Shown: positions 1-64,000 of the stretch, one piece after another
How the letters are laid out: each line of letters begins with the position of its first letter
Position numbering within the stretch: the stretch's first letter is position 1
Assembly (NCBI GenBank): GCA_000092065.1
Contig: CP000581.1
Direction: 5' to 3' (one strand)
Length of the DNA: 64,000 nucleotides
Source of the DNA: Ostreococcus lucimarinus
Lineage: Eukaryota
The notes under the pieces: model-generated
Database searches by the model: none
What the model was told of the DNA's origin: nothing
Seen by the model: only the letters and a program-made list of their open reading frames with translations
Made by a program: the position numbers and the translations under genes

Positions 1-3000
1 TCCTCTGAAGGTATATCCGTGAGCACGCCCGCAAATATAATTTCTGTTCCGACGAGCTCGTCCCCAGTGGCAATTTCACACGCCACGCGACCTTTCAACG
101 TCACCGTCCTGTTTTCGTCGAGATAGCCCATGCGCTGGAGCACAGCGACGCGCGCTTCAAAATCGGGCATTTGGAGCAAGTTTGCGTCTGACAATCCGAA
201 CTCCAGCTCGGCGACACGAGAAGTGAGAACATGTTTTGCTCGCAGCAACGCCGACCATTCACGAAGTTTCTGCGCCGATGCGACCGGTCTCGGGGGCAAG
301 CTCTTCACCAAGTCGGCGTGATGCTGACAAGCTTCCACGGTGACGATGTCTTGTATCTTCAAATCCTTGAGCGGGTGGAGAGCTTCAAACGAGGTCTCAC
401 TCGACAATTTCTCCATCGATAGGAGCGCTCGAGAAGTCGCCGCTACGTCACCACTACCATCTAGTATTGCGTCCGCTTCTACGCTCAACCGACTAGTCGT
501 GATAGCGAGTATCGCGGTCTCAGGAACGCTCGCGACAATGTAATCGATGCCGCCCGCTTGTCGAAACCACGGAAGGCCGTCGGGCATTTTATTTGAGGTC
601 GTGCCACCGCGCTTACCTCCGCCGGCGGACTTCTTGGACATGCCGAAGAAATCATCGTCGTCATCTTTGTCCTTACTATTCATGGACTTCATCGCCGTGG
701 GTGCGTTGTCTCGGGCAGCGTCTTCAGCTTCGGCGACACCTTTGGAGGCATGGCCTTCAGGACACGAAACAAGAACCACGAAAGACTTTCCATTCGTCGC
801 AGAAGTCACCACGCGCAGGAGCACGCAATGTTTTGCGACACCACCTCTTGGTAGTCCGTCCACACTCTCACCTCCCTCGCCTTCAGGAGCGACGAGCAAG
901 ACCCTTCCCGGGCTGAGTGCGTTTTGCGCCCCTCGACTCGTCATGATGGCTTCTCTCACGTGCTCCACGCTTCGTGCAATCTCTCTCGCATGGTCGTCCC
1001 AATGAACGGCTTTCTGCCATTCATCCGGTGAAAACTGCGCTTCAGTTTGCATGAGCGACTCTACTTTGCGAAGAGCAGCGGTGTCGATAGCGAGATCGCC
1101 TCGTCGATCTATGACGCTGCGCTGTGCATGGAATTCGGCAAACGAGCGCGCGAGCATATCCTCGACGCGCAAGTCCTCGACTCGCATGAGGTTGAGAATC
1201 ATGCCGTACGTCAATCGGAACTGTGACTGCAATTTCGTTGCTTGACCCGACAGCAACTGACGAAGCTCAAGTTCTGGAGGAAAGTTCTCCCAAGCTGCCA
1301 AGATGACGGTGCCGACTGTGTCGAGGCCTCGACGTCCAGCGCGGCCAGCCATTTGCGTATATTCACCACTTAGAAGACCTCTGAAATCTTGCCCGTCATG
1401 TTTGCGCAGACTTTGGAAGCACACACAACGAGCTGGAGCGTTTACACCCATCGCAAAAGTTTCCGTGCAATAGAGAACTTTAAGCAAACCACGACAAAAC
1501 AACATCTCGACAATCTCCTTGACGATTGGCAGTAGACCAGCGTGATGCACGCCGAGACCTCGACGAAGGAGTTCGCGCACGCGAAGGACTTGCGGTAACT
1601 TGCGGTCGGTGACGGATAATCGACTCAGCGCGCGTTCACAAAATACGTGGATTTCGTGCTTCTCAGAGCTTGATGTGAGATCCATCGACGTCAGGCTGTC
1701 GACGAGAGTGTCGCATCGTTTCTTGCTAAACGCAAATACAACCATGGGTAGTAGTTCTCGACGTTCAAGATTGCGAATGAGCTCTACCCACATATTCTTA
1801 TCGCGCCCAGCGTTGGGTCCAAACGAGCTTCCTCGTCCACCGGTGACGTTTTGGGTTCCTCCGCGCCCGCCCACTCGGCCTCCTCGCCCTTGTTGGGCTC
1901 CACCACGGCCGCCCCGTCCGGCGAGCGCGGTTTGTTTCGCAGCTTGCGCATTTGCTGGTGTTGCCGTCGTCGTTTTGTTACCAAGTAGCTTCTTTTTGTG
2001 CGCATCTGACGCGACTTTATACCCAGTCGGCAAGAATGCTTCGTGCTCTCCGACCTTGTAAAAGTCCTTCTCCTTATCGCCTCCGAAGTAGATGCAGTGT
2101 TCGAGCGGCACAGGTCGCTTCTTCGTTCCCGTGACGAATATTTTCTTTCTCTTCGTTCTTCCAACCCAATCAGCAAACTCGAAAACGTTTGGTACCGTGG
2201 CAGACAACAAAATCAAACCAACGTGCGCGGGAAGCATGATGATGACCTCTTCCCACACGACACCTCTCTCGGCGTCATTTACGTAGTGCACCTCGTCAAA
2301 GATAACCCATTCGACGTCGCGTATCAGATCCGCGCCTCGATACAGCATACTCCGCAAAATTTCCGTCGTCATGATGAGACAAGCCGCTTCTGGTTTGATG
2401 GAAACGTCACCTGTCAACAGGCCGACGTCGAACATCTTCCCAAAATCTCTAAACTTTTGGTTGCTAATCGTCTTGATTGGAGACGTATAGATGGCGCGCG
2501 TGCAGTGTTTCGTAGCCAGCGCAAAGGCGTATTCCGCAACCACGGTCTTGCCCGCGGAAGTGTGCGCTGCAACGAACACATTCTCGGACTTTTCCAAGTG
2601 GACGATGGCTTCTTTCTGAAATAAATCGAGTTCGAATGGGAAATCGTGCGCCGGTTCGGGTACCTCGCGTCTATACGCTTCCTGAACGTCGTCAAATCTC
2701 TCCATGACGGCCCATGTCTCTCCTTTCTTCTTCCTCGACTTACTTCGCCTTCGAGCCGCAATAATGGATTTTGTGCCGTTCAGTAATGCCTCGACTTCGG
2801 CTTCGCCTTCGAGCGTGACTTCGTCGACCGCTTCGCCGTCCTCTTCCGTTTCGTCCTCCGTTTCGTCCTCCGTGTCATCCTCCTCGCTCGATGATTCCTC
2901 CGGTCGAACAGCGCCGCGAAGCGCATCGATGAATAAATCGTCGTACGACATCGGTAACTCTTCATCGTCCATCACTGTCAGCTTTTCAAGCTCGAGCTCC

Positions 3001-3740
3001 ATTTGCTCCATGCCACTGTCTAAATCAAACATTTCTCGCATCCCGTGCAGCGTGTTTGGTAGAGTCGACGCTGAGAGATACGTCCCCGCTTCAAACTCTT
3101 CCAACCACGCCTTTCCCGCGCGACTCGCCAGCTCCATACGCTTTGCCGCGCTCTCTCGCGCGGCTGCGTCCCATCCTTCTCCTCCCGGCGTGAACGGCAC
3201 TTGACTAAACGAACCTCGCACGAAATCGCTCTGCGGCGCGGGCGAACGCGCCAACGAACTCGAATCTCCAGCCCCACCTTCGGCGAGAAGTTCGACCTCG
3301 ATCCAATCCGTCGTCGCCAACGTCTCCCCTCGCGCTTGTCGCTCGGCCCAATCCTTTGACGGCGTCGGCGTCGAGTGTGCGTCGTATGCGTCCACGTCGT
3401 ACGGCGTCGGCGTCGGCGCGCGCGGAAGCACCGCCGCCTCCGCCTCGCTCGGCTCTGCGCCCGCGCAGTGCGCGCTCAGCTTCACGCGGGCCATCATCGA
3501 CGCGGACGCAATCAGGGCGTCATCCAGTTCGCTCGCGCGCCGCGCTCGCGCGTCGTGCGCAGCGCCGTCGTCGTTCGGGACGACGGTTGGGTCAAAGCGG
3601 AGCGCGCGCGCGGGGACGCGTTCGACGGCGTCGACGTCCGCGACGTCGTCCTCGTCCACGACGACGATGCGGACGTCACCGCTCGATGTGGGGACGAGGG
3701 CCACGCGATCACCGACGCCCTCGACGAGGAGTCGCATCGC
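1..3740 (-). CDS. SKI2: SKI2/SKIV2L-type RNA helicase (3'-5' exosome cofactor). The C-terminus runs off the window start and about 40 aa are missing.
   Basis: Hand translation of the minus strand gives the motifs FPFELDLFQKEAIVHLEKSENVFVAAHTSAGKT, RLTYGMILNLMRVE and a DSHCT-like C-terminal stretch ...LQRMGYLDENRTVTLKGRVACEI. A roughly 345-aa N-terminal region precedes the helicase core, as in Ski2 rather than Mtr4. The upstream in-frame stop is at 3783-3785 and the first Met (MRLLVEG...) is at 3740. This ORF is absent from the ORF track because it runs off the window edge. Confidence 0.85.
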
Positions 3741-3869
3741 GAACGACGCGGCTGGCTGTGAGGTCGAGCGCGTCGGTTGTCAACGCCGAAGAGCGGAGCA
3801 TCGAGACATCGAATCGCTATAGTATTGAAAAAATAAATTGCGCGCGCTACGCGTGTGAAATAGTTACGC

Positions 3870-5357
3870 TCAAGTTTCGTAACGCTGCTCGCCGAGCAAG
3901 AAAACCTTGTCCGTTCTCGACAAGTCGTGTTCGAATCCGCCATGGCCGATGCGCTCCAGGGCGTCTGCAGGAGAAATATCGAGAAGTTCGTCGCCGAGAA
4001 GGGCGCGCCAGGTGTTGAGATCGGTGATTCCCGTTTCTGGTAAGCGATTACTCGCTTGGAAAGTCAGAAGAGCCGCGGAGGTGGTGCTACCGAAGTACCA
4101 ATACTCCATGTCCTCTTCGCCCGAATCGAAACCTTGTTCGGAGAGGATGACTTGCATCTTGTGAACTTCCATACCGCCGTCGTCTTCGCGAAGGACGGGC
4201 CACTTATGAGCACCTATTTTACCGTTCGTTTCGAATGAAGCGCCTTGAGGCGCACCTCGCTCGTCGTCGTGGCCAAAAGGATCGTAATCATCCGGGGCGT
4301 AGTCCTCTTCCGCCATGACATATTTCGGGTTCGCAGTGGCCGCTTCTGCTGCGGGCGCTTCTACCGAGGGCACCTTGTCCACGACCTCTGGAATCTTGCT
4401 CTCATCGAATGCGATCGCACCCGGTGGAGGTCCCCACTTGAATGCTTCTTCACCGAGCAATGCGCGCCACGTATCCGAATCCACGAGCCCAGTCTCGGGG
4501 ATCCCAGCGTTGGCTTGGAAATACAACAACGCGACCTTCGTCGTTTCGCCGAAGAACATATCCTCCTCGTCGTCTTCCCCGGCCCAGAATCCCGCCTCGT
4601 TTAATTTGTAGTGAATCGTCGTCATCAGATAGATGTCGTCGTCATTTTTCTTGACGAGCGGCCACTCCCCCGAACGATCCGTGCCGTCGCCTCTCCACTC
4701 GCTCACGTCGAGCACGGGCTCGACAATCGGTTCGCTCGCCTCCACATCCACCGCGCCTAACCCACCACCACCAACGCCAAGCATGGCCAACATATCCGCA
4801 TCACTCTTCTCTCCCTTCACGGCGTTCATGCTCGAGCCCGCGTCGAGCGTCCCTCCTCGCGTCGTCGCCGCTCGCACCTCCTCCTTCAGCTCCCGCACCT
4901 CCTTCGTCAACGACCGAATCTCTTTCAGCAGCTCCATCTGCACTTGCGCCGCATCCAAGACTATTTCTCCTCGCTCTTCGCGTATCTCCCGCAGTTCATT
5001 ATCGATCAGCGTGCGTTCGACGCGCAGGCGCGACGTCTCCACCAACGCCGCCTCCGCCGCGTCCCCAGCCTTCTTGAGAAATCCTCGAAGCTTCTTCTTC
5101 CCTCGCGCCACCACCGCGCCGCGCGGAGCGTCCGCGCGCGCGCGTCGCGACGGCGCGAGCGTCACCGGCGTCGCCCCGTCCGCGCGCGCGCGAAGGACGC
5201 AGCGCGCGCGCGGCGTCGCGGCGTCGCCGAATCCACGCCCGACGACGACGACGGCGGCGCGCGCGACGCCTCGAGCGCGCGCCGCGCCGCGCGACGACGA
5301 CGGCGCGCGCGCCGCCGTCGATCGCGTCGACGCGGCGATGGGCGCGCGCGCGCGCAT
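3870..5357 (-). CDS. Protein with an Arg/Ala-rich N-terminal transit-like peptide, a coiled coil and two putative peptidoglycan-binding (PG_binding_1) domains.
   Basis: The ORF is 3870..5738. Two repeats fit the PGBD consensus: FGETTKVALLYFQANAGIPETGLVDSDTWRALLG and FGSTTSAALLTFQASNRLPETGITDLNTWRALLG. A coiled coil reads EIREERGEIVLDAAQVQMELLKEIRSLTKEVRELKEEV. I trimmed the start to the Met at 5357 (MRARAPIAAS...) because the upstream part overlaps a coding-like LRR gene on the plus strand. Confidence 0.6.
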   Translation of the reverse strand: MRARAPIAASTRSTAARAPSSSRGAARARGVARAAVVVVGRGFGDAATPRARCVLRARADGATPVTLAPSRRARADAPRGAVVARGKKKLRGFLKKAGDAAEAALVETSRLRVERTLIDNELREIREERGEIVLDAAQVQMELLKEIRSLTKEVRELKEEVRAATTRGGTLDAGSSMNAVKGEKSDADMLAMLGVGGGGLGAVDVEASEPIVEPVLDVSEWRGDGTDRSGEWPLVKKNDDDIYLMTTIHYKLNEAGFWAGEDDEEDMFFGETTKVALLYFQANAGIPETGLVDSDTWRALLGEEAFKWGPPPGAIAFDESKIPEVVDKVPSVEAPAAEAATANPKYVMAEEDYAPDDYDPFGHDDERGAPQGASFETNGKIGAHKWPVLREDDGGMEVHKMQVILSEQGFDSGEEDMEYWYFGSTTSAALLTFQASNRLPETGITDLNTWRALLGDELLDISPADALERIGHGGFEHDLSRTDKVFLLGEQRYET

Positions 5358-5475
5358 GTCGGAAGACGACGCGACGCGACGAGAGCGCGCGTGACAATGC
5401 CGACACCGACGCGCTGCGCGCGAGACGTCGACGCGCGACGCGCGGACGACGCGTCGAGGCGTCGAGTCGACGGCG

Positions 5476-6078
5476 ATGACGCGGTCGAGCGCGATGCGCG
5501 CGCTCGCGCGCGCGCGCGCGCGCGTCGTCGCCGCGCGCGCGCGCGGTGGGAACGTTTCGTCGTCGTCAAAGTTCGCGTCGATGACGACGACGACGACGAC
5601 GCGCCCGAGCGACGACGTCACCGCGCGCACGCTGCTCGAGGCGAACGGCAAGCGATTCGACGTCGCGATGCCGCGCGGCGTGGCGCTGCAGGCGCTGTTG
5701 CTCGCGCGAAGCGACGACTTGAAGTGCGTGGACATCATGTGTCAGTGGGTGGGGGACGCGTGCGCGTGCAGGCTCGCGCGCGCGCTCGACAGGCGAGGGG
5801 AGGCGCTCAGGGTGCTGGATGTTTCTGGGAACAGGCTGCGCGCGCTGCCGAGCGCGGTGTGGGCGATGCGGGCGCTGGAGGTGTTGGACGCGAGCGACAA
5901 CGCGTTGACGCCGGCGGACGTCCCGTTCGACGATTTGATGGACGAGACCAAGGATGTGGCGCCGAATCTCAAGGTTTTGAATTTAAGGGGGAACGTGGCG
6001 GTGATAGATGGGTTAGAGGGGCGATTGAGAGAGGTCGTGGACGCCATGGCGCGTCGCGGCGTGAAGCTCGTGTTGTAG
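5476..6078 (+). CDS. Small leucine-rich-repeat protein.
   Basis: LRR units read LRVLDVSGNRLRALPSAVWAMRALEVLDASDNALT...NLKVLNLRGN. Third-codon positions are GC-rich and codon-like. An alternative start is the internal Met near 5578. Confidence 0.5.
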   Translation: MTRSSAMRALARARARVVAARARGGNVSSSSKFASMTTTTTTRPSDDVTARTLLEANGKRFDVAMPRGVALQALLLARSDDLKCVDIMCQWVGDACACRLARALDRRGEALRVLDVSGNRLRALPSAVWAMRALEVLDASDNALTPADVPFDDLMDETKDVAPNLKVLNLRGNVAVIDGLEGRLREVVDAMARRGVKLVL

Positions 6079-6093
6079 TAAAGCGGTTAGCGT

Positions 6094-7284
6094 TTGATTA
6101 AACGTCATTCGTCGTCGCGCATGTCAGCGTCATCGCGTTGCGGTGCGCGAGCCGCCTCGACATCGTCGCCGTCGCGTCATCTCTCGCGTCGCCGCCCTTC
6201 GCGCGCGCGCGCGTCGATGGCGTCGGTTGCCAGCCAGCTCCCGGTGCTGTCGCTGCCGCGAGAAGACGCCGACGAAAACTCACACCGCGCGTTCGCCGCG
6301 GAGCTGTGTCGAACGTGTCACGACGTTGGATTCTTTTATTTATCGAATCACGGCGTCGAGCAGGCGTGCGACAACGTTCTCGACGCGTCGAGGGCGTTCT
6401 TCGCGTTGCCACTGGCTGAGAAGAAAGAGATAGACTACACGCGAAGTCGAGCGTTTCGAGGATACATGTACGACGGCGCCGAAAACACCGCTGGAAAGCC
6501 AGATCGAAGAGAGCAGATTGAATTCGGTGTCGAGTGCGCCGAAACGTGCGCCACCGAAGGGCCATATTACGAGCGATTAAAAGGTCCAAATCAGTGGCCG
6601 GCTCAGGTGCCGCTTCGCGCACCAGTGGAAGATTTCCAAAACAAAATGGCGACGTTGAGTCGAAGAATCATGACTTATTTGGCGATCGGACTAGACCTCG
6701 ACGGCGGTTATTTCGATTCCATGTTCGGCGACGAACCGAACGTGCAGATGAAAATTTGCCGGTATCCGCCGAGCGACGGATCCGTCGGCGAACACAGCGA
6801 CACTGGAATTCTTTCTTTTGTCGTCCAAGACTCGGTCGGTGGTTTGCAAGTGCAGCTTCACGATAGCGGTGAATGGATTGATGCGCCGCCGATCGACGGA
6901 ACGCTCGTCGTCAACTTGGGGGAGATGATTCAACTAATCACCGGCGGCTACTTTCTTGCCACGCCGCATCGCGTTCAAAACCTGAACGGCAGCCAGGCGC
7001 GATACTCGGTGCCTTACTTTTGGAATCCGGAGCTAGACTATCGAGTCGAATTTATAGAGTCCTCCATATTGGACAGTTTGGTTTGGCATCGGCCGCGACC
7101 GTCGGACGATTCCTTCAGAGCGACGGGATCGCACGGCGGCGCGAATCGACTCATCTCAGCGTACGGCGAAAACGCGTTCAAATCGTTCGCACGGTCTCAT
7201 CCCGTAGTCATGCGAAGGCATCATTCAGACTTAGTGATGAACCCCGACGGTAGTATAACTAGTCCTAGCAGCTCAATATTATAA
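6094..7284 (+). CDS. 2-oxoglutarate/Fe(II)-dependent dioxygenase of the isopenicillin-N-synthase/ACC-oxidase-like family.
   Basis: A DIOX_N-like N-terminus (FFYLSNHGVEQ) is followed by a 2OG-FeII_Oxy core with an HxD...H triad (VGEHSDTGILSFVVQD ... ATPHRV) and RYSVPYFWNP. The Ser/Arg-rich first 41 aa may be a targeting peptide. An alternative start is the ATG at 6217 (MASVASQLPVL...). Confidence 0.8.
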   Translation: MIKRHSSSRMSASSRCGARAASTSSPSRHLSRRRPSRARASMASVASQLPVLSLPREDADENSHRAFAAELCRTCHDVGFFYLSNHGVEQACDNVLDASRAFFALPLAEKKEIDYTRSRAFRGYMYDGAENTAGKPDRREQIEFGVECAETCATEGPYYERLKGPNQWPAQVPLRAPVEDFQNKMATLSRRIMTYLAIGLDLDGGYFDSMFGDEPNVQMKICRYPPSDGSVGEHSDTGILSFVVQDSVGGLQVQLHDSGEWIDAPPIDGTLVVNLGEMIQLITGGYFLATPHRVQNLNGSQARYSVPYFWNPELDYRVEFIESSILDSLVWHRPRPSDDSFRATGSHGGANRLISAYGENAFKSFARSHPVVMRRHHSDLVMNPDGSITSPSSSIL

Positions 7285-8154
7285 TCGTTCCGCCGGCGCA
7301 GGAACCGGCGTTTTCTTTTTCTGCGGTAAACTAACTTCTAACGTCACCTTCACGTCATCATCCGCACCGACTGTGGTGATGATGTTCACGCGCTCTTGCG
7401 ACGGCTTTGGAGTTTTCGGCTTCTTCGGTGGCTTGACCTTTTTCGGCGCGTACTTCGTGTTATATCTCGTCATCGCGTCACCAAACTTGTTGTCAAGCAA
7501 CACCTCCTGCAACGCCTCCACGGCGTCTTCCACGGCGCCATTCACCTTGACCGCGTCGTCCTCATCGAACCTCGAAAGCACGTACTCGTACACCGCCGTA
7601 TTTTCATCTTTAGGCCGTCCAATCCCAATCTTAACTCGCGCGAAAGATCTATCGCCGCGCGTCGCGTCGTCGATGACGCTTCGCACACCGTTATGCCCAC
7701 CATGACTCCCGCTCGTCTTCATCCTCAACTCTCCAAGCTTGGTCTCTAAATCATCGTACACGATCACGATTCGCGACTTACCGATCTTAAACGCCCGCAT
7801 CATCTCTCGCACGCTCTTGCCGCTCAGGTTCATAAAAGTCTGCGGCTTCGCCAGAACCACCGCGCTGCGTCCAAGCTTCCCCACCCCGAGCACCGCGCGG
7901 TGCTTCGTCGACGTCAGCTCGATCCCAGCGCGTCGCGCGAGCGCGTCCACGACCTCGAAACCGACGTTGTGTCTCGTGCCGGCGAATTTCGCGCCTGGGT
8001 TCCCGAGTCCACAAATCAACCACGCGTCGCGTTCGACGCCGCGCGCGCCCATCGCGCGCGTCGACACCGCGCGCACCGCGCGCGCGGGCAAGCCGACGAT
8101 CGCCACCGACGCGCGCGCGGTGGCTCGCAGCGCGCCCGCGAGCGCGCGCTTCAT
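7279..8154 (-). CDS. PTH: Peptidyl-tRNA hydrolase (bacterial/organellar Pth type) with an organellar presequence and a Lys-rich C-terminal tail.
   Basis: Motifs are GLGNPGAKFAGTRHNVGF, LAKPQTFMNLSGKSV, VIVYDDLETKLGELRMKTSGSHGGHNGVRS. The track ORF extends to 8730, but that Arg-rich extension overlaps TAF12. I trimmed the start to the Met at 8154 (MKRALAGAL...). Confidence 0.85.
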   Translation of the reverse strand: MKRALAGALRATARASVAIVGLPARAVRAVSTRAMGARGVERDAWLICGLGNPGAKFAGTRHNVGFEVVDALARRAGIELTSTKHRAVLGVGKLGRSAVVLAKPQTFMNLSGKSVREMMRAFKIGKSRIVIVYDDLETKLGELRMKTSGSHGGHNGVRSVIDDATRGDRSFARVKIGIGRPKDENTAVYEYVLSRFDEDDAVKVNGAVEDAVEALQEVLLDNKFGDAMTRYNTKYAPKKVKPPKKPKTPKPSQERVNIITTVGADDDVKVTLEVSLPQKKKTPVPAPAERL

Positions 8155-8337
8155 GCCGCGGTGGCGAGTGGCGCGTGCCGCAGTGCTCGACGCGACGACG
8201 CGAGACGAAGACGAGATGAGCGCGCGACAGGTGCGAACGACGCGACGCGGCGCGGCGCGACGCGACGATGTCGCGCGTCGGGCGACGCGACGATGCGACG
8301 GGCCGCGCGCCGTTCGAATCGATTCGATTCGATTTCG

Positions 8338-9015
8338 ATGCGATCGAGCGATGCGTTGGCGTCTAGGGCGACGACGCGAAGCGCGTTCGAGCGCGTCGAG
8401 ACTCGCAGAGCCCCCCCCGCGCGCGATGACGACACGACTGACGCCGAGCGCGTCGAGCGCGCGCGATCGAAGAAACAAACCGCCGAGGACGTGGCGGCGC
8501 AGATGGAGAAACGCGCGGCGGCGCAGGCGAGACTCGCGGCGGCGCAAGCGGCGGCGGCGGCGTCCGCGGCGGCGGCGAAAAAGAAGACCGATGATGGTGG
8601 TCACGCGATCTCCAAGGATGAGCTTCAGGAGCTGCTGAAGGAGTTCGCGCCGGGAGAGAGCTTCGAACCGGAGGTTGAGGAAATGCTGTTGGAGATTACG
8701 GACGACTTCGTCGACAACGTGCTCGAACACGCGGCGCGATTAGCGAGACATCGAGGAAGCGAGGCGGTGGAACCGAAAGATGTGTTGTTACATCTCGAGC
8801 GGCAGTGGGATATGCACATTCCCGGGTACGGTGGTGAAGAGGTGCCAAAGTATACGGAGAAGCAAAGCGTGGAGACGCACTCGAGACGACTGGCGGCGGT
8901 GCGACGGTCGGTAGCCGCGGCCACGGCGGCGCAAAACGAGCAACGCAAGCAAGCTCGACTCGCAGCCGATCGTGCGACGAAAGGAAAAGGAGATATGGGC
9001 GCGGAAGACGCATAG
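8338..9015 (+). CDS. TAF12: TFIID subunit TAF12, histone-fold domain.
   Basis: The C-terminal region matches the TAF12 histone fold: LQELLKEFAPGESFEPEVEEMLLEITDDFVDNVLEHAARLARHRGSEAVEPKDVLLHLERQWDMHIPGYGG. The track ORF starts at 7900 but overlaps PTH on the opposite strand. The start is probably the ATG at 8338 or at 8293. Confidence 0.75.
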   Translation: MRSSDALASRATTRSAFERVETRRAPPARDDDTTDAERVERARSKKQTAEDVAAQMEKRAAAQARLAAAQAAAAASAAAAKKKTDDGGHAISKDELQELLKEFAPGESFEPEVEEMLLEITDDFVDNVLEHAARLARHRGSEAVEPKDVLLHLERQWDMHIPGYGGEEVPKYTEKQSVETHSRRLAAVRRSVAAATAAQNEQRKQARLAADRATKGKGDMGAEDA

Positions 9016-9082
9016 AAATGTTTTAGTAATCTTCACTTAATTAGTCATACATCATCAAAAGCCGCATCTGTGCGCGCTTCCT

Positions 9083-9553
9083 CTACACCTCATCCTCGTT
9101 GAGCAGCATATTCGGAATCCCTTTATTAATGGGAAACTTTCTCCCGCTCTCCGGGCACACCAACGTGCCTTCCTCCACGTGCACCTCTAAAAGCGCGTGA
9201 TGAAACGTTCTCAAAAACTCCTCGTCGCTCGCCGCGTCGTCGGGAATCTCGCTCGGTAGTCCCTCAAGCCCGATCTCCTTCGCCGCATTCACAAACGCAC
9301 TCCACTCCATCTTCGGCAGCATGTGCGTCAAGAATTCGGCGTTAAAGTCCACTTCGACCTCGCGCGTTTCCTTCGGGACAATCTTCAGCGGGAACCCGTT
9401 CACCACGCCCTGCGCGCGCCCGGTCCAGTCGACCTCGTTCGTCAGTCGCGCGTCACGCTCGCGCGCGGCATCACCACGTCCGACTCGTTCGCGTTTCGCA
9501 TCGCGCGCGTCGTCGTCGTCGTCGTCGCTGCCGCCGTCGTCGTCGCGCATCAC
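9083..9553 (-). CDS. TRM112: TRM112-like methyltransferase activator subunit.
   Basis: The sequence ...GFPLKIVPKE...FNAEFLTHMLPKMEWSAFVNAAKEIGLEG...EEFLRTFHHALLEVHVEEGTLVCPESGRKFPINKGIPNMLLNEDEV matches TRM112 end to end. A 36-aa acidic N-terminal extension lacks a Met at the position of the conserved MKLLTHN, so the start may involve an unresolved small exon. Confidence 0.8.
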   Translation of the reverse strand: MMRDDDGGSDDDDDDARDAKRERVGRGDAARERDARLTNEVDWTGRAQGVVNGFPLKIVPKETREVEVDFNAEFLTHMLPKMEWSAFVNAAKEIGLEGLPSEIPDDAASDEEFLRTFHHALLEVHVEEGTLVCPESGRKFPINKGIPNMLLNEDEV

Positions 9554-9657
9554 CGCCGCCGGCGCAACTTTCGTCGCCGCTCGCGCATCGCGCCGCGTCG
9601 CGCTCGCGCCATCGCGCGTCGCATCGCGCGCACCTTGGCGTTACACGCCAGCATGTT

Positions 9658-12606
9658 GTGCGCCAGCAGCCGCATCGCGCGCGCGTCGTCGTCGTCGTCG
9701 TCGAACCGTCGCGCTCTGCTGTCTCGTCACTCGCGCGCGCGCGATCGACCATGGTCACCGCGCTCGCGCCTCGCGACCGCGCGCGCGCGCCAGACGTGGA
9801 CGTCGACGAAGCGCGCGCGATAGCGAGCGATCGCGCGGACGCGGAGACGCTCACCGAGGGCGAACGCGTGGCGATCGTCCCGAAGGAATGGTTTGAAGCC
9901 TTCGCGCGGTCGTTCGCGGGCGCGACGTCGATGAAACGCGTGGACGGAGGCGAAGAGGGCGAGAGTGCGGTCGGGGCGATCGATACGCGCGAGTTGTTGC
10001 TCGCGACGGCGTCGACGACGGCGGTGCGGGCGGATGACGACGACGACGCGCGCGACGAGGCTATCCTGAAACCGGCGCTCGCCGAGGGCGTGGACTTTGA
10101 AATCGTGCGCGAGCGAGCGATGGTGAAGCTTGAGGGGTGGTACGGACACGTGGAAGGGTCGAGATCGATTTATAGGACGTGCGTGCGACGGGGGAGTGGG
10201 ATATACGTCGATGTGTATGGATTGGGGTTGGTGGCGAAATTCGGCGACGAGGAGCGAGCGGTGGAGGTGCGAAGGGAGAGCGCGGCGAGTGAGCTCGTGC
10301 GTGTGGTGAAGAAGGCGTTTGCGGCGCTAAAGGACGTGGATGATGCTGATGTGCGCGTGGCAGATTACTTGTACGGTAATCGAGGCGAAGTGCTGACGAG
10401 AAACCCGAGGAAGTTGTTGGAAGAATTTCACCTGTTGCCGGGACAGGAGGTTCTAGTGGAGACGAAATCCGCTGGCGGTTCGTGGAACGAAGACGAGGAT
10501 TCGGTCATAGCGTTGCCGGGAACGAGCGAAGATGAAGTTATGGAAGACACGACTTTTGGATGCGATGTGAGTTTGACGCCAAAGAACGACGTGACGACTT
10601 GCGCTGAGGAGGCAAAAGTAGGAACGAGGGGCAAAGCCGGACTGAGCAATCTCGGGAATACGTGCTTTATGAATAGCGCATTGCAGTGTCTCAGTCACTC
10701 TTCGCTTTTGACGGATTACTTTCTGTCCGATAAATACGAAGTGGACATTAATACGGACAATCCCATCGGTATGGGCGGGGAGCTGGCGAAGGAGTACGCG
10801 AATTTGATAGGCGCACTTTGGCGGGACGGCGCGCTCACGGTCACGCCGCGCAAGTTCAAGTCTTCCTTGGCTCGTTTCGCGCCTCAGTTCAGTGGATATA
10901 TGCAACAAGATGCACAAGAGCTGTTGGCGTTTTTACTAGATGGCTTGCACGAAGATTTAAATCGCGTCAAGAACAAACCGTACGCCACAGAGCGAGACGC
11001 GGAGGGAAGAAGCGACGAGGACGTTGCAAACGAATCTTGGGAAGCACACACGGCTCGCAACAATTCTTGCATCGTCGATACTTTTCAGGGTCAGTATCGA
11101 TCGAAGTTGGTTTGCCCGTCATGCAGCAACAAATCGGTCAAGTTCGATCCGTTCATGTACCTTTCCATTCCGGTCCCGTCGGCTCGTGAGCGCATGATTA
11201 AAGTCACACTCGTATCGTACGGCGACGAACTTTCTGCAATCACGTACGGTTTGAAACTGCCTAAGAATGGTGAGATTGCCATGTTACTTAGTGCTCTATG
11301 CGAAGCCGCTGATATCGATACGATGGACGAACGTGTGGTACTTTGCGAAGTGTACAATCATCGAATGGAAAAGACTCTTTCGAACATGTCCTACTCACTC
11401 ACAGACATCAGAGAACGCGACGTGATATACGCGCACCGCTTACCGGCGATAAAAGACAACGACAACGTGGAAACAGTCGACACCGTTCTTGTGCACAGAA
11501 AAGAGTTGAATCAAAACAAGACGCCGTATTCGCACGTTAGCTCCGTGGCGGCGACGACGATGGTCCGATTTGGCTTTCCGTGGATCGTTCCAGTGAGCGT
11601 GCCAAAAGGCACGAAGGCTGGTCCCGACCACGCGAGATTCGTAGAGAAGGAGGTGGAAAAGTTTAGCGCAAAGTTTGCACACACAAATTCGATGGAGAAA
11701 TCGTGTTCGCCTACCACGAGCGGCGATACAGAAGGAAGTGCGTCTCGACGCGCCGTCGCAGAAAAGGACTCTCGACTCTTCAAAATGAAGTACACGAATA
11801 AGAGCGCCTCGGCATCGTTCCACGAGTATGGTTCAACGACCGCATCGACGTCGGACTCGCACGAAATGCAGTACACCATCGCCTCCTCCATGCATTGCGT
11901 TGCGATAGACTGGTCTTCGAAGGCTCTGAGCCAGTTCTTTGACGAAGAATTGTTGGAGCGTGAAATCGAGGAGCACCCAAGCGTGACGGAGAACGCGATT
12001 GAGAACAGCGGGACTCAAGGCACACCACTAGCGTCGTGCATCGAGTCTTTCATTCAAGAAGAGCCGCTCGGTAAGGATGACATGTGGTATTGCAAGCAGT
12101 GCAAGGACCACGTCCAGGCGATGAAAAAGCTCGATTTGTGGCGCATGCCGCCGATTCTCGTCATGCACCTCAAGCGTTTCAGCTACAGTCGAACGTGGCG
12201 AGATAAGATCGATACGTTGATTGATTTTCCACTCAACACGCTTGACATGACGCCTTACGTACTCCCGAACGCTTCCAGTGGGCCGGCGCCGATTTATGAC
12301 TTGTACGCGGTGGTGAACCACTTTGGCGGCATGGGCGGCGGTCATTACACCGCGTACACGAGACACGCCGAGGAGGGCACGTGGCACTTGTACGACGATA
12401 GTCGTTGTACCGCAGTAGACGTCGGTGCGGCGCTGAACAACAGCGCGGCTTACGTCTTGTTCTACAAGCGCCGCGACGTCCCGATGCGCCAAGCCATGTC
12501 TCGCGCCGGCTCGCTGTGCAACATGGCCGCCATGGACAGCGTCGCGAACACGCGTACCCCATGCGACGACGACGACGACGAACCTAGAGAAATGGAACTC
12601 AACTAG
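9658..12606 (+). CDS. Ubiquitin carboxyl-terminal hydrolase with DUSP-UBL-USP architecture, USP4/11/15-like.
   Basis: An N-terminal DUSP-like stretch reads VAIVPKEWFEAFARSF. The Cys box is GLSNLGNTCFMNSALQCLSHS, with QQDAQELLAFLLDGLHEDLN, and the His box is YDLYAVVNHFGGMGGGHYTAYTRH. An alternative start is the Met at 9751. Confidence 0.9.
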   Translation: MRQQPHRARVVVVVVEPSRSAVSSLARARSTMVTALAPRDRARAPDVDVDEARAIASDRADAETLTEGERVAIVPKEWFEAFARSFAGATSMKRVDGGEEGESAVGAIDTRELLLATASTTAVRADDDDDARDEAILKPALAEGVDFEIVRERAMVKLEGWYGHVEGSRSIYRTCVRRGSGIYVDVYGLGLVAKFGDEERAVEVRRESAASELVRVVKKAFAALKDVDDADVRVADYLYGNRGEVLTRNPRKLLEEFHLLPGQEVLVETKSAGGSWNEDEDSVIALPGTSEDEVMEDTTFGCDVSLTPKNDVTTCAEEAKVGTRGKAGLSNLGNTCFMNSALQCLSHSSLLTDYFLSDKYEVDINTDNPIGMGGELAKEYANLIGALWRDGALTVTPRKFKSSLARFAPQFSGYMQQDAQELLAFLLDGLHEDLNRVKNKPYATERDAEGRSDEDVANESWEAHTARNNSCIVDTFQGQYRSKLVCPSCSNKSVKFDPFMYLSIPVPSARERMIKVTLVSYGDELSAITYGLKLPKNGEIAMLLSALCEAADIDTMDERVVLCEVYNHRMEKTLSNMSYSLTDIRERDVIYAHRLPAIKDNDNVETVDTVLVHRKELNQNKTPYSHVSSVAATTMVRFGFPWIVPVSVPKGTKAGPDHARFVEKEVEKFSAKFAHTNSMEKSCSPTTSGDTEGSASRRAVAEKDSRLFKMKYTNKSASASFHEYGSTTASTSDSHEMQYTIASSMHCVAIDWSSKALSQFFDEELLEREIEEHPSVTENAIENSGTQGTPLASCIESFIQEEPLGKDDMWYCKQCKDHVQAMKKLDLWRMPPILVMHLKRFSYSRTWRDKIDTLIDFPLNTLDMTPYVLPNASSGPAPIYDLYAVVNHFGGMGGGHYTAYTRHAEEGTWHLYDDSRCTAVDVGAALNNSAAYVLFYKRRDVPMRQAMSRAGSLCNMAAMDSVANTRTPCDDDDDEPREMELN

Positions 12607-12704
12607 AACGTAATACCTTTTGAAGCCAAAGTAATAGCTCGCCAAAGCCGCCGCCGCTCGAGCCGTCGCGCGTCGTCGTCGCGTCACTCGCGACCTCGCG
12701 CGCG

Positions 12705-13925
12705 ATGTCCGTCGTCGTCGACGACGACGGCGACGCTCCGGCGCCATCGCCACTAAAATTTCGAATCATCGCCACGGACGGTCGCGCTCGCGCGACGTCG
12801 CTGACGCTTCCGCATCACGAATGTTTCACGCCGATGTTCATGCCCGTCGGTACGCAAGGCTCGGTGAAAGGCTTGACGAGCGCGCAGCTGGAGGCGATCG
12901 AGTGCCAGGTGATTCTCGGGAACACGTATCACTTGGGAAATCGCCCCGGGGCGGACGTGCTCGCCAAAGCCGGCGGTCTGCACGGGTTCATGAACTGGCG
13001 TCGAGCGATGCTCACCGACAGCGGCGGGTTCCAGATGGTGTCGCTGCTTGATTTAGCGGATATCACCGAGGAAGGGGTGACGTTTCAAAGCCCGACCGAT
13101 GGGAAACAGATGTTACTCACGCCCGAGCGAAGTATTCACATACAGAACGATATAGGGGCGGATATCATCATGGCGTTGGACGACGTGGTGTCGAGCGTGA
13201 CGGCGGACCGAGCGAGGTTCGAGGAGGCAACGCATAGAACGACGCGGTGGATAGATAGATGCATCGCGGCGCACAAGCGACCGCACGAACAGTGCTTGTT
13301 CGGCATCGTGCAGGGGGGGTTAGACTTAGATTTGAGAGATGTATCGCTGGAAGGGTTGTTGGCGCGCGGCGACGCGTTGCCGGGCATGGCGGTGGGCGGT
13401 TTAGCTGGCGGCGAGTCCAAGGAAGATTTCGTGCGCGTCGTGTCGCACTGCACGGCGAAGTTACCCGATCACAAACCAAGATACGTCATGGGCGTGGGCT
13501 ATCCGTTGGATTTAGTGTTGTGCACCGCGCTCGGGGCGGACATGTACGACTGCGTGTACCCGTCGCGCACGGCGCGATTCGGCACGGCGCTCGTGCCCGA
13601 GGGCGTTCTTCGACTGAAGAGCTCCGCTCTCGAACACGACCACCGGCCTATCGACGAAACGTGCGACTGTTTGACGTGCAAAACGTACACGCGCGCGCAA
13701 ATGCACGCCATCGCGACGAAGGAGCCTCGCGCGGCGCAGTTGCTCACGATTCACAACTTGCGCTATCAAATGCGTCTCTGCGCCGCGATGCACCACGCCA
13801 TCGTCGAGCAACGTTTCGCCGATTTCGTTCGAGATTTCATCGAGAAGCAGTATCCCGACGACACCGCCCCACCGTGGGTGCGTCAAGCGTTGGAGTACGC
13901 CGGAATTACCCTTCGCGTCGCGTGA
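12705..13925 (+). CDS. QTRT1: Queuine tRNA-ribosyltransferase catalytic subunit.
   Basis: PMFMPVGTQGSVKGLT, LGNTYHLGNRPG, LTDSGGFQMVSL and the zinc site CDCLTCKTYTRAQMH align with QTRT1 over the full length. Confidence 0.9.
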   Translation: MSVVVDDDGDAPAPSPLKFRIIATDGRARATSLTLPHHECFTPMFMPVGTQGSVKGLTSAQLEAIECQVILGNTYHLGNRPGADVLAKAGGLHGFMNWRRAMLTDSGGFQMVSLLDLADITEEGVTFQSPTDGKQMLLTPERSIHIQNDIGADIIMALDDVVSSVTADRARFEEATHRTTRWIDRCIAAHKRPHEQCLFGIVQGGLDLDLRDVSLEGLLARGDALPGMAVGGLAGGESKEDFVRVVSHCTAKLPDHKPRYVMGVGYPLDLVLCTALGADMYDCVYPSRTARFGTALVPEGVLRLKSSALEHDHRPIDETCDCLTCKTYTRAQMHAIATKEPRAAQLLTIHNLRYQMRLCAAMHHAIVEQRFADFVRDFIEKQYPDDTAPPWVRQALEYAGITLRVA

Positions 13926-14010
13926 CGCCTTGTAGCGCGCACCTTTGCCCGTCGTCAGAGCGTCGCCTTTGCTCCCGCACACGTCGCCTCGCGTCGTCGT
14001 CTCGCCACGC

Positions 14011-14502
14011 ATGGGCGCCGCGAAATCGAAATCAGCGTCCATCGTGAACGCGTCGAAACCCGCGCGCGCGCTCCCTCGTCCCGGCGCGACGCCCATCGCG
14101 CCGTACGTCCCGCCCGACACTTTCGTCCAGGCGTCCCCGGTCGACGACGCGCGAGCCGACGACACCGCGCTGCGCGAGATGATGTCCAAGCTCGTCGTGC
14201 GCACCACCGATGTCTCCGCGGAGGACTACGGCTACGCCCCGTCGCCAGCGAGCGCGGTGAAGCGAAGGGAACCGCCGGGGACGGAGGCGCTGCTGAAGCC
14301 GCGCGACGTCGCCGAAGCGCTCGAGCGACACCGCGCGAGCGCGTTCTCAGACGCGATCGTGGAAGAGATCGCGCGAGAACGACGCGGAAAGTTAGATTCA
14401 AAAGTGCTGGGGCTGATGATGAAGCACGTGCGCGCGCACGCGTACGCGGAGGAGGAGGACGAGCGGCGGCCGGGCGGGACGCTGCGCGTCGGGAGATGGT
14501 AG
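14011..14502 (+). CDS. Hypothetical protein with an N-myristoylation-type N-terminus (MGAAKSKS).
   Basis: The ORF is 13945..14502 and the internal ATG at 14011 gives MGAAKSKSASIV (an MGxxxS motif). Third-codon positions are coding-like. No family was recognised. Confidence 0.4.
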   Translation: MGAAKSKSASIVNASKPARALPRPGATPIAPYVPPDTFVQASPVDDARADDTALREMMSKLVVRTTDVSAEDYGYAPSPASAVKRREPPGTEALLKPRDVAEALERHRASAFSDAIVEEIARERRGKLDSKVLGLMMKHVRAHAYAEEEDERRPGGTLRVGRW

Positions 14503-14725
14503 CGCGTCGACGCCGTCGGAAACGGCGATGGACGCGCGAGCGATGGTGGAAGAGAAACCGTATTTCGCGTCATCGATCGATGCGTTCGTAGTACTTGTAG
14601 GTAGCATTCATAGTTGTCATCGTTCCTTCGCGCGGCGCGTCGTCGGTTGCCGCCGCCCGCCGAGGCGCTCGCGTCGCGACACACTCGCGCGCGCGATCGG
14701 TCGACGTCCACGGTCCCGCGCTGAG

Positions 14726-15587
14726 ATGACTAAAACGGGCGTGCGCGTAGATCGCGCCGCCGGCGCCGCGCACGCCGTCGTGTGGCTCGAACGCGAGCCC
14801 GTCAACTCGATGACGTTGGAATTCTGGCGCGCGCTCGCGGACGCGCTGACAGCGCTCGAGAACGACGCTACGGTGCGCGCGACGCGCGCGCGAGGCAAAG
14901 ATGGGAAGACTGACGGTGCGCGCTCGCGTCGAACAGGTGCACGGGGTGATTTTCGCCAGCGGGTTGCGACGGTCGGTGTTCACGGCTGGGAACGACATCG
15001 CGGAGCTGTACGCGCCGAAGACGACGTGGAAACGATACCGAGAATTCTGGCTCACGCAGACGACTTTTTTGTCTAGACTGTTGAGCACTAGATTGGCGAC
15101 GGTGTGCGCGATTCGAGGCGCGTGCCCGGCGGGAGGATGCGTCGTGGCGCTGTGTTGCGATTATCGGTTGCAGACGACGAGCGGGTCGCTCGGGCTGAAC
15201 GAAGTCGCGTTGGGTATCGCGGTGCCACAGTATTGGGCCGAGTTGTTTCTGTATCGATGTATCGATCGTGTGAAGGGAGAGAGCTTACTGCAGCGTGGGG
15301 TTTTAGTGCGACCTTTAGAGGCGCAAAGTCTTGGATTAATCGACGAAGTCGTCGGCGAAGGCGCGCTCATGTCGGCGGCGGCGAGCGCCATGGAACGCTA
15401 CTTGAAGCTTCCTTCGAGCGCGCGGGCGACGACTAAGCGGACGATTCGTTCACATTTCAGCGCATCGTGGGCGGCATACGCGGAAGAGGAGGCGAAGGGA
15501 GGATGGAAGATGTTGAATGAGCCGCACATCGTCAAGGCACTCGGGGGGGTATTGATGAAATTGAGCGGTGGGAAAGCAAAGCTGTAG
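14726..15587 (+). CDS. ECI: Delta3,delta2-enoyl-CoA isomerase (crotonase fold), two exons 14726..14872 and 14937..15587.
   Basis: Two track ORFs in different frames (14528..15076 and 14901..15587) are joined by a 64-nt GT..AG intron at 14873..14936. The joined product LENDAT|VHGVIFASGLRRSVFTAGNDIAELY aligns without a gap to ECI1 (LENDKSFRGVILTSDRPGVFSAGLDLTEM). It also carries AIRGACPAGGCVVALCCDYR. An alternative start is the Met at 14528. Confidence 0.7.
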
Positions 15588-15689
15588 AAGCGCCTAATGC
15601 AATGCAAGTTTCTAATATCAAATTAAATGTACTGTAAACTGTAACCTCGTAAATCGCATACCGCAAACGCGTGATTAAATTGTGAGTGA

Positions 15690-18600
15690 TTACTTTTTCG
15701 GGGAAGTCGCCTCATCGACGAGGTACACCAACCCGCGGAAGGGGACGCCGTCCGCGTGGTTGGAGAGGTTCACTTCGCACGTGCGGCTAGTGGAGTAGCC
15801 ATCGGTACAACCCTTAGGGAGGTTCATGTAGCCCAAGGCAGAGTCGGTGATTTCGGGGTATCGCATACCGCGATCACCAGCCATACCGCAACACGGGATA
15901 CCGGAGCCGGAGACCTCGTCGGCGCACTTGCTCGCCAACTTCATAAAGGTTTGCTCGACGCCCATCTTCTTCGACGAGCACGGCACGTGCACGGCGATGT
16001 GCTTCTTCACCTTGTTCCATTCGAGCTTATCGATAAGGTGGTTGGCGATGAACTCAGACGGCTCGTAAAGCGCGAAACGAAGCTCAGGGCTTTCGAGTTG
16101 CTCCTTGATCTGCGCCAAGCACGGAGACGTGTCGACAATGATCGGGTACTTGCCCCCTTCGGAAGCCTTCAAGAGCGCTTGCTCGAGATCGTAACCCTTA
16201 GCTAAAGATTGGTCCTTGAGACCACGAGAGTTGAAGATCATCCCGCAGCATTGGGAGTTGAGACCTTCGGGGTAAACAACTTCGTACTTGGCCTTATCCA
16301 AGATGCTCATCATCGCGTCGGCAACGCCGCCGTTCGCTTCTTCGCCCTTCACCGGACCCATCATGCGAGTCACGCACGACGGCAAGTAAACCACCTTGCG
16401 AGGAATACCCTTGGACGGTGCCGCGTCGGCACGCGCCGGAAGCGGCGCCGGAAGCTTGGGAGCACCAGTGGGCATGTACGGGTTCCAAACCGGAATCATG
16501 GCGCCCGAAGCCTTGTTCAACATCTTCGAGACGCCCTTCAACACACCTTCACCGAGGATACCGTGCGCCATAGAGACCGTGTTCAAGAGCGGCGGCACCA
16601 CAGACGTGGCGGCACCAAAGTTGCGCGCGACCATGCCAGCCATGGACTTGGCCGATCGCGCGGTTTCCATCTCGCGGTTGCGGATGCTCTTGACGAGCTC
16701 GCCGGTGTTGATGCCAACCGGGCACTTCACTTCACACATACCATCAGCTGCGCACGTGCTGTTACCAGCGTACGCGAAGATGTCAAGGAATTCGTCCAAT
16801 CGGCTCTGGTCTTCCTTCGTGCGAGTGTTCGGTTCAATCGCCTGGAGGCGAGAGATTTCGCGGTACACGGTGATGCGCTGTCGCGGCGTGAGCGAGACGT
16901 CGCGAGTCGGGCAGTTGGATTCGCAGAAGCCACACTCCATGCACATGTCGACGATGGGATCGGCGACCGGCTTGGGCTTGAGGTTCTTCTCGTGCACGTG
17001 CGGATCTCTGTTGAGGATGACACCCGGGTTCAACACGTAGTTCGGGTCGAAGAGCTCCTTCAACTCCCACATGATGTCGTACGCCTTGGTACCCCACTCC
17101 ATCTCCACGAACGGCGCAACGTTACGACCGGTACCGTGCTCAGCCTTGAGGCTGCCCTGGTACTTGACGGCGACGATTTCGCACATCTCTTGCATCATCG
17201 CCGAGTACATCTTGACTTCTTCGTCGGTTCGGAAACCTTGAGAGAAAACCAAGTGCAAGTTGCCCTCCAGGGCGTGACCCATGCAAGACGCATCGTCGTA
17301 TCCAAACTTTTCAAACATGGCGATCAAGTCTTTCGTCATGTTACCGAGCTTGTCGACTTCGCACGCGACGTCTTCGATGAGCACAGACGTACCGGCTTCG
17401 CGGCTGGAACCGACCATCGGGATGAGACCCTTGCGGACGTCCCAGTACACCTTGTAAACGTCTTCCTCCTTGCTGAAGGGGTACTTTTCCGTGCGCGGGT
17501 GCAAGAATCGCACACCAGCGTTGTCGATGGACTTCTCGACGGCAGAGATACCTTTGTTCAGCTCTTCATCCGTCGCACCTCGGCACTCGATGAGAAGCGC
17601 GGCGCCGTACTTGGGCGCCTCCTTAATCGTCGGCACCAAGTTCATGATCTTTTCGTGACCTTCGCACTGCGTCAGCGAGGCACGATCGAACAACTCGACG
17701 GCATCGACGTCGGTTTCCCGACGTAACACGGCCGCAGCCTTGCACGCATCCTCGACGTCTTGGAACACGATGAACGCGCTCGCCTTGTGCGGGTGGTCGA
17801 CGACGGTCTTGTACGTCGCCTGGCTCACGAAACCGAGCGTACCTTCGCTGCCAATCATCAAACGCTTGATGATTTCGATCGGGTCGTCCACCGGGTGATC
17901 CACCAAGGCGTTGATGGAGTAACCAGTGGTGCACTTGATGGCGAACTTCTTCTTGATGAGCGCGGTGAGCTCCTCGTCCGCTTGCACGCGGCGCGCGAGC
18001 GCTTGCACACCCTCGACGAGCGGCTTGTGCGTGCGCATGAAAGATTCGCGGCTGGCTTGGTCGGACGTGTCGAGAACGGTACCGTCGACGAAGACGATGC
18101 GCATGTCCTTGAGCGTGTGGTAGGTGTTTTGAGACACGCCGCAGCACATGCCCGAGGAGTTGTTCGCGACGACGCCGCCAATCATGCACGAGTCGATGGA
18201 CGACGGATCGGGACCCATCTTGTACTGAACGTCGTGACCACCCTTGATTTTGTGTGCTTGAAGTAATCGGTTGACTTCACCCAAAATCAATCCCGGTTCG
18301 ACGGTAATTTCGCTCCCGTCCCCCTTGATTTCGTACTTTCTGAAATTCTGCCCCGTGTGCGACAGCTTGAGCAAGATGGAGTCCGACACCGCTTGACCCG
18401 AGAGCGAGGTCCCGGCGGCTCGGAAAGTCACCGGCGTTTCATTTTCTGCCGCGACGGGCAAAACCTTCTTCACCTCGGTCTCGTTGTGGATCTTCACCAC
18501 CGCCTGCGGCAGGAGACGATAAAACGAGGCGTCCGTCCCGTACGCGAACGTCTTCACCGGATCGGTGTAAATGCGTTCCTCGGGAATGATGCTCTTGATG

Positions 18601-19103
18601 TCGTTCTGAAACTTGGTATATCTCCCATCGTTCACCCGCATGCCGTCCGCGTTCTCGTACACCTTGTTCGTCAACGGCTTCACCGGGTACACCCCCGTCT
18701 CCACCGTCCCCGCGAGCCCGTAATCGATCGATTTGACCGTCGTCGCCGCCGCCGGCGACGCCTTCGCCCGCGCCGTCTCCCGTCCCGGCGCGCGCAGCGC
18801 ACCATTCACCGGCTTCGCGTCGCCTCGCACGCCTCGTCGCGCGTGCACCGACCGCTTCGCATCGCTCGTCTTCATTCGCCGCGACGTCGGCATGACGCCC
18901 CCTGTGCTTCGCGTCGTCGCGCGATCGACGCCCGTCTTCACCGTCGCCGACGTGCTCGCGCCGAGCGCTTTCGCACCGCGCGCGATGACATCGCGCACGA
19001 CGTCGTGCCGTCGTCCCATCGCGGAGAACCCGTCACCACTCGCGCGCGCGCGTCGCGCGATGCCGCGCCCGTCGGCGTCGTCGCGTCGCCGTCGCGACGT
19101 CAT
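15690..19103 (-). CDS. Fused FAD-linked oxidase / 4Fe-4S / CCG-domain dehydrogenase, an algal-type glycolate (D-lactate) dehydrogenase with GlcD and GlcF fused.
   Basis: FAD_binding_4 (VVKIHNETEVKKVLPVAAENETPVTFRAAGTSLSGQAV) and an FAD-oxidase C-terminal domain are present. The ferredoxin motif is CMECGFCESNCPTRD and CCG motifs include CCGMAGDRG. The ~1100-aa fused architecture is the one known for Chlamydomonas glycolate dehydrogenase. The Arg-rich N-terminus is a possible mitochondrial presequence or an over-extension. Confidence 0.85.
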   Translation of the reverse strand: MTSRRRRDDADGRGIARRARASGDGFSAMGRRHDVVRDVIARGAKALGASTSATVKTGVDRATTRSTGGVMPTSRRMKTSDAKRSVHARRGVRGDAKPVNGALRAPGRETARAKASPAAATTVKSIDYGLAGTVETGVYPVKPLTNKVYENADGMRVNDGRYTKFQNDIKSIIPEERIYTDPVKTFAYGTDASFYRLLPQAVVKIHNETEVKKVLPVAAENETPVTFRAAGTSLSGQAVSDSILLKLSHTGQNFRKYEIKGDGSEITVEPGLILGEVNRLLQAHKIKGGHDVQYKMGPDPSSIDSCMIGGVVANNSSGMCCGVSQNTYHTLKDMRIVFVDGTVLDTSDQASRESFMRTHKPLVEGVQALARRVQADEELTALIKKKFAIKCTTGYSINALVDHPVDDPIEIIKRLMIGSEGTLGFVSQATYKTVVDHPHKASAFIVFQDVEDACKAAAVLRRETDVDAVELFDRASLTQCEGHEKIMNLVPTIKEAPKYGAALLIECRGATDEELNKGISAVEKSIDNAGVRFLHPRTEKYPFSKEEDVYKVYWDVRKGLIPMVGSSREAGTSVLIEDVACEVDKLGNMTKDLIAMFEKFGYDDASCMGHALEGNLHLVFSQGFRTDEEVKMYSAMMQEMCEIVAVKYQGSLKAEHGTGRNVAPFVEMEWGTKAYDIMWELKELFDPNYVLNPGVILNRDPHVHEKNLKPKPVADPIVDMCMECGFCESNCPTRDVSLTPRQRITVYREISRLQAIEPNTRTKEDQSRLDEFLDIFAYAGNSTCAADGMCEVKCPVGINTGELVKSIRNREMETARSAKSMAGMVARNFGAATSVVPPLLNTVSMAHGILGEGVLKGVSKMLNKASGAMIPVWNPYMPTGAPKLPAPLPARADAAPSKGIPRKVVYLPSCVTRMMGPVKGEEANGGVADAMMSILDKAKYEVVYPEGLNSQCCGMIFNSRGLKDQSLAKGYDLEQALLKASEGGKYPIIVDTSPCLAQIKEQLESPELRFALYEPSEFIANHLIDKLEWNKVKKHIAVHVPCSSKKMGVEQTFMKLASKCADEVSGSGIPCCGMAGDRGMRYPEITDSALGYMNLPKGCTDGYSTSRTCEVNLSNHADGVPFRGLVYLVDEATSPKK

Positions 19104-19384
19104 CGCGCGCGCGATGGGTCGATCGCGGCGCGCGAACCTCGATCGCGCGGGTCGATCTCGATCGCGCGCGTTATCGGAACGGAAGGCCCCCTATCGTCGA
19201 AATCCGCGCGCGATCGCGCGTATTCTACGTGTAACGAACGGGATTAAAATCAATGCGTCATGCGCGTAATCATGCACGACGATAAAACCGCGCGGCGCGG
19301 GATCGGGCGGTCGGTCGCCGCGCGCGACTCCACGCGCGCGCGCGCGCGACGCCGCACTCTTCGCATCCGACGACTATCGACACG

Positions 19385-20957
19385 ATGCTCGCCTCCGCTT
19401 CCACGTTCACCGGCGTCAAGGTCGTCGCGAAGGCGACCGCCAAGACGACCGTCGCCAAGCGCGCCGCGTGCGTGACGCGCGCGGGGCAATACGACGATGA
19501 ATTGCTCGAGACCGCGGTGCGCGCGACGACGCGACGCGACGCGACGCGGGACGACGCGATGACGCGGTGATGCGCGCGCGACGCGCGCGGGAATCCGGCG
19601 ATGCGCGCGGGAGTTGGGATGGAAAATATTTTCGCGTCGAACGCGCGCGGGCGCGGCGGTCGGGGGGGGCGCGCGCGTCGGGGGGGGGCGACGGCGCGAC
19701 GGCGCGAGATCGGATAGGGTTGTTCGGGCGAGGGTGATAATCCATCAATCCATCGATCGAAACGACTCGCGTCGCGACGGAATCGATCGAACGCGGTGAC
19801 TGACGAGGATGGAAACGCGATTCGCGACGCGCGCAGACCAACATGACCAAGCCGGGTAAGGGTATCCTCGCCATGGACGAGTCCAACGCCACGTGCGGTA
19901 CCCGACTCGAAGGCGTCGGGGTCGAAAACACCGAAGAAAACCGCCGCCGCTACCGCGAGTTGCTCATCAGCACCAAGGGTATGGGCGAATACGTCGGCGG
20001 TGCGATTCTCTTCGAAGAAACCTTGTACCAATCTTGCAAGGATGGCACCTCGTTCGTCGACGCGCTCCGCAAGGAAGGCATGTACCCGGGTATCAAGGTT
20101 GACAAGGGCCTCCGGCCGCTCGCCAACTCCAACGGCGAGTCTTGGTGCCAAGGTCTCGACGGCCTCGCCGAACGCGCGGCTGAGTACTACAAGCAAGGCG
20201 CGCGCTTCTGCAAGTGGCGCTCCGTCGTCTCCATCCCGGCCGGTCCGTCCAAGATCGCCGTGACGGACTGCGCTTACGGCCTCGCCCGCTACGCGGCCAT
20301 CTGCCAAAACGCCGGTCTCGTCCCGATCGTCGAACCGGAGATCCTCCTCGACGGTGACCACGACATCGACCGCAACTTCGAAGTCGCCTCCATGGTTTGG
20401 GCGGAGACCTTCAAGTACTTGGCCGACAACAACGTCAAGTTCGACCGCATGCTCTTGAAGCCGTCCATGGTTGCCCCGGGCGCCGACTGCACGAAGAAGT
20501 CCAACGCCAAGGAAGTCGCCGCGTACACCTTGAAGATGCTCAACTCCCGAGTCCCGCCGGAAACCGCGGGCATCATGTTCTTGTCCGGTGGCTTGTCCGA
20601 GTTGGACTCCACCATGTACTTGAACGCCATGAACCAGCAACCGAACCCGTGGCACGTGTCTTTCTCGTACGCGCGGGCTCTTCAAAACTCGGTACGTATT
20701 TTTTTTTGTGAGCGCCTCGTCACGCGTCTGAGAAGCGTCTGAGAATCGCGAGAATAACGCGTACTGACGACTGACGAACACTTATAACGCGCCAGGTTAT
20801 TAAAACGTGGGCGGGCGATGATTCTCGAACCGCGGAAGCGCAAGAAATCCTTCTCCGCCGCGCTCGCGAGAACTCTGAAGCGCAACGCGGCGTCTTCGAC
20901 GTGACGAAGTCGCAGACGGAAGGTTCTTCGATGTATGAGAAGGGCTACGTGTACTAA
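19385..20957 (+). CDS. FBA: Class I fructose-bisphosphate aldolase, plastid type, three exons 19385..19516, 19837..20691 and 20796..20957.
   Basis: Exon 1 (MLASASTFTGVKVVAKATAKTTVAKRAACVTRAGQYDDELLETA) is a targeting peptide plus the conserved ADELVKTA stretch. Exon 2 reads TNMTKPGKGILAMDESNATCGTRL...IVEPEIL...LKPSMV. Exon 3 reads VIKTWAGDDS...YEKGYVY*. The introns run GTGCGC..GCGCAG (320 nt) and GTACGT..CGCCAG (104 nt). The joins reproduce the plant plastid FBA alignment. Confidence 0.85.
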
Positions 20958-21156
20958 ATCAGTACGCTACGCGCTTCCTCGTCGAGCCACTCGTTTCAAT
21001 GAAATCTTCTTTACATGAATTACATCAACCTTCCCTCGCACGACTCAAAACCGAAACGACAACTGCGAGCTGAAAGCTGTTCAGCTCACAGTTGTCCCGC
21101 GTATCTCCACCCAGACCTCGCCACAGCGCGCCGCGTCGCGCGCGACGACCCGTCTC

Positions 21157-24100
21157 ATGCGGTCGAACGTCGCGCTCCGAGCGTCCACGACGTCCGCGCA
21201 CCGATGGTCTCGCTTTTCGTCGTCGCCGTCGTCCACGAGACGTCGCCAACATCAGCGCCAACATCACCATCTTGATGTCCAACACCGTCCTTCTCGTCCC
21301 GTTCGCGTCGCCGCCGCGCCCGCGGAGAAGCCGACGGTCGAAGAAGACACCGCGCGCGTGCTTCGCGTGCGATATCACCGCAAAGATGGCGCGTACGCGC
21401 GATGGGGCGCACACGTTTGGGGACGCGGCGCGGCGTCGCCGACGCCATGGGACGCGCCGCTTGCGGCGACGACGGATGACGCGTCGGAATGGGTGACCTT
21501 TGACGTCGAGCTCTCGGATATCTCTCGCGGTGATGGATCGGTGAGCGTGCTGATTCATAAGGGCGAGGCGCAAGACTGTCGAGTAGAGGATTTCGACGCG
21601 ACGGCGGCGCCAGAGGTGTTTTTGGTGAGCGGATATTCGAGCGCGTTCGAGACGGAGCCCGATTTGACGTCGTTGCCGAAAGGAGACATAGAAAAGTATC
21701 GCGCGATCTGGGTCGCCGAGCGCGTGATCGCGGTGCCGGGGGATTTCGCGAACGATGGGGACTCGTTCACGCTCGTGAGCTCGTCCACGGCGGATTTGAA
21801 AGTCACGGGCGAAGGCGTCGTCGGCGGCGACGACGTCGTCACCGTGGTTCGTTCGGGTGAGTTACCTTCGAGCGTGTGCGCAAAGTTTCCACACATCAAA
21901 GCTGCGGGCTATCGCGCGCTCGAAGTTCCTTCGAGCGTCAACGTGCGAGACGCGTTGAAGCGCCAAATCGCCGTAGCCGCGGTGGACGCCGCGGGTAAGC
22001 CGACGGATGCCACGGGCGTGCAGTTGCAAGGCGCGATCGATGATTTATTCGCTTACGATGGACCTCTCGGAGCGGAATTTGGAGTGAACGACAAAGTCAC
22101 GCTACGCGTGTGGGCGCCCACGGCCTTGAACGTCGCGTTGGCGTTGTTCGACGAACCCAGAGGAGAGGAGACGAGACGCGTCGTCGCGATGACGCGGGAC
22201 GAGACGTCGGGGGTGTGGAGTGCGACCGGTGACGATTTCAAGGATAAATATTACAATTTCGAAGTCACCGTATTCAACCCGACGACTGGGAAAGTGTCGA
22301 CGAACGTCGCGTCGGATCCGTACGCTCGGAGCCTCGCCGCCGACGGTCGCCGAGCGCACGTGTGCGACATTTCGCGAGACGACCTCAAACCCAAGGGATG
22401 GGAGACGTTTGAGAAGCCAAAGTTCACGCATCCCGTGGATTGTTCAATCTACGAGCTACACGTGCGAGATTTCAGCGCGTTGGATGAAACCGTGAGCGCT
22501 TCTGCGCGAGGCAAGTATTTAGCGTTCTGCGAAGAATCGAGCGTGTGCGTGTCCCATCTCAAAAAGCTCGCCGACGCCGGTCTCACGCACGTGCACCTGT
22601 TGCCGTCTTACGACTTTGGTTCCGTGCCCGAGCTCCCAGAAAATCAGCTGTCGGTAGACTTCAAAGAGTTGGCCAAATTACCACCGAATTCTCGAAAGCA
22701 ACAAGAAGAAATCAGTAAAATTGCATGGTCTGATTGCTTCAACTGGGGATACGACCCCGTGCACTACGGCGTGCCCGAAGGCAGTTACGCCACCAATCCA
22801 GACGGTCCCCGGCGCATTTTCGAGTACCGCCAGATGGTGCATGCGCTCGCCTCGAACGGATTACGCGTCATATGTGATGTGGTGTATAATCACACCTTGT
22901 CGTCCGGACCGAGTGACGTCAACAGCGTCTTGGATAAAATTGTCCCGGGGTACTACCATCGACGCAACTTTGACGGATTCATCGAGGCGAGCACGTGTTG
23001 CAACAACACGGCCAGCGAGCATTACATGATGGATCGTCTCATTGTGGACGATCTCGTGCACTGGGCGAAAGATTATAAGGTTGATGGATTCCGATTTGAT
23101 TTAATGGGGCACTTGATGCTGTCCACGATGCTTCGAGCGAAGGACGCGCTCCAATCGTTGACGCTCGAGAAGGATGGTGTCGATGGTAAATCACTGTACC
23201 TGTACGGAGAAGGATGGGATTACGCCGAGGTGGAAAAAGGTCGCGTCGGCAAGAATGCATCGCAGCTAAATTTGGCTCACACTGGTATCGGAAGCTTTAA
23301 CGACCGCGTCCGCGAGGGTTGCATCGGAGGCAGTCCCTTTGGCGATCCTCGCATGCAAGGTTTCCTCACGGGCTTGTACTACACCCCCAACGGCGCCGTC
23401 GATCAAGGAGACCAAGACTCCCAACGCTATAGAATGATGGAGGACGGCGAGAAGATAATCGCCGCGCTCGCTGGAAACGTCCGTGATTTTGTCTTTGTCA
23501 ATCGCCACGGCGTCGAGGTTCCGTCGAGTTCGGCGGCTTGGCCAGACTCAAACGTTGCCTACGCGGGCGAACCGGAAGAAACGGTGAACTACGTCAGCGC
23601 GCACGATAACGAAACCCTATTCGATTGCATCATGTTAAGAGCGGCGGCGTCTGTGTCTCTGGAACAAAGGTGCCGAATCAATCATTTAGCGACGGCGATT
23701 GTGGCGTTGTCGCAAGGCGTGCCATTCTTCCACGCGGGCGACGAAATCTTACGGAGTAAATCTTTAGACCGAGACTCGTACTCCAGCGGTGACTGGTTCA
23801 ATAGGCTGGACTACTCTGGGGACACGCACAACTTCGGCGTCGGGTTGCCCGGGGAGCAAAAGAACGGCGATAGATACGACTTCATCACGCCCATGCTCGC
23901 CGATACGTCGATGCGCCCCTCGAAAGAGTTCATCGAAGAGGCGACGAGAAACTTTTGCGAACTTCTGAGCATCCGTCAATCGACGCCACTGTTGCGTCTT
24001 CAAACCACGCGAGACATTCAGCGTCGCATGAAGTTTTATAACCGCGGACCGGCGCAAACGCCTGGGCTCATCATCGCTAGTATCAACGACGGCGACGCGT

Positions 24101-24345
24101 CCACGCCTGGGTTACCATCGCTCGACGCGAACTACAAGCGCGTCGTGCTCGCGTTCAACGCCACTCCGAACGAAATTTCACATCACGAGGCTGGGCTTAA
24201 AGTTGATTTCGCTGGCGTCGATCTCGAATTACATCCGCTCGTCGGCGGCGTCACCGCGGACGCCGTCGCGATGAGGAGCGTCTTCATCGAAGGCGTTCCC
24301 ACGATTCCTCCGTACACGTGGACCGTGTTCGTACAGCATAGATAA
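21157..24345 (+). CDS. PUL: Pullulanase / limit dextrinase, a GH13 type-I debranching enzyme with a transit-like N-terminus.
   Basis: YELHVRDFSALDETV, GYDPVHYGVPEGSYATNPDGPRRIFEYRQMVHALASNGLRVICDVVYNHT, DGFRFDLMGH and YGEGWDY match pullulanase-type enzymes. Confidence 0.9.
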   Translation: MRSNVALRASTTSAHRWSRFSSSPSSTRRRQHQRQHHHLDVQHRPSRPVRVAAAPAEKPTVEEDTARVLRVRYHRKDGAYARWGAHVWGRGAASPTPWDAPLAATTDDASEWVTFDVELSDISRGDGSVSVLIHKGEAQDCRVEDFDATAAPEVFLVSGYSSAFETEPDLTSLPKGDIEKYRAIWVAERVIAVPGDFANDGDSFTLVSSSTADLKVTGEGVVGGDDVVTVVRSGELPSSVCAKFPHIKAAGYRALEVPSSVNVRDALKRQIAVAAVDAAGKPTDATGVQLQGAIDDLFAYDGPLGAEFGVNDKVTLRVWAPTALNVALALFDEPRGEETRRVVAMTRDETSGVWSATGDDFKDKYYNFEVTVFNPTTGKVSTNVASDPYARSLAADGRRAHVCDISRDDLKPKGWETFEKPKFTHPVDCSIYELHVRDFSALDETVSASARGKYLAFCEESSVCVSHLKKLADAGLTHVHLLPSYDFGSVPELPENQLSVDFKELAKLPPNSRKQQEEISKIAWSDCFNWGYDPVHYGVPEGSYATNPDGPRRIFEYRQMVHALASNGLRVICDVVYNHTLSSGPSDVNSVLDKIVPGYYHRRNFDGFIEASTCCNNTASEHYMMDRLIVDDLVHWAKDYKVDGFRFDLMGHLMLSTMLRAKDALQSLTLEKDGVDGKSLYLYGEGWDYAEVEKGRVGKNASQLNLAHTGIGSFNDRVREGCIGGSPFGDPRMQGFLTGLYYTPNGAVDQGDQDSQRYRMMEDGEKIIAALAGNVRDFVFVNRHGVEVPSSSAAWPDSNVAYAGEPEETVNYVSAHDNETLFDCIMLRAAASVSLEQRCRINHLATAIVALSQGVPFFHAGDEILRSKSLDRDSYSSGDWFNRLDYSGDTHNFGVGLPGEQKNGDRYDFITPMLADTSMRPSKEFIEEATRNFCELLSIRQSTPLLRLQTTRDIQRRMKFYNRGPAQTPGLIIASINDGDASTPGLPSLDANYKRVVLAFNATPNEISHHEAGLKVDFAGVDLELHPLVGGVTADAVAMRSVFIEGVPTIPPYTWTVFVQHR

Positions 24346-24424
24346 TATTAGCGTTATAGCTGCGGTAAGCTCAATTAGAGTCAAGCTGAGAAACAACTTT
24401 CTGACGCGCGTTCCTTTCCGGTCG

Positions 24425-25147
24425 TTACAATTGGAGATGTTTGCGCAAAAACGCGTCTACGCGCGACCACGCGAGCTCGACCGCGGACTCATCGAGCTTT
24501 GGAAACCCTTGCACTTTCTCTCGCTCCTCAAAGTTCGGATACGGTTGAGGCGTCGTGTTCATGAAGGCGTGCCCGACGTTTTCGTAAAAGTGTATCTCGC
24601 CCTGGCGAAGTCTCTCTCGCAATTTCTTCGCGCTGCCGGGATCCGAAAATCCAACCAAATTGTCCTTCTCCCCGAAGTGTCCTTGCACCGGAACCTCGAT
24701 CGCGCTCACATCGCACGCGTCGTCGCCCGGAATCCCGTAAAACGGCACCGCGCAATCCACGCTCGCCTTTGCCGCGGCGATGAGCGTCAGCGCGCCGCCC
24801 ATGCAGAATCCCACGACGCCCACTCTTTCCGCCTTTCGCTCCGCCCGCAGCCACGCGGCCGCCTCGCGGATCTCTTCGGTCGCCACTTTCCAATCCATGT
24901 TCGTCATCAGGTGATGCGCTTCCTCGACGTCGACGCCGAGCTCGCCGCGGTACAAGTCAGGGACGAGCACCGTCACGCCCAGTTCGTCGCGCAATCGTCG
25001 AGCGTGCGCGAGGACGACGTCGTTGACGCCCCACCACTCCTGCAGGACGATCACCGCCGCGCGCGTCGACGCGGACGATGGCGCGGCGAGGACGCGGGCC
25101 CGCGCGCCGGCGGCGCCGAACGCGACATCCTCGAACGACGACGACAT
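24425..25147 (-). CDS. Dienelactone hydrolase family protein (carboxymethylenebutenolidase-like).
   Basis: AAVIVLQEWWGVNDVVLAHARRLRDELGVTVLVPDLYRGE, the nucleophile elbow GFCMGGAL and a C-terminal GHAFMN match the DLH fold. Confidence 0.8.
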   Translation of the reverse strand: MSSSFEDVAFGAAGARARVLAAPSSASTRAAVIVLQEWWGVNDVVLAHARRLRDELGVTVLVPDLYRGELGVDVEEAHHLMTNMDWKVATEEIREAAAWLRAERKAERVGVVGFCMGGALTLIAAAKASVDCAVPFYGIPGDDACDVSAIEVPVQGHFGEKDNLVGFSDPGSAKKLRERLRQGEIHFYENVGHAFMNTTPQPYPNFEEREKVQGFPKLDESAVELAWSRVDAFLRKHLQL

Positions 25148-25312
25148 CGTCGGGTTGTGTCGCGCGCGGCGCCGCTACGAAAAAATGAAACCAAGACACC
25201 AGGGACAATTACGGTACCGACTGCTCGACGAAAATCGGGCGCGCGCGGGCGCGCGGGCGCGACGGCGCAAAGTTACGGTTTCTTCGAGAGGTGGTTAACA
25301 ACCGACGCGGGC

Positions 25313-26368
25313 CTAGGCGCCGTATCCGAACACTTGTCGAATGCGACCGAAGATTAAATTCTTCCACCCGTTTTCGGTGGTGTCCATCACCGTCTCGTTG
25401 CCGAACTTGTCGCACTCCGGGACGTTGGTTTGCACGAGGTCGACGAAGCAGTTGCCGGGCTCGGGCTCGCGAAACGTGACGGTGACGACGGAGAAGTGGT
25501 CGTCGGGCCACGACGAGAATCGCCAGTTTTGAACTATTTTTTCGCCCGGAACGTACTCCGTCGTTTCGCCTTGAACGTTTCCGTCGAACATTTCGAATTT
25601 ACCCGTCGAACCGTTCAATCCGGACGCTCGACTTTGCGTGAAATGTTGCACGCGATTTCCGTCGAGCAAGGCGTCGCAAATATCTCTCGGGCGACAGTAA
25701 AAATTCTCCGTCAGCCGGATGGTGTGGTTCGTTTGCGATAACGGCGCGGTTTTATCGCTCCTAGGCACCGACGCGCTCGATTTCGCCTTGGCCGCCTTGG
25801 CCGCCTCGGCCGCCTCGGCCGCCTCGGCCGCCGCCTCGGCGCTCGCCGGCGCGTCGCCTCCCGGCCCGCCCGCCGCCATCTCCTTCACCCACGTCCTCAC
25901 GCCCTCTAAAACCTTCGGCACGATCGATTTCAAAATCAGCGCCTTCACTCGCGCGTCCTCGTTCGTATCGTTCGCCGGCACCACGACGCACTCCGGGTCC
26001 TCGTCCGCGTTTTCGTCCGCCACGTACGGCAGCCGAATCTTCCCGTCGCGCGTCTTCCCGTCCCTCAGCTCCGCGACGTACGACATCTCCAGCTCCAGCT
26101 CGTACCCGGGTATAATTTTTCCTTTTCTTTTGTTCACGTACGCCTCGCCCTCGCACTTCGTCACGCCCGTCACCGCGACGCGCGTCACGACGCCGTCGCC
26201 ATCGCCGTCGCCGTCGCCGTCGATCGCGCGTCGCGCGCACAGCGCGTCCAATCGCGCGCGCGCCCAGGGCAGGGCGTCCTTCTCCTGCCAGTGCCACCCG
26301 TGGACGTTGGTGCCGTCCGCGCGATCCTCGACGATCCATCGCGCGTCGCCCTCGCCCGCGCGCGCCAT
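25313..26368 (-). CDS. AHA1: Activator of Hsp90 ATPase (Aha1) with N-terminal and C-terminal domains.
   Basis: MARAGEGDARWIVEDRADGTNVHGWHWQEKDA matches the Aha1 N-terminus MAKWGEGDPRWIVEERADATNVNNWHW. An AHSA1 SRPBCC C-terminal domain is also present. The track ORF extends to 26815 with an Arg-rich over-extension; I trimmed to the Met at 26368. Confidence 0.85.
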   Translation of the reverse strand: MARAGEGDARWIVEDRADGTNVHGWHWQEKDALPWARARLDALCARRAIDGDGDGDGDGVVTRVAVTGVTKCEGEAYVNKRKGKIIPGYELELEMSYVAELRDGKTRDGKIRLPYVADENADEDPECVVVPANDTNEDARVKALILKSIVPKVLEGVRTWVKEMAAGGPGGDAPASAEAAAEAAEAAEAAKAAKAKSSASVPRSDKTAPLSQTNHTIRLTENFYCRPRDICDALLDGNRVQHFTQSRASGLNGSTGKFEMFDGNVQGETTEYVPGEKIVQNWRFSSWPDDHFSVVTVTFREPEPGNCFVDLVQTNVPECDKFGNETVMDTTENGWKNLIFGRIRQVFGYGA

Positions 26369-26582
26369 CGCTTCTCGAAGCTTCGCGGCGCGGAGTGGCG
26401 ATCGATCGCCGCGCGACGGTCGACCCTCGGCGCGAGGGTCGAGGCGCGCGCGCGAACCTCGCGGCGAGGGTCGCGGCGCGCGCGCGACGACGCGCGGGGA
26501 CCGACCGTCGCGCGCGACGGACGACGCGCGCGACAGACGACGACGACGACGACGCGCGATGCGGGCGGCGGCGACGACGACG
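26369..26582. promoter_or_regulatory. Putative bidirectional promoter between AHA1 (minus) and the acidic three-exon gene (plus).
   Basis: The start codons are divergent and 214 bp apart. Confidence 0.35.
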
Positions 26583-27157
26583 ATGCTGGGACGCTCGACG
26601 ACGACGGGCGCGCGCGCGCGCGCGCGCGCGGCGCCGGCGCGCGCGTCGACGCGGAAATATCCGGTCGTCTCGAGGTTTTCGGCGACGCGCGACGCGAGGA
26701 CGGGCGCGGGCGCGTTTCGCAACGCGCCGGAGCCGCAGACGGAGGAAGAGGAGGGGTCGGTTTTGGATTTCCCGGAGGAGTACCAGCGCGCGGTGCCGTC
26801 GAGACGACCGGACATATTTCCAGACCTGAAGGAGCCGAAGACGCCGATGCCGCGACCGATGCCGGGCGACCCGGAGATGCCAGGTACGCGACGACGACGT
26901 CTCGTGTGGTCACCGTGTTGACTAATTTTTTACGCGCAGATGAGGAGGAAGAGGAGAAGGAGCGCAAGGAGAATCCCGGTGAACCGGGGGTAAGTTTTGG
27001 TTTCGACCGACGCGCGTTCGCGACTCGAGCTCGCGCGAACGCTCGACTGACTCCTCGCTTTCGCGTCGCGTCGTAGGAAAAACCGGAAGATGAGGAAGAA
27101 GAAGAAAACGAAAAGAAGAAGAAGAAGAAGATCAAGAAGGATGACGAAGAAGAAGAG
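26583..27157 (+). CDS. Hypothetical small protein with a transit-like N-terminus and an extremely acidic, Lys-rich C-terminus. Three exons 26583..26883, 26940..26989 and 27077..27157.
   Basis: Two introns are clear: GTACGCGACG...TTTTTTACGCGCAG (56 nt) and GTAAGTTTTGG...CGTCGTAG (87 nt), each with a TGAC branch motif. The joined product ends ...PMPGDPEMPDEEEEEKERKENPGEPGEKPEDEEEEENEKKKKKIKKDDEEEE*. No family was recognised. Confidence 0.45.
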
Positions 27158-27234
27158 TGAGAGAAAAGTAGAAGATGAGTTGTCACGATGCGTAAATAGT
27201 TCTTCGCTATCTCAGACGCCTATCCTCCTAATTC

Positions 27235-28248
27235 CTAATCTATCGTCCTAATGCTAATGTTAATGCGCGTGTGGGAGATGTATTCCGCGAACTCTTCATC
27301 CCAGGCATCGGCGCCGAGCGCGTCAGGAAGCTCGAATCCACGCTCGTTTGATTCGAAGACCCTCGGCACGCCGTGGTAACAGTTTCGCGACTCTCCGCCG
27401 AGGATCACGGCGTCGCCCGTTCGCAGCACCAGGGCCGTCGGTGCGCGGTTTCGGTCTTCGTATCCGAGTAGGAAAATTGCGGGACACCCGAGAGAAATAC
27501 TCACTATCGGGCGGTCCAAATTGGACTCAGCGTCGTCCACATGCCCATTCAACGTGTCGCCCGGTTGATAATAATTCACCAATCCCGCCTGCGCCTCAAA
27601 TTCCCAGTTTTCCGGCGCCACGCTCGCGATTCGCCGCGTCAAACTCACGAGCTCTTCGCTTATCGCCCGTCTCGGCACGTCCGGTTCGTATATCCGCGAC
27701 GTCCAGTTGAATGAAGGGCCCACCGTCGCCCAACGCAGCTTTGATAGCAACCGCCTGGCGAGGAGTCGCTCGTCAGCGTCGCCTCGCTTCACCTCACGCG
27801 CTGGCCTGGCCCATCGCTCACCATCGATTAACATCAAATCCTCCCGCGCGGCGTCCCACAACCCAGGAGGCAAGTCTCCGAGCTCTTTTCCAAAGTTTGT
27901 TCGCGCCGGCGGCTCGCACAGCTCCGTCGCCGCCGCTCGCACCCACGTCCGCTGTTCATCGCTCGACAGCGCGTTCGAGACGTAATAAAACCCCGGATGC
28001 TCGTCCAGGGCGTAGACTTTCACCGCGCCTTCCTCGCGCGCGAGCGTCGCGCCGTGCGCGTTCGCCGCGTCCTTCGACAGGTCGAGCGCGTCGCGCAGGT
28101 CTACCGGCTCGGCGACGAATCGACCGCCCCTGCGTCGTCCGTTCGCGCTCGTTCGGAACTGCTCGACGAGTTTCAGCTGGTACTTTTTCTCCGCCGCGCG
28201 AAACGCGGTTTGCGCCGGGGGATCGGTGCCGGGATCGCGAGCGTACAT
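27235..28248 (-). CDS. ALKBH1: AlkB-family 2OG/Fe(II) dioxygenase, ALKBH1-like.
   Basis: LRWATVGPSFNWTSRIY, AGLVNYYQPGDTLNGHVDDAESNLDRPIVSISLGCPAIFLLG and RNCYHGVPRV align with ALKBH1. The track ORF extends to 28743 but overlaps the DHX15 coding region; I trimmed to the Met at 28248. Confidence 0.8.
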   Translation of the reverse strand: MYARDPGTDPPAQTAFRAAEKKYQLKLVEQFRTSANGRRRGGRFVAEPVDLRDALDLSKDAANAHGATLAREEGAVKVYALDEHPGFYYVSNALSSDEQRTWVRAAATELCEPPARTNFGKELGDLPPGLWDAAREDLMLIDGERWARPAREVKRGDADERLLARRLLSKLRWATVGPSFNWTSRIYEPDVPRRAISEELVSLTRRIASVAPENWEFEAQAGLVNYYQPGDTLNGHVDDAESNLDRPIVSISLGCPAIFLLGYEDRNRAPTALVLRTGDAVILGGESRNCYHGVPRVFESNERGFELPDALGADAWDEEFAEYISHTRINISIRTID

Positions 28249-28286
28249 CCGCGCAGTGAGGTTGGTTCGGTTGCTATTCACAAAGA

Positions 28287-30623
<2,337 letters not shown>

Positions 30624-30639
30624 TCACTAAAGCGAAGCG

Positions 30640-31498
30640 TTACAACATCATACCGCCGGACGCGCCTTGATGACCGTGACGCGCGATCTCGGGACGACCG
30701 CGACGCTGCGAGAGCTCGCCCAACACCGGTGGGACGTCGCTGCCCTGAATGAACGTCCTGTGAATGCCCGACGCGTCGACGGCGTTGAGGCGAATGCAAC
30801 CGCCCGAGGAACCGTCGACGGACATCGCGAGGGCGATAGCCTTGGCGACGAACGCCTCGCACTCCTCCCGGGTCATCCCTTCGCGCCACCCGCTGTCTAA
30901 AAAACCCCAAATATACGTCGACCCGCTGCCGTCGGTGGTCCATCGCTCCTTGATCATGTTCCCGCCCGCCGTGCACGCGTACACCTGCGACCCGCGGCGC
31001 TTGTCCCAACCGCCCACGATGGTGTACGCGCTCAGCCCTCGGCCTCGATTCGCGCCCTTGTTCTGATACCCTATTTGATTCGCGATCGTCGCCACCGTTT
31101 TCACGTCCGCGATTTCGTCCAGCTCCATCTCGTGCTGACTCACGATGTTTCGCACGTACCCCGCGAGCGCCTCGGTGTCCGCCGCGGAGCCGGATCGACA
31201 CATGATCGTGCGATCGTTCAGCGCGCACATCTTATCCGACGCCCGGTTCGAGACGTATATCCCTGCGCGCGCGTCGCGATCGACGGCGTCGTCGCGTCGT
31301 CGTCAGTCTTCGCGCTCGATCGCGTCGTCGTCGAGTCAAACGCCGCGGTCGTCGTTCGAACCGCTCGCGCGCGTTCGCACCCGTGCTGACGCGAGAGTCC
31401 GCGCCGAGGACCACGCCGCCGGCGTATTCGCACGCGACGATGGTCGTCCCCGTGTGCGGGGCCTCGCTCGCGTCCGCGTCGCGCGCGTCGAGGCCCAT
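30640..31498 (-). CDS. PSMB6: Proteasome subunit beta type-6 (beta-1, catalytic), two exons 31381..31498 and 30640..31262 on the minus strand.
   Basis: Exon 1 (MGLDARDADASEAPHTG|TTIVACEYAGGVVLGADSRVSTG) has the propeptide cleavage site and Thr1. A 118-nt GTGCGA..GCGCAG intron at 31263..31380 is in phase 1. Exon 2 (IYVSNRASDKMCALNDRTIMCRSGSAADTEA...) aligns to human PSMB6 without gaps. Confidence 0.85.
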
Positions 31499-31648
31499 GT
31501 CGACGTCGAGCGCGCGATTGTGTCGCGCGGCGGGCGCGCGCGGTCGCACATCTCGACGCCGACGTCGCGAGACCGCGAGACCGCGCGCTCGGACGAGCGA
31601 AACAATCGTCGCGGGTCGCGTCGCGCGCGCGCGGGCGCGAGAAGCGCC
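31499..31648. promoter_or_regulatory. Putative 150-bp bidirectional promoter between divergent PSMB6 and NAPRT.
   Basis: The start codons of two well-supported divergent genes are 150 bp apart. No other space is available for the promoters. Confidence 0.45.
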
Positions 31649-33325
31649 ATGCTCGACGCCGGGGCGCGTCGTTTGGGTCGGTGTCACAACGCCCTCGTGA
31701 CGGCGCTGCTCACGGATACGTACCAGCTCACGATGGCGTACGCGTACTGGAGGAACGGCACGCACGACCGACGCGCGGTGTTCGAGCTGTTCTTTCGAGC
31801 GAACCCGTTCCAGGGCGAGTTCACCGTGTTCGCGGGGTTGGAGGAGGCGCTGCGATTCGTGAGCAACTTTGAGTTTACGGAGCGGGACGTGGAGTACTTG
31901 AAATCGACGCCCGTGGGGGAGAACATGGAGGATGAGTTCTTCGAGTTTCTCCTCGGACTCGACGCGAGCGAGGTGAGGGTATACGCGCAAAAGGAAGGGT
32001 CGGTGGTGTTCCCGAGGGTGCCGCTGTTGCGTCTCGAGGGACCGCTCGCGACGGTGCAGTTGCTCGAGACGACGCTGCTGTGTCTCGTCAACTACGCCAG
32101 TTTGTTGGCGACGAACGCGGCGAGGCATCGACTTGTGGCGGGGCAAAACGCGATGCTGCTCGAGTTTGGGTTGCGACGGGCGCAAGGGGTGGATGGAGGT
32201 GTGAGCGCGAGTCGGTACGCGTACCTCGGCGGTTTCGACGCCACGAGCAACGTCGAGGCGGGACGACAGTTTGGGATTCCAATCAAGGGCACGCACGCGC
32301 ACTCGTACGTGCAATCGCACGCGGGATGGGGTTGCGTGAAAAACCCCAAGCTAGTCGCCGCCGATGGCTCGGTGTGCGAAGACTTTCCCGCGCTCGTGTT
32401 GGAAAAGATGAAGAGTTTAGAGGCGATTCGAGACGACATGGAAGTCGACTTGCGGTGGAGCGAGACGAACACGAGCGAGCTGGCCGCTTTCACATCGTAC
32501 GCTCTCGCGTTTCCGAACGCGTTTTTGGCTCTCGTGGACACGTACAACGTTTTGCAAAGCGGTTTGCCAAACTTTTGCGCCGTCGCGTTGGCGCTTCGCG
32601 AGCTGGGGTACGCCGCCGTGGGGATTCGGCTCGACAGCGGTGATTTGTCGTACCTCAGTAAGCGCTCGCGAGCGTTTTTGCGTAACATCGAACGTTTGCT
32701 AGGGACGAAGATTGCGGATAACTTGAGCGCGGTGTCCATCACGGCGTCGAACGACATCCACGAGGAGGTGTTGTATTCGCTTCGCCAACACGGGCACGAG
32801 ATTGATGCGTTCGGCATAGGCACGCATCTCGTCACGTGCTTGAAACAACCCGCACTGGGATGTGTGTACAAGCTCGTTGAAGTCGACGGAACGCCGCGAA
32901 TCAAACTGAGCGAGGATATCGGCAAGGTGACGATTCCTGGGTGCAAGAATGGCTATCGCCTCTTTTCGCAGACGGGAGAAGCCATCGTAGACGTGATGAC
33001 GCGCGTGGGCGAGCCCGTACCGAAGGTTGGCGAACGGATGTTGTGTCGTCATCCGTTCATGGAGAGCAAACGCGCGTACGTCGTTCCATCCAAGGTGGCA
33101 CCATTGTTTGATTTAGTTTGGGACGGCGCGCGCGGCGTGGACCCGCAAGTAGATTTGAGTTTAGAAACCTCCCGCGCTCGATGCAAGGAGTCGATTCGTC
33201 AGCTGCGCGCGGACCATTTGCGGTACACCAATCCGACGCCGTACAAAGTGAGCGTGTCTGCGTCGCTGTACGATTTCATCCACGATTTGTGGCTCGCCGA
33301 GGCGCCCGTGGGCGAGTTGCGCTAG
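31649..33325 (+). CDS. NAPRT: Nicotinate phosphoribosyltransferase.
   Basis: LLTDTYQLTMAYAYWRNG, FELFFRANPFQGEFTVFAGLEEALRFV and the C-terminal GIGTHLVTC...GCVYKLVEVDGTPRIKLSED align to NAPRT over the full length. The track ORF starts at 31145 and overlaps PSMB6; I trimmed to the ATG at 31649. Confidence 0.9.
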   Translation: MLDAGARRLGRCHNALVTALLTDTYQLTMAYAYWRNGTHDRRAVFELFFRANPFQGEFTVFAGLEEALRFVSNFEFTERDVEYLKSTPVGENMEDEFFEFLLGLDASEVRVYAQKEGSVVFPRVPLLRLEGPLATVQLLETTLLCLVNYASLLATNAARHRLVAGQNAMLLEFGLRRAQGVDGGVSASRYAYLGGFDATSNVEAGRQFGIPIKGTHAHSYVQSHAGWGCVKNPKLVAADGSVCEDFPALVLEKMKSLEAIRDDMEVDLRWSETNTSELAAFTSYALAFPNAFLALVDTYNVLQSGLPNFCAVALALRELGYAAVGIRLDSGDLSYLSKRSRAFLRNIERLLGTKIADNLSAVSITASNDIHEEVLYSLRQHGHEIDAFGIGTHLVTCLKQPALGCVYKLVEVDGTPRIKLSEDIGKVTIPGCKNGYRLFSQTGEAIVDVMTRVGEPVPKVGERMLCRHPFMESKRAYVVPSKVAPLFDLVWDGARGVDPQVDLSLETSRARCKESIRQLRADHLRYTNPTPYKVSVSASLYDFIHDLWLAEAPVGELR

Positions 33326-33433
33326 CGGCGAACGAGGAAAACTATTAAATATAGGTTCATCATCTATTCGTTCTTCTTTGGTACTAAATGAATTGCTATG
33401 TGCTATCGAACACTCGTGTGTGTGTGTGTTCCA

Positions 33434-34702
33434 TCACTCGTCTTCGTCGTCCGTCGGCACCCATCGCGGCGCCGCTTGGCTCAGCGGTAAGATTTCTTCG
33501 TCGTGCCAGTCTTCGTCTTCCGAAGTCGTCGGCGAAGATTTGCCCCCCAACGCGCTCGTCTTGTTCTCGTCGTCGGTACCGATAGAAATCACTTCGGTGG
33601 TTTGCGTTTCGCCGCTTGCCTCTTCCTTTGCAGCCTTTTGTCTACTTCGAACTTCCTCGATGAGTCGAGCGAAGGTGGCGTCGCTCGTCTTCGCCGCCGC
33701 CGCCGTCGCCTTCTCCCTGCTCGTCGCCACCGTGTTGAACATGCGAGCTTTGGCGCCCGCACCTACCTTGCGCGCTTCTTCGCGATTGACTTCACGCGCG
33801 ATCGCGGGTAAATCCGGCACGCGTCCGTATCCTATGATGGAATTCACGCGCGTCGTGAACTCCTTGTGCCTCGCCTCGAGCATCTTTTTGTCGCCGTTGG
33901 ACGCCAAGCCTTCTTTTTTGCACAGCTCGCGTATCTTGTTCAACGTGAAGACGTGATACGCAAGCTTTGGCAGTCGACGCGTGAGAGCCGTCGACGTCGT
34001 TTCTTCAACCGAACGCGCGCGTTTCTTTGCGCCCCCCCCGCCCGGCGACGAAAGCGGTTCGTTGCGCACCAAACACGAGTTGAGATGAGAGTTAATCTCC
34101 CTCGACGGCACTTGCGCGCAACACACCGGACACGCGACGTTATCAGAACCGTCTCGCCTGTGCGCCGTCGGCGACGTTCCGAGCCCCCCATCCGTCGCGG
34201 AATCGCTCGCGTCGTTTCCGTCTCCGTCGTCGTCGCTTCCGTCGTCCAACACGATGGCCCCATCGTCTTCGAATTCGTCCGCCTGTTCGATCACCGGTCG
34301 AGCCACTTTCGCTCGCGACGTCCTCTCCGCGCGTCGTTGGCTCGTTTTCGTCGCCGCCGCCGTCCTCGCCGTCAACGCCGCGTCGAGGAGTTCGTCGCGA
34401 ATCTTTTTAAATCTCTCCACCACCTCCTCCAGCGCCTTCGCCGGGACTAAATCCGACTCCTCCGCCGGTTCGCGGCACGTCGGACACTTGTGCATCGTCG
34501 GCAGCGATCTTCGCGCGCAATCGGAGCAGAACGCGTGCTGACACGCGCGAAACGTCACCGGCATGGCGTAAAACTCGGCGCAAATCGCGCATCGCAGCGA
34601 CGCGTCGAAATCGCGCTGCGGCACCGTCGGCCACGCCTCGGCGACGTCCGAGTGCTTCGGTTTCGCGCTCGCGAACGCCGACGCGATCGTTCGACGCGAC
34701 AT
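33434..34702 (-). CDS. RAD18: RAD18-like E3 ubiquitin ligase with RING, UBZ-type zinc finger and SAP domain.
   Basis: The C3HC4 RING is LRCAICAEFYAMPVTFRACQHAFCSDCARRSLPTMHKCPTCR. The Rad18-type zinc finger is VACPVCCAQVPSREINSHLNSC. The SAP domain is LPKLAYHVFTLNKIRELCKKEGLASNGDKKMLEARHKEF. I trimmed the start to the Met at 34702 (MSRRTIASAF...). Confidence 0.7.
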   Translation of the reverse strand: MSRRTIASAFASAKPKHSDVAEAWPTVPQRDFDASLRCAICAEFYAMPVTFRACQHAFCSDCARRSLPTMHKCPTCREPAEESDLVPAKALEEVVERFKKIRDELLDAALTARTAAATKTSQRRAERTSRAKVARPVIEQADEFEDDGAIVLDDGSDDDGDGNDASDSATDGGLGTSPTAHRRDGSDNVACPVCCAQVPSREINSHLNSCLVRNEPLSSPGGGGAKKRARSVEETTSTALTRRLPKLAYHVFTLNKIRELCKKEGLASNGDKKMLEARHKEFTTRVNSIIGYGRVPDLPAIAREVNREEARKVGAGAKARMFNTVATSREKATAAAAKTSDATFARLIEEVRSRQKAAKEEASGETQTTEVISIGTDDENKTSALGGKSSPTTSEDEDWHDEEILPLSQAAPRWVPTDDEDE

Positions 34703-34886
34703 CGCGCGCGGGAGACTGGCGCGACGGCGCGGGAAGCGAGCGCTCGGGCGTCGGTCCCCTCGTCGTCGAAACAAACAACCCGTAACTTTGCGCGCGCGCC
34801 CGATTTTGCCAGGTGCCCGGATCTTTATGCGTTCTCCACCTATCTGATGGCGCATAACGGCGTATAATGCGACGTTTACCGCGATC

Positions 34887-34902
34887 GGGGTCGTAGCTCA
34901 AA

Positions 34903-34944
<42 letters not shown>

Positions 34945-34959
34945 TACTTGGCGACTCCA
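34887..34959 (+). tRNA. tRNA-Ala(AGC).
   Basis: GGGGTCGTAGCTCAAATGGTAGAGCGCGCGCTTAGCATGCGCGAGGTACCGAGATCGATACTTGGCGACTCCA folds as a cloverleaf. The acceptor stem carries the G3:U70 alanine identity pair, the anticodon loop is CTTAGCATG and a T-loop ATCGATA is present. CCA is not encoded. Confidence 0.85.
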
Positions 34960-35474
34960 TGCGGCGAAGGATGTCCGGACATCCTAAACGCATCTTTTTT
35001 TTGGGCGAACGGTTGTCGTTGACATCGCGCCGAAGCGGTACGTCCGCGCGCTGACGACGCTCGCGCGCGCTCGCGAGTCCGAGCGCACTTTTTGTTCCTG
35101 TATGGGCTTCTTTTCGCTTCACTCATATTTTGCAGTTTGTTTTCCTATCACTTTTATACCTCCTCAATGCTTACTGGTAATCACTGTGGTACCACACCCA
35201 GTTGTCGGACATTTTTAGAGAGATCAAGAGGACGCGGAGATGTTCGCCGCAAAGCGCGCGTAGAAGCCGCCCGATACGCGCGCTGCTCATACATTGATTG
35301 CGTGGTACGCATCGTCGATCGATATCGATGGTCTCCATGTTACAAGGTGTATCGCCGCTAAAGGTGTCGTCGTCGTCCGTTCGTCGTTCGCTCGGCTCGA
35401 TCGAGTCCCGCGTCTGAAAACCGACGCTCCGGTCGAATCACGACCGCGACGACGACGGTTATTGCTTTCGTCTT

Positions 35475-35804
35475 CTAATGATGCCCACCTCCCGGCACGC
35501 GCTTGTGCACGAACCACTCGGAACCGATGAGCATCGGCGGCGCGCCTTCCTCGAGGCGTCCCCAGTGAATGATGGAGTCGTCGTCCGGATCGGGCGAGCC
35601 CACGACGCGATACTCCATCGTCGACTCCACCACGCACGGCGATTCTTTCGTCCCCGTCGGCGCGCGCAAAAATGCGTGATGATCGAAGATATCTTCCCCC
35701 TTGAGCCGCCCCTCGAGCTCCGCCTTGTACAAACCCGTGGCGTTTTCCAAGTTGGTCACCACGCCCCCCCCGCTGTACGCCCGCGCGGACGTCCCGAGCG
35801 CGGC
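35475..35804 (-). CDS. COX5B: Cytochrome c oxidase subunit 5b, plant-type. This is the 3' exon; the 5' exon with the presequence was not resolved.
   Basis: ...NATGLYKAELEGRLKGEDIFDHHAFLRAPTGTKESPCVVESTMEYRVVGSPDPDDDSIIHWGRLEEGAPPMLIGSEWFVHKRV aligns with Arabidopsis COX5b (IATGHEKEELEAELEGRRLDDIDFPEGPFGTKEAPAIVKSYYDKRIVGC...). The track ORF 'start' at 35762 is a GTG. A GCGCGCAG acceptor candidate sits at 35805-35812 with an ACTGAC branch motif at 35837-35842 upstream. Confidence 0.55.
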   Translation of the reverse strand, partial: AALGTSARAYSGGGVVTNLENATGLYKAELEGRLKGEDIFDHHAFLRAPTGTKESPCVVESTMEYRVVGSPDPDDDSIIHWGRLEEGAPPMLIGSEWFVHKRVPGGGHH

Positions 35805-36348
35805 CTGCGCGCGTGCACCGCGACCGCGCGTTCACCGTCAGTCTCGCGCTCGCGTCGCGATCACCACCGCGCGTCTTCGCGCGCCGCGTTCGCGCTTTCG
35901 CGCGCGTCGAATCGATCGTTCGATCGAGTCGCGCGCGGCGTTCCCCCGTCGTCGTCGCGCGCGCGCGCGCGTCGTCGTCGTCGCACCTCGACCCGCCGGC
36001 GCGTCACCGCCATGATCGATCGTCGAAGCATCGCGATCGTCGTCGCGCGTCGCCGTCCGCCGTCGCGTCGCGTCGCGTCGCGTCGTCGCGTCGCCGTCGT
36101 CGGCCCGACGCCCCCGAGTCCCCCGATCGTCGAGTCACGAACGGTCGAATCGCGCGAAAATCACGAAATGCCGTCCTGTATTTTTTCCGTCGGGAGGTCA
36201 CGCCCAAAGCCCTAAAACGCGAGCGCGATCGCGCGGCGCGCGAATCCGTCTTTTCGCGACGCGCCGTGTCGGTGAACGCTCGATCCGTCGCTCGTAAACG
36301 ACGCTTGATACTCTCGCACACCGCGCGACGTAACTCAAATCTCTCGAC

Positions 36349-36807
36349 ATGGGTCGCATGCACACGCCCGGGAAGGGCATGTCCGGCTCCGCCTTGCCCT
36401 ACAAGCGCTCGGCGCCGAGCTGGTTGAAGGTCACGCCGACGGAGGTGACGGAGATGATCACCAAGATGGCGAAGAAGGGCATGACGCCGTCGCAGATCGG
36501 CGTGGCGCTGCGCGATAACCACGGCATCGCGCAGGTGAGCTCGGTGACGAACTCGAAGGTTTTGCGAATCTTGCGGGGGCAAGGGCTCGCGCCGGGGATT
36601 CCGGAAGATCTTTATTGTTTGATCAAGAAGGCGGTGAGCGTGCGCAAGCACTTGGAGCGCAACCGTAAGGATATGGACTCCAAGTTCCGCTTGATTCTCA
36701 TCGAATCTCGCATTCACCGCTTGGCGCGATACTACAAGCTCGCCAAGAAGCTCGAGCCGTCGTTCAAGTACAACTCGGCGAGCGCCGCGACGCTCTTGAC
36801 GACGTAA
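36349..36807 (+). CDS. RPS13: 40S ribosomal protein S13 (uS15).
   Basis: Full-length 151-aa match: [29 protein letters not shown]...RLARYYK. Confidence 0.95.
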
Positions 36808-37068
36808 ACTTAGCACACGGAGGAACGGGAAACGGAGGAAGAGAAGATGTCTTAGGTTGTAAAGATCATCCATCTTTGAGTCATTACATTTTTCGCGTCA
36901 TCGTTCTCACGCGCGCGCTCTGGGCGTTTGAATGGCGCGTCGGAGCGCAATCCAATCCTAAAACACCGCACAACTTAGCGCGCATCGTCGCCCGCGCGTC
37001 GCGTCGCGCGAGTCTCGATCGAGTCGCCGCGCGATTAAGCGACGCGTCGTCATCGCGTCGTCGTCGCG

Positions 37069-39519
37069 ATGTCGACGACGCGAAGAAGCGCGCGATTGGG
37101 CTCGATGGCGAAAGATTCCGATGCCGAAACGTCCGGCGCGACGGTGGCGCTGAGCGATGCGCCCGTGGTGCGACGACGCGCGAGCGCACAGCGTAAACGC
37201 GAACGCTCGCCTGAAACGACGGAGGTGGCGCAGTCGAGCGCGAGATCGCGACCGCAGAGCTCTCGGCGGGCGTTGGCGTCGACGGCGAAGGCGGCGCGCG
37301 CGGCGGCGAGAAAGATGAAGGAAGCGGACGGTGATGGCGAGCACGACGACGATGACGTTCAAGGCACCGCTGGTGAAACCTCGGATGATCCCATGGAGAT
37401 CGTCCGCACGGATGGTGCGCTGGTGAACGCGTACGAGGCGACGAACATGGTTAAATCGGCGCTCGTTGCTGAATTCGAACGCCGAGGGGAAAAATTGATC
37501 GAGCTCGAGCGCGAGGCGCACGCGTTGAAACAGAAAACGAAGAGCGCGGAATCACTGTTAGCGGCGACGACGGCGGAGGTGGAGTCTTTGCGCGAGATGA
37601 AGTCAGATCATGAAAAGAGCAAGGTTGCGATGCGAGAGGAACTCGCCGAGGAGCGACAGGCGAACATGTTGGCGCTCGAGCGCGAGGTCGGACGCGCGTG
37701 CGAGGCAGAATCGCGCGTTAAAACGTTAGCCGAAGAGTTGTCCGCGATGAAAGAAACTTTGGCTGCGATCGAACGCGAACGTGCGGAGGATTCCGCTGAA
37801 GACGACGCCGAGCGCTATCCGAGCGATTTCGCGGAGAAAAACGCCGAGTTGGAGTACTCCGTCGCGTGTTTACAGGACGAAGTTTCGAATCTTAAGAAGG
37901 AAAATGTGTCTTTACAAGCACGCTTTCAAACGGTCGAGGCTGAGCGCGTGGAGGTGACGACGCGCGCGGAGCAAGCCGAAGAGGCGCTTCGCGAGTGCGA
38001 ATCCTTGGTGGCGCAGGCGGAAGCCACGGTGCTGGACATTAGAAGAGAAGCGGATGACGCCAAGCTCGCGCGAGGCGCGGATGGCGACGAAGAATCGAGT
38101 AAGATTATCGAAGACTTACGAGGGATGAACAGGACTTTACAAGAAGAGCTCAGAGTCGCGACTCGAGAAGCGGCGGAGGTGAAGACGTTGCGTCGCAAAG
38201 CTGAGTTCGCGGCGACGTGCGAAGAGCGCGCCATGGCTGCGGAATCGCGCGCGCTTCGCGCCGAGGCGAGCGTGATCGATACGTCATCTTTACAAGCACG
38301 ACTTTCAAAGCTCGAGTATCTCGAAAACGATTGGGCGTCAGTCATCGATCGTTTGTCGCCGGGGAGCGTAAAGGTGCCGTCAGATCTCGTCGAGCGCGTC
38401 ATCTCGCTCGAGACGCGTCTCACGTCGCAGACTGGCGAACAAGGAAAGATGATGTCCGATCTTGCGCAAGCTCAAATGAAAGAAACTGCGGCTACGCGTC
38501 GGGCCACCGAGGCCGAGGAAAAGTATCAGAAAATTGAATCCAGCGCCTCAAGCGCCGTCGAGGCGCTCGCCGTGGCGGAGCGTCAAATCGCGATGATGAA
38601 GGGGCAAGTCGAGAGCTTGAATAGAATCGTTAAGTCCTACGAAGACGAAGGTAACGCCGCGGCGGCAAGGAAATCGACTGAAAAGGAGAAATCCAAGGCT
38701 GCGTCCGATCGTGCGATGAAGGAGCTCGAAAAGCTACTCGCCCACGCGAAGGAACGAATCGCCGTGCTCGACGGCGAGTTGAGCGAAGCCAAGACGCGAG
38801 CCGAAACCGCCGAAGCCGCCGCGACAGCCGCGGCCGCGGCGTTGCCGGTGGAGAACCCAGTGACTCTTGCGCGCATCGAAACGCTCGAACGCGAGCGCGA
38901 AGAGCTGTTAGAGCGACTGAAAAGAGAGAGCGCACAGGAAGATGACTCTAAAGCCTTGAAGGTGCTTCACTTCAAATCCAACCCCGTCGCCTCGGCGATG
39001 CGAAGCGCGTTGGAAAAAGAAGTCGAATCGCTGCGAAGCGAAGCCGCTGGCTTGCGTGAGGCGTTGTCCAAGTTACAACAAGGTTCGGTAAGCTCCGCGA
39101 GCGAGGCCGACATGACCGTGATGAAGCGAAAATTGGAAGATTTGCAAAAGCGCGAACAGCGCCTGATGACTGTGTTCAAGCGTCAAATCTCCGCCTTTCG
39201 CGAGGCGTGCCACAAAATCTTTGGCTACAAGATTGAAATGAACGAAGACGCCGGCGCGTGTACGTTCACGCTCACTTCCGATTACGCCACTAACCCCACC
39301 GACGCCTTCGCGTTCAAGTACGACGATAAATCCAGCACGGTATCGCTCAAAGAAACCCCCTTCGTCGCCGCGCCGGAGATTCGGCGCAGCGTCGAAACCT
39401 TCGTCACGCGCATGCGTTCCATCCCAGCCTTCATCGCCAACCACACCATCGAGACCTTCAATCAACGCGACGACGACGTCGACGTCGACGACGACGGCGT
39501 CGACGCCATGGACGCGTGA
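37069..39519 (+). CDS. MAD1: Spindle assembly checkpoint protein MAD1.
   Basis: A long coiled coil is followed by a C-terminal domain QISAFREACHKIFGYKIEMNEDAGACTFTLTSDYATNPTDAFAFKYDD...RSIPAFIANHTIETF that aligns to MAD1 ([20 protein letters not shown]...DSIPAFLSSLTLELF). Confidence 0.8.
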   Translation: MSTTRRSARLGSMAKDSDAETSGATVALSDAPVVRRRASAQRKRERSPETTEVAQSSARSRPQSSRRALASTAKAARAAARKMKEADGDGEHDDDDVQGTAGETSDDPMEIVRTDGALVNAYEATNMVKSALVAEFERRGEKLIELEREAHALKQKTKSAESLLAATTAEVESLREMKSDHEKSKVAMREELAEERQANMLALEREVGRACEAESRVKTLAEELSAMKETLAAIERERAEDSAEDDAERYPSDFAEKNAELEYSVACLQDEVSNLKKENVSLQARFQTVEAERVEVTTRAEQAEEALRECESLVAQAEATVLDIRREADDAKLARGADGDEESSKIIEDLRGMNRTLQEELRVATREAAEVKTLRRKAEFAATCEERAMAAESRALRAEASVIDTSSLQARLSKLEYLENDWASVIDRLSPGSVKVPSDLVERVISLETRLTSQTGEQGKMMSDLAQAQMKETAATRRATEAEEKYQKIESSASSAVEALAVAERQIAMMKGQVESLNRIVKSYEDEGNAAAARKSTEKEKSKAASDRAMKELEKLLAHAKERIAVLDGELSEAKTRAETAEAAATAAAAALPVENPVTLARIETLEREREELLERLKRESAQEDDSKALKVLHFKSNPVASAMRSALEKEVESLRSEAAGLREALSKLQQGSVSSASEADMTVMKRKLEDLQKREQRLMTVFKRQISAFREACHKIFGYKIEMNEDAGACTFTLTSDYATNPTDAFAFKYDDKSSTVSLKETPFVAAPEIRRSVETFVTRMRSIPAFIANHTIETFNQRDDDVDVDDDGVDAMDA

Positions 39520-39616
39520 TCACCGCTCATAGTTTATAGCGCGGCGCCTCGAGCGCCGCTGTAAGACGCGCGCGCACGCCACATCCGCTCGCGTTCGATC
39601 GTCCTCGCGCGCGTCC

Positions 39617-40396
39617 ATGTTCGCCCTCGCGCCCGCGTTCGCGCCTCGCGCGCCCGCGTCTGGCGCGCCTCGCGCGTCTGGCGCGCGTCGCGTCGTCGTC
39701 GCGCGCGCCGCCGCGCCGTCGCCGTCGTCGTCGTCGTCGTCGCGTCGCGTCGCGCTCGCGCTCGCGTCGTCGCTCGCGGCGTTCCTGCGCCCGCGCGCGA
39801 GCGACGCGGCGTACGGCACGAGCGCCGGGGGTTCGAGCGACACCGACGCGAGCGACTTGACGTGGGGCACGTTCTACGGCGCGGCGAACCCGCCGGCGAC
39901 GTACGGGACCACGGGCGGGACGACGAAGTCGCTGGCGAAGTACTCGTACGACGTGCCGAGCTCGTGGGTCGAGGAAGCGACGACGAAGGTGGAGAAGGGA
40001 AGCGGCGGACAAGACTCTCGATGGGTGAAGAGAGGCTCGCGAGGAGAGGAAAAAGCGTACCTGCTGACGCTGAACAGGGCGGGTCAGGATGGGGCGGCGT
40101 TCGAGCTCACGGACGCGTCGCTGCAAGCCGTGGCGGGAGCGCTCAGCGAGATGCAAGATTCGATCGCGTCGGGACGCGTGACGAGTCGACGCGATACCGA
40201 GGACGGTAGGGAGTACGCGCTGTTCGATGTCGACGCCGATCGAAAGTACACGGTGAAGATCTCGATCGACAACACCGGGAGACTGTTCGCGTTCGTCGTC
40301 ACGGCGCCGGCTTCGCAGTTTAATCGCGATAAAAAGGTGCTCGATAGAATGGTGGATTCGTTTCGGATTTACACCAGCGCGTCTCAGTTTGTGTAA
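39617..40396 (+). CDS. PsbP-domain protein (thylakoid-lumen PsbP-like) with a twin-arginine signal.
   Basis: The N-terminus is Ala/Ser-rich with RRVALALASSLAAF (RR followed by a hydrophobic stretch, Tat-like). The PsbP-family pattern is ...YSYDVPSSWVEE...KAYLLTLNRAG...EYALFDVDADRKYTVKISIDNTGRLFAFVVTAPASQF. Confidence 0.6.
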   Translation: MFALAPAFAPRAPASGAPRASGARRVVVARAAAPSPSSSSSSRRVALALASSLAAFLRPRASDAAYGTSAGGSSDTDASDLTWGTFYGAANPPATYGTTGGTTKSLAKYSYDVPSSWVEEATTKVEKGSGGQDSRWVKRGSRGEEKAYLLTLNRAGQDGAAFELTDASLQAVAGALSEMQDSIASGRVTSRRDTEDGREYALFDVDADRKYTVKISIDNTGRLFAFVVTAPASQFNRDKKVLDRMVDSFRIYTSASQFV

Positions 40397-40444
40397 CATC
40401 GTCAAGAGTTTGTGTAAACGGTGCGCGGCTATTGTTGTTACGTT

Positions 40445-41380
40445 TCATCGTCGCCAGAGATCGAGCGGAACGTATTCGCGATCGGAATCGACGCGAAGCG
40501 GAATCTGCTCCAAGCCGTATTTTTCGCACAACGCGTCTGTGAGAAACGTCCCCGCGACGACGTGCGTTTGCGCCATGCGCTTCACGCGAGGTCGCGGTTC
40601 GCCGCGCGCGGGATCGTCCAACGTCGCGCAGCACTGCTTCGGCGCCGTGAGCGAGACGAGCAAGTCGGGGACGAAGATGTCGCCGTCGTCTGGCGCGCCC
40701 GCGTCGACGTCCCAACCGCTCGGAATGTCCAAGCTCACCGTGAACGTCTCGCGCGCGTCCCCGTTCGTGAGCGCGACCAACGCGTTCAAAACATTCACGA
40801 ACGGCGCTCGCACGGCGCCTTTGAATGAAAAACCAAACAGAGCGTCGACGAAACATCGCGGCGTCGCCGCCGCCGACGTCGCGCGCTCCCGCATCATCCC
40901 CAACACCGCGTCCTCGTCCACGAACTCCACGTTCGCCGTCTCTCGACACTCTCTCACCAACTCGCCGTACAATTCGTTCGTCCCCGCCCCCTTCGGGTAC
41001 CACACCGACACCCGCGCGTCTCTTCGCCGCGTCGCGACCTCTCGCGCCAGCGCCAAACCGTCCCCTCCGTTGTTCCCCGGTCCGCACAGCACCACGAAAT
41101 CCGTCCCCCCGAACGCGTCCAACGTCGCCGTCGCCGCCGCGCGTCCCGCCGCGCGCATCAGCGCCTCCAACGACCGCGCCTCGCACGCGCGTCCCGCCGT
41201 CAAGTCCTCGTCCAACCGCCTCGCCGCGTCGCTCGTCAAAAACGCGCCGTCGCGCGCGCGTCGCGCCCGCGCCGGCGTCCCGGACGCGCCGCGCGTCCGC
41301 ATCCGCGCGCGCGCCGCCGCGCGCGCGCGCGCGATCGCCGTCGCCGTCGCCGCGCGCGCGCGCGCGTCGCGCGATGCCAT
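40445..41380 (-). CDS. NAXE: NAD(P)H-hydrate epimerase with a YjeF-N domain (AIBP/NAXE).
   Basis: FVVLCGPGNNGGDGLALAREV and FTVSLDIPSGWDVDAG match NAXE. I trimmed the start to the Met at 41380; the ORF extends to 41599. Confidence 0.8.
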   Translation of the reverse strand: MASRDARARAATATAIARARAAARARMRTRGASGTPARARRARDGAFLTSDAARRLDEDLTAGRACEARSLEALMRAAGRAAATATLDAFGGTDFVVLCGPGNNGGDGLALAREVATRRRDARVSVWYPKGAGTNELYGELVRECRETANVEFVDEDAVLGMMRERATSAAATPRCFVDALFGFSFKGAVRAPFVNVLNALVALTNGDARETFTVSLDIPSGWDVDAGAPDDGDIFVPDLLVSLTAPKQCCATLDDPARGEPRPRVKRMAQTHVVAGTFLTDALCEKYGLEQIPLRVDSDREYVPLDLWRR

Positions 41381-41539
41381 CGATCGCGTCGTCGATCGAT
41401 CGATCGCCCGCCAACCTCGATCGCGGTTCGCCGACGCCGGGTTCGCGAACCTCGATTTTCGCCCCGCGCGGTGGCGCGCGGGGCGGTGCGACGCGTCGGC
41501 GCGCGGTGCGACGCGCGTCACAACACGCGCGACGCCGCG

Positions 41540-42344
41540 ATGAGCGACGACGAGCACGACGTGGAAACGTTCGAATCCGCCGATGCGGGCGCCTCGCACA
41601 CCGTGCCCATGCAGGCCGGGTCCGTGCGCAAGGGCGGCTTCATGGTGCGCCGACGACGCGCGACCGAGGACGCGACCCGATGCGCGATCGCGCGACGGCG
41701 GGGGGGGCGACGGGCGCGGCGAAGCGCGCGCGCGAGCGACGCGAGGCAGAGCGATGGGAAAGAAATGCGCGCGCGCGATAGGGGGAGGCGCGGGCGAGGC
41801 GCGCGCGCGGTGGGGCGAGGGAGGCGACTTCGCGACTTCGCGACTTGGGGTTTATCGCGGGGTAACCCTGTTTGGACGCGCGCGGGGCGGCGCGAACGCG
41901 AGCGCGATGGACGACGACTGACGATGCGCCGGGCGCGATGTTGAATGATAGGTGATTAAGGGTCGCCCGACCAAGGTGATCGAGGTCACGACGTCGAAGA
42001 CGGGGAAGCACGGGCACGCGAAGTGCCACTTCACCGCGCTCGATATTTTCACCAACAAAAAGGTTGAAGAACTCGTGCCGTCTTCGCACAACCTTGAAGT
42101 GCCGATCGTGAACCGGGTAGAATACACTTTGTTGGATATTGATGAGGATGACCACATGTCTCTCATGGATGATAAGGGAGACACGCGTGAAGACTTGAAG
42201 CTTCCGGGGGGACACGCGGAGGCGGAAAAGTTAGCCGAGGATTTGCGCACCGCGTTCGACGACGGCAAGGAAGTGCAAGTGACGATTTTGTGCTCCATGG
42301 GTATCGAACAAGCTCACGCGATTAAGGAAGTGAACAACTCTTAA
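41540..42344 (+). CDS. EIF5A: Translation initiation factor eIF-5A, two exons 41540..41644 and 41952..42344.
   Basis: Exon 1 (MSDDEHDVETFESADAGASHTVPMQAGSVRKGGFM) joins through a 307-nt GTGCGC..GATAG intron to exon 2 (VIKGRPTKVIEVTTSKTGKHGHAKCHF...), which carries the hypusine site GKHGHAK. The join reproduces RKNGFVVLKGRPCKIVEM from human eIF5A. Confidence 0.9.
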
Positions 42345-42732
42345 ACTCGAATGAGTTAGATGATTTCTAAGGAAACGTTGAAGTAGAAGAGCTGGAGACG
42401 GCGGCTTCGGCGTCGCGTGGCGACGGTCGCTTTCACTTTCGCTTTCGCGTCGCGAGACCGCTCGTCACCGCATCTTTACAACCCTCACATAAACCGTTGT
42501 CAGTACAAAAAATTCTGAGTATTATCATCAAAGCGCGCACGCCACGACTGCCCCGCGGCGGTAGATTGTTTCCTCGAACGCCTCGTCGAGCCGCCGGCGA
42601 CGCGGCCCGCACAACGCGTCCGACCCTTCGACGCGGCCGCGCGCCTCGAGAGCATCATGATAATGTTTGCATCGACGCCGACCGCCCCCGGCGAGTCGCA
42701 GGCGTGTTAGAGCGTCACAAACGTCGACGTAA

Positions 42733-45700
42733 ATGTCTCCACGGGCGCGGCATTTCCGTTTCAAGCGCCGCGCACGAGCCGTGCGATGCGCGCTCGTCGC
42801 GCTCTGCGCCGCCCTCGCCGGCGCGGTCGTCACCGCGACGTTCGATGTGCTCGGATGTCACGATAACGGCGTCGTCGGCACGATCGTCGGCGCGGGCGTC
42901 GAAGGAATGCGTGACGGACGGTTTGAAAAGAGTTTTCTGCGCGCGCCCGCCGGCGCGGCGTGCAACGCGACGGTGTGCTACGTCACAGAGAGTGGGAATA
43001 ACGCGGTGAAAACCATCAATATAGCGAAGAGTGAGATGGTGATGTATGCGGGATCGACGGCGGGCACGGCGGGGTCGACGGACGGAAAGGCGAAGGCGTG
43101 CGCGGAGAAAGGCGAGACGCAGGCGTTGTTTAAACAGCCGGCGAGCGTCGTGCTCGTGTCGCAGTCGAGCTCGTATTACGCGGCGGGAGATGTGCTGGTG
43201 GTGGATAGCGGTAATAACGCCATCAGGCGAGTGTCGGGGGATGACGTGAGCACGTTGATCACGGGACTGGCATTTGCACCGACGGCGATGGTATTCGACG
43301 AGAGCGACGGGGCGATTTATTTTCTAGGATCGTCGCAGAATCATGTGTCCAAGATAGCGTACGGGTCTGGGACGGTGTCAACGTACGCGGGCAGTCAAGG
43401 GACGTCGGGACTCGTCGACAACGTCACTCCCTCGAGCGCACGCTTCAACGCTCCTGAAGGCTTGGCGCTGGATGGCGCGAATCGCATATTATACGTAGCA
43501 GACACCGGAAACCACGCCGTTAGGGCGATCGACTTATCCACCGGAGCGGTAACGACAGTACTGGGCGATGGGACGATTTCTGCAAGCGGTGCGGTACTCG
43601 ATTCTGACGGTATACTTTCCACCCCAGCACGCTTCAACTACCCGGCGGGGATCGCGTATAACCTCGATTCCAGCCTCAGCAGCGGTGTTCTATTAGTCAC
43701 GGATCGGGGAACGCATCAGATTCGTAAAATAATTCTCACGGATGCAACAGCATCGAATGCTGCGACGGTGGTGACGGTGGCCGGAAGCTACACCGGAACC
43801 TCTGGTTTCCGAGACAGTACCGTGGGAAGCGCGGCGTTGCTAAACAAGCCGGTGTCCATTTCATACGTCAGCGGTTCAACATACGTGGTTGTCGACCAAG
43901 ACAATCACGCAATTAGAAAAGTCAGTTTAGAGGCACCGGTACAGATCACGTTCACGATGCAATCGGTGGCGGATATCGAGAAGACGGAACAAAGTCATGA
44001 TTTGGTGATAGAGGAGTACGGCTCGTATTCTGTCAACGGACCTCCGTACAATGAGACTACGCACTTCTCGGGTGTTTTGACGTATTTTGGCGAGATACAC
44101 GAGCTCGTCATGTGCGCTTATCCATCGGTTGAATACTTTGTGAAATTCGAAGGCGCCATGCAAGCCACGGTCAAGGATGCGAGTTATTTGTACTTCGGGT
44201 ACACGGGCGCGACGGTGGATAACAGCTTGGCACGCACCTTTCGGATTCGTGGACCGGGATGCACGGACGCTTCGGCGCCTAATTATAATCCGTTCGCCAC
44301 GAGTGATGACGGTTCGTGCGTGAGTGGGGTACAACTTCGCTTCACCGTCGGAGCGTACGGCGTCATAGATCATGCTGTTTACGAATTCGAAGGACCAGGA
44401 TTTTACATCTCAGACTCTTTCGAAAGCGGAAGTGGGGAAGCTCATTACGAACAATCGATAGATTTCGACTTCATGGCATATCCAGGAGCGGTGTACATTG
44501 CAACTTTTTACGGTGCACTGAATGCTTCGTTAACCACCGTGTCCGGCCAGTCGGGCTTGGGAGCGACGTTGATCACATACTGGACCTACACGTCGAGTCA
44601 AGCCAGCGACCAGAGTGTGCAGCGAGCTCGGGTCATTGGGCCAGGGTGCATCGACCCATCGTATCCATCGTATGATCAGTATGCTTTGGCCTCGGACGAA
44701 GTGAATGCATGTACCTTTGCGAGCACCATGCGCGTCGTTCTCAACGCCAGCGCGTCGGCAGAGTCGTGGTACGATTTTGGCTCCATCGTAGGCACCTCGG
44801 ACCAAGTCGCTTCGGTCGATGGGATCTCATTGGACAACGCTACGGATCAATTTGTTTTGGATATGTCGGTAACTCCCGGCGTGTACGAGTTTGAATCGTA
44901 CGGAGATGTTTCGGGGGCAATTCAACAATATGACTCTGGTTCTTACACGAACCTTCGCACTTGGCTCGGCACTGATAGTTCACTCAGAACCGATTCATAC
45001 GGATTTTCAACCACAACAGACTCAGAACGTATCACAGTCTCGTTCCCGTTCACGTTTTCACTGAATATCGGCGCGAACGGTGTGGTGGGATATGCTGGTG
45101 GTGTACTCGTTGGCGATGACGGTACGTCAAGCGTGACCTTCGTCGAAGGTTCGGTTCCGGCGCTAGCCACCATTACATCGACGTTTACACAAGTCGCATC
45201 GTCGACCTCGATAAAGAATTCTTTATGGTACACGTCGAACACTAATATTCTTGGCGTGTCAACGTACGTCATGGCACTCACGCCCACTGGATACCAGCTA
45301 GCCGTCTCTGCTGCGCTTTCGCTAAAGTATGACAAAACTGGAGTGCCGTCGCAAGAAGGTAACGAAAATATAGTCCTTTTCAAGGCTTCAGACAGCACAA
45401 TGCAAGATGCTATCACTTTGTATGGTGCTACTTTCGACGCCGCAAACGGCATCGCCTCGGCAACGATTGATTCCATGGGTACTTACGGCGTCGCGTTTAG
45501 AGCAACGGTGAGAAGTATCTCGCCGCCGCGTGGCTGGCTCGACGGAGACGTCACGGTGACGTTGGATGGTGTCGACTTTTCGTCGCTGAGTACCGTAAAT
45601 ACGGTAACAACGTATCAAAAGTGTCGATGGGGTGAGACCTTCACAGTCGCAACCACTGTAGCTTCGAGTGATACTCGATCACAGCTTTCAGGCTCGGACA

Positions 45701-47760
45701 GCACCATCCTGGGTACGAAGATAAATGCCGTGTCCTGCCAGTCACCGGTGGTGGCATACGCTGGATTTACTATCGTAGAGTTCCATGACTCACGGAATGG
45801 CATGTCGAGTGACACCAGATTTGTTTACTTACAAACCGCATCTCCACAAGTTCGAGCTGTCGTCCCGCCAGAAGGCGTCTCGTCTGGTGGAACCGTCGTC
45901 TCGTTATCCGGTTCATTTCTCAGAGCTGGCGCCGTGGCGTCTGATTGGGAAAAATACGATCTAGACACCACATTCTTCGCAAATAGCGGACCAACCACAG
46001 TATCTTGCGTCTTTGGCTCAACAACGTCGAGTGGCATCGCCGTGTCTTCTGCGTTCGCTCGATGTGAGAGTCCGCCGTCGACCACGACTGCGTCGAAGAC
46101 GTTGCGTGTTGGTGATTTATCCCATCAAGTGGCTGGATATGGCGTCTACACGTACGTTACTGATTTCGATGCCGGCATCACAACGTCAGCGTATGAAGAT
46201 CATAGCGGAGACAGCTCGTTTACCGATGGTGGAGTCGTGGTGGACTTGTACGCTGCGACAGGATCTCTCACAAAACAGCGCAACTCCTTCTACGACTGGA
46301 GGTGCTTGTTTGGCACCGTCAGCGTGGCGGCGAGACGCAAACCTTACGGCGACTTGAGCTGTGTTTCTACATCGATAGCTAGAGGAACAACTGTGGACGT
46401 GCGACTGGTGGGTCCTCTCGGGGAACACTCTCTTTTGCTCGGTAACATCACCGCCGCTACGATTGCGAGTACGTACGTCGACTCGATTGTAACTCTTCCA
46501 GGAACTCCAAAGATAGTGGAAACGATCACTATCATCGAGAGAGCGATATCTCCGCCAGTCTGGGAGCCTCTGAAGTGGGTTAGCACCGCTCACGCACTCG
46601 TTGCGACACCAGGCGGAAGTTGGTCTGGTACAAGTCAAGGATACGGCCATGGTACGTATGGCGTCGCAAATTGTACCTTCACCACGGATGCGGGCGTCGT
46701 CACGACGAGGGTAGCGAACATCATATCGTCTGCGCTCGTGGTATGCGAGGCGCCTATCACTGCGGCGGAAGAATGGTATTCACTTACTATTACGAGCAAC
46801 GGTGTATCATCTGGATCCCCAAGGACGTCGCTCAAGGCTTGGTACGAACCTGTGACTCGATCGGGGAGCTACTCGCTCGGCGACGTCGTCGACGCGTGGC
46901 TGCCTTCGGCAACCGCCGGCGGAGTCGTTATTCGACCGTATTTCTTACCCTCAAGCGCCTCATCAGTTTCTACGCTGTGTTATTTCGGCGTTTCTATAGA
47001 TCCAGTGGCGTACTCATCCAGCGTGTGCACCGTTCCCAGGTCGCTCTCTCCAGGCTTCGTCGCCATCACTTTGGGCGTCGCCTCGGTCGGACCAAGTTTT
47101 GCGCATCAGATCGAGATTCTTGAGCCCGTGCACGCGAGCATGGTTTTACCGAGATTCGTCGACGCTAACGGTGGATCGATCGTGGACATTATGGGTAGAG
47201 ATTTATACTCCGGACCTGGCGCGATGCTCATATACTGTGCGTACAAGGATTCTTCAACGATAATCGAAGCCGTCTTCGTCTCGTCGGGGCTGTTGAAGTG
47301 CGAGACGGGGCTCAGCAGCAACACCATCTACCGCGATCAGAAAGATTTGGGAATCGGTCGATACGGTGACTTCTACGGTACCGAGCCGATCGAACTTTCG
47401 TTGTCACCGGGAAAGGGTACTATAGCTCTTGCAGCGAACGTGTTCGGCTTGCAAACTCTGCTGACGCCCACGGTGACGGCGGTTTCCCCCGTCGCGTCGT
47501 CGGCGCAAGGCGGCGCCATCTTCGCCGTGACTGGTACACAATTCGCCTCGCAAACTGGCTATGCGAATTGCGTCTTTGGCAACGTCTTCGTGGCGGCCAT
47601 GGTCTACAACTCCACGTACGCCGATTGCGTGGTGCCATCGCTGTATCCGATGCGAACGTACGACGTCTCCTTCGCCGTGACGGGTTCGGCCGGGCAGCGC
47701 GAGTTGGACGTAGGATTCGCCTACGCCAACGGCACCGCGCTCGCATTCAGCGCATACTAG
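42733..47760 (+). CDS. Large, 1675-aa signal-peptide protein with an N-terminal NHL-repeat beta-propeller followed by a long Ser/Thr/Gly-rich region containing IPT/TIG-like domains.
   Basis: The N-terminus MSPRARHFRFKRRARAVRCALVALCAALAGAVV is basic then hydrophobic. NHL-type repeats are DSGNNAIRRVSGD, ADTGNHAVRAIDLSTG, TDRGTHQIRKI and DQDNHAIRKVS. The C-terminal half has repeated Ig-like fold signatures, for example ISPPRGWLDGDVTVTLDGVDFSS and VSPVASSAQGGAIFAVTGTQFAS. It is one uninterrupted ORF. Confidence 0.7.
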   Translation: MSPRARHFRFKRRARAVRCALVALCAALAGAVVTATFDVLGCHDNGVVGTIVGAGVEGMRDGRFEKSFLRAPAGAACNATVCYVTESGNNAVKTINIAKSEMVMYAGSTAGTAGSTDGKAKACAEKGETQALFKQPASVVLVSQSSSYYAAGDVLVVDSGNNAIRRVSGDDVSTLITGLAFAPTAMVFDESDGAIYFLGSSQNHVSKIAYGSGTVSTYAGSQGTSGLVDNVTPSSARFNAPEGLALDGANRILYVADTGNHAVRAIDLSTGAVTTVLGDGTISASGAVLDSDGILSTPARFNYPAGIAYNLDSSLSSGVLLVTDRGTHQIRKIILTDATASNAATVVTVAGSYTGTSGFRDSTVGSAALLNKPVSISYVSGSTYVVVDQDNHAIRKVSLEAPVQITFTMQSVADIEKTEQSHDLVIEEYGSYSVNGPPYNETTHFSGVLTYFGEIHELVMCAYPSVEYFVKFEGAMQATVKDASYLYFGYTGATVDNSLARTFRIRGPGCTDASAPNYNPFATSDDGSCVSGVQLRFTVGAYGVIDHAVYEFEGPGFYISDSFESGSGEAHYEQSIDFDFMAYPGAVYIATFYGALNASLTTVSGQSGLGATLITYWTYTSSQASDQSVQRARVIGPGCIDPSYPSYDQYALASDEVNACTFASTMRVVLNASASAESWYDFGSIVGTSDQVASVDGISLDNATDQFVLDMSVTPGVYEFESYGDVSGAIQQYDSGSYTNLRTWLGTDSSLRTDSYGFSTTTDSERITVSFPFTFSLNIGANGVVGYAGGVLVGDDGTSSVTFVEGSVPALATITSTFTQVASSTSIKNSLWYTSNTNILGVSTYVMALTPTGYQLAVSAALSLKYDKTGVPSQEGNENIVLFKASDSTMQDAITLYGATFDAANGIASATIDSMGTYGVAFRATVRSISPPRGWLDGDVTVTLDGVDFSSLSTVNTVTTYQKCRWGETFTVATTVASSDTRSQLSGSDSTILGTKINAVSCQSPVVAYAGFTIVEFHDSRNGMSSDTRFVYLQTASPQVRAVVPPEGVSSGGTVVSLSGSFLRAGAVASDWEKYDLDTTFFANSGPTTVSCVFGSTTSSGIAVSSAFARCESPPSTTTASKTLRVGDLSHQVAGYGVYTYVTDFDAGITTSAYEDHSGDSSFTDGGVVVDLYAATGSLTKQRNSFYDWRCLFGTVSVAARRKPYGDLSCVSTSIARGTTVDVRLVGPLGEHSLLLGNITAATIASTYVDSIVTLPGTPKIVETITIIERAISPPVWEPLKWVSTAHALVATPGGSWSGTSQGYGHGTYGVANCTFTTDAGVVTTRVANIISSALVVCEAPITAAEEWYSLTITSNGVSSGSPRTSLKAWYEPVTRSGSYSLGDVVDAWLPSATAGGVVIRPYFLPSSASSVSTLCYFGVSIDPVAYSSSVCTVPRSLSPGFVAITLGVASVGPSFAHQIEILEPVHASMVLPRFVDANGGSIVDIMGRDLYSGPGAMLIYCAYKDSSTIIEAVFVSSGLLKCETGLSSNTIYRDQKDLGIGRYGDFYGTEPIELSLSPGKGTIALAANVFGLQTLLTPTVTAVSPVASSAQGGAIFAVTGTQFASQTGYANCVFGNVFVAAMVYNSTYADCVVPSLYPMRTYDVSFAVTGSAGQRELDVGFAYANGTALAFSAY

Positions 47761-47935
47761 AAAAAAAGTCATTTGTAGCATTAGCTTTTCGCATTCGTCG
47801 CGTCCGCGCGCGAATGCGTTGTAACTTTACATTAGAGCCGCTCGCTCGTCCCGTCGCGCCGAGGGGAAGCTCCACGGTGCGTTCGAACCCGCGTCACTTC
47901 CCGCGCGCCAGTTTCGAGTTCACGCGACGCGAACC

Positions 47936-48488
47936 ATGGCGAATGCGATGCAAAACATCTGCGCCAACTTCGATCAAGTGGGCAAGGTGCGCATCGCGCG
48001 ACAGCGCGCGCTACTCGACGTCGACGATTATGATTGCACTTTAATCGCCAAGAGAGATTACCGCGCCGTACGCGCTCGACTGACGCCTTCGCGATGGCTC
48101 TCGCGCGCAGGCTTTCGCGGAACACTACTATAACACCTTTGACACCGACCGATCGCAGCTCGGCCCGCTTTACAACGACACGTACTCGATGCTAAACTTT
48201 GAGCACAGCGTCGATCGCCCGGGACAATTCAAGGGCAGCGCCGCGATTGTCGAAAAACTCCGAACGTTACCGTTTCAACAGGTGAAGCACCAAGTGGTGA
48301 CGTTGGACACGCAACCATCGCCGAACGGTGGGGTGGTCGTGATGGTGTGCGGGAACTTGCTCATCGACAGCGAACAACAGCCGCAAAAGTTTTCCCAGTG
48401 CTTTCAACTCATGCCCACCGAAGCCGCCGGGCTCGCCCCCGGCAGCTACTTCATCTTCAACGACGTGTTTAGACTGAATATTGGATGA
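47936..48488 (+). CDS. NTF2: Nuclear transport factor 2, two exons 47936..47977 and 48111..48488.
   Basis: Exon 2 (AFAEHYYNTFDTDRSQLGPLYNDTYSMLNFEH...KFSQCFQLMP...YFIFNDVFRLNIG) aligns to plant NTF2 (AFVEHYYSTFDTNR...KFSQMFHLMP...FYVFNDIFRLNYA). Exon 1 (MANAMQNICANFDQ) joins through a 133-nt GTGGGC..GCGCAG intron. The start could be the second ATG at 47948. Confidence 0.8.
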
Positions 48489-48567
48489 TCATCGATGATT
48501 CCTATATTTTAGACTAGCTCGCTATTGCAACAAAACCGCGACTCCGCGCGCGTTCGACCCGTCGTCG

Positions 48568-49092
48568 TCACACCGCCGTCTTTCCCGACAGGCACAAATC
48601 AACCTTCTCCAGCAAATTCCCATTCTCCAGCGCCGCCGCCACGCGTTCCTTATCGTTCAACTGTTTATTCACCGCCCTCTCGCTCGCGTGCGTTCCCGGC
48701 GCGATCACCACGTCCACCTTGAACCTCCTCGGCAGCGTCCGCAGCAGCTTCACGCGAATGCTCAGCCCGATGAGCGTCGCCATCGAGCAGTGCGGCACCG
48801 TCGGCGTGAACTCCACCCGCACCCGATTCCGCGCGTCATCGCACTCGATCGCGCTCGCGCCGACGACGTTCAGCCGTTCGAGCGAGTACGGGTGCTCGGG
48901 GTCGTTGATGTCCCGCACGTGGTCAAAGATTTCGAGCGCGTCGACGGCGTCGCGCGTCGTTTCGTCGCCCTCTCGCGCCGCGCGCGCGTCGCGCGCCGAC
49001 GCGCGGTCGCGCGCGCGCGCGTAGACGATCGGTTCGGGGTTTATGAAGCCACCGCGCGCGTCGTCGTCGTCGTCGTCGGCGTCGGCGCGCAT
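48568..49092 (-). CDS. CIA2: MIP18/CIA2/FAM96 cytosolic Fe-S assembly protein (DUF59).
   Basis: [24 protein letters not shown]...[22 protein letters not shown]...[16 protein letters not shown] is the MIP18-family signature. I trimmed the start to the Met at 49092 ([10 protein letters not shown]...); the ORF extends to 49749. Confidence 0.85.
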
Positions 49093-49153
49093 CGTCGAAC
49101 GCCAATCGAATCGAACGCGCGACAGTGACGACAGACGGCGACGCGACGCGCGG

Positions 49154-49299
49154 ATGACGACGACGACGGCGACGGCGCGCGCGGCGACGACGGCGACGAC
49201 GGCGCGCGCGGCGACGACGGCGCGAGGCCGCGCGCGGCGCGCGAGGACGACGCGCGCGGCGCGGTGCGACGGCGACGGCGACGGCGAGGACGACGCGCG

Positions 49300-49330
<31 letters not shown>

Positions 49331-50038
49331 CGAAAGGCGCGCGGAGGGGAAGCGCGCGCGATGGTGGTCGGCGCGAACGACGCGGACGATGGACGGCGAG
49401 GTCGGCGCGAGGTGCTGCGCGCGCTCGCGGTCGGGGCGAGCGCGAACGCGGCGGCGGGGTTGGCGAGGGACGACGCGGGCGAGGCGAGAGCGGACGCGGG
49501 CGAGGAGGGAAAGCGCGGGTTGACGCGATACGTGGATTCGAAAAAAATGTTTGAGTTGGGATACCCGTCGAGTTGGGCGGTGGCGAGCAAGCCCGGGGCG
49601 GAGGTGTTGTTTAAGAACCCGGAGGCGAAGTATAGCAACATCGGCGTCACGGTTTCGCCGGTGACGATTGATTCGCTCGGTAAGTTTGGGAGCTTGAGTG
49701 AGATTGGAGAGAAACTGGCGCAGGCGGAGAGTAAGAAAGAAAGCACCATACCGGGCGGGGTGAGCGTGTTGAGTGAGACGGAGCGCGTGGGGGCAAAATC
49801 TGGGGCGACGTTTTACGACTACGAGTATCGATTGATCACGACGCACGGGAATAAGCGTATTTTCACTTCGGTGTCCATCGTGGACAGCACGCTGTACATC
49901 TTGAATGCCCAGGTGTACGAAACAGCCGATCCCGAGAATCCAACGGAGGAACAAAAAGCCTTCGACGCCAAAAACATGGATTTGTATAAACAAGTCGGGG
50001 CTACGTTTGACGCGTCTAAAGCCATCTTTTTAGCGTAG
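49154..50038 (+). CDS. Second PsbP-domain protein with a twin-arginine signal.
   Basis: The Ala/Thr/Arg-rich N-terminus carries [23 protein letters not shown] (Tat-like). The PsbP-family core is [18 protein letters not shown]...[27 protein letters not shown]...[37 protein letters not shown]. The start is uncertain: 49154, or 49361 if the upstream portion is untranslated. The track ORF start at 49043 overlaps CIA2. Confidence 0.6.
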
Positions 50039-50092
50039 AGGCCAAATATCTAATATTTATTCATTGAGCACGCGTCGAAACGTTGTCTACTA

Positions 50093-51421
50093 CTACGCTG
50101 TCCACTCCACGAATCCATTCTCTTGATCATACGTCCAGTATTTATGTTTGTCGGTGAAGAGTTGCTTATGATGATCGTAAAACAAATCTGAAGCTTGGCA
50201 ATAGTACATGCCGTCATCAGCTCTCCACGCGTAGCCCTCGGGAACCACGACCGGCTTGCAACACTTCGCGCGAGAAATGAGCTCACTCTTTTCTGCGATA
50301 TTGCCCGCGACGCTCCCACCATGCGCTTGAATGTACGCCTTGAGGTTTTTCACGCTCATTGAAGCGAAGTTTAAGCCGCTAGAGGGCGGCGGATCTTCAA
50401 TCTTCGACGGCTCCACCTTTGCCTTCTTCGCTGCTGGCAACGAAGGCTCGGGTGCGACACCTTCATCGTCGTCGCTATCGGCGAACATGTCTTTACCAGT
50501 GTCTTCCGTCAAAGTCGTCGTCGGCGCGTACAGGTTTGCTGCGCGCTCGAACGCCTCTTTACGAAACGTGTACACTTCGTATTCCCCTTGACCCATTAGT
50601 GCGCTCGAAAGCTCCGTCAGCTTATCAAACACTTTCTTTTCTTCATCACTCATGACTTTAGCGGGCTTGCCTTGATTACCACCGCGTCCACCGCCACCTT
50701 TTTTCGCGTTCCCGCCGAGACGCTTGAGCGCGCCGAGCACTGTTTCCCCTGGGTTCAAATATCCAGCTATTTCGCGCTGCACCACGGCCACCTCGCGCTC
50801 GCTCATCGATGTCGCCCCCTCTTCCTCTTCAAACGCCGCCGTGCTTCGTTTGATCGCGCCGCTCGCTAATCTCTCGTCAACTTTTGCATCTTTTTCTAAC
50901 CACAAATCCGCCTCGTCCTGTTCCTCGGCGTATTCGACGTAATTCCCATCGTCATCGAAGTACCCTTCCTGTCGCTCTTTATCCAAATTGAACGCCATGA
51001 ACTCCGATTCCTTCCCTTCATCGTCTCCCACGAGCGCCTCTTCGGCATCCTTCACGTCGTCGCGCGCGTCGACGTCGTCGGCGTCCCGCACGCCCGCCGC
51101 CCACTCAGACCTCAACAGCGCGCGCGTCTTCGCCGCCCCGCTCGCCTTTCTCGCCATCGCGGCGTCGTCTTCGTCGTCATCTTCCGCGAAAGACACCACT
51201 TTTTTACCGTCCCGCGCGTCTTTCGGTGCGTCGTCGTCGCTATCGCCGCCGCCGCTCGGTAAAACGGTCGCGCGCGGGACGTCGGATTTCGACTTTGCTT
51301 TTTGGCCCTCCTCGAGGACGCGGGCGACGAGCTCGGCGGTGGATCCGGGCTCGTGCGTCGCGATGGCGTCCTCATCGTCGGAGTCGACATCGTCGAACGC
51401 GGGACGCTTCTCGCGACGCAT
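50093..51421 (-). CDS. CD2BP2: CD2BP2/Lin1-like protein (U5 snRNP 52K-like) with a GYF-like C-terminus.
   Basis: The acidic N-terminus contains FMAFNLDKERQEGYFDDDGNYVEY, which matches the CD2BP2 motif TPFNLQEEMEEGHFDADGNYF. A SAP-like helix-loop-helix reads LNFASMSVKNLKAYIQAHGGSVAGNIAEKSELI. The C-terminal stretch GYAWRADDGMYYCQASDLFY is GYF-like. Confidence 0.55.
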   Translation of the reverse strand: MRREKRPAFDDVDSDDEDAIATHEPGSTAELVARVLEEGQKAKSKSDVPRATVLPSGGGDSDDDAPKDARDGKKVVSFAEDDDEDDAAMARKASGAAKTRALLRSEWAAGVRDADDVDARDDVKDAEEALVGDDEGKESEFMAFNLDKERQEGYFDDDGNYVEYAEEQDEADLWLEKDAKVDERLASGAIKRSTAAFEEEEGATSMSEREVAVVQREIAGYLNPGETVLGALKRLGGNAKKGGGGRGGNQGKPAKVMSDEEKKVFDKLTELSSALMGQGEYEVYTFRKEAFERAANLYAPTTTLTEDTGKDMFADSDDDEGVAPEPSLPAAKKAKVEPSKIEDPPPSSGLNFASMSVKNLKAYIQAHGGSVAGNIAEKSELISRAKCCKPVVVPEGYAWRADDGMYYCQASDLFYDHHKQLFTDKHKYWTYDQENGFVEWTA

Positions 51422-51502
51422 CGTCAGTGGGGGACGTGAGAGCGAATGTGAGGCGAAGTTGCGCAGGCGTTGCTACAAAGTTGCCGACTCCGGAGTGCTG
51501 TA

Positions 51503-52807
51503 CTACTTCCAAGTGATGATCGCGTTGAAGAACTCATCGTAAGATAACGAGTCATCGCCATCGACGTCAAAAATGTCGAAGACGATTTTGGCGACTTCGC
51601 GACTGAGGTTGACGCCGGCGGTGCGCTTGGCGATTTTTCTAAACTTTTCTCTGGTGATGGGCGCGCCGGAATCGGAGATTTCCTTCATCTCGGCCTGGAA
51701 CGCCCCATCACCGTGTTTTGCAATGCGAGCAAAGGCTAGGAACTCCGCGCGGCTGACTCGATTCTTAGCCTCGCGCCCCGGAAGTTCCTTGACTTTTTGC
51801 AAAAACGTCGCGAGGTGGTCCACCTTCGAGCCCGCGACGAGGGCGTATCCAAAGTCTCGCGGGGTAATGGAGCCCACGTTGTGATAGTCGTAATGCTTGA
51901 ATTCTAGGTCATCCATTTCCCAGCGAAGAGTTTGAAGAAACGAGTGAAAGTGCTTCAACTTTAATCTCTTGTTGCGCTTCGGGCCAAACAAATAATCCAA
52001 CAAGCCTTCGCCGACTTCGTCCACTCTGGCGACCCCCGTGTCCAAGCCCGTACGCATACCAGTTGCGTGCTTGACTTGCGTGCGCATATCCTTCATCATC
52101 GCCGTGAACTCTTCAACGTCTAAAGCACCGGAGCCATCGACGTCGTACCTGTGAAACGTCGACGTCGCTTGCTTCCGATCCGTCTTCAACAGCGTCATAA
52201 AGAATAAATACTCCGCGAAATCAAACAACCCGTTGTTATCGGTATCGAAAAGCTCGAATAACTTACTGCGCATCACTTCTGTGCTCACCTTCTTCCCCAG
52301 CTCAGCGCTCCCATCCGTTTCACCGTGCAATTTCCCCGCTCGCGTCTCCCCGCTGCCCACCGCCGGGTGCAACGGTAACAACGATCGCACGAGATCGCTC
52401 AGCGTCATGTACGTGCTCCCATCTTGATGTACGCTCGCGAAGTAGTCAAAAACTTTTTCAGGCGGTGAAAACGCTCGCAATCGTCGTTCATAGCTAAAGA
52501 ACACATCCTGTTTGTACTCGTGCGAGAACCCGGAGTTGAGCTTGCCGAACTCGTTCGGGTAGTACTGCGCGCGTCGATCAAACCACTGCTGCCACGTCTC
52601 CTCCGGCCTCACGAGCGGTCCGTACGTGCGATCGAACGCGACGCCACCTCCCACGAGCGCGGCGACGCCGAGCGCGGCGCCGAACCCACCACCGCCACCA
52701 CCACCGCCGTTCGCATTCGTGGAATTATGACGCGAGATAATCGCCGACGCGCGCGTCAACGCGGTCGCGTGACCGCGCGCGGTGCGCCGCGCGATGACGC
52801 CGAACAT
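51503..52807 (-). CDS. MICU1: EF-hand mitochondrial calcium uptake protein (MICU1-like) with a presequence.
   Basis: The N-terminus MFGVIARRTARGHATALTRASAIISRH looks like a mitochondrial presequence. FSYERRLRAFSPPEKVFDYFASV...MTLSDLVRSLLP aligns to MICU1 ([20 protein letters not shown]...MTPEDFVRSITP). EF-hands are DTDNNGLFDFAEY, DVDGSGALDVEEF and DVDGDDSLSYDEF. Confidence 0.65.
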   Translation of the reverse strand: MFGVIARRTARGHATALTRASAIISRHNSTNANGGGGGGGGFGAALGVAALVGGGVAFDRTYGPLVRPEETWQQWFDRRAQYYPNEFGKLNSGFSHEYKQDVFFSYERRLRAFSPPEKVFDYFASVHQDGSTYMTLSDLVRSLLPLHPAVGSGETRAGKLHGETDGSAELGKKVSTEVMRSKLFELFDTDNNGLFDFAEYLFFMTLLKTDRKQATSTFHRYDVDGSGALDVEEFTAMMKDMRTQVKHATGMRTGLDTGVARVDEVGEGLLDYLFGPKRNKRLKLKHFHSFLQTLRWEMDDLEFKHYDYHNVGSITPRDFGYALVAGSKVDHLATFLQKVKELPGREAKNRVSRAEFLAFARIAKHGDGAFQAEMKEISDSGAPITREKFRKIAKRTAGVNLSREVAKIVFDIFDVDGDDSLSYDEFFNAIITWK

Positions 52808-52945
52808 ATCGCGCGTTCGTGTCGGCGCTTTCGAGACGGCGCGCGGGCGCGCTCGACGACGTGTGCGGAGACCTCACGCATGGTTGGCGTTGGCGCGAGT
52901 AATCCAAACCAGAGCGCGCGGCGGCGAGCGAAGTACAAAAGTCAA

Positions 52946-55180
52946 CTACAAATGTCTACCGGCCACGCGGTGGGGCTCGGGAATGAGCGCCTTGGTGCGC
53001 GATAATCGAGCTACCGTGACGAGCTTGTTGTCGATGGGAATGCTCGGATCGGCGAGCTCCAAGACGTCGATGCGCACCGAACGCCACTCGTCTCGCGAAA
53101 AGAGATGTTGATGACGTTGAATGGCCTGGTACAATGAATTCAAGGCGTAAATTAACATGCCTTGCTGCACCGATCGACGCTCAGCGATCTTTAAGCTGGT
53201 TAAGGCGCGCTCGGCTTCGTGAAGGAGCATGCGCATCTCTTCCCGATGTTTCGAGCGACGACGATGAGCGGAGAGCGAGAGCGACGCCTTCATCGCGAGC
53301 ACCGTGGTGTACATGCCGAGAGCCGCGGGAAAACAAGCCATGAGGGAAAAGTTAAGGCGGTTCGCCCGCATGAGTTGATCCATTTGCATCAACGCACCTT
53401 CCATCTCTACTTTCATGACTTGCGTTTGTAGGAGAAGCAGTTGCATGAGATCTCCTGCGAGCATGTTCGTCAGCGGACTCTTGAGTTCTTCTTCGACACG
53501 AGCCGTCACGAGGCGCGTCGGGTCGGGGGTGACTAAGACCTTTTCTTCGCCCTCACCTTTGCTTCCGCCGCCCACGGACTTGTATGCGCGATAGAGAGAT
53601 TCAGAGTAACCCGGTCTCGACGCTTGTTTCGTGTATTCACCGAGCATGCGATCAAGAGACGCCTTACTTTCTTCCAATCTCTCTATCGCGTCGTCCGGGC
53701 GATCTGAGACAAACGCCGCCTTGAGCTCATCTCGCAACTCTTTCACGGGATCGAGAATGCGCATCTTCAGGAACGTGATGAATGCAGCCTTCGCCGCGTG
53801 TAACGTGTTATCCAGATCATCGCTTCCACACAGGCGACTGTGACGAATCATCACCGTCGTCGAAATCACAAACGTCGCGCTGCCAATCGTGTACAGCAAC
53901 CACCGTCTGACGTGCTTCGACGGCTTCGCGTGAACCTCCAAAGCATCGTGCGATGAGTCGCGAACTTCCGACCACTCTTGCTCGACGCGATTCAACGCCT
54001 GCCAAATCGTATCATTCACCTTTGGCAGAGAAAGTGGCCGACCGTTGACGACGAGAGGCTGTCGGAAGCGATGCGCGACCGCGGCGTCTTCGGGCTGCTT
54101 GCTCAAGTCCATGCTCGCCAACCGCTGCAAGCGGCTCAAAGGACGCGTCGGTCCCGGAGACAGATCGCGATCAAAGTCACCACTCGATCGCGTACTCGAC
54201 CGTGGTGTGGGCTCGGGCAAATCGGGCATCATATCTCGCAACCGCTTACCGTGACTCAATCGATGCAGAGACTTTAACAACTTTGGCGAGTCTCTCGCCG
54301 CGAGCCGCGACGAATTTGACACTTTTGCCAAGTCTCCCACGGTTTCTCTCGACTTCGTCGCGTACTCTTTCACTTGTTCTAAACACTCTAATAAGCCATC
54401 CGTGGCCTCGATGATCGCCTGCCGCGTCATCTCTCTCGACTCACCGCCCATGCTCGCGCTCAACGAACTCTCCCCGCTCGCGTTTGCGACGGTGTCCGCG
54501 TGATGATGCACGCGGCCGACGACGCTGGCCAAGCTCACCTGCAACTCATTCAACGCGTTCACTCGCCCATCGATGATCACTCGCGCGCTCGCGCTCGGAA
54601 GCGCAAACTTTGCGTCCGTCCCGTTCAACGCCGCGCGCGCGTGACACCATAAACGATACGTCCCTTCCCTCGCGAGCGCCACGAAATTACTCGGCCCCGT
54701 GTTGAACAGCAAAAACCGCGCCTGCCCGCTCGGTCGATCTCTCAACACCTCCCAAAAGCTCAGCGAGCTCGTCGCGACGTGTAAATCAAGCAACAACTCC
54801 CGACTCATGTCCTGCGCGAAAAACAACGTCGCTCGCGCGGCGTGTCCGAGGTCGCTCGCCTCGCTCGCCTCCTCCGCTCTGCTTTCGTCGCCGTCGAGCG
54901 CCGCCGACACCGCGAACGCGTCCCTCCACCACACCGCGCTCGCGCCCGTGCGTCCATCCTTATCGAAAAACACCGGCAGCGATTTCACCGCGCGCGCGCT
55001 CCTCGCGCCGCGCTCTCGCGCCCTCGCGCGCGCGTGCGTCGCTCGCTTTCGCAGCTCCTTGGCCACGTCCCAAAACGACCCGTGCTCCCCTCGCGCCCGG
55101 CGCTTCTCCTCGGCGGCGTCCAGGACGTCGCGCGCGACGTCCCTGAACAACCGCCGCACCGGCGGTCCGTCGCTCGCCAT
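52946..55180 (-). CDS. Membrane protein, tentatively NCA2-like (nuclear control of ATP synthase).
   Basis: The ORF is 744 aa after trimming to the Met at 55180 (MASDGPPVRRLFRDV...). The C-terminal region has hydrophobic helices (NFSLMACFPAALGMYTTVLAMKASL) and conserved-looking blocks (MLIYALNSLYQAIQRHQHLF, EWRSVRIDVLEL). The family assignment is weak. The first 212 aa of the track ORF are Arg-rich and were rejected as an over-extension. Confidence 0.4.
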   Translation of the reverse strand: MASDGPPVRRLFRDVARDVLDAAEEKRRARGEHGSFWDVAKELRKRATHARARARERGARSARAVKSLPVFFDKDGRTGASAVWWRDAFAVSAALDGDESRAEEASEASDLGHAARATLFFAQDMSRELLLDLHVATSSLSFWEVLRDRPSGQARFLLFNTGPSNFVALAREGTYRLWCHARAALNGTDAKFALPSASARVIIDGRVNALNELQVSLASVVGRVHHHADTVANASGESSLSASMGGESREMTRQAIIEATDGLLECLEQVKEYATKSRETVGDLAKVSNSSRLAARDSPKLLKSLHRLSHGKRLRDMMPDLPEPTPRSSTRSSGDFDRDLSPGPTRPLSRLQRLASMDLSKQPEDAAVAHRFRQPLVVNGRPLSLPKVNDTIWQALNRVEQEWSEVRDSSHDALEVHAKPSKHVRRWLLYTIGSATFVISTTVMIRHSRLCGSDDLDNTLHAAKAAFITFLKMRILDPVKELRDELKAAFVSDRPDDAIERLEESKASLDRMLGEYTKQASRPGYSESLYRAYKSVGGGSKGEGEEKVLVTPDPTRLVTARVEEELKSPLTNMLAGDLMQLLLLQTQVMKVEMEGALMQMDQLMRANRLNFSLMACFPAALGMYTTVLAMKASLSLSAHRRRSKHREEMRMLLHEAERALTSLKIAERRSVQQGMLIYALNSLYQAIQRHQHLFSRDEWRSVRIDVLELADPSIPIDNKLVTVARLSRTKALIPEPHRVAGRHL

Positions 55181-55285
55181 CGCGCGTCGCGAGGCGACGC
55201 GCGTCGCGCTCTGGCGTCGCCGCTCGCCCGCCGTCGCGTCGACCGGGACGGTCGCGTCCCGCACCGCGCGACGCGCGCGCCCGCG
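55181..55285. promoter_or_regulatory. Putative ~105-bp bidirectional promoter between the NCA2-like gene (minus) and the JmjC/NTase gene (plus).
   Basis: The genes are divergent and both starts were trimmed to the first ATG that does not overlap the neighbour. Confidence 0.3.
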
Positions 55286-57139
55286 ATGCGCGCGGCGTCG
55301 ACGGCGTCGACGGCGTCGACGTCGGCGCCCTCGACGTCGGCGCCGACGCTCGGCGCGCGCGCGGCCGGCGCGCGCGCGCGCGTCGCCGTCGCGCTCGGTC
55401 GACCGCTGCGACCGAACGCGCGACGCGCGACGCTGAAGCCGCCGCCGATCGACCTCGAGGGAGGGGCGCCGACGGCGTGCGCGGAGATTGATTACGAACG
55501 CGACGTCGTCGCGGCGAACGTCGGCGCGCGCGCGCTCGGGGAAGCGCTCGCGCGGTTGCGCGAACCGCTGGTGGTCAGGGGCGGCGCGAAGGCGTGGCGC
55601 GCGAGCGGTCGGTGGACGCTGGAGACGCTCGTGCGAGAATACGGCGATTGGCGGTGCGACGTGCGCGTGATAGCGTCGCCGGAGACGAACGATGGACGGG
55701 AGTTCGTGTACTGCGAGGAGTCGCACGAGGCGGTGCGAGAGGGAAAGTTCGCGGCGCCGAGCGCGACGGCGACGATGGATTTCGCGACGGCGGCGGCTAA
55801 AGTTTTGAGATTTCACGGCGATGGGGCGTACGTGCAGTCAAAAATATCGGAGAAAATGACGCTGGAATGCGTCGGGGGAGTGAGCGATGCGTTCGGCGCG
55901 CTCGGTGAGGAGTCGCAGGAGCGCAGGCTGTGGCTCGCGCTCGCCGGGTCGGTGTCGCCGATGCATTTCGACGCGTCGACGAGCACGTTGGTCCAAGTCG
56001 GCGAAGGAACGAAGCGCATGCTTTTGTATCAACCATTCGCGCTTTCTGCGATTGACTTGTATCCAAATTGGCATCCTCTTCGTCGACGAGGAAGACGCTT
56101 CGCGCCGAAAGCCCTTGTTAGAGAGGCTATCATCGCGCCAGGAGACGCGCTCATTTTCCCTCCGCGCTGGGCGCACTACACTGAAAGTTGTGGCGATCGA
56201 GTGTCCGCATCGGTTACGCAGCGATTCAAGCACAGTCGCGGCATGAAGTACAGCGATGATATCGCAGGAAAATTTCAACGCTGGGCGAATAATCGCGACA
56301 GACCCAATGCGCTTGCGCGTCTCGTCTCCAGCGGGCTCGTGGAGTCTGACGTCGGCACAGTTTTGCCACGCAACGCACGCACGGGTGAAGTGATGCCGAT
56401 CGATTCGAGTGGTTGGGAAAGGTCGACAAATGTTGAGTGGCGCACTGCGGCGATCGAGTGCGCGACGATGATCAAAGAACACATCGCAGAGGGAGATTTA
56501 ATTGGGATTTATAGTCGTGGTTCCGTGGCAAATGGAACTGCGCGCAAAAATATTTCTGACGTTGACTTGATCGTCATCACTCGTCAACGCGGATTGGACG
56601 AAGACTTCGTGCGCGACGATTTACAGCAACGGTGGCTACCTCGTCACGCACACATGGTGAAGAAATGTGATGTTCGTTTTGAGTACGTCGCGTCGGAAGC
56701 AGAAATCGCAACGAGTGCTTCGGTGGATACTTTTGTCATCGCGACGCAAAGCGTAACCATTTTCGGATCACCCCTTCCAACTTCCCTGCCATCGAGCGCG
56801 CGAATTCCGAAGCCTCGAATTTTGGAAAGCGTGCAGGACGACGTCGACGCCGCGATTCGGCATGGTTCAGAACGCTCGCTCACGTGGGCGTTGAAACGTC
56901 TCATCAGGGCGTCCTACGAGAAGTATGCTTTGCCCGTTGATGGTGTTGAGTACACGAGAGATTTGTATCATTGCGTCAGATTAGCACTGCTGCACGCGAA
57001 TATTGATGTTACGAGCGAATTGACGACGGCCCTCGTGCTCTGCGTGCACTCGCCTCGTAAGGTGTGTGGCGATGTCTTGTGGAGAGCGCTGACCGAAGCC
57101 CTTTGTCGTCGTTTAGTAGCTGCGCTGAGTTGTATTTGA
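55286..57139 (+). CDS. JmjC/cupin-domain protein fused to a C-terminal nucleotidyltransferase-fold domain.
   Basis: A JmjC-type cupin reads WRASGRWTLETLVREYGDWRCDVRV ... SPMHFDASTSTLVQVGEGTKRMLLY ... IFPPRWAHYTES (H-x-D...H). The C-terminus DLIGIYSRGSVANGTARKNISDVDLIVI resembles an NTP_transf_2 GS...D.D motif and is followed by an alpha-helical tail. I trimmed the start to the Met at 55286; the track ORF from 54842 overlaps the neighbouring minus-strand gene. Confidence 0.6.
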   Translation: MRAASTASTASTSAPSTSAPTLGARAAGARARVAVALGRPLRPNARRATLKPPPIDLEGGAPTACAEIDYERDVVAANVGARALGEALARLREPLVVRGGAKAWRASGRWTLETLVREYGDWRCDVRVIASPETNDGREFVYCEESHEAVREGKFAAPSATATMDFATAAAKVLRFHGDGAYVQSKISEKMTLECVGGVSDAFGALGEESQERRLWLALAGSVSPMHFDASTSTLVQVGEGTKRMLLYQPFALSAIDLYPNWHPLRRRGRRFAPKALVREAIIAPGDALIFPPRWAHYTESCGDRVSASVTQRFKHSRGMKYSDDIAGKFQRWANNRDRPNALARLVSSGLVESDVGTVLPRNARTGEVMPIDSSGWERSTNVEWRTAAIECATMIKEHIAEGDLIGIYSRGSVANGTARKNISDVDLIVITRQRGLDEDFVRDDLQQRWLPRHAHMVKKCDVRFEYVASEAEIATSASVDTFVIATQSVTIFGSPLPTSLPSSARIPKPRILESVQDDVDAAIRHGSERSLTWALKRLIRASYEKYALPVDGVEYTRDLYHCVRLALLHANIDVTSELTTALVLCVHSPRKVCGDVLWRALTEALCRRLVAALSCI

Positions 57140-57196
57140 ATTATATTGTTTTTGTTTTTGTTGCAAAGCGTACGTGCTGTAGGTTTCTAGGTTAAC

Positions 57197-60100
57197 CTAC
57201 ATTTGCGCGAGGATAGCGCTCAAGGCCTCCGCATCGAGGCCCTTGAGTTCGCTCACGAATTGGGCGACTTGCGCGGCGCGTCCCTTGACCATGACATCCG
57301 CCATCACCTTATCAGAGCTGTTTTCAAGCAACGCAGCGACCGCACGGTCGTCGTTGGCGTTGACCCCCGAAGCAGCGATGGCATCTTCGACGAGAGCTTC
57401 GATTGACTTGTCGAGCTCAACGTCGCCAAGCTGCTCCTTGATCCTACTTGCTAACGCGTCCACGGCAAGTCTGCGCGTGAGCCTACCGTGGAAATAGCGG
57501 CGAGCGTTTTGCCACTCGACGACATCTCGAATGACTCCCTTGGCCTTCATGCGACCACTGCGATCGTGGAGATCGGCGAACTCGTGCGCGACTTGCGTGT
57601 ACATCGGCAAGAGGTTCGCTTCCCGCTTCTTGATCTCATCCTTGTTCTTCTCCGGATCCTCAGCCAAGTTGGCAAGGATCGGGTCCAACCGGTGCATCGC
57701 GGCGATCTGATCCTTGGAGCGGAACTTGACTTCGCAGATACCTGGCGGTTCGAGGATACCACCTCGAGATTCCTTATCCGCGTACATCTCCATTCTCGCT
57801 TCGTTGATGGTCGGGTCGACGACGACCCAAGCACCACCCCGAAGCTCACCGTTCGGCGGAATGTAGACGAACACCGGATGGCGGTACACTCGAAGTTCAT
57901 CGACAATCATCGCACCGAACTTCAAGATCTCTCCGTACATGTCCCGGGTACCGCCGCTGAAACCACGCCAGTTGGCAAAGATGAAGAGAGGCAAGTTTTC
58001 GGCGTTGTTGAAATCTCTGATAGCAGTCGCAGTCTTGTGAGCGCTGTCAGGGAACCACACTTGACCAGCTTGAGCCAAAACCGCTTCACGCGATTCCGGG
58101 TTGGCGGGGTCGGCGGGGATGCGTTGCTCCATCAAGCGAGTTTCGACGGCAATGACACCGCACGGAATACCACCAAGACGCGCTCGACCGGTGACAACGG
58201 ACTTACCCCAATCGGGCAACGTCTCAGTCCACGAGTTCACATCGAAGAAACCCTTAGCAAAAGCACCATTCGACTGCACACCCGCAAGCATGTTGCGAGG
58301 ATCGTACGGCGTCTTCGTCGGCATGAATTCAATGTCGCGATCGACCGGATCAGACGTGCGAAGCGCAGGCGCTTGCGACTTGGACGTGGCCGGAGTGTAC
58401 GACAACCACTTCAAGATGGACCGAACGCCCTCTTGGTCGTCAGACACTTGCAAGTGAGACACACCATTCGGCATCATGACTTGCGGGCCGCCGAGCTGAT
58501 CTTGGCTCGTGTAAACTTCACGGCCGAGCAGCTTGTTCAACGCCAAGTAACCGGTGAGGATGAGCGGACCATTCGTCATTTGAATGTTACGCTGGCCCAA
58601 GCGGCACAGGTAGGCACCGATACCGACAGATCGACCGGTGACGTAAGACAACGTGAAAGCGTCGGCGTACGCGGCGGATTGCTCGCCGGCAATCATACCG
58701 GAGCCTCGCAAGTTTTCGACACCGATGCCATGGATTTGACCGATGATGTCGGTAAGCTTCATGCGCGTTTCGCCACCCTCTACGATCTCTTCCGCCGCGA
58801 CGGTACCTTCCGGGAACACCTTATAATCGTCCGGAGTGAGGTAGAGGTACTTGAAACCCATGCCTGGATTGGAATCGTCAATCCACGCGATCTTGAAGTA
58901 CGGCTTGAGTTCCTCGACGAGACCGATGCGCGCGCCAGAGTTAGACGCGATGTACACTCGCGGCAAGCCCAAGTTGCGCGCATACTTGGAAACGGCGTCG
59001 TAGACATCGTCTTCCTTGACACCGAAAGAACCAGACATGTAGGTGCAATCATTACCGACGATGACGATTTCTCGGCCTTGGGGGTACTCGGGCGTTTTCA
59101 TAAAGCAATGCCAGCCAACCATGCCGACGTTGTTCGATCCCGCCGGGCGTTGTTCCTTCGTGAGCACTCCATCTTCGCCCAGGACGAGTTCGGAAGCACT
59201 GAAGAATTCACTTGGCATCGTACCACCGACATCGGCGACGTGAGCACGCCAGTCAAGAACCAAGGCCTTTTCGAAAAGACCGAGGAAGTCGAAAATGTAA
59301 GTCGTGCCGATCGCACGAGCCACGGCGCGCTTTTGTTGCAGAGCACCCGGTTGCGGATACGGCTCAAGGAAGCACGCTTGTTCTTCACCGTTCGGGCCGA
59401 GCATGCAGAACTGTTCGGCCTTGCCAGTCGTCGGCTCCAAATACTCCTTGTACATATCAACCTTCAACCACTGACCAGACATGGAGGTGGCCATGAGACG
59501 AAGCGGCACCTTCTCCTTGCCGACGCGGACGCGGATCTCAATTTCATCCACTCGTCGCGCGAGCAAAGACGCAGACTCGCGGCTGATGAAGTCGGCGAGC
59601 TTATTCTTCAGAGAAGAGATAGCAACGGAGAAGTTTTGTTCTTCGAGATGCGGCAAGAAGTTGACGTAAATTCTGGACGACGAAGCACCCTTGGCTCGGC
59701 TGTCCATCAGAGACAGAGACAACGCCTCGACGGCCTTGTCAAGAACACGCTCCAATCCGCCTTCCATGACATCCTTGGAATGAGAGAGACGGCGCAACAA
59801 CAAGTGCTTTGCTGGACCGCGCCGAGCACCGACCGAAGACTCACCGACGTACATGTGAAGATCACGGTTCACAGTCGGGAGACGAGTCAAGCCATAGTTC
59901 TCGAGACGAGCGAGTTCGAGAAGGTGAGCGACAGTGGGTCGTTCACCGCGGTACAGTAAGTCTTCCTTGAAATCCTTGGAAGAGTGGAACGTGTAGTACG
60001 ACGGAAGCTCGAGGTTCGCATACGCGAGAACGTTCACGAACTTAATGCCCATCGATTCAAGACGCGGCTTTTGCGTCGCGATGAAGGCCTCGAGATCACC

Positions 60101-63100
60101 CGGCAACGAATCGTCGGCGCTTTGTTGGCAAATTGCCACGTGAAGAACGTGCATTTGGTCGTTCGAAGCGCCGGCCGCCTTGATGGTGGCATCAAGTCGG
60201 TCCAAGATTGCGGTGAAACGCGACTTGGCTTCCGCAACATTGTCCACGCGCGCCAAAAGACCGCATCGGAGCGGGCTCTCATCCGGGAAAGTATTGAACT
60301 TGAACTGCCAGCTGATGGAAGTCATGCCATCATCGCGCGACACCGCGGTGCTGAGCACGTTGTGCGCACGGAAAACACGCTTGGCGTACACTTCAAGGGC
60401 AGCATTCTGCACCTTTTCATCCTTGTCCGCGAAGAGCGCAGGCAACAAATCAACGGCGAGAGTCGGCGACTCAACCAAAGACTGAAGACCACCCGCGCTT
60501 GCCTTGCCCCAGGTGCGCGACAACGGTTGCGAGCCGATGAGAATCTTCTTCAATTCTTCCAAGCGCTTGTCAATAGACGGCAAGCGACGCTCGATGAGAA
60601 TGTTGGACGCGACGACAGCGATATCGCCGTATTCGTTGCCGCGAAGCTTAGAGAGAGCTTCGATGTTTCCACGTAGAGAGTCGGAGATCGGGGCGTGATC
60701 GTCCGCCCATGAAATCGGACCTCGAGAAAGAACTCGCTGCGGCAAAGTCGGCGCTTGCTTCAATAGCGACAAGATGAGATCTTGACGCTGCTTGGATCGC
60801 ATATGCGCACGAACCTGATTCAACACCGGGGTCAAGTTGCTACTGTTCGAGCGAATCAATTGTTGCATGACAGCATCCATCGGCTTGCCTTCAAACACGC
60901 TTTCGACGCTGAGGTAACGTTGAATGATTTGCTCGAGCACAGTCGTCGCTCGTTCCCATCGGCCTTGATCTGCCGGAAGAGCAGTGAGGCAGTTGAACAA
61001 GTCAGAAACACATTCATCCGCATCGAGCTCATAACCGTCTAAGAGTAAGTTTACTCGCGCCACAGCAGCTTCGAGAGCTTCCTCCGGACCCGCCGGAGTA
61101 GACTCATCGGCGGGGATGCGAAGCGCACCAGAGAAAGTGCTGATCTTCTTTACCTTGCTCGGATCCTTCAACTCAAGCGACGCAAGCAAGTCACCGGCTT
61201 CGATAACGGCGCCAGCAGACTTGGCGTGAGACACATTGCCGCTTTCAGTGGCGATGAGGGGCATAACCATCTTCATCGCTTCGACTTCGGCGAACGGCTT
61301 CCCAGCCACGACTTCAGCACCGTCGTCTTGGAGGAAGCGAATGAGCTTACCAGTGACGTCGGTGCGAAGCTCAGATGGGTCGAAAACGTTCGGCAGTAGC
61401 CAAGTTTGACCGTCAAGAATCATTCTCAAGCCAAGCGGTTCCTCGAGACCCTCGACCTCGTGTTGTTCACCACCGAAAGTACCGACGAGGGCGCCATCCG
61501 GACGCTCGCGAAGCTTGGCTTCGATCTTCTGGCCTTCCGGAGTGACAATGCAGAAAGTATCCGGGCCCGGTCGAGTCACTTCGAAAGAGTACTTCGTGTC
61601 CTGGTACGTGATTTCGACCGGAAAGCGAATCATCTTGTCGACACCTTGCACAGACACCTGGCCCTTTTGCCAGAACTCCGTAAAGGCGCTCTCTTCAGCC
61701 TTCGCCATGTTGAAAGCACGGAACAAAGCAGCACCGACCACAATCATGTGCGGGTCTTGCTTGTTGGCGATTTCCTTCTTCGCGATCAACCCGTCCAACC
61801 AAGAGGTGTCGATGGTATTATCCTTGAACTCACCCGTTTCGAGAAGCTGAACCAAGTACTCGACGGCGGTGCGGATTTCACCGCGCACGACCATGCCCTT
61901 GAGAGCGAGCACGAGCGCCTTGCGCGCTTCGTTACGGGTTTTGCCAGATGCAAAGATGTGACCGAACTGGGAATCCGCAAACTCGTGTACGCCCCCATTG
62001 GTGCCGACAGAGAAGTAACCCCACACGTTGGGCGTAGACTGGAACTGCACGCGCTCGATGCCACCAGACGTCGGCTTGAAACCTTCATCCGGGTTCTCGG
62101 CGGTGATGCGCGCTGCGATGACGTGAGTTTGCGGCAAGATGTAATCTTCTTCCATGAAGTCAATACTGTCCGTCGTTTCCGTGTCACGCCCGTAAAAGGT
62201 TCGAATTTCCGGGATGCGCTCGAGCGGAATACCCATGGCAACTTGCAACTGCGTCGCGGGAAGGTTGACACCAGTGATGCCTTCCGTCACCGGGTGCTCG
62301 ACTTGCAAACGCGGGTTGAGTTCAAGGAAGAAGTACTTGTCTGTCGCTGCGTTGTACAAGTACTCAACCGTACCAGCACCAATGTAACCAATATTCTTTG
62401 TCAAACGCTGCGCTGCCTTTTCCATTTCTCTGAAAATTTCCGGCTTGGCAATCGTCGGAGGACCTTCCTCAAAGATCTTCTGGAATCGACGCTGCGTGGA
62501 GCAATCACGACCGTTCAAGGCAATGGCATTACCGTACTCGTCACCGACAATTTGCACTTCCAAGTGACGCGCCTGCGTACAAAGCTGCATCATGAACATC
62601 GGCGAGCCCGGGACTTCAGCCTTGACTTGCTCAAAGTTTGTTCGAAGCTGCTCTTCATCCGCGCTCATACGAATACCCTTACCACCACCACCTTCAGACG
62701 CTTTCAACATGACCGGGAAACCGATGCGTTTCGCCGCCGCGACGCACTCCTCGACCGTCGTGACCATCGCCTTGTTGAAAATTTCTTCCGGAATCGTGCC
62801 CTCCTCCGTCAACTCTGCGACGAGACCGTCGCCAGACCACGGAATAGACGGAACCTTGGCGGTTTGCGCCAAAATATTGGCCGCAATCTTATCGCCTAGC
62901 ACGCTCATCACCGGCGCAGTCGGGCCGATGAATTGCACGCCGATCGCCTTGAGCGAAGTCGGGAGCTTTGGATTCTCGGAAGCGTGACCCCATCCCGGCC
63001 AAACCGCGTCGACGCCTTCGCGCTTGGCGATTTCTGTGATCAAAGGCACGTTGGCGTAGTTGTTCTTGTTCGAACCACCCGGAACTTCGACGTAGTCATC

Positions 63101-63487
63101 CGCGAAACGGATAAACTCGGCGTTCGCCGCGATGTCCTCCGGGGTCGCCATGGCCAAGAATTGAATTGCGTTTTCATCCCCGAACGTGTTAAACGCCCAA
63201 CGCCGCATCGAGAGAATGCTCTTCGTCGCCGCCATACCGTTGTTCGCGATCAACACCTTACGAATCACCCGTTTCCCTCCTCTTTCAGCCACATACTTGG
63301 CCAACGCATCCGCGCTCGACGCTGAAGCCGTGCTCGCCGCCGAATCCGCGACGGCGTCGCGCGCCTGCGCGTCGCCGCGCTTCGTCGCGCGCGCCACGCC
63401 GACGCGTCGCGCCGAGTCCGCCCTGCGCACGCACGCGCGCGCCGACGTCCCCTTCTTCACGTCACCCAAAACTACGCGCGCTCGCAC
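57197..63487 (-). CDS. ACC: Homomeric (multidomain) acetyl-CoA carboxylase.
   Basis: The 2096-aa product has biotin carboxylase (RKVLIANNGMAATKSILSMRRWAF, ATP-grasp), BCCP with EAMKMVMPL, a central region and the carboxyltransferase beta and alpha domains. A Ser/Ala-rich N-terminus may be a targeting peptide. Confidence 0.95.
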   Translation of the reverse strand: MRARVVLGDVKKGTSARACVRRADSARRVGVARATKRGDAQARDAVADSAASTASASSADALAKYVAERGGKRVIRKVLIANNGMAATKSILSMRRWAFNTFGDENAIQFLAMATPEDIAANAEFIRFADDYVEVPGGSNKNNYANVPLITEIAKREGVDAVWPGWGHASENPKLPTSLKAIGVQFIGPTAPVMSVLGDKIAANILAQTAKVPSIPWSGDGLVAELTEEGTIPEEIFNKAMVTTVEECVAAAKRIGFPVMLKASEGGGGKGIRMSADEEQLRTNFEQVKAEVPGSPMFMMQLCTQARHLEVQIVGDEYGNAIALNGRDCSTQRRFQKIFEEGPPTIAKPEIFREMEKAAQRLTKNIGYIGAGTVEYLYNAATDKYFFLELNPRLQVEHPVTEGITGVNLPATQLQVAMGIPLERIPEIRTFYGRDTETTDSIDFMEEDYILPQTHVIAARITAENPDEGFKPTSGGIERVQFQSTPNVWGYFSVGTNGGVHEFADSQFGHIFASGKTRNEARKALVLALKGMVVRGEIRTAVEYLVQLLETGEFKDNTIDTSWLDGLIAKKEIANKQDPHMIVVGAALFRAFNMAKAEESAFTEFWQKGQVSVQGVDKMIRFPVEITYQDTKYSFEVTRPGPDTFCIVTPEGQKIEAKLRERPDGALVGTFGGEQHEVEGLEEPLGLRMILDGQTWLLPNVFDPSELRTDVTGKLIRFLQDDGAEVVAGKPFAEVEAMKMVMPLIATESGNVSHAKSAGAVIEAGDLLASLELKDPSKVKKISTFSGALRIPADESTPAGPEEALEAAVARVNLLLDGYELDADECVSDLFNCLTALPADQGRWERATTVLEQIIQRYLSVESVFEGKPMDAVMQQLIRSNSSNLTPVLNQVRAHMRSKQRQDLILSLLKQAPTLPQRVLSRGPISWADDHAPISDSLRGNIEALSKLRGNEYGDIAVVASNILIERRLPSIDKRLEELKKILIGSQPLSRTWGKASAGGLQSLVESPTLAVDLLPALFADKDEKVQNAALEVYAKRVFRAHNVLSTAVSRDDGMTSISWQFKFNTFPDESPLRCGLLARVDNVAEAKSRFTAILDRLDATIKAAGASNDQMHVLHVAICQQSADDSLPGDLEAFIATQKPRLESMGIKFVNVLAYANLELPSYYTFHSSKDFKEDLLYRGERPTVAHLLELARLENYGLTRLPTVNRDLHMYVGESSVGARRGPAKHLLLRRLSHSKDVMEGGLERVLDKAVEALSLSLMDSRAKGASSSRIYVNFLPHLEEQNFSVAISSLKNKLADFISRESASLLARRVDEIEIRVRVGKEKVPLRLMATSMSGQWLKVDMYKEYLEPTTGKAEQFCMLGPNGEEQACFLEPYPQPGALQQKRAVARAIGTTYIFDFLGLFEKALVLDWRAHVADVGGTMPSEFFSASELVLGEDGVLTKEQRPAGSNNVGMVGWHCFMKTPEYPQGREIVIVGNDCTYMSGSFGVKEDDVYDAVSKYARNLGLPRVYIASNSGARIGLVEELKPYFKIAWIDDSNPGMGFKYLYLTPDDYKVFPEGTVAAEEIVEGGETRMKLTDIIGQIHGIGVENLRGSGMIAGEQSAAYADAFTLSYVTGRSVGIGAYLCRLGQRNIQMTNGPLILTGYLALNKLLGREVYTSQDQLGGPQVMMPNGVSHLQVSDDQEGVRSILKWLSYTPATSKSQAPALRTSDPVDRDIEFMPTKTPYDPRNMLAGVQSNGAFAKGFFDVNSWTETLPDWGKSVVTGRARLGGIPCGVIAVETRLMEQRIPADPANPESREAVLAQAGQVWFPDSAHKTATAIRDFNNAENLPLFIFANWRGFSGGTRDMYGEILKFGAMIVDELRVYRHPVFVYIPPNGELRGGAWVVVDPTINEARMEMYADKESRGGILEPPGICEVKFRSKDQIAAMHRLDPILANLAEDPEKNKDEIKKREANLLPMYTQVAHEFADLHDRSGRMKAKGVIRDVVEWQNARRYFHGRLTRRLAVDALASRIKEQLGDVELDKSIEALVEDAIAASGVNANDDRAVAALLENSSDKVMADVMVKGRAAQVAQFVSELKGLDAEALSAILAQM

Positions 63488-63766
63488 GAGTTCGCGTCCT
63501 CGTCAGTCTTCCGCTCTCCGCGTTCGCGCGCCGACCTAGGTTTCATCCACTCCACCTTATCGAATAACGGGATGCCGTTGGTTTCGATCGCGCGCGATCG
63601 CTCGTCGCCTCGCGCGCGCGCTTCGCCTCGCCGCGCGCATCGTTCGCCGCGCGAACAAAAAAACGTACACTTCGTCTTCGTCGATACCGCACGCGCGGCA
63701 CCGCACGCGCGCTGCGTCGCGGGCGCCATCTGTGTTTCGCACGCGCGCGACGTGAGTCACGGGGTT

Positions 63767-63808
63767 CGCTTTTCGCGCGTCGCTTTTCGCGCGTCGCTTT
63801 TCGCGCGC
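63767..63808. repeat. Tandem repeat of a 14-mer (cgcttttcgcgcgt), three copies, in the ACC upstream region.
   Basis: Direct reading: cgcttttcgcgcgt cgcttttcgcgcgt cgcttttcgcgcgc. Confidence 0.7.
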
Positions 63809-64000
63809 GCGCGATCGCCCGTCGTCGTCGCCTCGCGCGCGCGCCGCGCAGAATATTCCCGCGTCGACGCGCGCGGTCCGCGCCTCGCGACCGTCGTCGC
63901 GCGCGCGTCCGGCGCGCTCGACGCCGCGCGCCGGAGAGGTCACGCGCGTCGCGCGTCGCGCGTCTGCGTCCGACGTCGCGACGCCGCCGCGCCGTCGTCG

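Follow-up and report, generated by a model that had tools for sequence, protein, structure and literature searches.

The cyanobacterial ancestors of plastids had a wall, and it is still debated which components of its toolkit plastids have kept and why. A gene of the prasinophyte Ostreococcus lucimarinus raises this question in a pointed form. It lies in a 64,000-nucleotide stretch of DNA that was analysed as a whole (here called the window), and an initial annotation, made from the sequence, described its product as a plastid-targeted-looking protein with two peptidoglycan-binding domains (PGBDs), a candidate component or tether of a plastid peptidoglycan layer or division apparatus. Is the protein what it appears to be, and what would such domains bind in this alga? 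The observation itself is confirmed by the present analysis, and the interpretation is supported in part.

The gene and its neighbourhood

The locus comprises the following features.

3870..5357, minus strand: complete, single-exon tandem-PGBD coding sequence, 495 aa plus stop (ORF list, contig gene calls and NCBI identity)
5476-6078, plus strand: LRR gene, divergently transcribed
3737 downward, past the window start: SKI2 gene, its start 132 bp downstream of the PGBD-gene stop

Residues 141-495 of the product are identical to the O. lucimarinus CCE9901 'predicted protein' (XP_001415859.1; UniProt A4RR90), and gene calls identical to the full 495 aa occur on 287 blocks of marine metagenome and genome contigs. 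The window is therefore nuclear DNA of O. lucimarinus, and the eukaryotic-alga origin stated at the outset is real. The gene order Pth, 2OG-oxygenase, LRR, PGBD gene and SKI2 helicase is the same in three Ostreococcus lineages. Many family members carry the JGI label 'antiviral helicase SKI2', which is spurious and probably stems from the adjoining SKI2 gene.

The minus-strand reading frame extends from 5738 to 3870, with its second in-frame ATG at 5357. From residue 86 onwards (GKKKLRGF) the protein is conserved in orthologues of 60-70% identity, and residues 85-170 are constrained between two Ostreococcus species (dN/dS ~0.19). The 355-aa NCBI model, which starts at Met141, is thus too short, since the conserved and constrained residues 86-140 lie upstream of its start. 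The only ATGs upstream of the GKKKLRGF block are those at 5357 and at 5735/5738. Extension to 5738 would give 622 aa and an overlap of ~260 bp with the divergent LRR gene, and gene callers never use this start; on other contigs the callers choose ATG 5357. A 70%-identical Ostreococcus species has a different start codon, from which the leader is of similar length (~80 residues) and composition. No intron is required, because the single reading frame aligns with its homologues end to end. The region is extremely GC-rich and has long ORFs on both strands. A tRNA-Ala(cgc) placed within the coding sequence by ARAGORN has no Rfam support and was discarded.

Domain architecture of the protein

From N- to C-terminus the coding sequence divides as follows.

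5106..5357, minus strand: N-terminal leader, residues 1-84, putative organelle (plastid) presequence (composition; pLDDT <50)
4860..5096, minus strand: coiled-coil region, residues 88-166, putative oligomerisation module (AF2 secondary structure; a/d hydrophobics)
4428..4667, minus strand: PGBD1, residues 231-310; PF01471 match at residues 248-300 (window 4458-4616), 38.8 bits against a cutoff of 23
4206..4427, minus strand: acidic Pro/Ala-rich disordered linker between the PGBDs, residues 311-384 (pLDDT <50 in both models)
3951..4208, minus strand: PGBD2, residues 384-469; PF01471 match at residues 397-453 (window 3999-4169), 44.8 bits
3873..3926, minus strand: C-terminal motif DLSRTDKVFLLGEQRYET, residues 478-495, predicted small beta-hairpin, signature of the green-algal family

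The search against PF01471 that had been proposed as a check matches the whole protein in two stretches (E = 1.5e-21, 76.8 bits), each domain alone exceeding the gathering score, and the two peptides first singled out as PGBD repeats are found at residues 279 and 430. PGBD1 and PGBD2 are 45% identical. AlphaFold2, run with a 23-sequence alignment, models both with high confidence (pLDDT 91-97 for the two domains; 84-97 over residues 231-310 and 92-97 over residues 384-469) as a three-helix bundle that can be superposed on solved PGBDs. A profile search of PDB sequences leads to phiKZ gp144 (E = 4.9e-5), from which the algal domains differ by a three-residue acidic insertion (GEEDMEYWyFG vs G-DG---IFG). 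In PGBD2 the insertion (GEEDMEYWYFG) is accompanied by a family-specific lead-in, WPVLR-EDGG. The core PGBD motifs (FG-x-x-T, FQ, G-L-P-E-T-G and T-W-x-x-L-L) are fully conserved, and the identity of the two domains as PGBDs is near-certain.

The coiled coil that had been read from the sequence is borne out: AF2 models it as two long helices (88-128 and 136-166), 75% of the a/d positions in residues 140-174 are strong hydrophobics, and neither L150 nor E153 varies across the family. The linker between the PGBDs has 16 acidic and 5 basic residues. The last 18 residues hold the most conserved positions of the family; D478, V485, L487, G489, E490 and R492 do not vary among 12 diverse homologues (alignment A1), L487, G489, E490 and R492 are still invariant in a 20-sequence set (A2), and in a 27-sequence set (A3) the equivalent columns are invariant together with the Gln of the motif and the final Trp. 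The strands of the hairpin are predicted at residues 485-487 and 492-494. There is no cysteine in residues 85-495. No catalytic domain and no second Pfam or NCBIfam domain was detected in the protein, the NCBIfam matches being restricted to the PGBD part and far below their cutoffs and the rest of the chain being coiled coil or disordered; an ApoLp-III match (13-15 bits against a cutoff of 36) was dismissed as coiled-coil noise. The model from the 23-sequence alignment has a pTM of 0.42, and no confident packing between domains is predicted, so that a beads-on-a-string arrangement, with independent PGBD modules on a flexible tether, is near-certain.

A chlorophyte family under purifying selection

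Coiled coil, two PGBDs with the acidic insertion and the C-terminal motif together define a family, and the window protein has all of them (alignments A1-A4). Searched exhaustively with HMMER, 1.84 billion cluster representatives yielded 134 matches below 1e-30. Among the best 150 listed, 76 of the 144 newly returned representatives carry the C-terminal motif in the form [VF][FWY]L[LIM]GE[QG]R[WYF]; most of the others are fragments or bacterial proteins with multiple PGBD repeats. Members with a source name come from Mamiellophyceae (O. lucimarinus and Bathycoccus prasinos), Trebouxiophyceae (Chlorella vulgaris, two Micractinium species and Auxenochlorella protothecoides), Chlorophyceae (Gonium pectorale) and Ulvophyceae (Neomeris dumetosa), and they share the architecture and the conserved C-terminal VxLLGEQRWE motif. 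They are annotated as hypothetical or as 'peptidoglycan binding-like domain-containing' proteins, the latter being the UniProt name of A0A9D4Z1Q3, a further example beside A4RR90.

No streptophyte or glaucophyte was seen among the source-named members, a set that is not an exhaustive census of either lineage. A profile search with a mixed alignment, run against a word-indexed protein database, recovered only Mamiellales sequences that had already been found; a second search without them added Micractinium and Gonium and no streptophytes. The family-specific peptides WPVLRxEDGG and GEEDMEYWxF are absent from 185,579 prokaryote species, represented by one genome each (tblastn confirmation), and a viral scan gave nothing beyond an ordinary actinophage amidase-PGBD endolysin.

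Between O. lucimarinus and the 70%-identical Ostreococcus species pN is 0.163 and pS 0.713 (saturated), giving a dN/dS of ~0.08 or lower; contig L006, which carries frameshifts, was left out of this comparison. For PGBD1 pN is 0.086 against a saturated pS. The gene is under strong purifying selection within Ostreococcus and is not decaying.

Literature searches found no characterised member and no functional study of the tandem-PGBD architecture, in agreement with the initial view that the combination is not a well-described family. On present evidence the family is well defined, uncharacterised and Chlorophyta-wide but hardly surprising, and automatic databases already report its domains. The architecture is a new variant among PGBD-containing proteins of plastid type.

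Location and ligand

The leader (residues 1-84) contains 17 Arg, 25 Ala, 11 Ser/Thr and 3 acidic residues (pI 12, charge +13.5), and the mature part has a pI of 4.45 and a charge of -40. Disorder is predicted for residues 1-88 in the full-length AF2 model. Leaders across the family (the first 35-60 residues) are not conserved in sequence yet are nearly acid-free, the first acidic residue falling at position 35-63 in most full-length members. In homologues from all green-algal classes this acid-free start spans some 40-50 residues. The acid-poor leader recurs in Micromonas-like proteins, Chlorella vulgaris, Bathycoccus and the transcript-derived proteins from MMETSP and Neomeris, so that a basic, acid-poor leader is a further family feature that the window protein shares. 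Such a leader joined to a mature protein of charge -40 is the classic presequence pattern, and the leader is likely to be an organelle presequence, probably for the plastid. Of the plastid-targeted look first described, the transit-like Arg/Ala/Ser leader is real, and the targeting is suggested by its composition and its recurrence in the family. The whole protein has no transmembrane segment (maximum 19-residue hydropathy, KD19, of 1.25); a signal peptide and a twin-arginine or lumenal signal were rejected for want of an adequate hydrophobic core.

Plastid and mitochondrial presequences are hard to distinguish in green algae, and a mitochondrial destination has to be weighed for this reason. 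The N-terminus might even be low-complexity, GC-rich coding sequence in front of a cytosolic or nuclear acidic coiled-coil protein, as the base composition of the locus and its long ORFs on both strands would allow; several database models (Gonium and many metagenome ORFs) begin at the coiled coil. These short models are, however, mostly prokaryote-style ORF calls on intron-containing genomes, whereas leaders are present in transcript-derived (MMETSP, Neomeris) and curated (Chlorella, Bathycoccus) models. Together with the charge pattern of leader and mature protein, this makes a location outside the plastid unlikely.

A survey of the ten-enzyme peptidoglycan pathway (van Baren et al. 2016, PMC4815162) found just two of its genes, DDL and MurE, in Bathycoccus and the three Ostreococcus genomes. 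[quoted passage not shown] With only DDL and MurE left, Ostreococcus cannot make lipid II by the known route, a conclusion whose basis is one published gene survey and not chemistry. The tandem-PGBD family is present with the same architecture in pathway-poor chlorophytes and does not track the peptidoglycan pathway. The initial annotation had itself held that homologues in lineages lacking the plastid peptidoglycan genes would speak against a tether or component of plastid peptidoglycan or of the division apparatus; such homologues occur, in Ostreococcus and Bathycoccus with DDL and MurE alone, and within Ostreococcus the gene is under purifying selection. The host murein synthesis that a tether implies is likewise at odds with the gene content of Ostreococcus and Bathycoccus (PMC4815162). 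Because the alga cannot make peptidoglycan, a re-purposed binding scaffold is more likely than a plastid-wall tether.

The charge of the domains bears on the same point. In the window protein PGBD1 has a net charge of -11 and PGBD2 of -10. The mean over 111 algal domains from 70 non-redundant proteins is -7.4 +/- 3.0 per 68-residue domain, against +0.3 +/- 3.5 for bacterial multi-PGBD proteins, a non-random sample made up of the multi-repeat proteins that score highest with the profile used here; phiKZ gp144 has -2. Murein is itself anionic, and domains this acidic would be expected to bind a different, basic ligand. Indirectly, the acidification suggests a basic, non-murein ligand, and peptidoglycan binding by these PGBDs is doubtful.

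A tether in the inter-membrane space of the plastid envelope, linked to a residual layer of peptidoglycan or to division machinery that is anchored there, would fit the fully conserved core motifs of the PGBDs and has a precedent in SjcF1, a two-PGBD anchor that binds murein (PMC4488944). Peptidoglycan-like labelling has also been reported, in one paper, in angiosperm plastids despite their incomplete pathway (PMC9954125). Against this, the Ostreococcus and Bathycoccus genomes lack the remaining pathway genes (PMC4815162), the family is equally conserved in pathway-poor chlorophytes, the PGBDs are strongly acidic, unlike bacterial ones, the protein has no membrane anchor, and TEM of prasinophytes showed no peptidoglycan layer. 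We consider a murein tether distinctly unlikely. A variant of this idea, which we regard as a long shot, takes the protein as a genuine murein tether; the apparently pathway-less plastids of Ostreococcus and other chlorophytes would then still contain a polymer that resembles peptidoglycan or includes D-Ala-D-Ala, synthesised by some non-canonical route. In that event the family would be the long-missing link from this layer to the machinery of plastid division or of the envelope.

The two retained enzymes suggest another ligand, namely a soluble product of DDL or MurE (D-Ala-D-Ala, or something like a UDP-MurNAc-peptide), for which the protein would act as a plastid carrier or sensor. Both genes are kept in every Viridiplantae genome surveyed, Ostreococcus included, and the ligand-groove motifs of the PGBDs are conserved, but MurE requires UDP-MurNAc-L-Ala-D-Glu from MurA-D, which are absent, and we know of no PGBD that binds free precursors. 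This proposal is speculative and very unlikely to be correct.

Recognition of bacterial peptidoglycan, in defence or in interaction with phycosphere bacteria, is also conceivable, as PGBDs bind bacterial walls and picoalgae live alongside bacteria. Against this, both a signal peptide and a transmembrane segment are absent and the leader resembles an organelle presequence; the acidic surface is unlike that of bacterial PGBDs, and the protein lacks any domain for catalysis or signalling. A receptor of this kind is extremely improbable.

The reading that we favour, tentatively and at a little under even chances, is that of a soluble, very acidic, organelle-targeted (probably plastid), oligomeric adaptor whose PGBDs bind a ligand other than murein. 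The basic presequence would be removed after guiding the protein into an organelle, for which the plastid is the most likely candidate. The coiled coil would make the mature protein at least dimeric and so display four or more PGBD modules on flexible tethers. PGBDs and C-terminal motif could then form a multivalent adaptor for something other than a murein sacculus, the likeliest candidates being a basic protein and some other glycan or peptide of the plastid. On this view the PGBDs would be left over from the wall toolkit of cyanobacteria or bacteria and would now mediate another interaction, as in pTAC5 or the pro-domains of matrix metalloproteinases.

The family shows clearly that modules for wall binding have been kept under strong selection throughout Chlorophyta, even in the smallest free-living eukaryotes, where murein synthesis has been given up. 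From its location and ligand one would learn either that PGBDs were re-tooled for a new plastid function, as is suspected for pTAC5, MurE and LysM proteins, or that some cryptic polymer akin to a wall survives. Both O. tauri and Chlamydomonas can be transformed, and the alternatives are thus directly testable. The importance of the protein would be high only if it proved to bind a cryptic plastid wall polymer.

Comparison with known systems

Bacterial and phage PGBDs, such as those of the SleB N-domain (6tci), phiKZ gp144 (3bkh), AP3 endolysin (5nm7), CtpB and L,D-transpeptidases, are fused to catalytic domains and are near-neutral. The algal protein differs from these wall enzymes in having no catalytic domain, in the three-residue acidic insertion and in the charge of -10 to -11 per domain. 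The PGBD-like pro-domains of matrix metalloproteinases are a much weaker match, in structure and in sequence, than bacterial PGBDs, and the algal protein has no protease domain.

Anabaena SjcF1 (All1861) is a non-enzymatic protein with two PF01471 domains and an SH3_3 domain that acts at septal murein (PMC4488944). It resembles the algal protein in its tandem PGBDs and the lack of a hydrolase domain, and it is an anchor or adaptor from the cyanobacterial lineage to which plastids are related (PMC4488944). The algal protein has no SH3_3 match and no transmembrane segment, and has a coiled coil instead.

Other wall-glycan-binding modules occur in plastid-associated proteins with a different fold (LysM, PF01476), in Chlamydomonas LMR1 and streptophyte PPASP. 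LMR1 (Cre09.g393765) is a two-LysM protein found in patches at the chloroplast envelope, and its authors proposed other glycans as its ligand, in an alga without most murein genes (bioRxiv 10.1101/2022.05.31.493820). PPASP tracks the murein pathway, with which it is proposed to be associated, whereas the algal tandem-PGBD family does not.

A further related system is Arabidopsis pTAC5 (AT4G13670), which belongs to the plastid nucleoid and joins a peptidoglycan-binding domain to a C-terminal zinc finger of the DnaJ-type C4 kind (CxxCxGxG repeats); disulfide isomerase activity has been reported for it (PMC4080259). Like the algal protein, whose plastid location is probable, pTAC5 is nuclear-encoded, contains PF01471 and belongs to a lineage without a complete murein pathway, so that in both the PGBD presumably serves a new role unconnected with a wall. 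pTAC5 combines one PGBD with a Cys-rich zinc finger, whereas the algal protein has two PGBDs, a coiled coil and the C-terminal GEQRWE motif, and gives no match to the Pfam family DnaJ_CXXCXGXG. Compared with pTAC5 as described in the literature, it is not an orthologue, its mature part having neither cysteine nor zinc finger. Some family members carry the JGI label 'protein disulfide-isomerase', a lead only, which may have been transferred from pTAC5. Plant MurE offers a parallel from the enzymes of the pathway, having been re-used in plastid transcription (PMC4080259).

Start codon of the PGBD gene

The RefSeq/GenBank model of the tandem-PGBD protein (XP_001415859.1 / ABO94151.1) has 355 residues, the first of which is Met141 of the full reading frame; it lacks the leader and one half of the conserved coiled coil. 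Because residues 86–140 are constrained and kept in orthologues, this model appears to be truncated at the N-terminus. The two start codons lie in the window as follows:

5355–5357, minus strand, Met1 codon of the PGBD gene
4935–4937, minus strand, Met141 codon of the PGBD gene

Overlapping ORFs and tRNA calls

The segment 3350–6100 of the window has about 65% GC and is full of long, overlapping ORFs, which occur in several frames and on either strand. Their translations are Arg/Ala-rich, and the ORFs look like by-products of codon bias, not genes. Two examples are:

4944–6101, plus strand, overlapping ORF of 385 aa
4633–5394, plus strand, overlapping ORF of 253 aa

Two tRNA calls were considered:

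5113–5189, minus strand, tRNA-Ala(cgc), 77 nt (ARAGORN)
34887–34959, plus strand, tRNA-Ala(agc) (ARAGORN and Rfam RF00005, 52.9 bits)

The first falls within the GC-rich, leader-coding segment of the PGBD gene. Since the Rfam tRNA model is below threshold at this position, the call probably represents a false positive of GCG-rich sequence. The tRNA-Ala(agc) is a genuine gene.

Neighbouring genes

The genes flanking the PGBD gene are:

1–3737, minus strand, SKI2/MTR4-type helicase, continuing beyond the window start (about 1389 aa when complete)
5476–6078, plus strand, small LRR protein, divergent from the PGBD gene
6094–7284, plus strand, 2OG-Fe(II) oxygenase
7279–8730, minus strand, peptidyl-tRNA hydrolase

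The helicase lies downstream, 132 bp separating its start from the PGBD gene stop. The JGI label ‘antiviral helicase SKI2’ is wrongly attached to many proteins of the PGBD family, and the adjoining SKI2 gene is the probable source of the mislabel. On the other side, the gap between the LRR gene and the PGBD gene start is only about 118 bp. The oxygenase and hydrolase ORFs, the latter with a long N-terminal extension, are convergent, with a 6-bp overlap at the stop codons.

Related or possibly related genes in other algae

The Chlorella vulgaris protein KAL4853320.1 (878 aa), labelled ‘Holliday junction resolvase MOC1’, shares a cluster of at least 90% identity with the Chlorella member of the PGBD family. 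It contains both PGBDs and about 360 additional residues, and is probably a fused model joining the PGBD gene to an adjacent gene; the adjacency inferred from it is not found for the PGBD gene in Ostreococcus. On a closely related Ostreococcus contig (L006, 2461–3954; about 87% amino acid identity), the orthologue is broken by frameshifts into two ORFs. As the neighbours of the orthologue on this contig are fragmented too, these frameshifts are more likely assembly errors than signs of a pseudogene.

The trebouxiophyte Picochlorum costavermella reportedly up-regulates a ‘peptidoglycan binding protein’, given no name, at high temperature (PMC6141220); its gene is a possible member of the PGBD family. 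Heat also induces pTAC5, the Arabidopsis plastid nucleoid protein with a peptidoglycan-binding domain.

Follow-up and report, generated by a model that had tools for sequence, protein, structure and literature searches.

The window, the whole 64-kb stretch of DNA analysed here, comes from the nuclear genome of Ostreococcus lucimarinus CCE9901, a green picoalga, and holds approximately 37 protein genes. The O. lucimarinus proteins XP_001415533.1 and XP_001415864.1 are identical to products of the window, and the contig on which it lies is 1,152,508 bp long. There is about one gene every 1.7 kb, with mean spacers of 156-189 bp at divergent and tandem junctions and 69 bp at convergent ones. In protein identity, gene density, and a mean spacer below 200 bp, the window has the features of an Ostreococcus-type compact nuclear genome of the Mamiellales. 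The 36 junctions between neighbouring genes comprise 10 divergent, 10 convergent, and 16 tandem arrangements. At exactly ten, then, 5' ends face each other on opposite strands with no intervening gene, which is one part of the operational definition of a bidirectional promoter, and these are the ten head-to-head pairs that a preliminary description of the sequence had listed. All 20 genes in these pairs are real, 19 of them with Pfam support, and no functional link between partners was evident in any of the ten. A tRNA-Ala(CGC) gene predicted at 5113-5189, which would split the N-terminus of PGBD, was rejected as an ARAGORN false positive; its score falls short of the Rfam threshold for tRNA, and neither of the related sequences L010 and L012 has such a prediction. 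A scan of the window for sigma-70 promoters and intrinsic terminators, which is not applicable to a eukaryote, found nothing.

Compaction of this kind has been described for O. tauri (Derelle et al. 2006) and O. lucimarinus (Palenik et al. 2007), as related in PMC2367439 and PMC2850359, and the same two sources report a mean intergenic distance below 200 bp and overlapping transcripts on opposite strands in Ostreococcus. Furthermore, 2288 bidirectional transcript pairs have been counted in O. tauri (PMC4035068). The window resembles these published genomes in gene density and spacer length, with no substantive difference, and is a typical sample of them. Orientation-dependent phylogenetic footprints in Ostreococcus intergenic regions were reported by Piganeau et al. 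2009 (J Mol Evol 69:249; Piganeau, Vandepoele, Gourbiere, Van de Peer, Moreau), according to the accounts given in PMC2850359 and PMC3673656. As those accounts describe it, that study asked the same question, about shared regulatory elements in head-to-head spacers, using O. tauri and O. lucimarinus; theirs was genome-wide, whereas ours concerns ten spacers and adds three or four more genomes. Compaction, short spacers, the numbers of head-to-head pairs, and orientation-dependent footprints in Ostreococcus are thus already in print, since 2006-2009.

Table 1. Head-to-head spacers and associated features in the O. lucimarinus window.
Feature	Position	Strand	Length	Remarks
PGBD (-) and LRR (+) spacer	5358-5475		118 bp	ATG on both sides; Pfam PG_binding_1 and LRR
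PTH (-) and TAF12 (+) spacer	8155-8215		probably 61 bp, not 183 bp (8155-8337)	PTH ATG at 8154
TRM112 exon 1 (9675-9634) and intron (9633-9410)	9410-9675	-		Contains 9554-9657, earlier taken as a spacer
TRM112 (-) and USP (+) true spacer	9676-9750		75 bp	TRM112 ATG at 9675 conserved in three species
GlcDH (-) and FBA (+) spacer	19104-19384		281 bp; 365 bp with GlcDH start at 19019	Four CGATCG copies
FBA first intron	19517-19836	+	320 nt	
AHA1 (-) and 'acidic' gene (+) spacer	26369-26582		214 bp	AHA1 ATG conserved; O. tauri spacer 82 bp
PSMB6 (-) and NAPRT (+) spacer	31499-31648		150 bp	ATG on both sides
COX5b (-) and RPS13 (+) spacer	36014-36348		335 bp	O. tauri spacer 308 bp
Conserved RPS13-proximal block	36206-36255	+		AAAGCCCTAAAA (telo-box-like); CGATCG at 36226-36231; CCGTCTTTTC at 36246-36255
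NAXE (-) and eIF5A (+) spacer	41381-41539		159 bp	eIF5A ATG conserved; O. tauri spacer 327 bp
CIA2 (-) and PsbP-like 2 (+) spacer	49093-49153		61 bp	O. tauri spacer 140 bp; not alignable between species
NCA2 (-) and JmjC/NTase (+) spacer	55181-55285		105 bp	O. tauri spacer 53 bp; not alignable between species

Nine of the pairs had been assigned an interval in the preliminary description, and eight of these intervals are flanked by ATG on both sides. The exception is the one between TRM112 and USP, which has GTG on both flanks and falls inside TRM112. This gene, on the minus strand, has a conserved first exon (MRLLAHNMLACNAK) that opens with ATG 9675. Once spliced, TRM112 gives a product of 121 aa that matches Pfam Trm112p with 40.8 bits (profile positions 4-40), compared with 27.6 bits for the unspliced one; the first in-frame ATG of USP is at 9751. 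A candidate TAF12 mini-exon, ATGAGCGCGCGACAG followed by GT, is found at 8216-8230, its five codons from ATG 8216 encoding MSARQ; in L010 and L012 alike, the corresponding site encodes MSSRQ and again continues with GT. Judged from these sequences, ATG 8216 is probably the start of TAF12, with a first exon of five codons and a spacer of 61 bp. In the TRM112–USP pair a supposed upstream region therefore proves to be exon and intron, and the same is probable of PTH–TAF12, an outcome that the preliminary description had itself named as telling against its reading. The tenth pair, COX5b–RPS13, had been listed without coordinates and lies outside the range of 60-280 bp given for the set.

Other boundaries differ in how firmly they are set. 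The PGBD–LRR arrangement is identical in L010 and L012, with interspecies sequence that is not alignable; the NCBI model of PGBD has 355 aa, compared with 495 aa in metagenome gene calls, and the left boundary of this spacer is uncertain. Between GlcDH and FBA, a population variant that is 99.9% identical (L001) carries a 45-bp deletion at 19063-19107 that removes the GlcDH ATG at 19103, and on this evidence the true start may be at 19019. The spacer between AHA1 and the 'acidic' gene includes a tandem repeat (two copies of 32 bp) at 26421-26487. The 'acidic' gene itself has no Pfam match; three other Ostreococcus genomes share its core (26699-26881) at 85-90% DNA identity, and in O. tauri it is annotated as spliced, with a product of 174 aa. 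The PSMB6–NAPRT pair is present in O. tauri, L006, L009, and the Bathycoccus-like L008, and the RPS13 ATG at 36349 is invariant across four species. Because the N-terminus of PsbP-like 2 is a (GAC)n-type repeat (49127-49324), its start codon is uncertain. The start codons of PGBD, LRR, NAXE, PsbP-like 2, JmjC, and USP are candidate assignments.

The preliminary description called head-to-head pairs pervasive, implying an excess, and this does not hold. Divergent junctions make up 28% (10/36) of the total, against 25% under random orientation (binomial P of at least 10 = 0.41 for p = 0.25), and are thus not over-represented as in a selected architecture of the mammalian type, and the number of strand switches (20/36, P = 0.31) points the same way. 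Strand choice is effectively random, with about a quarter of neighbours head-to-head. Nor are divergent spacers unusually short: their median, first mapped at 171 bp, is 134 bp with the corrected boundaries, and tandem and convergent spacers have medians of 135 bp and 73 bp, so that divergent spacers are as long as tandem spacers or longer, and twice the length of convergent ones. We consider it very probable that the ten pairs reflect random gene orientation combined with the known extreme compaction of the O. lucimarinus nuclear genome, and are its normal layout. Within that layout, the start codons of divergent pairs are 61-335 bp apart, which places the transcription starts closer still if 5' UTRs do not overlap. 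With no other feature between its two start codons, a head-to-head spacer can reasonably be taken to hold the initiation regions of both partners.

The spacers had also been described as the only non-coding space available to the paired genes, and this part of the reading fails. At least five of the 20 paired genes have introns of 118-320 nt within their first 45 or so codons: TRM112, FBA (spliced N-terminus ...DELLETA|TNMTKPGKGILAMDES, typical of class-I aldolases), PSMB6 (exon 1 at 31498-31381, intron at 31380-31263), COX5b (ATG 36013, exon 1 to 35987, intron at 35986-35805), and eIF5A (intron at 41645-41951). TAF12 is probably a sixth. Ostreococcus has kept many introns despite compaction, preferentially in highly expressed genes (PMC2367439, PMC2850359), a tendency that the 5' introns of FBA, eIF5A, PSMB6, and COX5b match in the window. 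With non-coding room of this kind beyond the spacers, many starts or regulatory elements might lie outside them, inside the coding sequence of the neighbour or in 5' introns, and the transcription units would then overlap. This possibility, which we hold only tentatively, gains from the extension of the GC-, CpG-, and repeat-rich zone about 200 bp into coding regions, from the overlap of the convergent coding sequences of a 2OG oxygenase and PTH by 6 bp, and from overlaps among O. lucimarinus EST transcripts (PMC2367439). In the published EST data, however, it is the 3' ends of oppositely oriented transcripts that overlap, across short spacers (PMC2367439).

The preliminary description had gone further and concluded that the spacers must function as compact bidirectional promoters, which does not follow. 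On such a reading each spacer would be a single regulatory unit, built for example on CGATCG palindromes, that co-regulates both genes. Spacers of 61-335 bp do leave little room for two separate promoters. In an additive model, in which convergent spacers equal 2T, tandem spacers P+T, and divergent spacers either 2P or P, the medians of the ten divergent spacers favour two promoters, whereas the means favour one shared promoter, the mean divergent spacer of 156-180 bp being close to the P inferred from the tandem and convergent means. The absence of an excess of divergent pairs, and of any evident functional link within them, argues against shared promoters.

GC content is 0.72 in divergent spacers, 0.59 in CDS, and 0.41 in convergent spacers, and the observed/expected ratio of CpG is 2.07 in divergent spacers versus 1.57 in CDS. 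Both GC and CpG are highest between -100 and +200 relative to the ATG, and tandem-repeat arrays take up 13.9% of the sequence lying within 200 bp of a start codon, versus 1.5% elsewhere. With GC and CpG well above their flanks, the divergent spacers are CpG-island-like, and they resemble the CpG-island bidirectional promoters of mammals and plants in their head-to-head arrangement and GC-/CpG-rich spacer, and probably in having transcription starts less than 1 kb apart. A mammalian CpG island sits in a CpG-depleted background, whereas CpG is over-represented everywhere in the window. Bidirectional pairs in mammals are over-represented and often co-expressed; in the Ostreococcus window, unlike mammals, the frequency of pairs equals the random expectation and the spacer sequences are not conserved.

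Repeated CGATCG and GCGCGCG runs had been noted in the spacers, and both are indeed denser there than in CDS. Runs of GCGCGCG reach 37 per kb compared with 7 per kb in CDS (z = 2 relative to shuffled sequence). The 16 copies of CGATCG amount to 8.9 per kb, 7-fold above the 1.2 per kb of CDS, and the palindrome has no orientation, as a shared element might require. However, these copies are confined to five of the ten spacers (five copies, including (CGAT)n, between NAXE and eIF5A), 10 are expected within the spacers from composition (an excess of about 1.6-fold, with 5 of 200 dinucleotide shuffles reaching the observed count), and the window as a whole holds 95 against 94 expected. GATC density is also flat across gene starts. 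As a specific over-represented motif CGATCG is therefore largely rejected, and its enrichment in spacers is mostly compositional; some copies may be functional, given the 1.6-fold excess and one copy conserved in four species upstream of RPS13. ApT is enriched in divergent spacers (observed/expected 1.74, compared with 1.04 in CDS), although this is not robust as a 6mA signal in 100-bp positional bins. Three of the four exact copies of GCGAACCTCG in the window lie in divergent spacers; with one mismatch allowed, 19 are observed against 18 expected by chance, and other Ostreococcus species lack the core GAACCTCG in their orthologous spacers, so that GCGAACCTCG was rejected as a conserved element.

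Conservation was assessed against O. tauri and three or four other Ostreococcus genomes obtained from metagenomes. All of the pairs are kept across Ostreococcus, and PTH–TAF12, TRM112–USP, and PSMB6–NAPRT also persist in more distant Mamiellales-like contigs, as would be expected of shared promoters. Against this, every junction type is fully collinear in O. tauri and the other Ostreococcus clades, and in the more distant contigs survival and breakage affect all three classes alike; head-to-head linkage is no better kept, and the synteny is therefore not specific to it. The spacers themselves resisted alignment in comparisons of as many as four Ostreococcus genomes (for most spacers, three), with flanking coding sequence conserved, and indel polymorphism is found in the GlcDH–FBA spacer even among 99.9%-identical contigs. 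Among the divergent spacers for which an interspecies comparison was possible, the RPS13-proximal block alone stands out as a well-conserved island. The eight others yielded no conserved element, GlcDH–FBA being left out for want of usable matches.

Within the RPS13-proximal block, ARCCCTAA occurs once in the window and once each in L005, L006, and L009, always upstream of RPS13, at approximately 140 bp from its ATG (approximately 210 bp in L006), with a C/T-rich CCGTCTYTYC block after it; the two are conserved in four Ostreococcus genomes. The promoters of plant ribosomal-protein genes combine a telo-box (AAACCCTAA) with a pyrimidine-rich initiator, and the ARCCCTAA and C/T-rich block upstream of RPS13 are putative elements of a similar kind, although the window copy reads AGCCCTAA and concerns one gene only. 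This footprint is oriented and at a fixed distance from RPS13, and is not a shared central element, which again argues against one regulatory unit per spacer, as do the lack of conserved central elements in the spacers generally and genome-wide footprinting which, in the account that PMC2850359 gives of Piganeau et al. 2009, suggests that bidirectional elements are rarer in Ostreococcus than in yeast. Taking these observations together, we regard true shared promoters as rather unlikely.

An artefact of annotation, in which starts were mis-called in GC-rich ORFs open by chance and the real spacers are longer, could draw on ORFs that extend far 5' of functional starts in this 60% GC genome, N-terminal regions that are low-complexity, Ala/Arg-rich, and not conserved, the two lengths of PGBD, and the polymorphic start codon of GlcDH, and is nevertheless improbable, since starts fixed by conservation (RPS13, eIF5A, AHA1, TRM112, and probably TAF12) give spacers no longer than those first proposed and curated O. 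tauri models have the same pairs at 53-327 bp. Gene starts in O. tauri are depleted in 5mCG and enriched in 6mA (bioRxiv 10.64898/2026.07.10.737489). It is conceivable, and to our minds very improbable, that CGATCG and (CGAT)n, which contain ApT and occur in about half of the 5' spacers, are preferred promoter-proximal substrates of N6-adenine methylation; if so, methylated CGATCG palindromes would help to mark a short open region serving the starts of both paired genes. As a separate and equally speculative matter, GCGAACCTCG might be a lineage-specific promoter element.

All classes of intergenic spacer in the window are short, and the head-to-head spacers together with the first 100-200 bp of coding sequence make up a GC- and CpG-rich zone dense in short tandem repeats. 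Slippage and indels change this zone rapidly, and almost none of its sequence is conserved between congeners. On the reading that we prefer, random orientation in a compact genome, each spacer is probably one short open promoter region, in which two close core promoters would fire in opposite directions, and gene-specific elements probably adjoin their own gene, as the RPS13 block does. The frequent 5'-proximal introns may offer extra regulatory room. The CGATCG and GCGCGCG runs would be mainly a by-product of composition and repetitiveness, with no shared bidirectional element.

These findings carry little weight as a discovery, and their practical value is as a caution in reading compact genomes. 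Start codons are not to be relied on where 5' sequence is rich in GC and repeats. Very small first exons with an intron of 118-320 nt behind them are common, as established for TRM112 and probable for TAF12, so that an apparent shared upstream region can be an intron. Finally, a CG-rich palindromic word deserves the name of motif only after comparison with the local dinucleotide composition.

The TGT (tRNA-guanine transglycosylase) protein encoded at 12705-13925 and the AHA1 protein encoded at 25313-26368 are identical to XP_001415533.1 and XP_001415864.1, respectively, both listed as 'predicted proteins' from Ostreococcus lucimarinus CCE9901. Many marine metagenome contigs with the TGT and AHA1 proteins show 99.8-99.98% identity to the window. 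This places the window in the published, extremely compact nuclear genome of a green picoalga. A gene map drawn from a six-frame ORF table with codon-position GC, Pfam scans, and gene calls at orthologous loci holds ~37 protein genes and one real tRNA, for which three other Ostreococcus loci have a prediction in the same position. ARAGORN also called a tRNA-Ala(CGC) at 5113-5189, which lies in a GC-rich repeat and was rejected as a false positive. The twenty genes that the preliminary description assigned to head-to-head pairs are all real. Among them is the 'acidic' gene, for which a Pfam scan gave no match; its core (26699-26881) shows 85-90% DNA identity to three other Ostreococcus genomes, and its counterpart in the O. 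tauri annotation is spliced and 174 aa long. Within the gene (26583-27156), a (GAA)n tract encoding poly-Glu (27086-27156) lies downstream of the conserved core, which includes PEEYQRAVPSRRPDIFPDLKEPKTPMPRPMPGDPEMPG. Elsewhere, 14011-14502 encodes a 163-aa protein without a Pfam match, and members of its cluster are 163, 177, or 191 aa long; these 14-residue steps suggest a 42-bp coding repeat varying in copy number among natural populations.

Of the 36 junctions between neighbouring genes, 16 are tandem, and the divergent and convergent classes have 10 each. The divergent share of 10/36 compares with 25% expected under random strand choice (P for 10 or more = 0.41), and strand switches occur at 20/36 (P = 0.31). 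Compared with the tandem and convergent spacers across these 36 junctions, divergent spacers are not specially short: their median is 171 bp as first mapped and 134 bp once corrected, vs 135 bp for tandem and 73 bp for convergent spacers. Head-to-head pairs with very short spacers, which had been called pervasive, are thus no more so than chance would give. With a chance-level divergent share and ordinary spacer lengths, the claim therefore comes down to random gene orientation in a very compact genome. A length model with convergent spacers as 2T, tandem as P+T, and divergent as either 2P or P was applied to the ten divergent spacers; medians lean to two promoters and means to one (n=10). At 7279-7284, the stop-codon ends of the convergent coding sequences for a 2OG-Fe(II) oxygenase (+) and the peptidyl-tRNA hydrolase PTH (-) overlap by 6 bp.

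The head-to-head pairs themselves are a real observation, with two intervals corrected. ATG codons lie on both sides of eight of the nine intervals that had been given coordinates; the ninth, 9554-9657 for TRM112/USP, has GTG on both sides and falls within TRM112 itself. On the minus strand, TRM112 exon 1 (9675-9634) has 14 codons encoding MRLLAHNMLACNAK, the canonical Trm112 N-terminus, followed by a 224-nt GT...AG intron (9633-9410) and an exon 2 that starts with GVVNGFPLKI. This exon and its ATG are kept in two other Ostreococcus clades, and the sequence around them is not. Against Pfam Trm112p, the spliced 121-aa protein scores 40.8 bits (profile 4-40) vs 27.6 bits (17-40) for the unspliced ORF. 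Intron-blind ORF callers miss exon 1 and the intron, and give instead an ORF of 155 aa whose acidic N-terminus is spurious. Because TRM112 starts at 9675 and the first in-frame ATG of USP is at 9751, the real spacer is 75 bp. Upstream of TAF12, ATGAGCGCGCGACAG (MSARQ) followed by GT lies at 8216-8230, and the equivalent site in two contigs of other clades (L010, L012) reads MSSRQ, again with GT after it, within otherwise unalignable sequence; a five-codon first exon of TAF12 is therefore probable. The PTH/TAF12 pair stands and, given this exon, its spacer is probably 61 bp rather than 183 bp. Annotated O. tauri models put six of the ten spacers at 53-327 bp. One population variant has a 45-bp deletion that takes out the GlcDH ATG at 19103, and its gene call begins 28 codons later. 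Metagenome contigs L001-L004, otherwise 99.9% identical, differ at 19063-19149, one by this deletion and another by a duplication, both in a CGATCG-rich repeat at the GlcDH/FBA spacer.

It is also incorrect that the spacers are the only non-coding space available. Introns close to the 5' end are found in five paired genes, with TAF12 a probable sixth, and their lengths are comparable to those of the spacers. Highly expressed O. lucimarinus genes have an intron excess, and transcripts in this species overlap across short spacers (PMC2367439).

Coordinates of spacers, introns, and sequence elements (window positions unless a contig is named)
Feature	Position	Length	Remark
TRM112/USP spacer	9676-9750	75 bp	USP first in-frame ATG at 9751
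COX5b/RPS13 spacer	36014-36348	335 bp	no coordinates in preliminary description
FBA intron	19517-19836	320 nt	
eIF5A intron	41645-41951	307 nt	
PSMB6 intron	31380-31263	118 nt	
COX5b intron	35986-35805	182 nt	
TAF12 intron			probable
tRNA-Ala(AGC)	34887-34959		in 619-bp gap between RING/SAP gene and COX5b
GCGAACCTCG exact copies	19132, 26452, 41445		divergent spacers, all +
GCGAACCTCG exact copy	60010		ACCase coding sequence
AAAGCCCTAAAA	36206-36217		conserved in four genomes
CGATCG	36226-36231		conserved in four genomes
CCGTCTTTTC, pyrimidine-rich	36246-36255		conserved in four genomes
RPS13 block counterparts	L005 14052; L006 14615; L009 9801		

Orthologous regions were compared in two O. 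tauri assemblies (L005, L013) and five contigs representing further Ostreococcus clades (L006, L009, L010, L012, L014), with four Mamiellales-like contigs (L007, L008, L015, L016) as a distant set. Within Ostreococcus, gene order and orientation are collinear over the entire window; all ten head-to-head pairs are kept, and so are all tandem and convergent junctions. In the distant contigs, the survivors are divergent (PTH/TAF12, TRM112/USP, PSMB6/NAPRT), convergent (TAF12/TRM112, ECH/GlcDH), and tandem (USP-TGT, AlkB-DEAH-PSMB6), and each class also has junctions that do not survive. Across all junction classes in Ostreococcus and the four distant contigs, there is no sign of special protection of head-to-head linkage. 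In L015, two histone genes arranged head-to-head, one histone-fold and one H2A (11581-12744), are inserted downstream of TGT, within the otherwise conserved block from PTH through TAF12, TRM112, and USP to TGT. Short interstitial CCCTAAA runs, a telomere-type repeat, occur at L007 4786-4833 and L008 404-475, the former between convergent TAF12 and TRM112.

Around gene starts, the property that changes is composition. Divergent spacers have a GC of 0.72 and a CpG observed/expected of 2.07, vs 0.59 and 1.57 in coding sequence; convergent spacers are AT-rich (GC 0.41). The GC/CpG peak extends from about 100 bp before the ATG to 200 bp after it. Tandem Repeats Finder arrays make up 24% of divergent spacers; close to start codons (within 200 bp) they account for 13.9% of bases, vs 1.5% elsewhere. 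Short GC-rich tandem repeats with periods of 2-32 accumulate at the 5' ends of genes window-wide (for example 5113-5545, 8023-8293, 26191-26645, 39621-39795, 41251-41517, 48973-49324, and 54989-55394), and they run on into the coding sequence, where they give low-complexity N-terminal stretches rich in Ala, Arg, and Asp.

The recurrence of CGATCG and GCGCGCG runs in the spacers is confirmed in part. CGATCG is present in five of the ten (16 copies), at 8.9 per kb vs 1.2 per kb in coding sequence, but this is near compositional expectation: dinucleotide-preserving shuffles of the spacers give 10.0 +/- 2.8 copies, with 5/200 reaching the observed 16, and the whole window has 95 copies vs 94 expected. 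GCGCGCG runs are likewise denser in spacers (37 vs 7 per kb in coding sequence) but lie at z = 2 against shuffles. GATC density is flat over the 600 bp on either side of start codons, at 4-6.5 per kb. It is very improbable that CGATCG palindromes, which contain ApT, are favoured targets for adenine methylation close to promoters; this reading derives from one conserved CGATCG copy and an ApT excess in spacers that is weak and position-unstable. An unbiased k-mer screen placed the 10-mer GCGAACCTCG at the top, with occurrences in three of the ten spacers, where three of its four exact window copies lie. It was rejected as a conserved element: the orthologous spacers in other Ostreococcus species lack its core GAACCTCG, and the one-mismatch count is that of chance. 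At 41413-41428, the motif forms the palindrome AACCTCGATCGCGGTT.

In the nine spacers aligned across species, flanking coding regions are sharply conserved and spacer interiors essentially are not, with many indels. The COX5b/RPS13 spacer is the single clear exception. A telo-box-like AGCCCTAA, then CGATCG and CCGTCTTTTC, lie some 95-140 bp before the RPS13 ATG. ARCCCTAA has a single copy in the 64-kb window and likewise one in each of L005, L006, and L009, always upstream of RPS13. The block at 36206-36255 is oriented and RPS13-proximal; it resembles the telo-box and pyrimidine-initiator arrangement of plants and not a central shared element.

Compact head-to-head layout in Ostreococcus is already known. 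The textbook picture of O. tauri and O. lucimarinus has a gene every 1.6-1.7 kb, with intergenic regions of <200 bp (PMC2367439, PMC2850359), a survey of O. tauri counted 2288 bidirectional transcript pairs (PMC4035068), and intergenic GC bias and orientation-dependent footprints are described in work from 2009 (as cited in PMC3673656 and PMC2850359). The pairs in the window fall under the operational definition of head-to-head pairs. However, mammalian bidirectional promoters, a selected architecture, show an excess over chance and preferential conservation, and the window pairs show neither; their interpretation as compact bidirectional promoters is only partly supported.

The layout of the window is one of random gene orientation and generalised compaction, in which the 5' zone of genes is GC/CpG-rich, repeat-rich, and fast-evolving, with one putative conserved promoter block close to its gene. 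Each head-to-head spacer is probably a single short open region holding two closely apposed core promoters, where gene-specific elements would adjoin their own gene and 5' introns would offer extra regulatory room. The proposal of two core promoters in one open region fits the pattern reported for O. tauri gene starts, where CG methylation is depleted and 6mA enriched (bioRxiv 10.64898/2026.07.10.737489), and genome-wide footprinting, by which bidirectional regulatory elements are rarer in Ostreococcus than in yeast (as summarised in PMC2850359).

Follow-up and report, generated by a model that had tools for sequence, protein, structure and literature searches.

Within the window, the 64,000-nucleotide stretch of Ostreococcus lucimarinus contig CP000581.1 that was analysed, an uninterrupted ORF encodes a protein of 617 amino acids that is identical to XP_001415546.1 of O. 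lucimarinus CCE9901 (Table 1). The gene is flanked by NCA2 and acetyl-CoA carboxylase, and no biosynthetic genes adjoin it. The product is a single polypeptide in which an FIH-related hydroxylase is joined to a nucleotidyltransferase (NTase) module, and both domain assignments are solid. An earlier, sequence-only reading of this DNA had proposed such a fusion and had recognised no described family with this architecture; the database labels of the protein are likewise generic, being either 'JmjC domain-containing protein' or 'predicted nucleotidyltransferase'.

Table 1. Features of the fusion gene and its product (window coordinates)
Feature	Residues	Position	Strand	Evidence
Complete CDS, fusion protein	1-617	55286-57139	+	TGA stop at 57137-57139; equals XP_001415546.1
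Ala/Ser/Thr-rich N-terminus, predicted disordered	1-17	55286-55336	+	pLDDT <50 (full-length model); variable among orthologues (alignment A1)
N-terminal helix, confidently modelled within the fold	22-36	55349-55393	+	Blocks with pLDDT 88-93 (full-length model)
FIH1-clade JmjC/Cupin_8 2-oxoglutarate/Fe(II) oxygenase domain	~61-320	55466-56245	+	Pfam Cupin_8 and JmjC_2; profile A6; Foldseek
Y182-V-Q184		55829-55837	+	Aligns with FIH Y145 (2OG ligand) and Q147; Y182 and Q184 invariant (A5/A6; HMMER alignment to FIH)
H227-F-D229, HxD Fe(II)-binding motif		55964-55972	+	Aligns with FIH H199/D201; both invariant
K243		56012-56014	+	Aligns with FIH K214, a ligand of the 2OG C5 carboxylate
H263-P264-L-R266-R267-R268, FIH1-family 'HP' motif and substrate-positioning loop		56072-56089	+	Alignments; R267 matches FIH R238; invariant R268 in place of FIH Q239
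H297, distal Fe(II)-binding histidine		56174-56176	+	Aligns with FIH H279; invariant
Conserved linker	321-400	56246-56485	+	Alignments A1/A2; models
Pol-beta-type NTase core	~401-495	56486-56770	+	
R411-G412-S413 ... S424-D425-V-D427, G-S motif and two metal-binding aspartates		56516-56566	+	Invariant or nearly so in A2 and A5; aligns with AadA D47/D49
K460-C-D462, third catalytic carboxylate (D462)		56663-56671	+	Always D/E in A2; aligns with AadA catalytic base E87
HEPN-like C-terminal helical-bundle subdomain	~503-617	56792-57136	+	
W534-A-L-K537-R538-L-I-R541, family-specific basic motif		56885-56908	+	A2: W534 and R541 invariant, R538 nearly so
T557-R558-D559-L-Y-H-C563, second family-specific motif (helical subdomain)		56954-56974	+	A2: R558 invariant; D559 and C563 nearly so

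The full-length predicted model has a pTM of 0.81, which suggests that the two domains hold a defined mutual arrangement. An organelle transit peptide was considered for the Ala/Ser/Thr/Arg-rich N-terminus and found to be unsupported, with disorder confined to residues 1-17; the helix at 22-36 lies within the modelled fold, which speaks against a long targeting peptide that is cleaved off.

The N-terminal part had been read as a JmjC-like cupin with an HxD...H motif, and this was confirmed by Pfam matches above the gathering thresholds (Cupin_8, 50.3 bits against 27.4; JmjC_2, 25.8 against 22) and by the invariance of H227, D229 and H297. When the family profile A6 was compared with the PDB, it matched FIH (HIF1AN, a JmjC asparaginyl/aspartyl/histidyl β-hydroxylase) with an E-value of 2.4e-34, JMJD5 with 5e-19 and the tRNA wybutosine hydroxylase TYW5 (3al5) with 2.7e-11, so TYW5 is not the nearest JmjC relative; FIH was also the best Foldseek match. 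In the alignments, all Fe(II) and 2-oxoglutarate (2OG) ligands are retained (H227/D229/H297, Y182, S/T224 and K243), with S224 being Thr in most orthologues and K243 being conserved without exception in A6 and almost so in A1 and A5. The 'HP' motif of the FIH1 family (defined by Iyer et al. 2010, PMC2938197) is found as H263-P264, corresponding to FIH H234-P235, with P264 invariant and H263 nearly so. These alignments place the domain in the FIH1 clade of protein hydroxylases, and demethylation, which the earlier reading had offered beside hydroxylation, is therefore unlikely.

The domain belongs to the same JmjC subfamily as FIH and its Fe triad is matched, but it departs from FIH in several respects. 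FIH orthologues have been defined by their Fe ligands, at least two of the three 2OG ligands, both R238 and Q239, a score above 200 bits and C-terminal dimerisation helices (Hampton-Smith et al. 2019, PMC6488082). In the algal protein, the Fe ligands H199, D201 and H279 of FIH are found as H227, D229 and H297, and the 2OG ligands Y145, T196 and K214 as Y182, S224 and K243. Of R238 and Q239, the residues that bind the target Asn (PMC6488082), the first is kept as R267 but the second is replaced by the invariant R268, and FIH D237 is likewise replaced by R266. The score against human FIH was 28.6 bits in a single-sequence phmmer comparison, below the 200-bit cut-off, and 122 bits was reached only with the family profile. 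The profile alignment stops at about FIH residue 296, and the helices modelled at 326-335 and 342-348 run into the NTase module; unlike FIH, the algal chain continues past the double-stranded β-helix into the linker and this module.

For the C-terminal part, in which a GS...D.D motif of the NTP_transf_2 type had been noted, an NTase fold was found. The Pfam NTP_transf_2 match is marginal (22.5 bits against a gathering threshold of 21, which it passes), and the G-S motif, the DxD pair and the third carboxylate are all present. In an hhalign comparison of alignment A2, which holds 15 sequences of the NTase domain, with AadA, the aligned region was limited to the NTase core, and the intact triad D425/D427/D462 aligned with AadA D47, D49 and E87; over residues 13-95, the AadA sequence used is identical to a segment of the 7uy4 chain. 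From about residue 340, the linker is modelled as an N-terminal extension of the transferase module, consisting of a β-hairpin (about 359-369) and a helix (380-397), and this extension is likewise present in free-standing bacterial homologues of the module. The basic motif W534...R541 is probably a binding site for NTP phosphates or substrate. The family profile was required to detect these relationships, as only noise (PBP2a, E~2) came up when the C-terminal domain was compared with the PDB as a single sequence; a protein homologue search with A2 returned a lone, uninformative fragment.

Structurally, the transferase module was matched best by ANT(3'')(9), ANT(9), ANT(4') and LinB, with ANT(3'')/(9) being closest over the full length and sharing its two-subdomain fold of an NTase core followed by a C-terminal helical domain. 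The ANT enzymes and MNT to which the module is structurally similar all transfer AMP onto hydroxyl groups. However, the algal module is only 13-14% identical to ANT(3'')(9)/AadA and ANT(9), and the NCBIfam cut-offs were not reached (ANT_9, 20.2 bits against 340; ANT(3'')-Ic, 15.2 against 545). It is further set apart by an N-terminal β-hairpin extension and motifs (W..KR..R and TRDL..C) of its own, and by being fused to or encoded beside a JmjC hydroxylase; nothing leads one to expect an aminoglycoside as its substrate. In contrast to the MNT-HEPN toxin-antitoxin systems, the algal parts form one ANT-like module and have no toxin-antitoxin context, and no conserved copy of the HEPN Rx4-6H motif was found in A2.

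The search for the same fusion in other algae, which the earlier reading had called for, was productive. About 20 full-length orthologues in Mamiellophyceae, with 47-62% identity, retain the fusion, and it is also present in Pycnococcus. In Klebsormidium, Mesostigma, Scenedesmus, Pterosperma and one pedinophyte, domains of this JmjC subfamily and this NTase family are joined in the opposite order. The fusion is genuine, conserved and under selection.

In bacteria, homologues of the NTase module were sought with a degenerate DNA pattern that was built by hand to cover the W..KR..R and TRDL..C motifs, and 65 true homologues were recovered from genome contigs. The family is widespread and unannotated, occurring in cyanobacteria, Patescibacteria/CPR, Bacteroidota and Proteobacteria. 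The most frequent neighbour was a JmjC protein hydroxylase of the NO66/MINA/YcfD clade, found at 13 of 67 loci in at least 5 lineages, while about 80% of the sampled homologues had no adjacent JmjC gene. The two genes are co-directional or overlapping at L005, L006, L016 and L053 and fused at L037; in cyanobacteria they are convergent, not in one operon, and are accompanied by a gene for a small conserved Asp/Tyr-rich protein. One such set of three genes is that of Lyngbya sp. PCC 8106 (locus L026), with the small protein at 3787-3996, the JmjC gene at 4094-5260 and the NTase gene at 5289-6125. These small proteins, which were seen only in bacterial loci, look like candidate substrates. When Asp/Tyr-rich ORFs were sought in the algal window as local substrates, none was convincing, with only poly-Asp runs in GC-rich frames being found. 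Because the bacterial partners belong to the ROX/JmjC_2 (ribosomal-protein-hydroxylase) clade, which is distinct from the algal FIH-type domain, the neighbourhoods support a general partnership between JmjC and NTase enzymes and not an orthologous system. The two bacterial homologues nearest to the algal NTase domain are both JmjC-linked, and the median scores of linked and unlinked homologues against this domain did not differ (28.5 and 31 bits).

As the pairing recurs across green algae and bacteria, the two enzymes probably cooperate in an undescribed two-step modification. The reading that we favour, with slightly less than even confidence, is that of a bifunctional enzyme by which one substrate is first hydroxylated and then nucleotidylated at a hydroxyl group. 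The JmjC domain would use Fe(II), 2OG and O2 to hydroxylate a carbon of the bound substrate, which is most likely a protein or peptide side chain and could be acidic, given the invariant Arg at the position of the FIH residue by which the target asparagine is held. The ANT(3'')/(9)-like module would then modify a hydroxyl of this substrate by transfer of a nucleotide monophosphate, for which AMP derived from ATP is the likeliest candidate. We infer that the most economical target would be the freshly installed hydroxyl, so that both reactions would act on the same atom and yield an O-nucleotidylated hydroxy-residue. A coupling of the two activities had been suggested in the earlier reading and, although still conjectural, gains support from the reverse-order fusions and the bacterial gene neighbourhoods.

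FIH-type hydroxylases and Pol-β nucleotidyltransferases are each well studied. No published description of a JmjC-NTase pairing or fusion was found in the literature searched, and we know of no description of a nucleotidylated hydroxy-amino acid made by hydroxylation followed by O-AMPylation. Architectures with a similar logic do exist. In lysyl hydroxylase 3 (PLOD3/LH3), a 2OG/Fe(II) lysyl hydroxylase is fused to glycosyltransferase domains, and the side-chain hydroxyl that is made is then modified; however, its oxygenase is not a JmjC domain, the chemistry is glycosylation and there is no homology to the algal domains. In a Monosiga protein described by Iyer et al. (2010, PMC2938197), a JmjC domain of the FIH1 family and a P-loop sulfotransferase are fused, again placing the formation of a hydroxyl and its decoration in one chain, here with an FIH1-clade hydroxylase, and gene clusters have been described in which hydroxyls made by dioxygenases are then methylated or sulfated (PMC2938197). 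The Monosiga fusion differs in having a sulfotransferase instead of an NTase and in belonging to another lineage, and an NTase fusion is not mentioned in PMC2938197.

A broader version of the favoured reading, possible but doubtful, is that of an ancient two-enzyme system of a JmjC hydroxylase and an ANT-like NTase, present in bacteria and the whole green-algal lineage, which would install an O-AMPylated hydroxy-amino acid on proteins or peptides, with the Asp/Tyr-rich proteins as substrate-like partners in bacteria. The conserved chain, the occurrence of both domain orders in Viridiplantae algae, the operon and fusion counterparts in bacteria and the adjoining candidate substrate genes all suggest a coupled hydroxylation and nucleotidylation. 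If true, this would add a novel type of modification of proteins or peptides, and would provide a function for an FIH-clade enzyme in organisms without HIF (to our knowledge, green algae have no HIF pathway) as well as for the bacterial NTase family.

Another, less probable explanation is that both domains act on one protein or peptide but at different residues, with the NTase AMPylating Tyr, Ser or Thr and the JmjC domain hydroxylating a nearby Asp, Asn or His, so that one mark could recruit or gate the other enzyme. Two observations may weigh against it: the enzymes that match the module best over its full length, ANT(3'')/(9), modify aliphatic hydroxyls, and the Asp/Tyr-rich proteins occur only at bacterial loci, where the JmjC partner is of another clade.

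Instead of a protein, a small molecule could be the substrate, for example an amino acid in free form, a metabolite resembling a sugar or a non-ribosomal peptide, and it would be hydroxylated and then nucleotidylated for activation or for inactivation, as with the aminoglycoside adenylyltransferases. The transferase module finds its best structural matches in small-molecule O-adenylyltransferases, bacterial JmjC genes of the FIH1/yW-hydroxylase clade occur in NRPS and siderophore clusters (PMC2938197), and a PhyH dioxygenase is encoded in the L005 neighbourhood. This explanation is nevertheless unlikely, as FIH, a protein hydroxylase, is by far the nearest match of the JmjC domain, the JmjC partners in bacteria fall in the ribosomal-protein-hydroxylase clade, a gene for a small conserved protein lies beside the cyanobacterial pairs, and the neighbours in the window, NCA2 and acetyl-CoA carboxylase, provide no biosynthetic setting.

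It is improbable that the JmjC domain alone is catalytic and that the NTase-like module serves in nucleotide sensing, regulation or substrate docking, the earlier reading having raised a degenerate substrate-binding module as its alternative. The marginal Pfam match and the replacement of D427 by Tyr in one orthologue (P0004) would fit such a role, and the module could be merely structural because FIH requires its C-terminal helices for dimerisation (PMC6488082). However, the G-S motif, the DxD pair and the third carboxylate are kept in both algal domain orders and in the 65 bacterial homologues, with R411-G412-S413, S424-D425 and an acidic residue at 462 being retained down to about 21-29% identity, and this conservation across distant homologues disfavours a degenerate module. 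The conserved residues also align with the catalytic residues of AadA, and pseudo-enzymes normally lose such residues.

A role in RNA or tRNA modification, in which a TYW5-like base hydroxylase would be combined with an NTase resembling CCA-adding enzymes or terminal transferases, is more improbable still. TYW5, a JmjC/Cupin_8 enzyme, falls with FIH in one higher-order clade (PMC2938197), phosphate could be bound by the invariant RRR loop, and many Pol-β NTases work on RNA 3' ends; against this, the JmjC profile clearly prefers FIH to TYW5 (E 2e-34 against 3e-11), the transferase module resembles ANT and MNT-HEPN architectures and not CCA-adding enzymes or poly(A) polymerases, and no RNA-binding domain was detected in the protein by the Pfam domain scan. 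Finally, the chance that the ORF is a false merger of two neighbouring genes, for which there is nothing beyond the general possibility, is negligible, as the frame is continuous without a stop, the linker is conserved and structured, the protein equals the RefSeq entry, about 20 orthologues share the architecture and the opposite-order fusion of Pterosperma is seen in a transcript.

The fusion of a JmjC domain to a nucleotidyltransferase (NTase) module in the 617-aa Ostreococcus protein is genuine, being kept, with the linker conserved, in around 20 orthologues and in Pycnococcus. These orthologues (597-642 aa, 47-62% identity, mostly marine-metagenomic) align end to end, the Pycnococcus provasolii homologue has the domain order of Ostreococcus, and forms of 850-1050 aa keep this order with low-complexity insertions added. 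The motifs picked out by the sequence-only reading were located in the protein (PMHFDAS at 225-231, WAHYTES at 295-301 and IGIYSRGSVANGTARKNISDVDLIVI at 405-430). The predicted full-length model had a pLDDT of 83 and a pTM of 0.81, with a confident helix at residues 22-36 and disorder confined to residues 1-17.

That reading had also proposed looking for the fusion in other algae, where it was found in both domain orders. An exhaustive HMMER search followed by domain mapping recovered around 30 cluster representatives with the NTase module first and an FIH-type JmjC domain last, both of the same subfamilies as in Ostreococcus according to our alignments of each domain. These include Mesostigma viride, Klebsormidium nitens (GAQ89297.1), Scenedesmus sp. 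(KAF8066381.1, annotated 'hif1an'), Pedinophyceae sp. (CAG9463368.1) and a Pterosperma transcript. The fusion is therefore repeated and independent of domain order among chlorophyte and streptophyte algae, which is hard to explain unless the domains cooperate.

The JmjC assignment was borne out by a Pfam scan of the 617-aa protein (Cupin_8 at 88-310, E 3.9e-13, plus JmjC_2). With the N-terminal domain as a single query, PDB matches to JMJD5 and FIH, the human asparaginyl hydroxylase, were weak; a profile of 14 diverse family members matched human FIH at E 2.4e-34 over nearly the whole catalytic domain, followed by JMJD5 (5e-19), TYW5 (3e-11) and JMJD7 (1e-9). FIH was also the top Foldseek match for the full-length model. 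In the HMMER alignment, the FIH iron ligands H199, D201 and H279 correspond to H227, D229 and H297, the 2OG ligands Y145, T196 and K214 to Y182, S224 (Thr in most orthologues) and K243, Q147 to Q184, and the H234-P235 'HP' motif to H263-P264. Every metal and co-substrate ligand is thus present in the algal domain, and these are invariant or nearly so across alignments. The 'HP' motif is diagnostic of the FIH1 family according to Iyer et al. (PMC2938197), who recorded chlorophyte algae among its holders and FIH1 fused to a sulfotransferase in Monosiga, with nucleotidyltransferases unmentioned. By published criteria (PMC6488082) the protein fails as an FIH orthologue, Q239, which binds the target Asn, being replaced by an invariant R268. 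In the conserved HPLRRR loop R238 is retained as R267, whereas D237 is replaced by Arg (R266). Because of the changes at Q239 and D237, the target side chain is probably other than asparagine and may be acidic.

For the C-terminal module, the Pfam NTP_transf_2 match (407-435) was short and barely over threshold, and NCBIfam ANT(9) and ANT(3'') matches were sub-threshold. In a 15-sequence alignment of algal and bacterial homologues, with identity as low as ~21-29%, R411-G412-S413 and S424-D425 are invariant, D427 is nearly so and position 462 is always acidic (D or E); the helical part carries the family-specific motifs W534..K537-R538..R541 and T557-R558-D559..C563. The module profile matched solely Pol-beta superfamily NTases in the PDB (OAS, CdnD, ANT(3'')(9), MNT and HalB; E 0.003-0.1), all covering the GS/DxD region. 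By HMMER and hhalign, D425, D427 and D462 are the counterparts of D47, D49 and E87 of the aminoglycoside adenylyltransferase AadA, whose catalytic base is E87. The earlier NTase call was therefore upheld, the motifs and the AadA alignment indicating that the nucleotidyltransferase is complete and its catalytic triad intact. In architecture the module is nearest to hydroxyl-acting O-adenylyltransferases, and its sequence is too divergent for assignment to any family of these. One metagenomic orthologue of 600 aa (P0004) has SDVYL for SDVDL, placing Tyr at D427, the second metal-binding Asp; it alone of the 16 full-length proteins in the alignment departs in this way, and it may lack transferase activity.

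Bacterial relatives also connect the two kinds of domain. Two free-standing NTase homologues (P0205 and P0195) each adjoin a JmjC_2 gene. A degenerate DNA pattern spanning the family motifs, run on reference genomes, gave 65 loci, all true homologues (HMM E 1e-18 to 1e-64), from filamentous cyanobacteria, Saccharibacteria and other CPR groups, Saprospiraceae, Ideonella, Bdellovibrionales and Woesearchaeota. In unsupervised clustering of adjacent ORFs, the most frequent neighbour was one JmjC family (13/67 loci, the cyanobacterial pairs being phylogenetically non-independent), which belongs to the NO66/MINA53/YcfD protein-hydroxylase clade, a different clade from the algal domain. Convergent in cyanobacteria, the NTase and JmjC genes run in the same direction or overlap in L005, L006, the alphaproteobacterial locus L016 and the Bdellovibrionales locus L053. 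In the Bacteroidota locus L037, a single ORF encodes the NTase module and then JmjC_2 (residues 302-428 of 490 visible, the N-terminus being lost at the locus end). Bacterial neighbourhoods and fusions thus link the NTase family with protein hydroxylases. Most bacterial NTase homologues lack an adjacent JmjC gene; JmjC-linked homologues are on average no nearer to the algal NTase domain, and the two nearest are linked.

Other partners also exist for the NTase family, as seven loci (L009, L012, L030, L047, L049, L059 and L066, from Patescibacteria/CPR, Gammaproteobacteria, Woesearchaeota and Desulfotomaculum) have no JmjC gene and all encode a conserved ~437-aa Cys-motif protein without a Pfam match, often with an alpha/beta hydrolase (Hydrolase_4). 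The NTase ORF is ~506-515 aa in five of them (L012, L047, L049, L059 and L066). In Ideonella paludis (L070) the NTase module is followed by a GNAT acetyltransferase (residues 323-442), either as a fusion or as two neighbouring genes that share a reading frame.

Of the 13 JmjC-linked loci, 10 have a small gene that directly precedes the JmjC gene and is transcribed in the same direction. The products of this small gene (43-129 aa, with no Pfam family matches) often have a Sec-type signal peptide, followed by an R-[IL]-x-[IV]-E-I-E-D-L-like motif, an Asp/Tyr-rich core (such as NQDYDYDVD, DYDQDYDQDYDQDYDYDHDY or DYDYDxD repeats) and a basic tail. Its appearance makes this protein a candidate for a dedicated substrate or a precursor peptide. 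In L005, a PhyH gene and a GntR regulator are immediately upstream of the NTase, small-ORF and JmjC set, and that cluster may therefore include a second oxygenase.

By alignment, a single polypeptide holds two catalytic folds with complete and conserved active sites. We propose that the JmjC domain would hydroxylate a protein or peptide side chain, and that the ANT-like module would then move NMP, probably AMP, onto a hydroxyl of the same substrate, the newly made one being perhaps the simplest acceptor. Hydroxylating a residue and then decorating the hydroxyl is also the logic of lysyl hydroxylase 3, a hydroxylase fused to glycosyltransferase domains. A precedent is the Monosiga fusion, in which a transferase that modifies hydroxyls is joined to an FIH-clade hydroxylase, and bacterial clusters in Iyer et al. 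(PMC2938197) are a further one. The most plausible of five alternatives is that different residues are modified in parallel, for example by Tyr AMPylation and Asp hydroxylation, followed by a small-molecule substrate. A non-catalytic NTase module, to be set beside the intact triad, comes third and RNA modification fourth. A gene-model artefact is effectively excluded; the ORF is unbroken and stops at TGA.

Both domains fall in known superfamilies. The sequence-only reading recognised no described family with this fusion, and the literature searched likewise gave no paper on such a pairing. Databases hold automatic domain labels alone for the protein, which is 100% identical to XP_001415546.1/A4RRC2 (UniProt) of O. 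lucimarinus CCE9901 ('predicted protein', 'JmjC domain-containing protein', 'predicted nucleotidyltransferase'). The pairing is worth pursuing because it is ancient and widespread, and the cyanobacterial three-gene sets allow a direct test of the predicted chemistry.

Coordinates of genes and ORFs in the Ostreococcus window and in the bacterial loci (L numbers)
Sequence	Feature	Position	Strand	Remark
Window	JmjC-NTase fusion gene	55286-57139	+	617 codons
Window	NCA2-family gene		-	upstream of fusion gene, divergent
Window	acetyl-CoA carboxylase gene	57197-63487	-	2096 aa; downstream, convergent
Window	divergent start codons	55160-55290		
Window	spurious ORF	52946-55816	-	956 aa
Window	spurious extension of fusion ORF	54842-57139	+	765 aa, GTG-initiated
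L037	NTase-JmjC_2 ORF	6530-7999	-	MAG JBEEMZ010000018.1
L070	NTase-GNAT ORF	1179-2525	+	449 aa, stop to stop
L005	PhyH-family 2OG dioxygenase	2540-3379	+	metagenomic contig
L005	small ORF	4997-5227	+	
L006	small ORF	151-282	+	
L014	small ORF	3114-3395	-	
L026	small ORF	3787-3996	+	
L028	small ORF	1586-1873	+	
L046	small ORF	4588-4977	-	
L048	small ORF	4658-4882	-	
L051	small ORF	4434-4721	-	
L056	small ORF	7324-7653	-	
L067	small ORF	2411-2569	-	
L071	small ORF	1304-1564	+	

Dozens of marine metagenome contigs carry the identical protein sequence, flanked by the same genes as in the window. The stop of the fusion gene is 57 bp from the end of the acetyl-CoA carboxylase gene. The start codons of the fusion gene and of the NCA2-family gene are ~21-105 bp apart, depending on the NCA2 ATG chosen (744- or 772-aa models), so the bidirectional promoter would be very compact. 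Owing to the high GC content, spurious ORFs of great length arise in the window, both as extensions of real genes and antisense to them; the 956-aa one overruns the real NCA2 start and enters the fusion gene. Gene lengths here are overstated by mechanical ORF lists.
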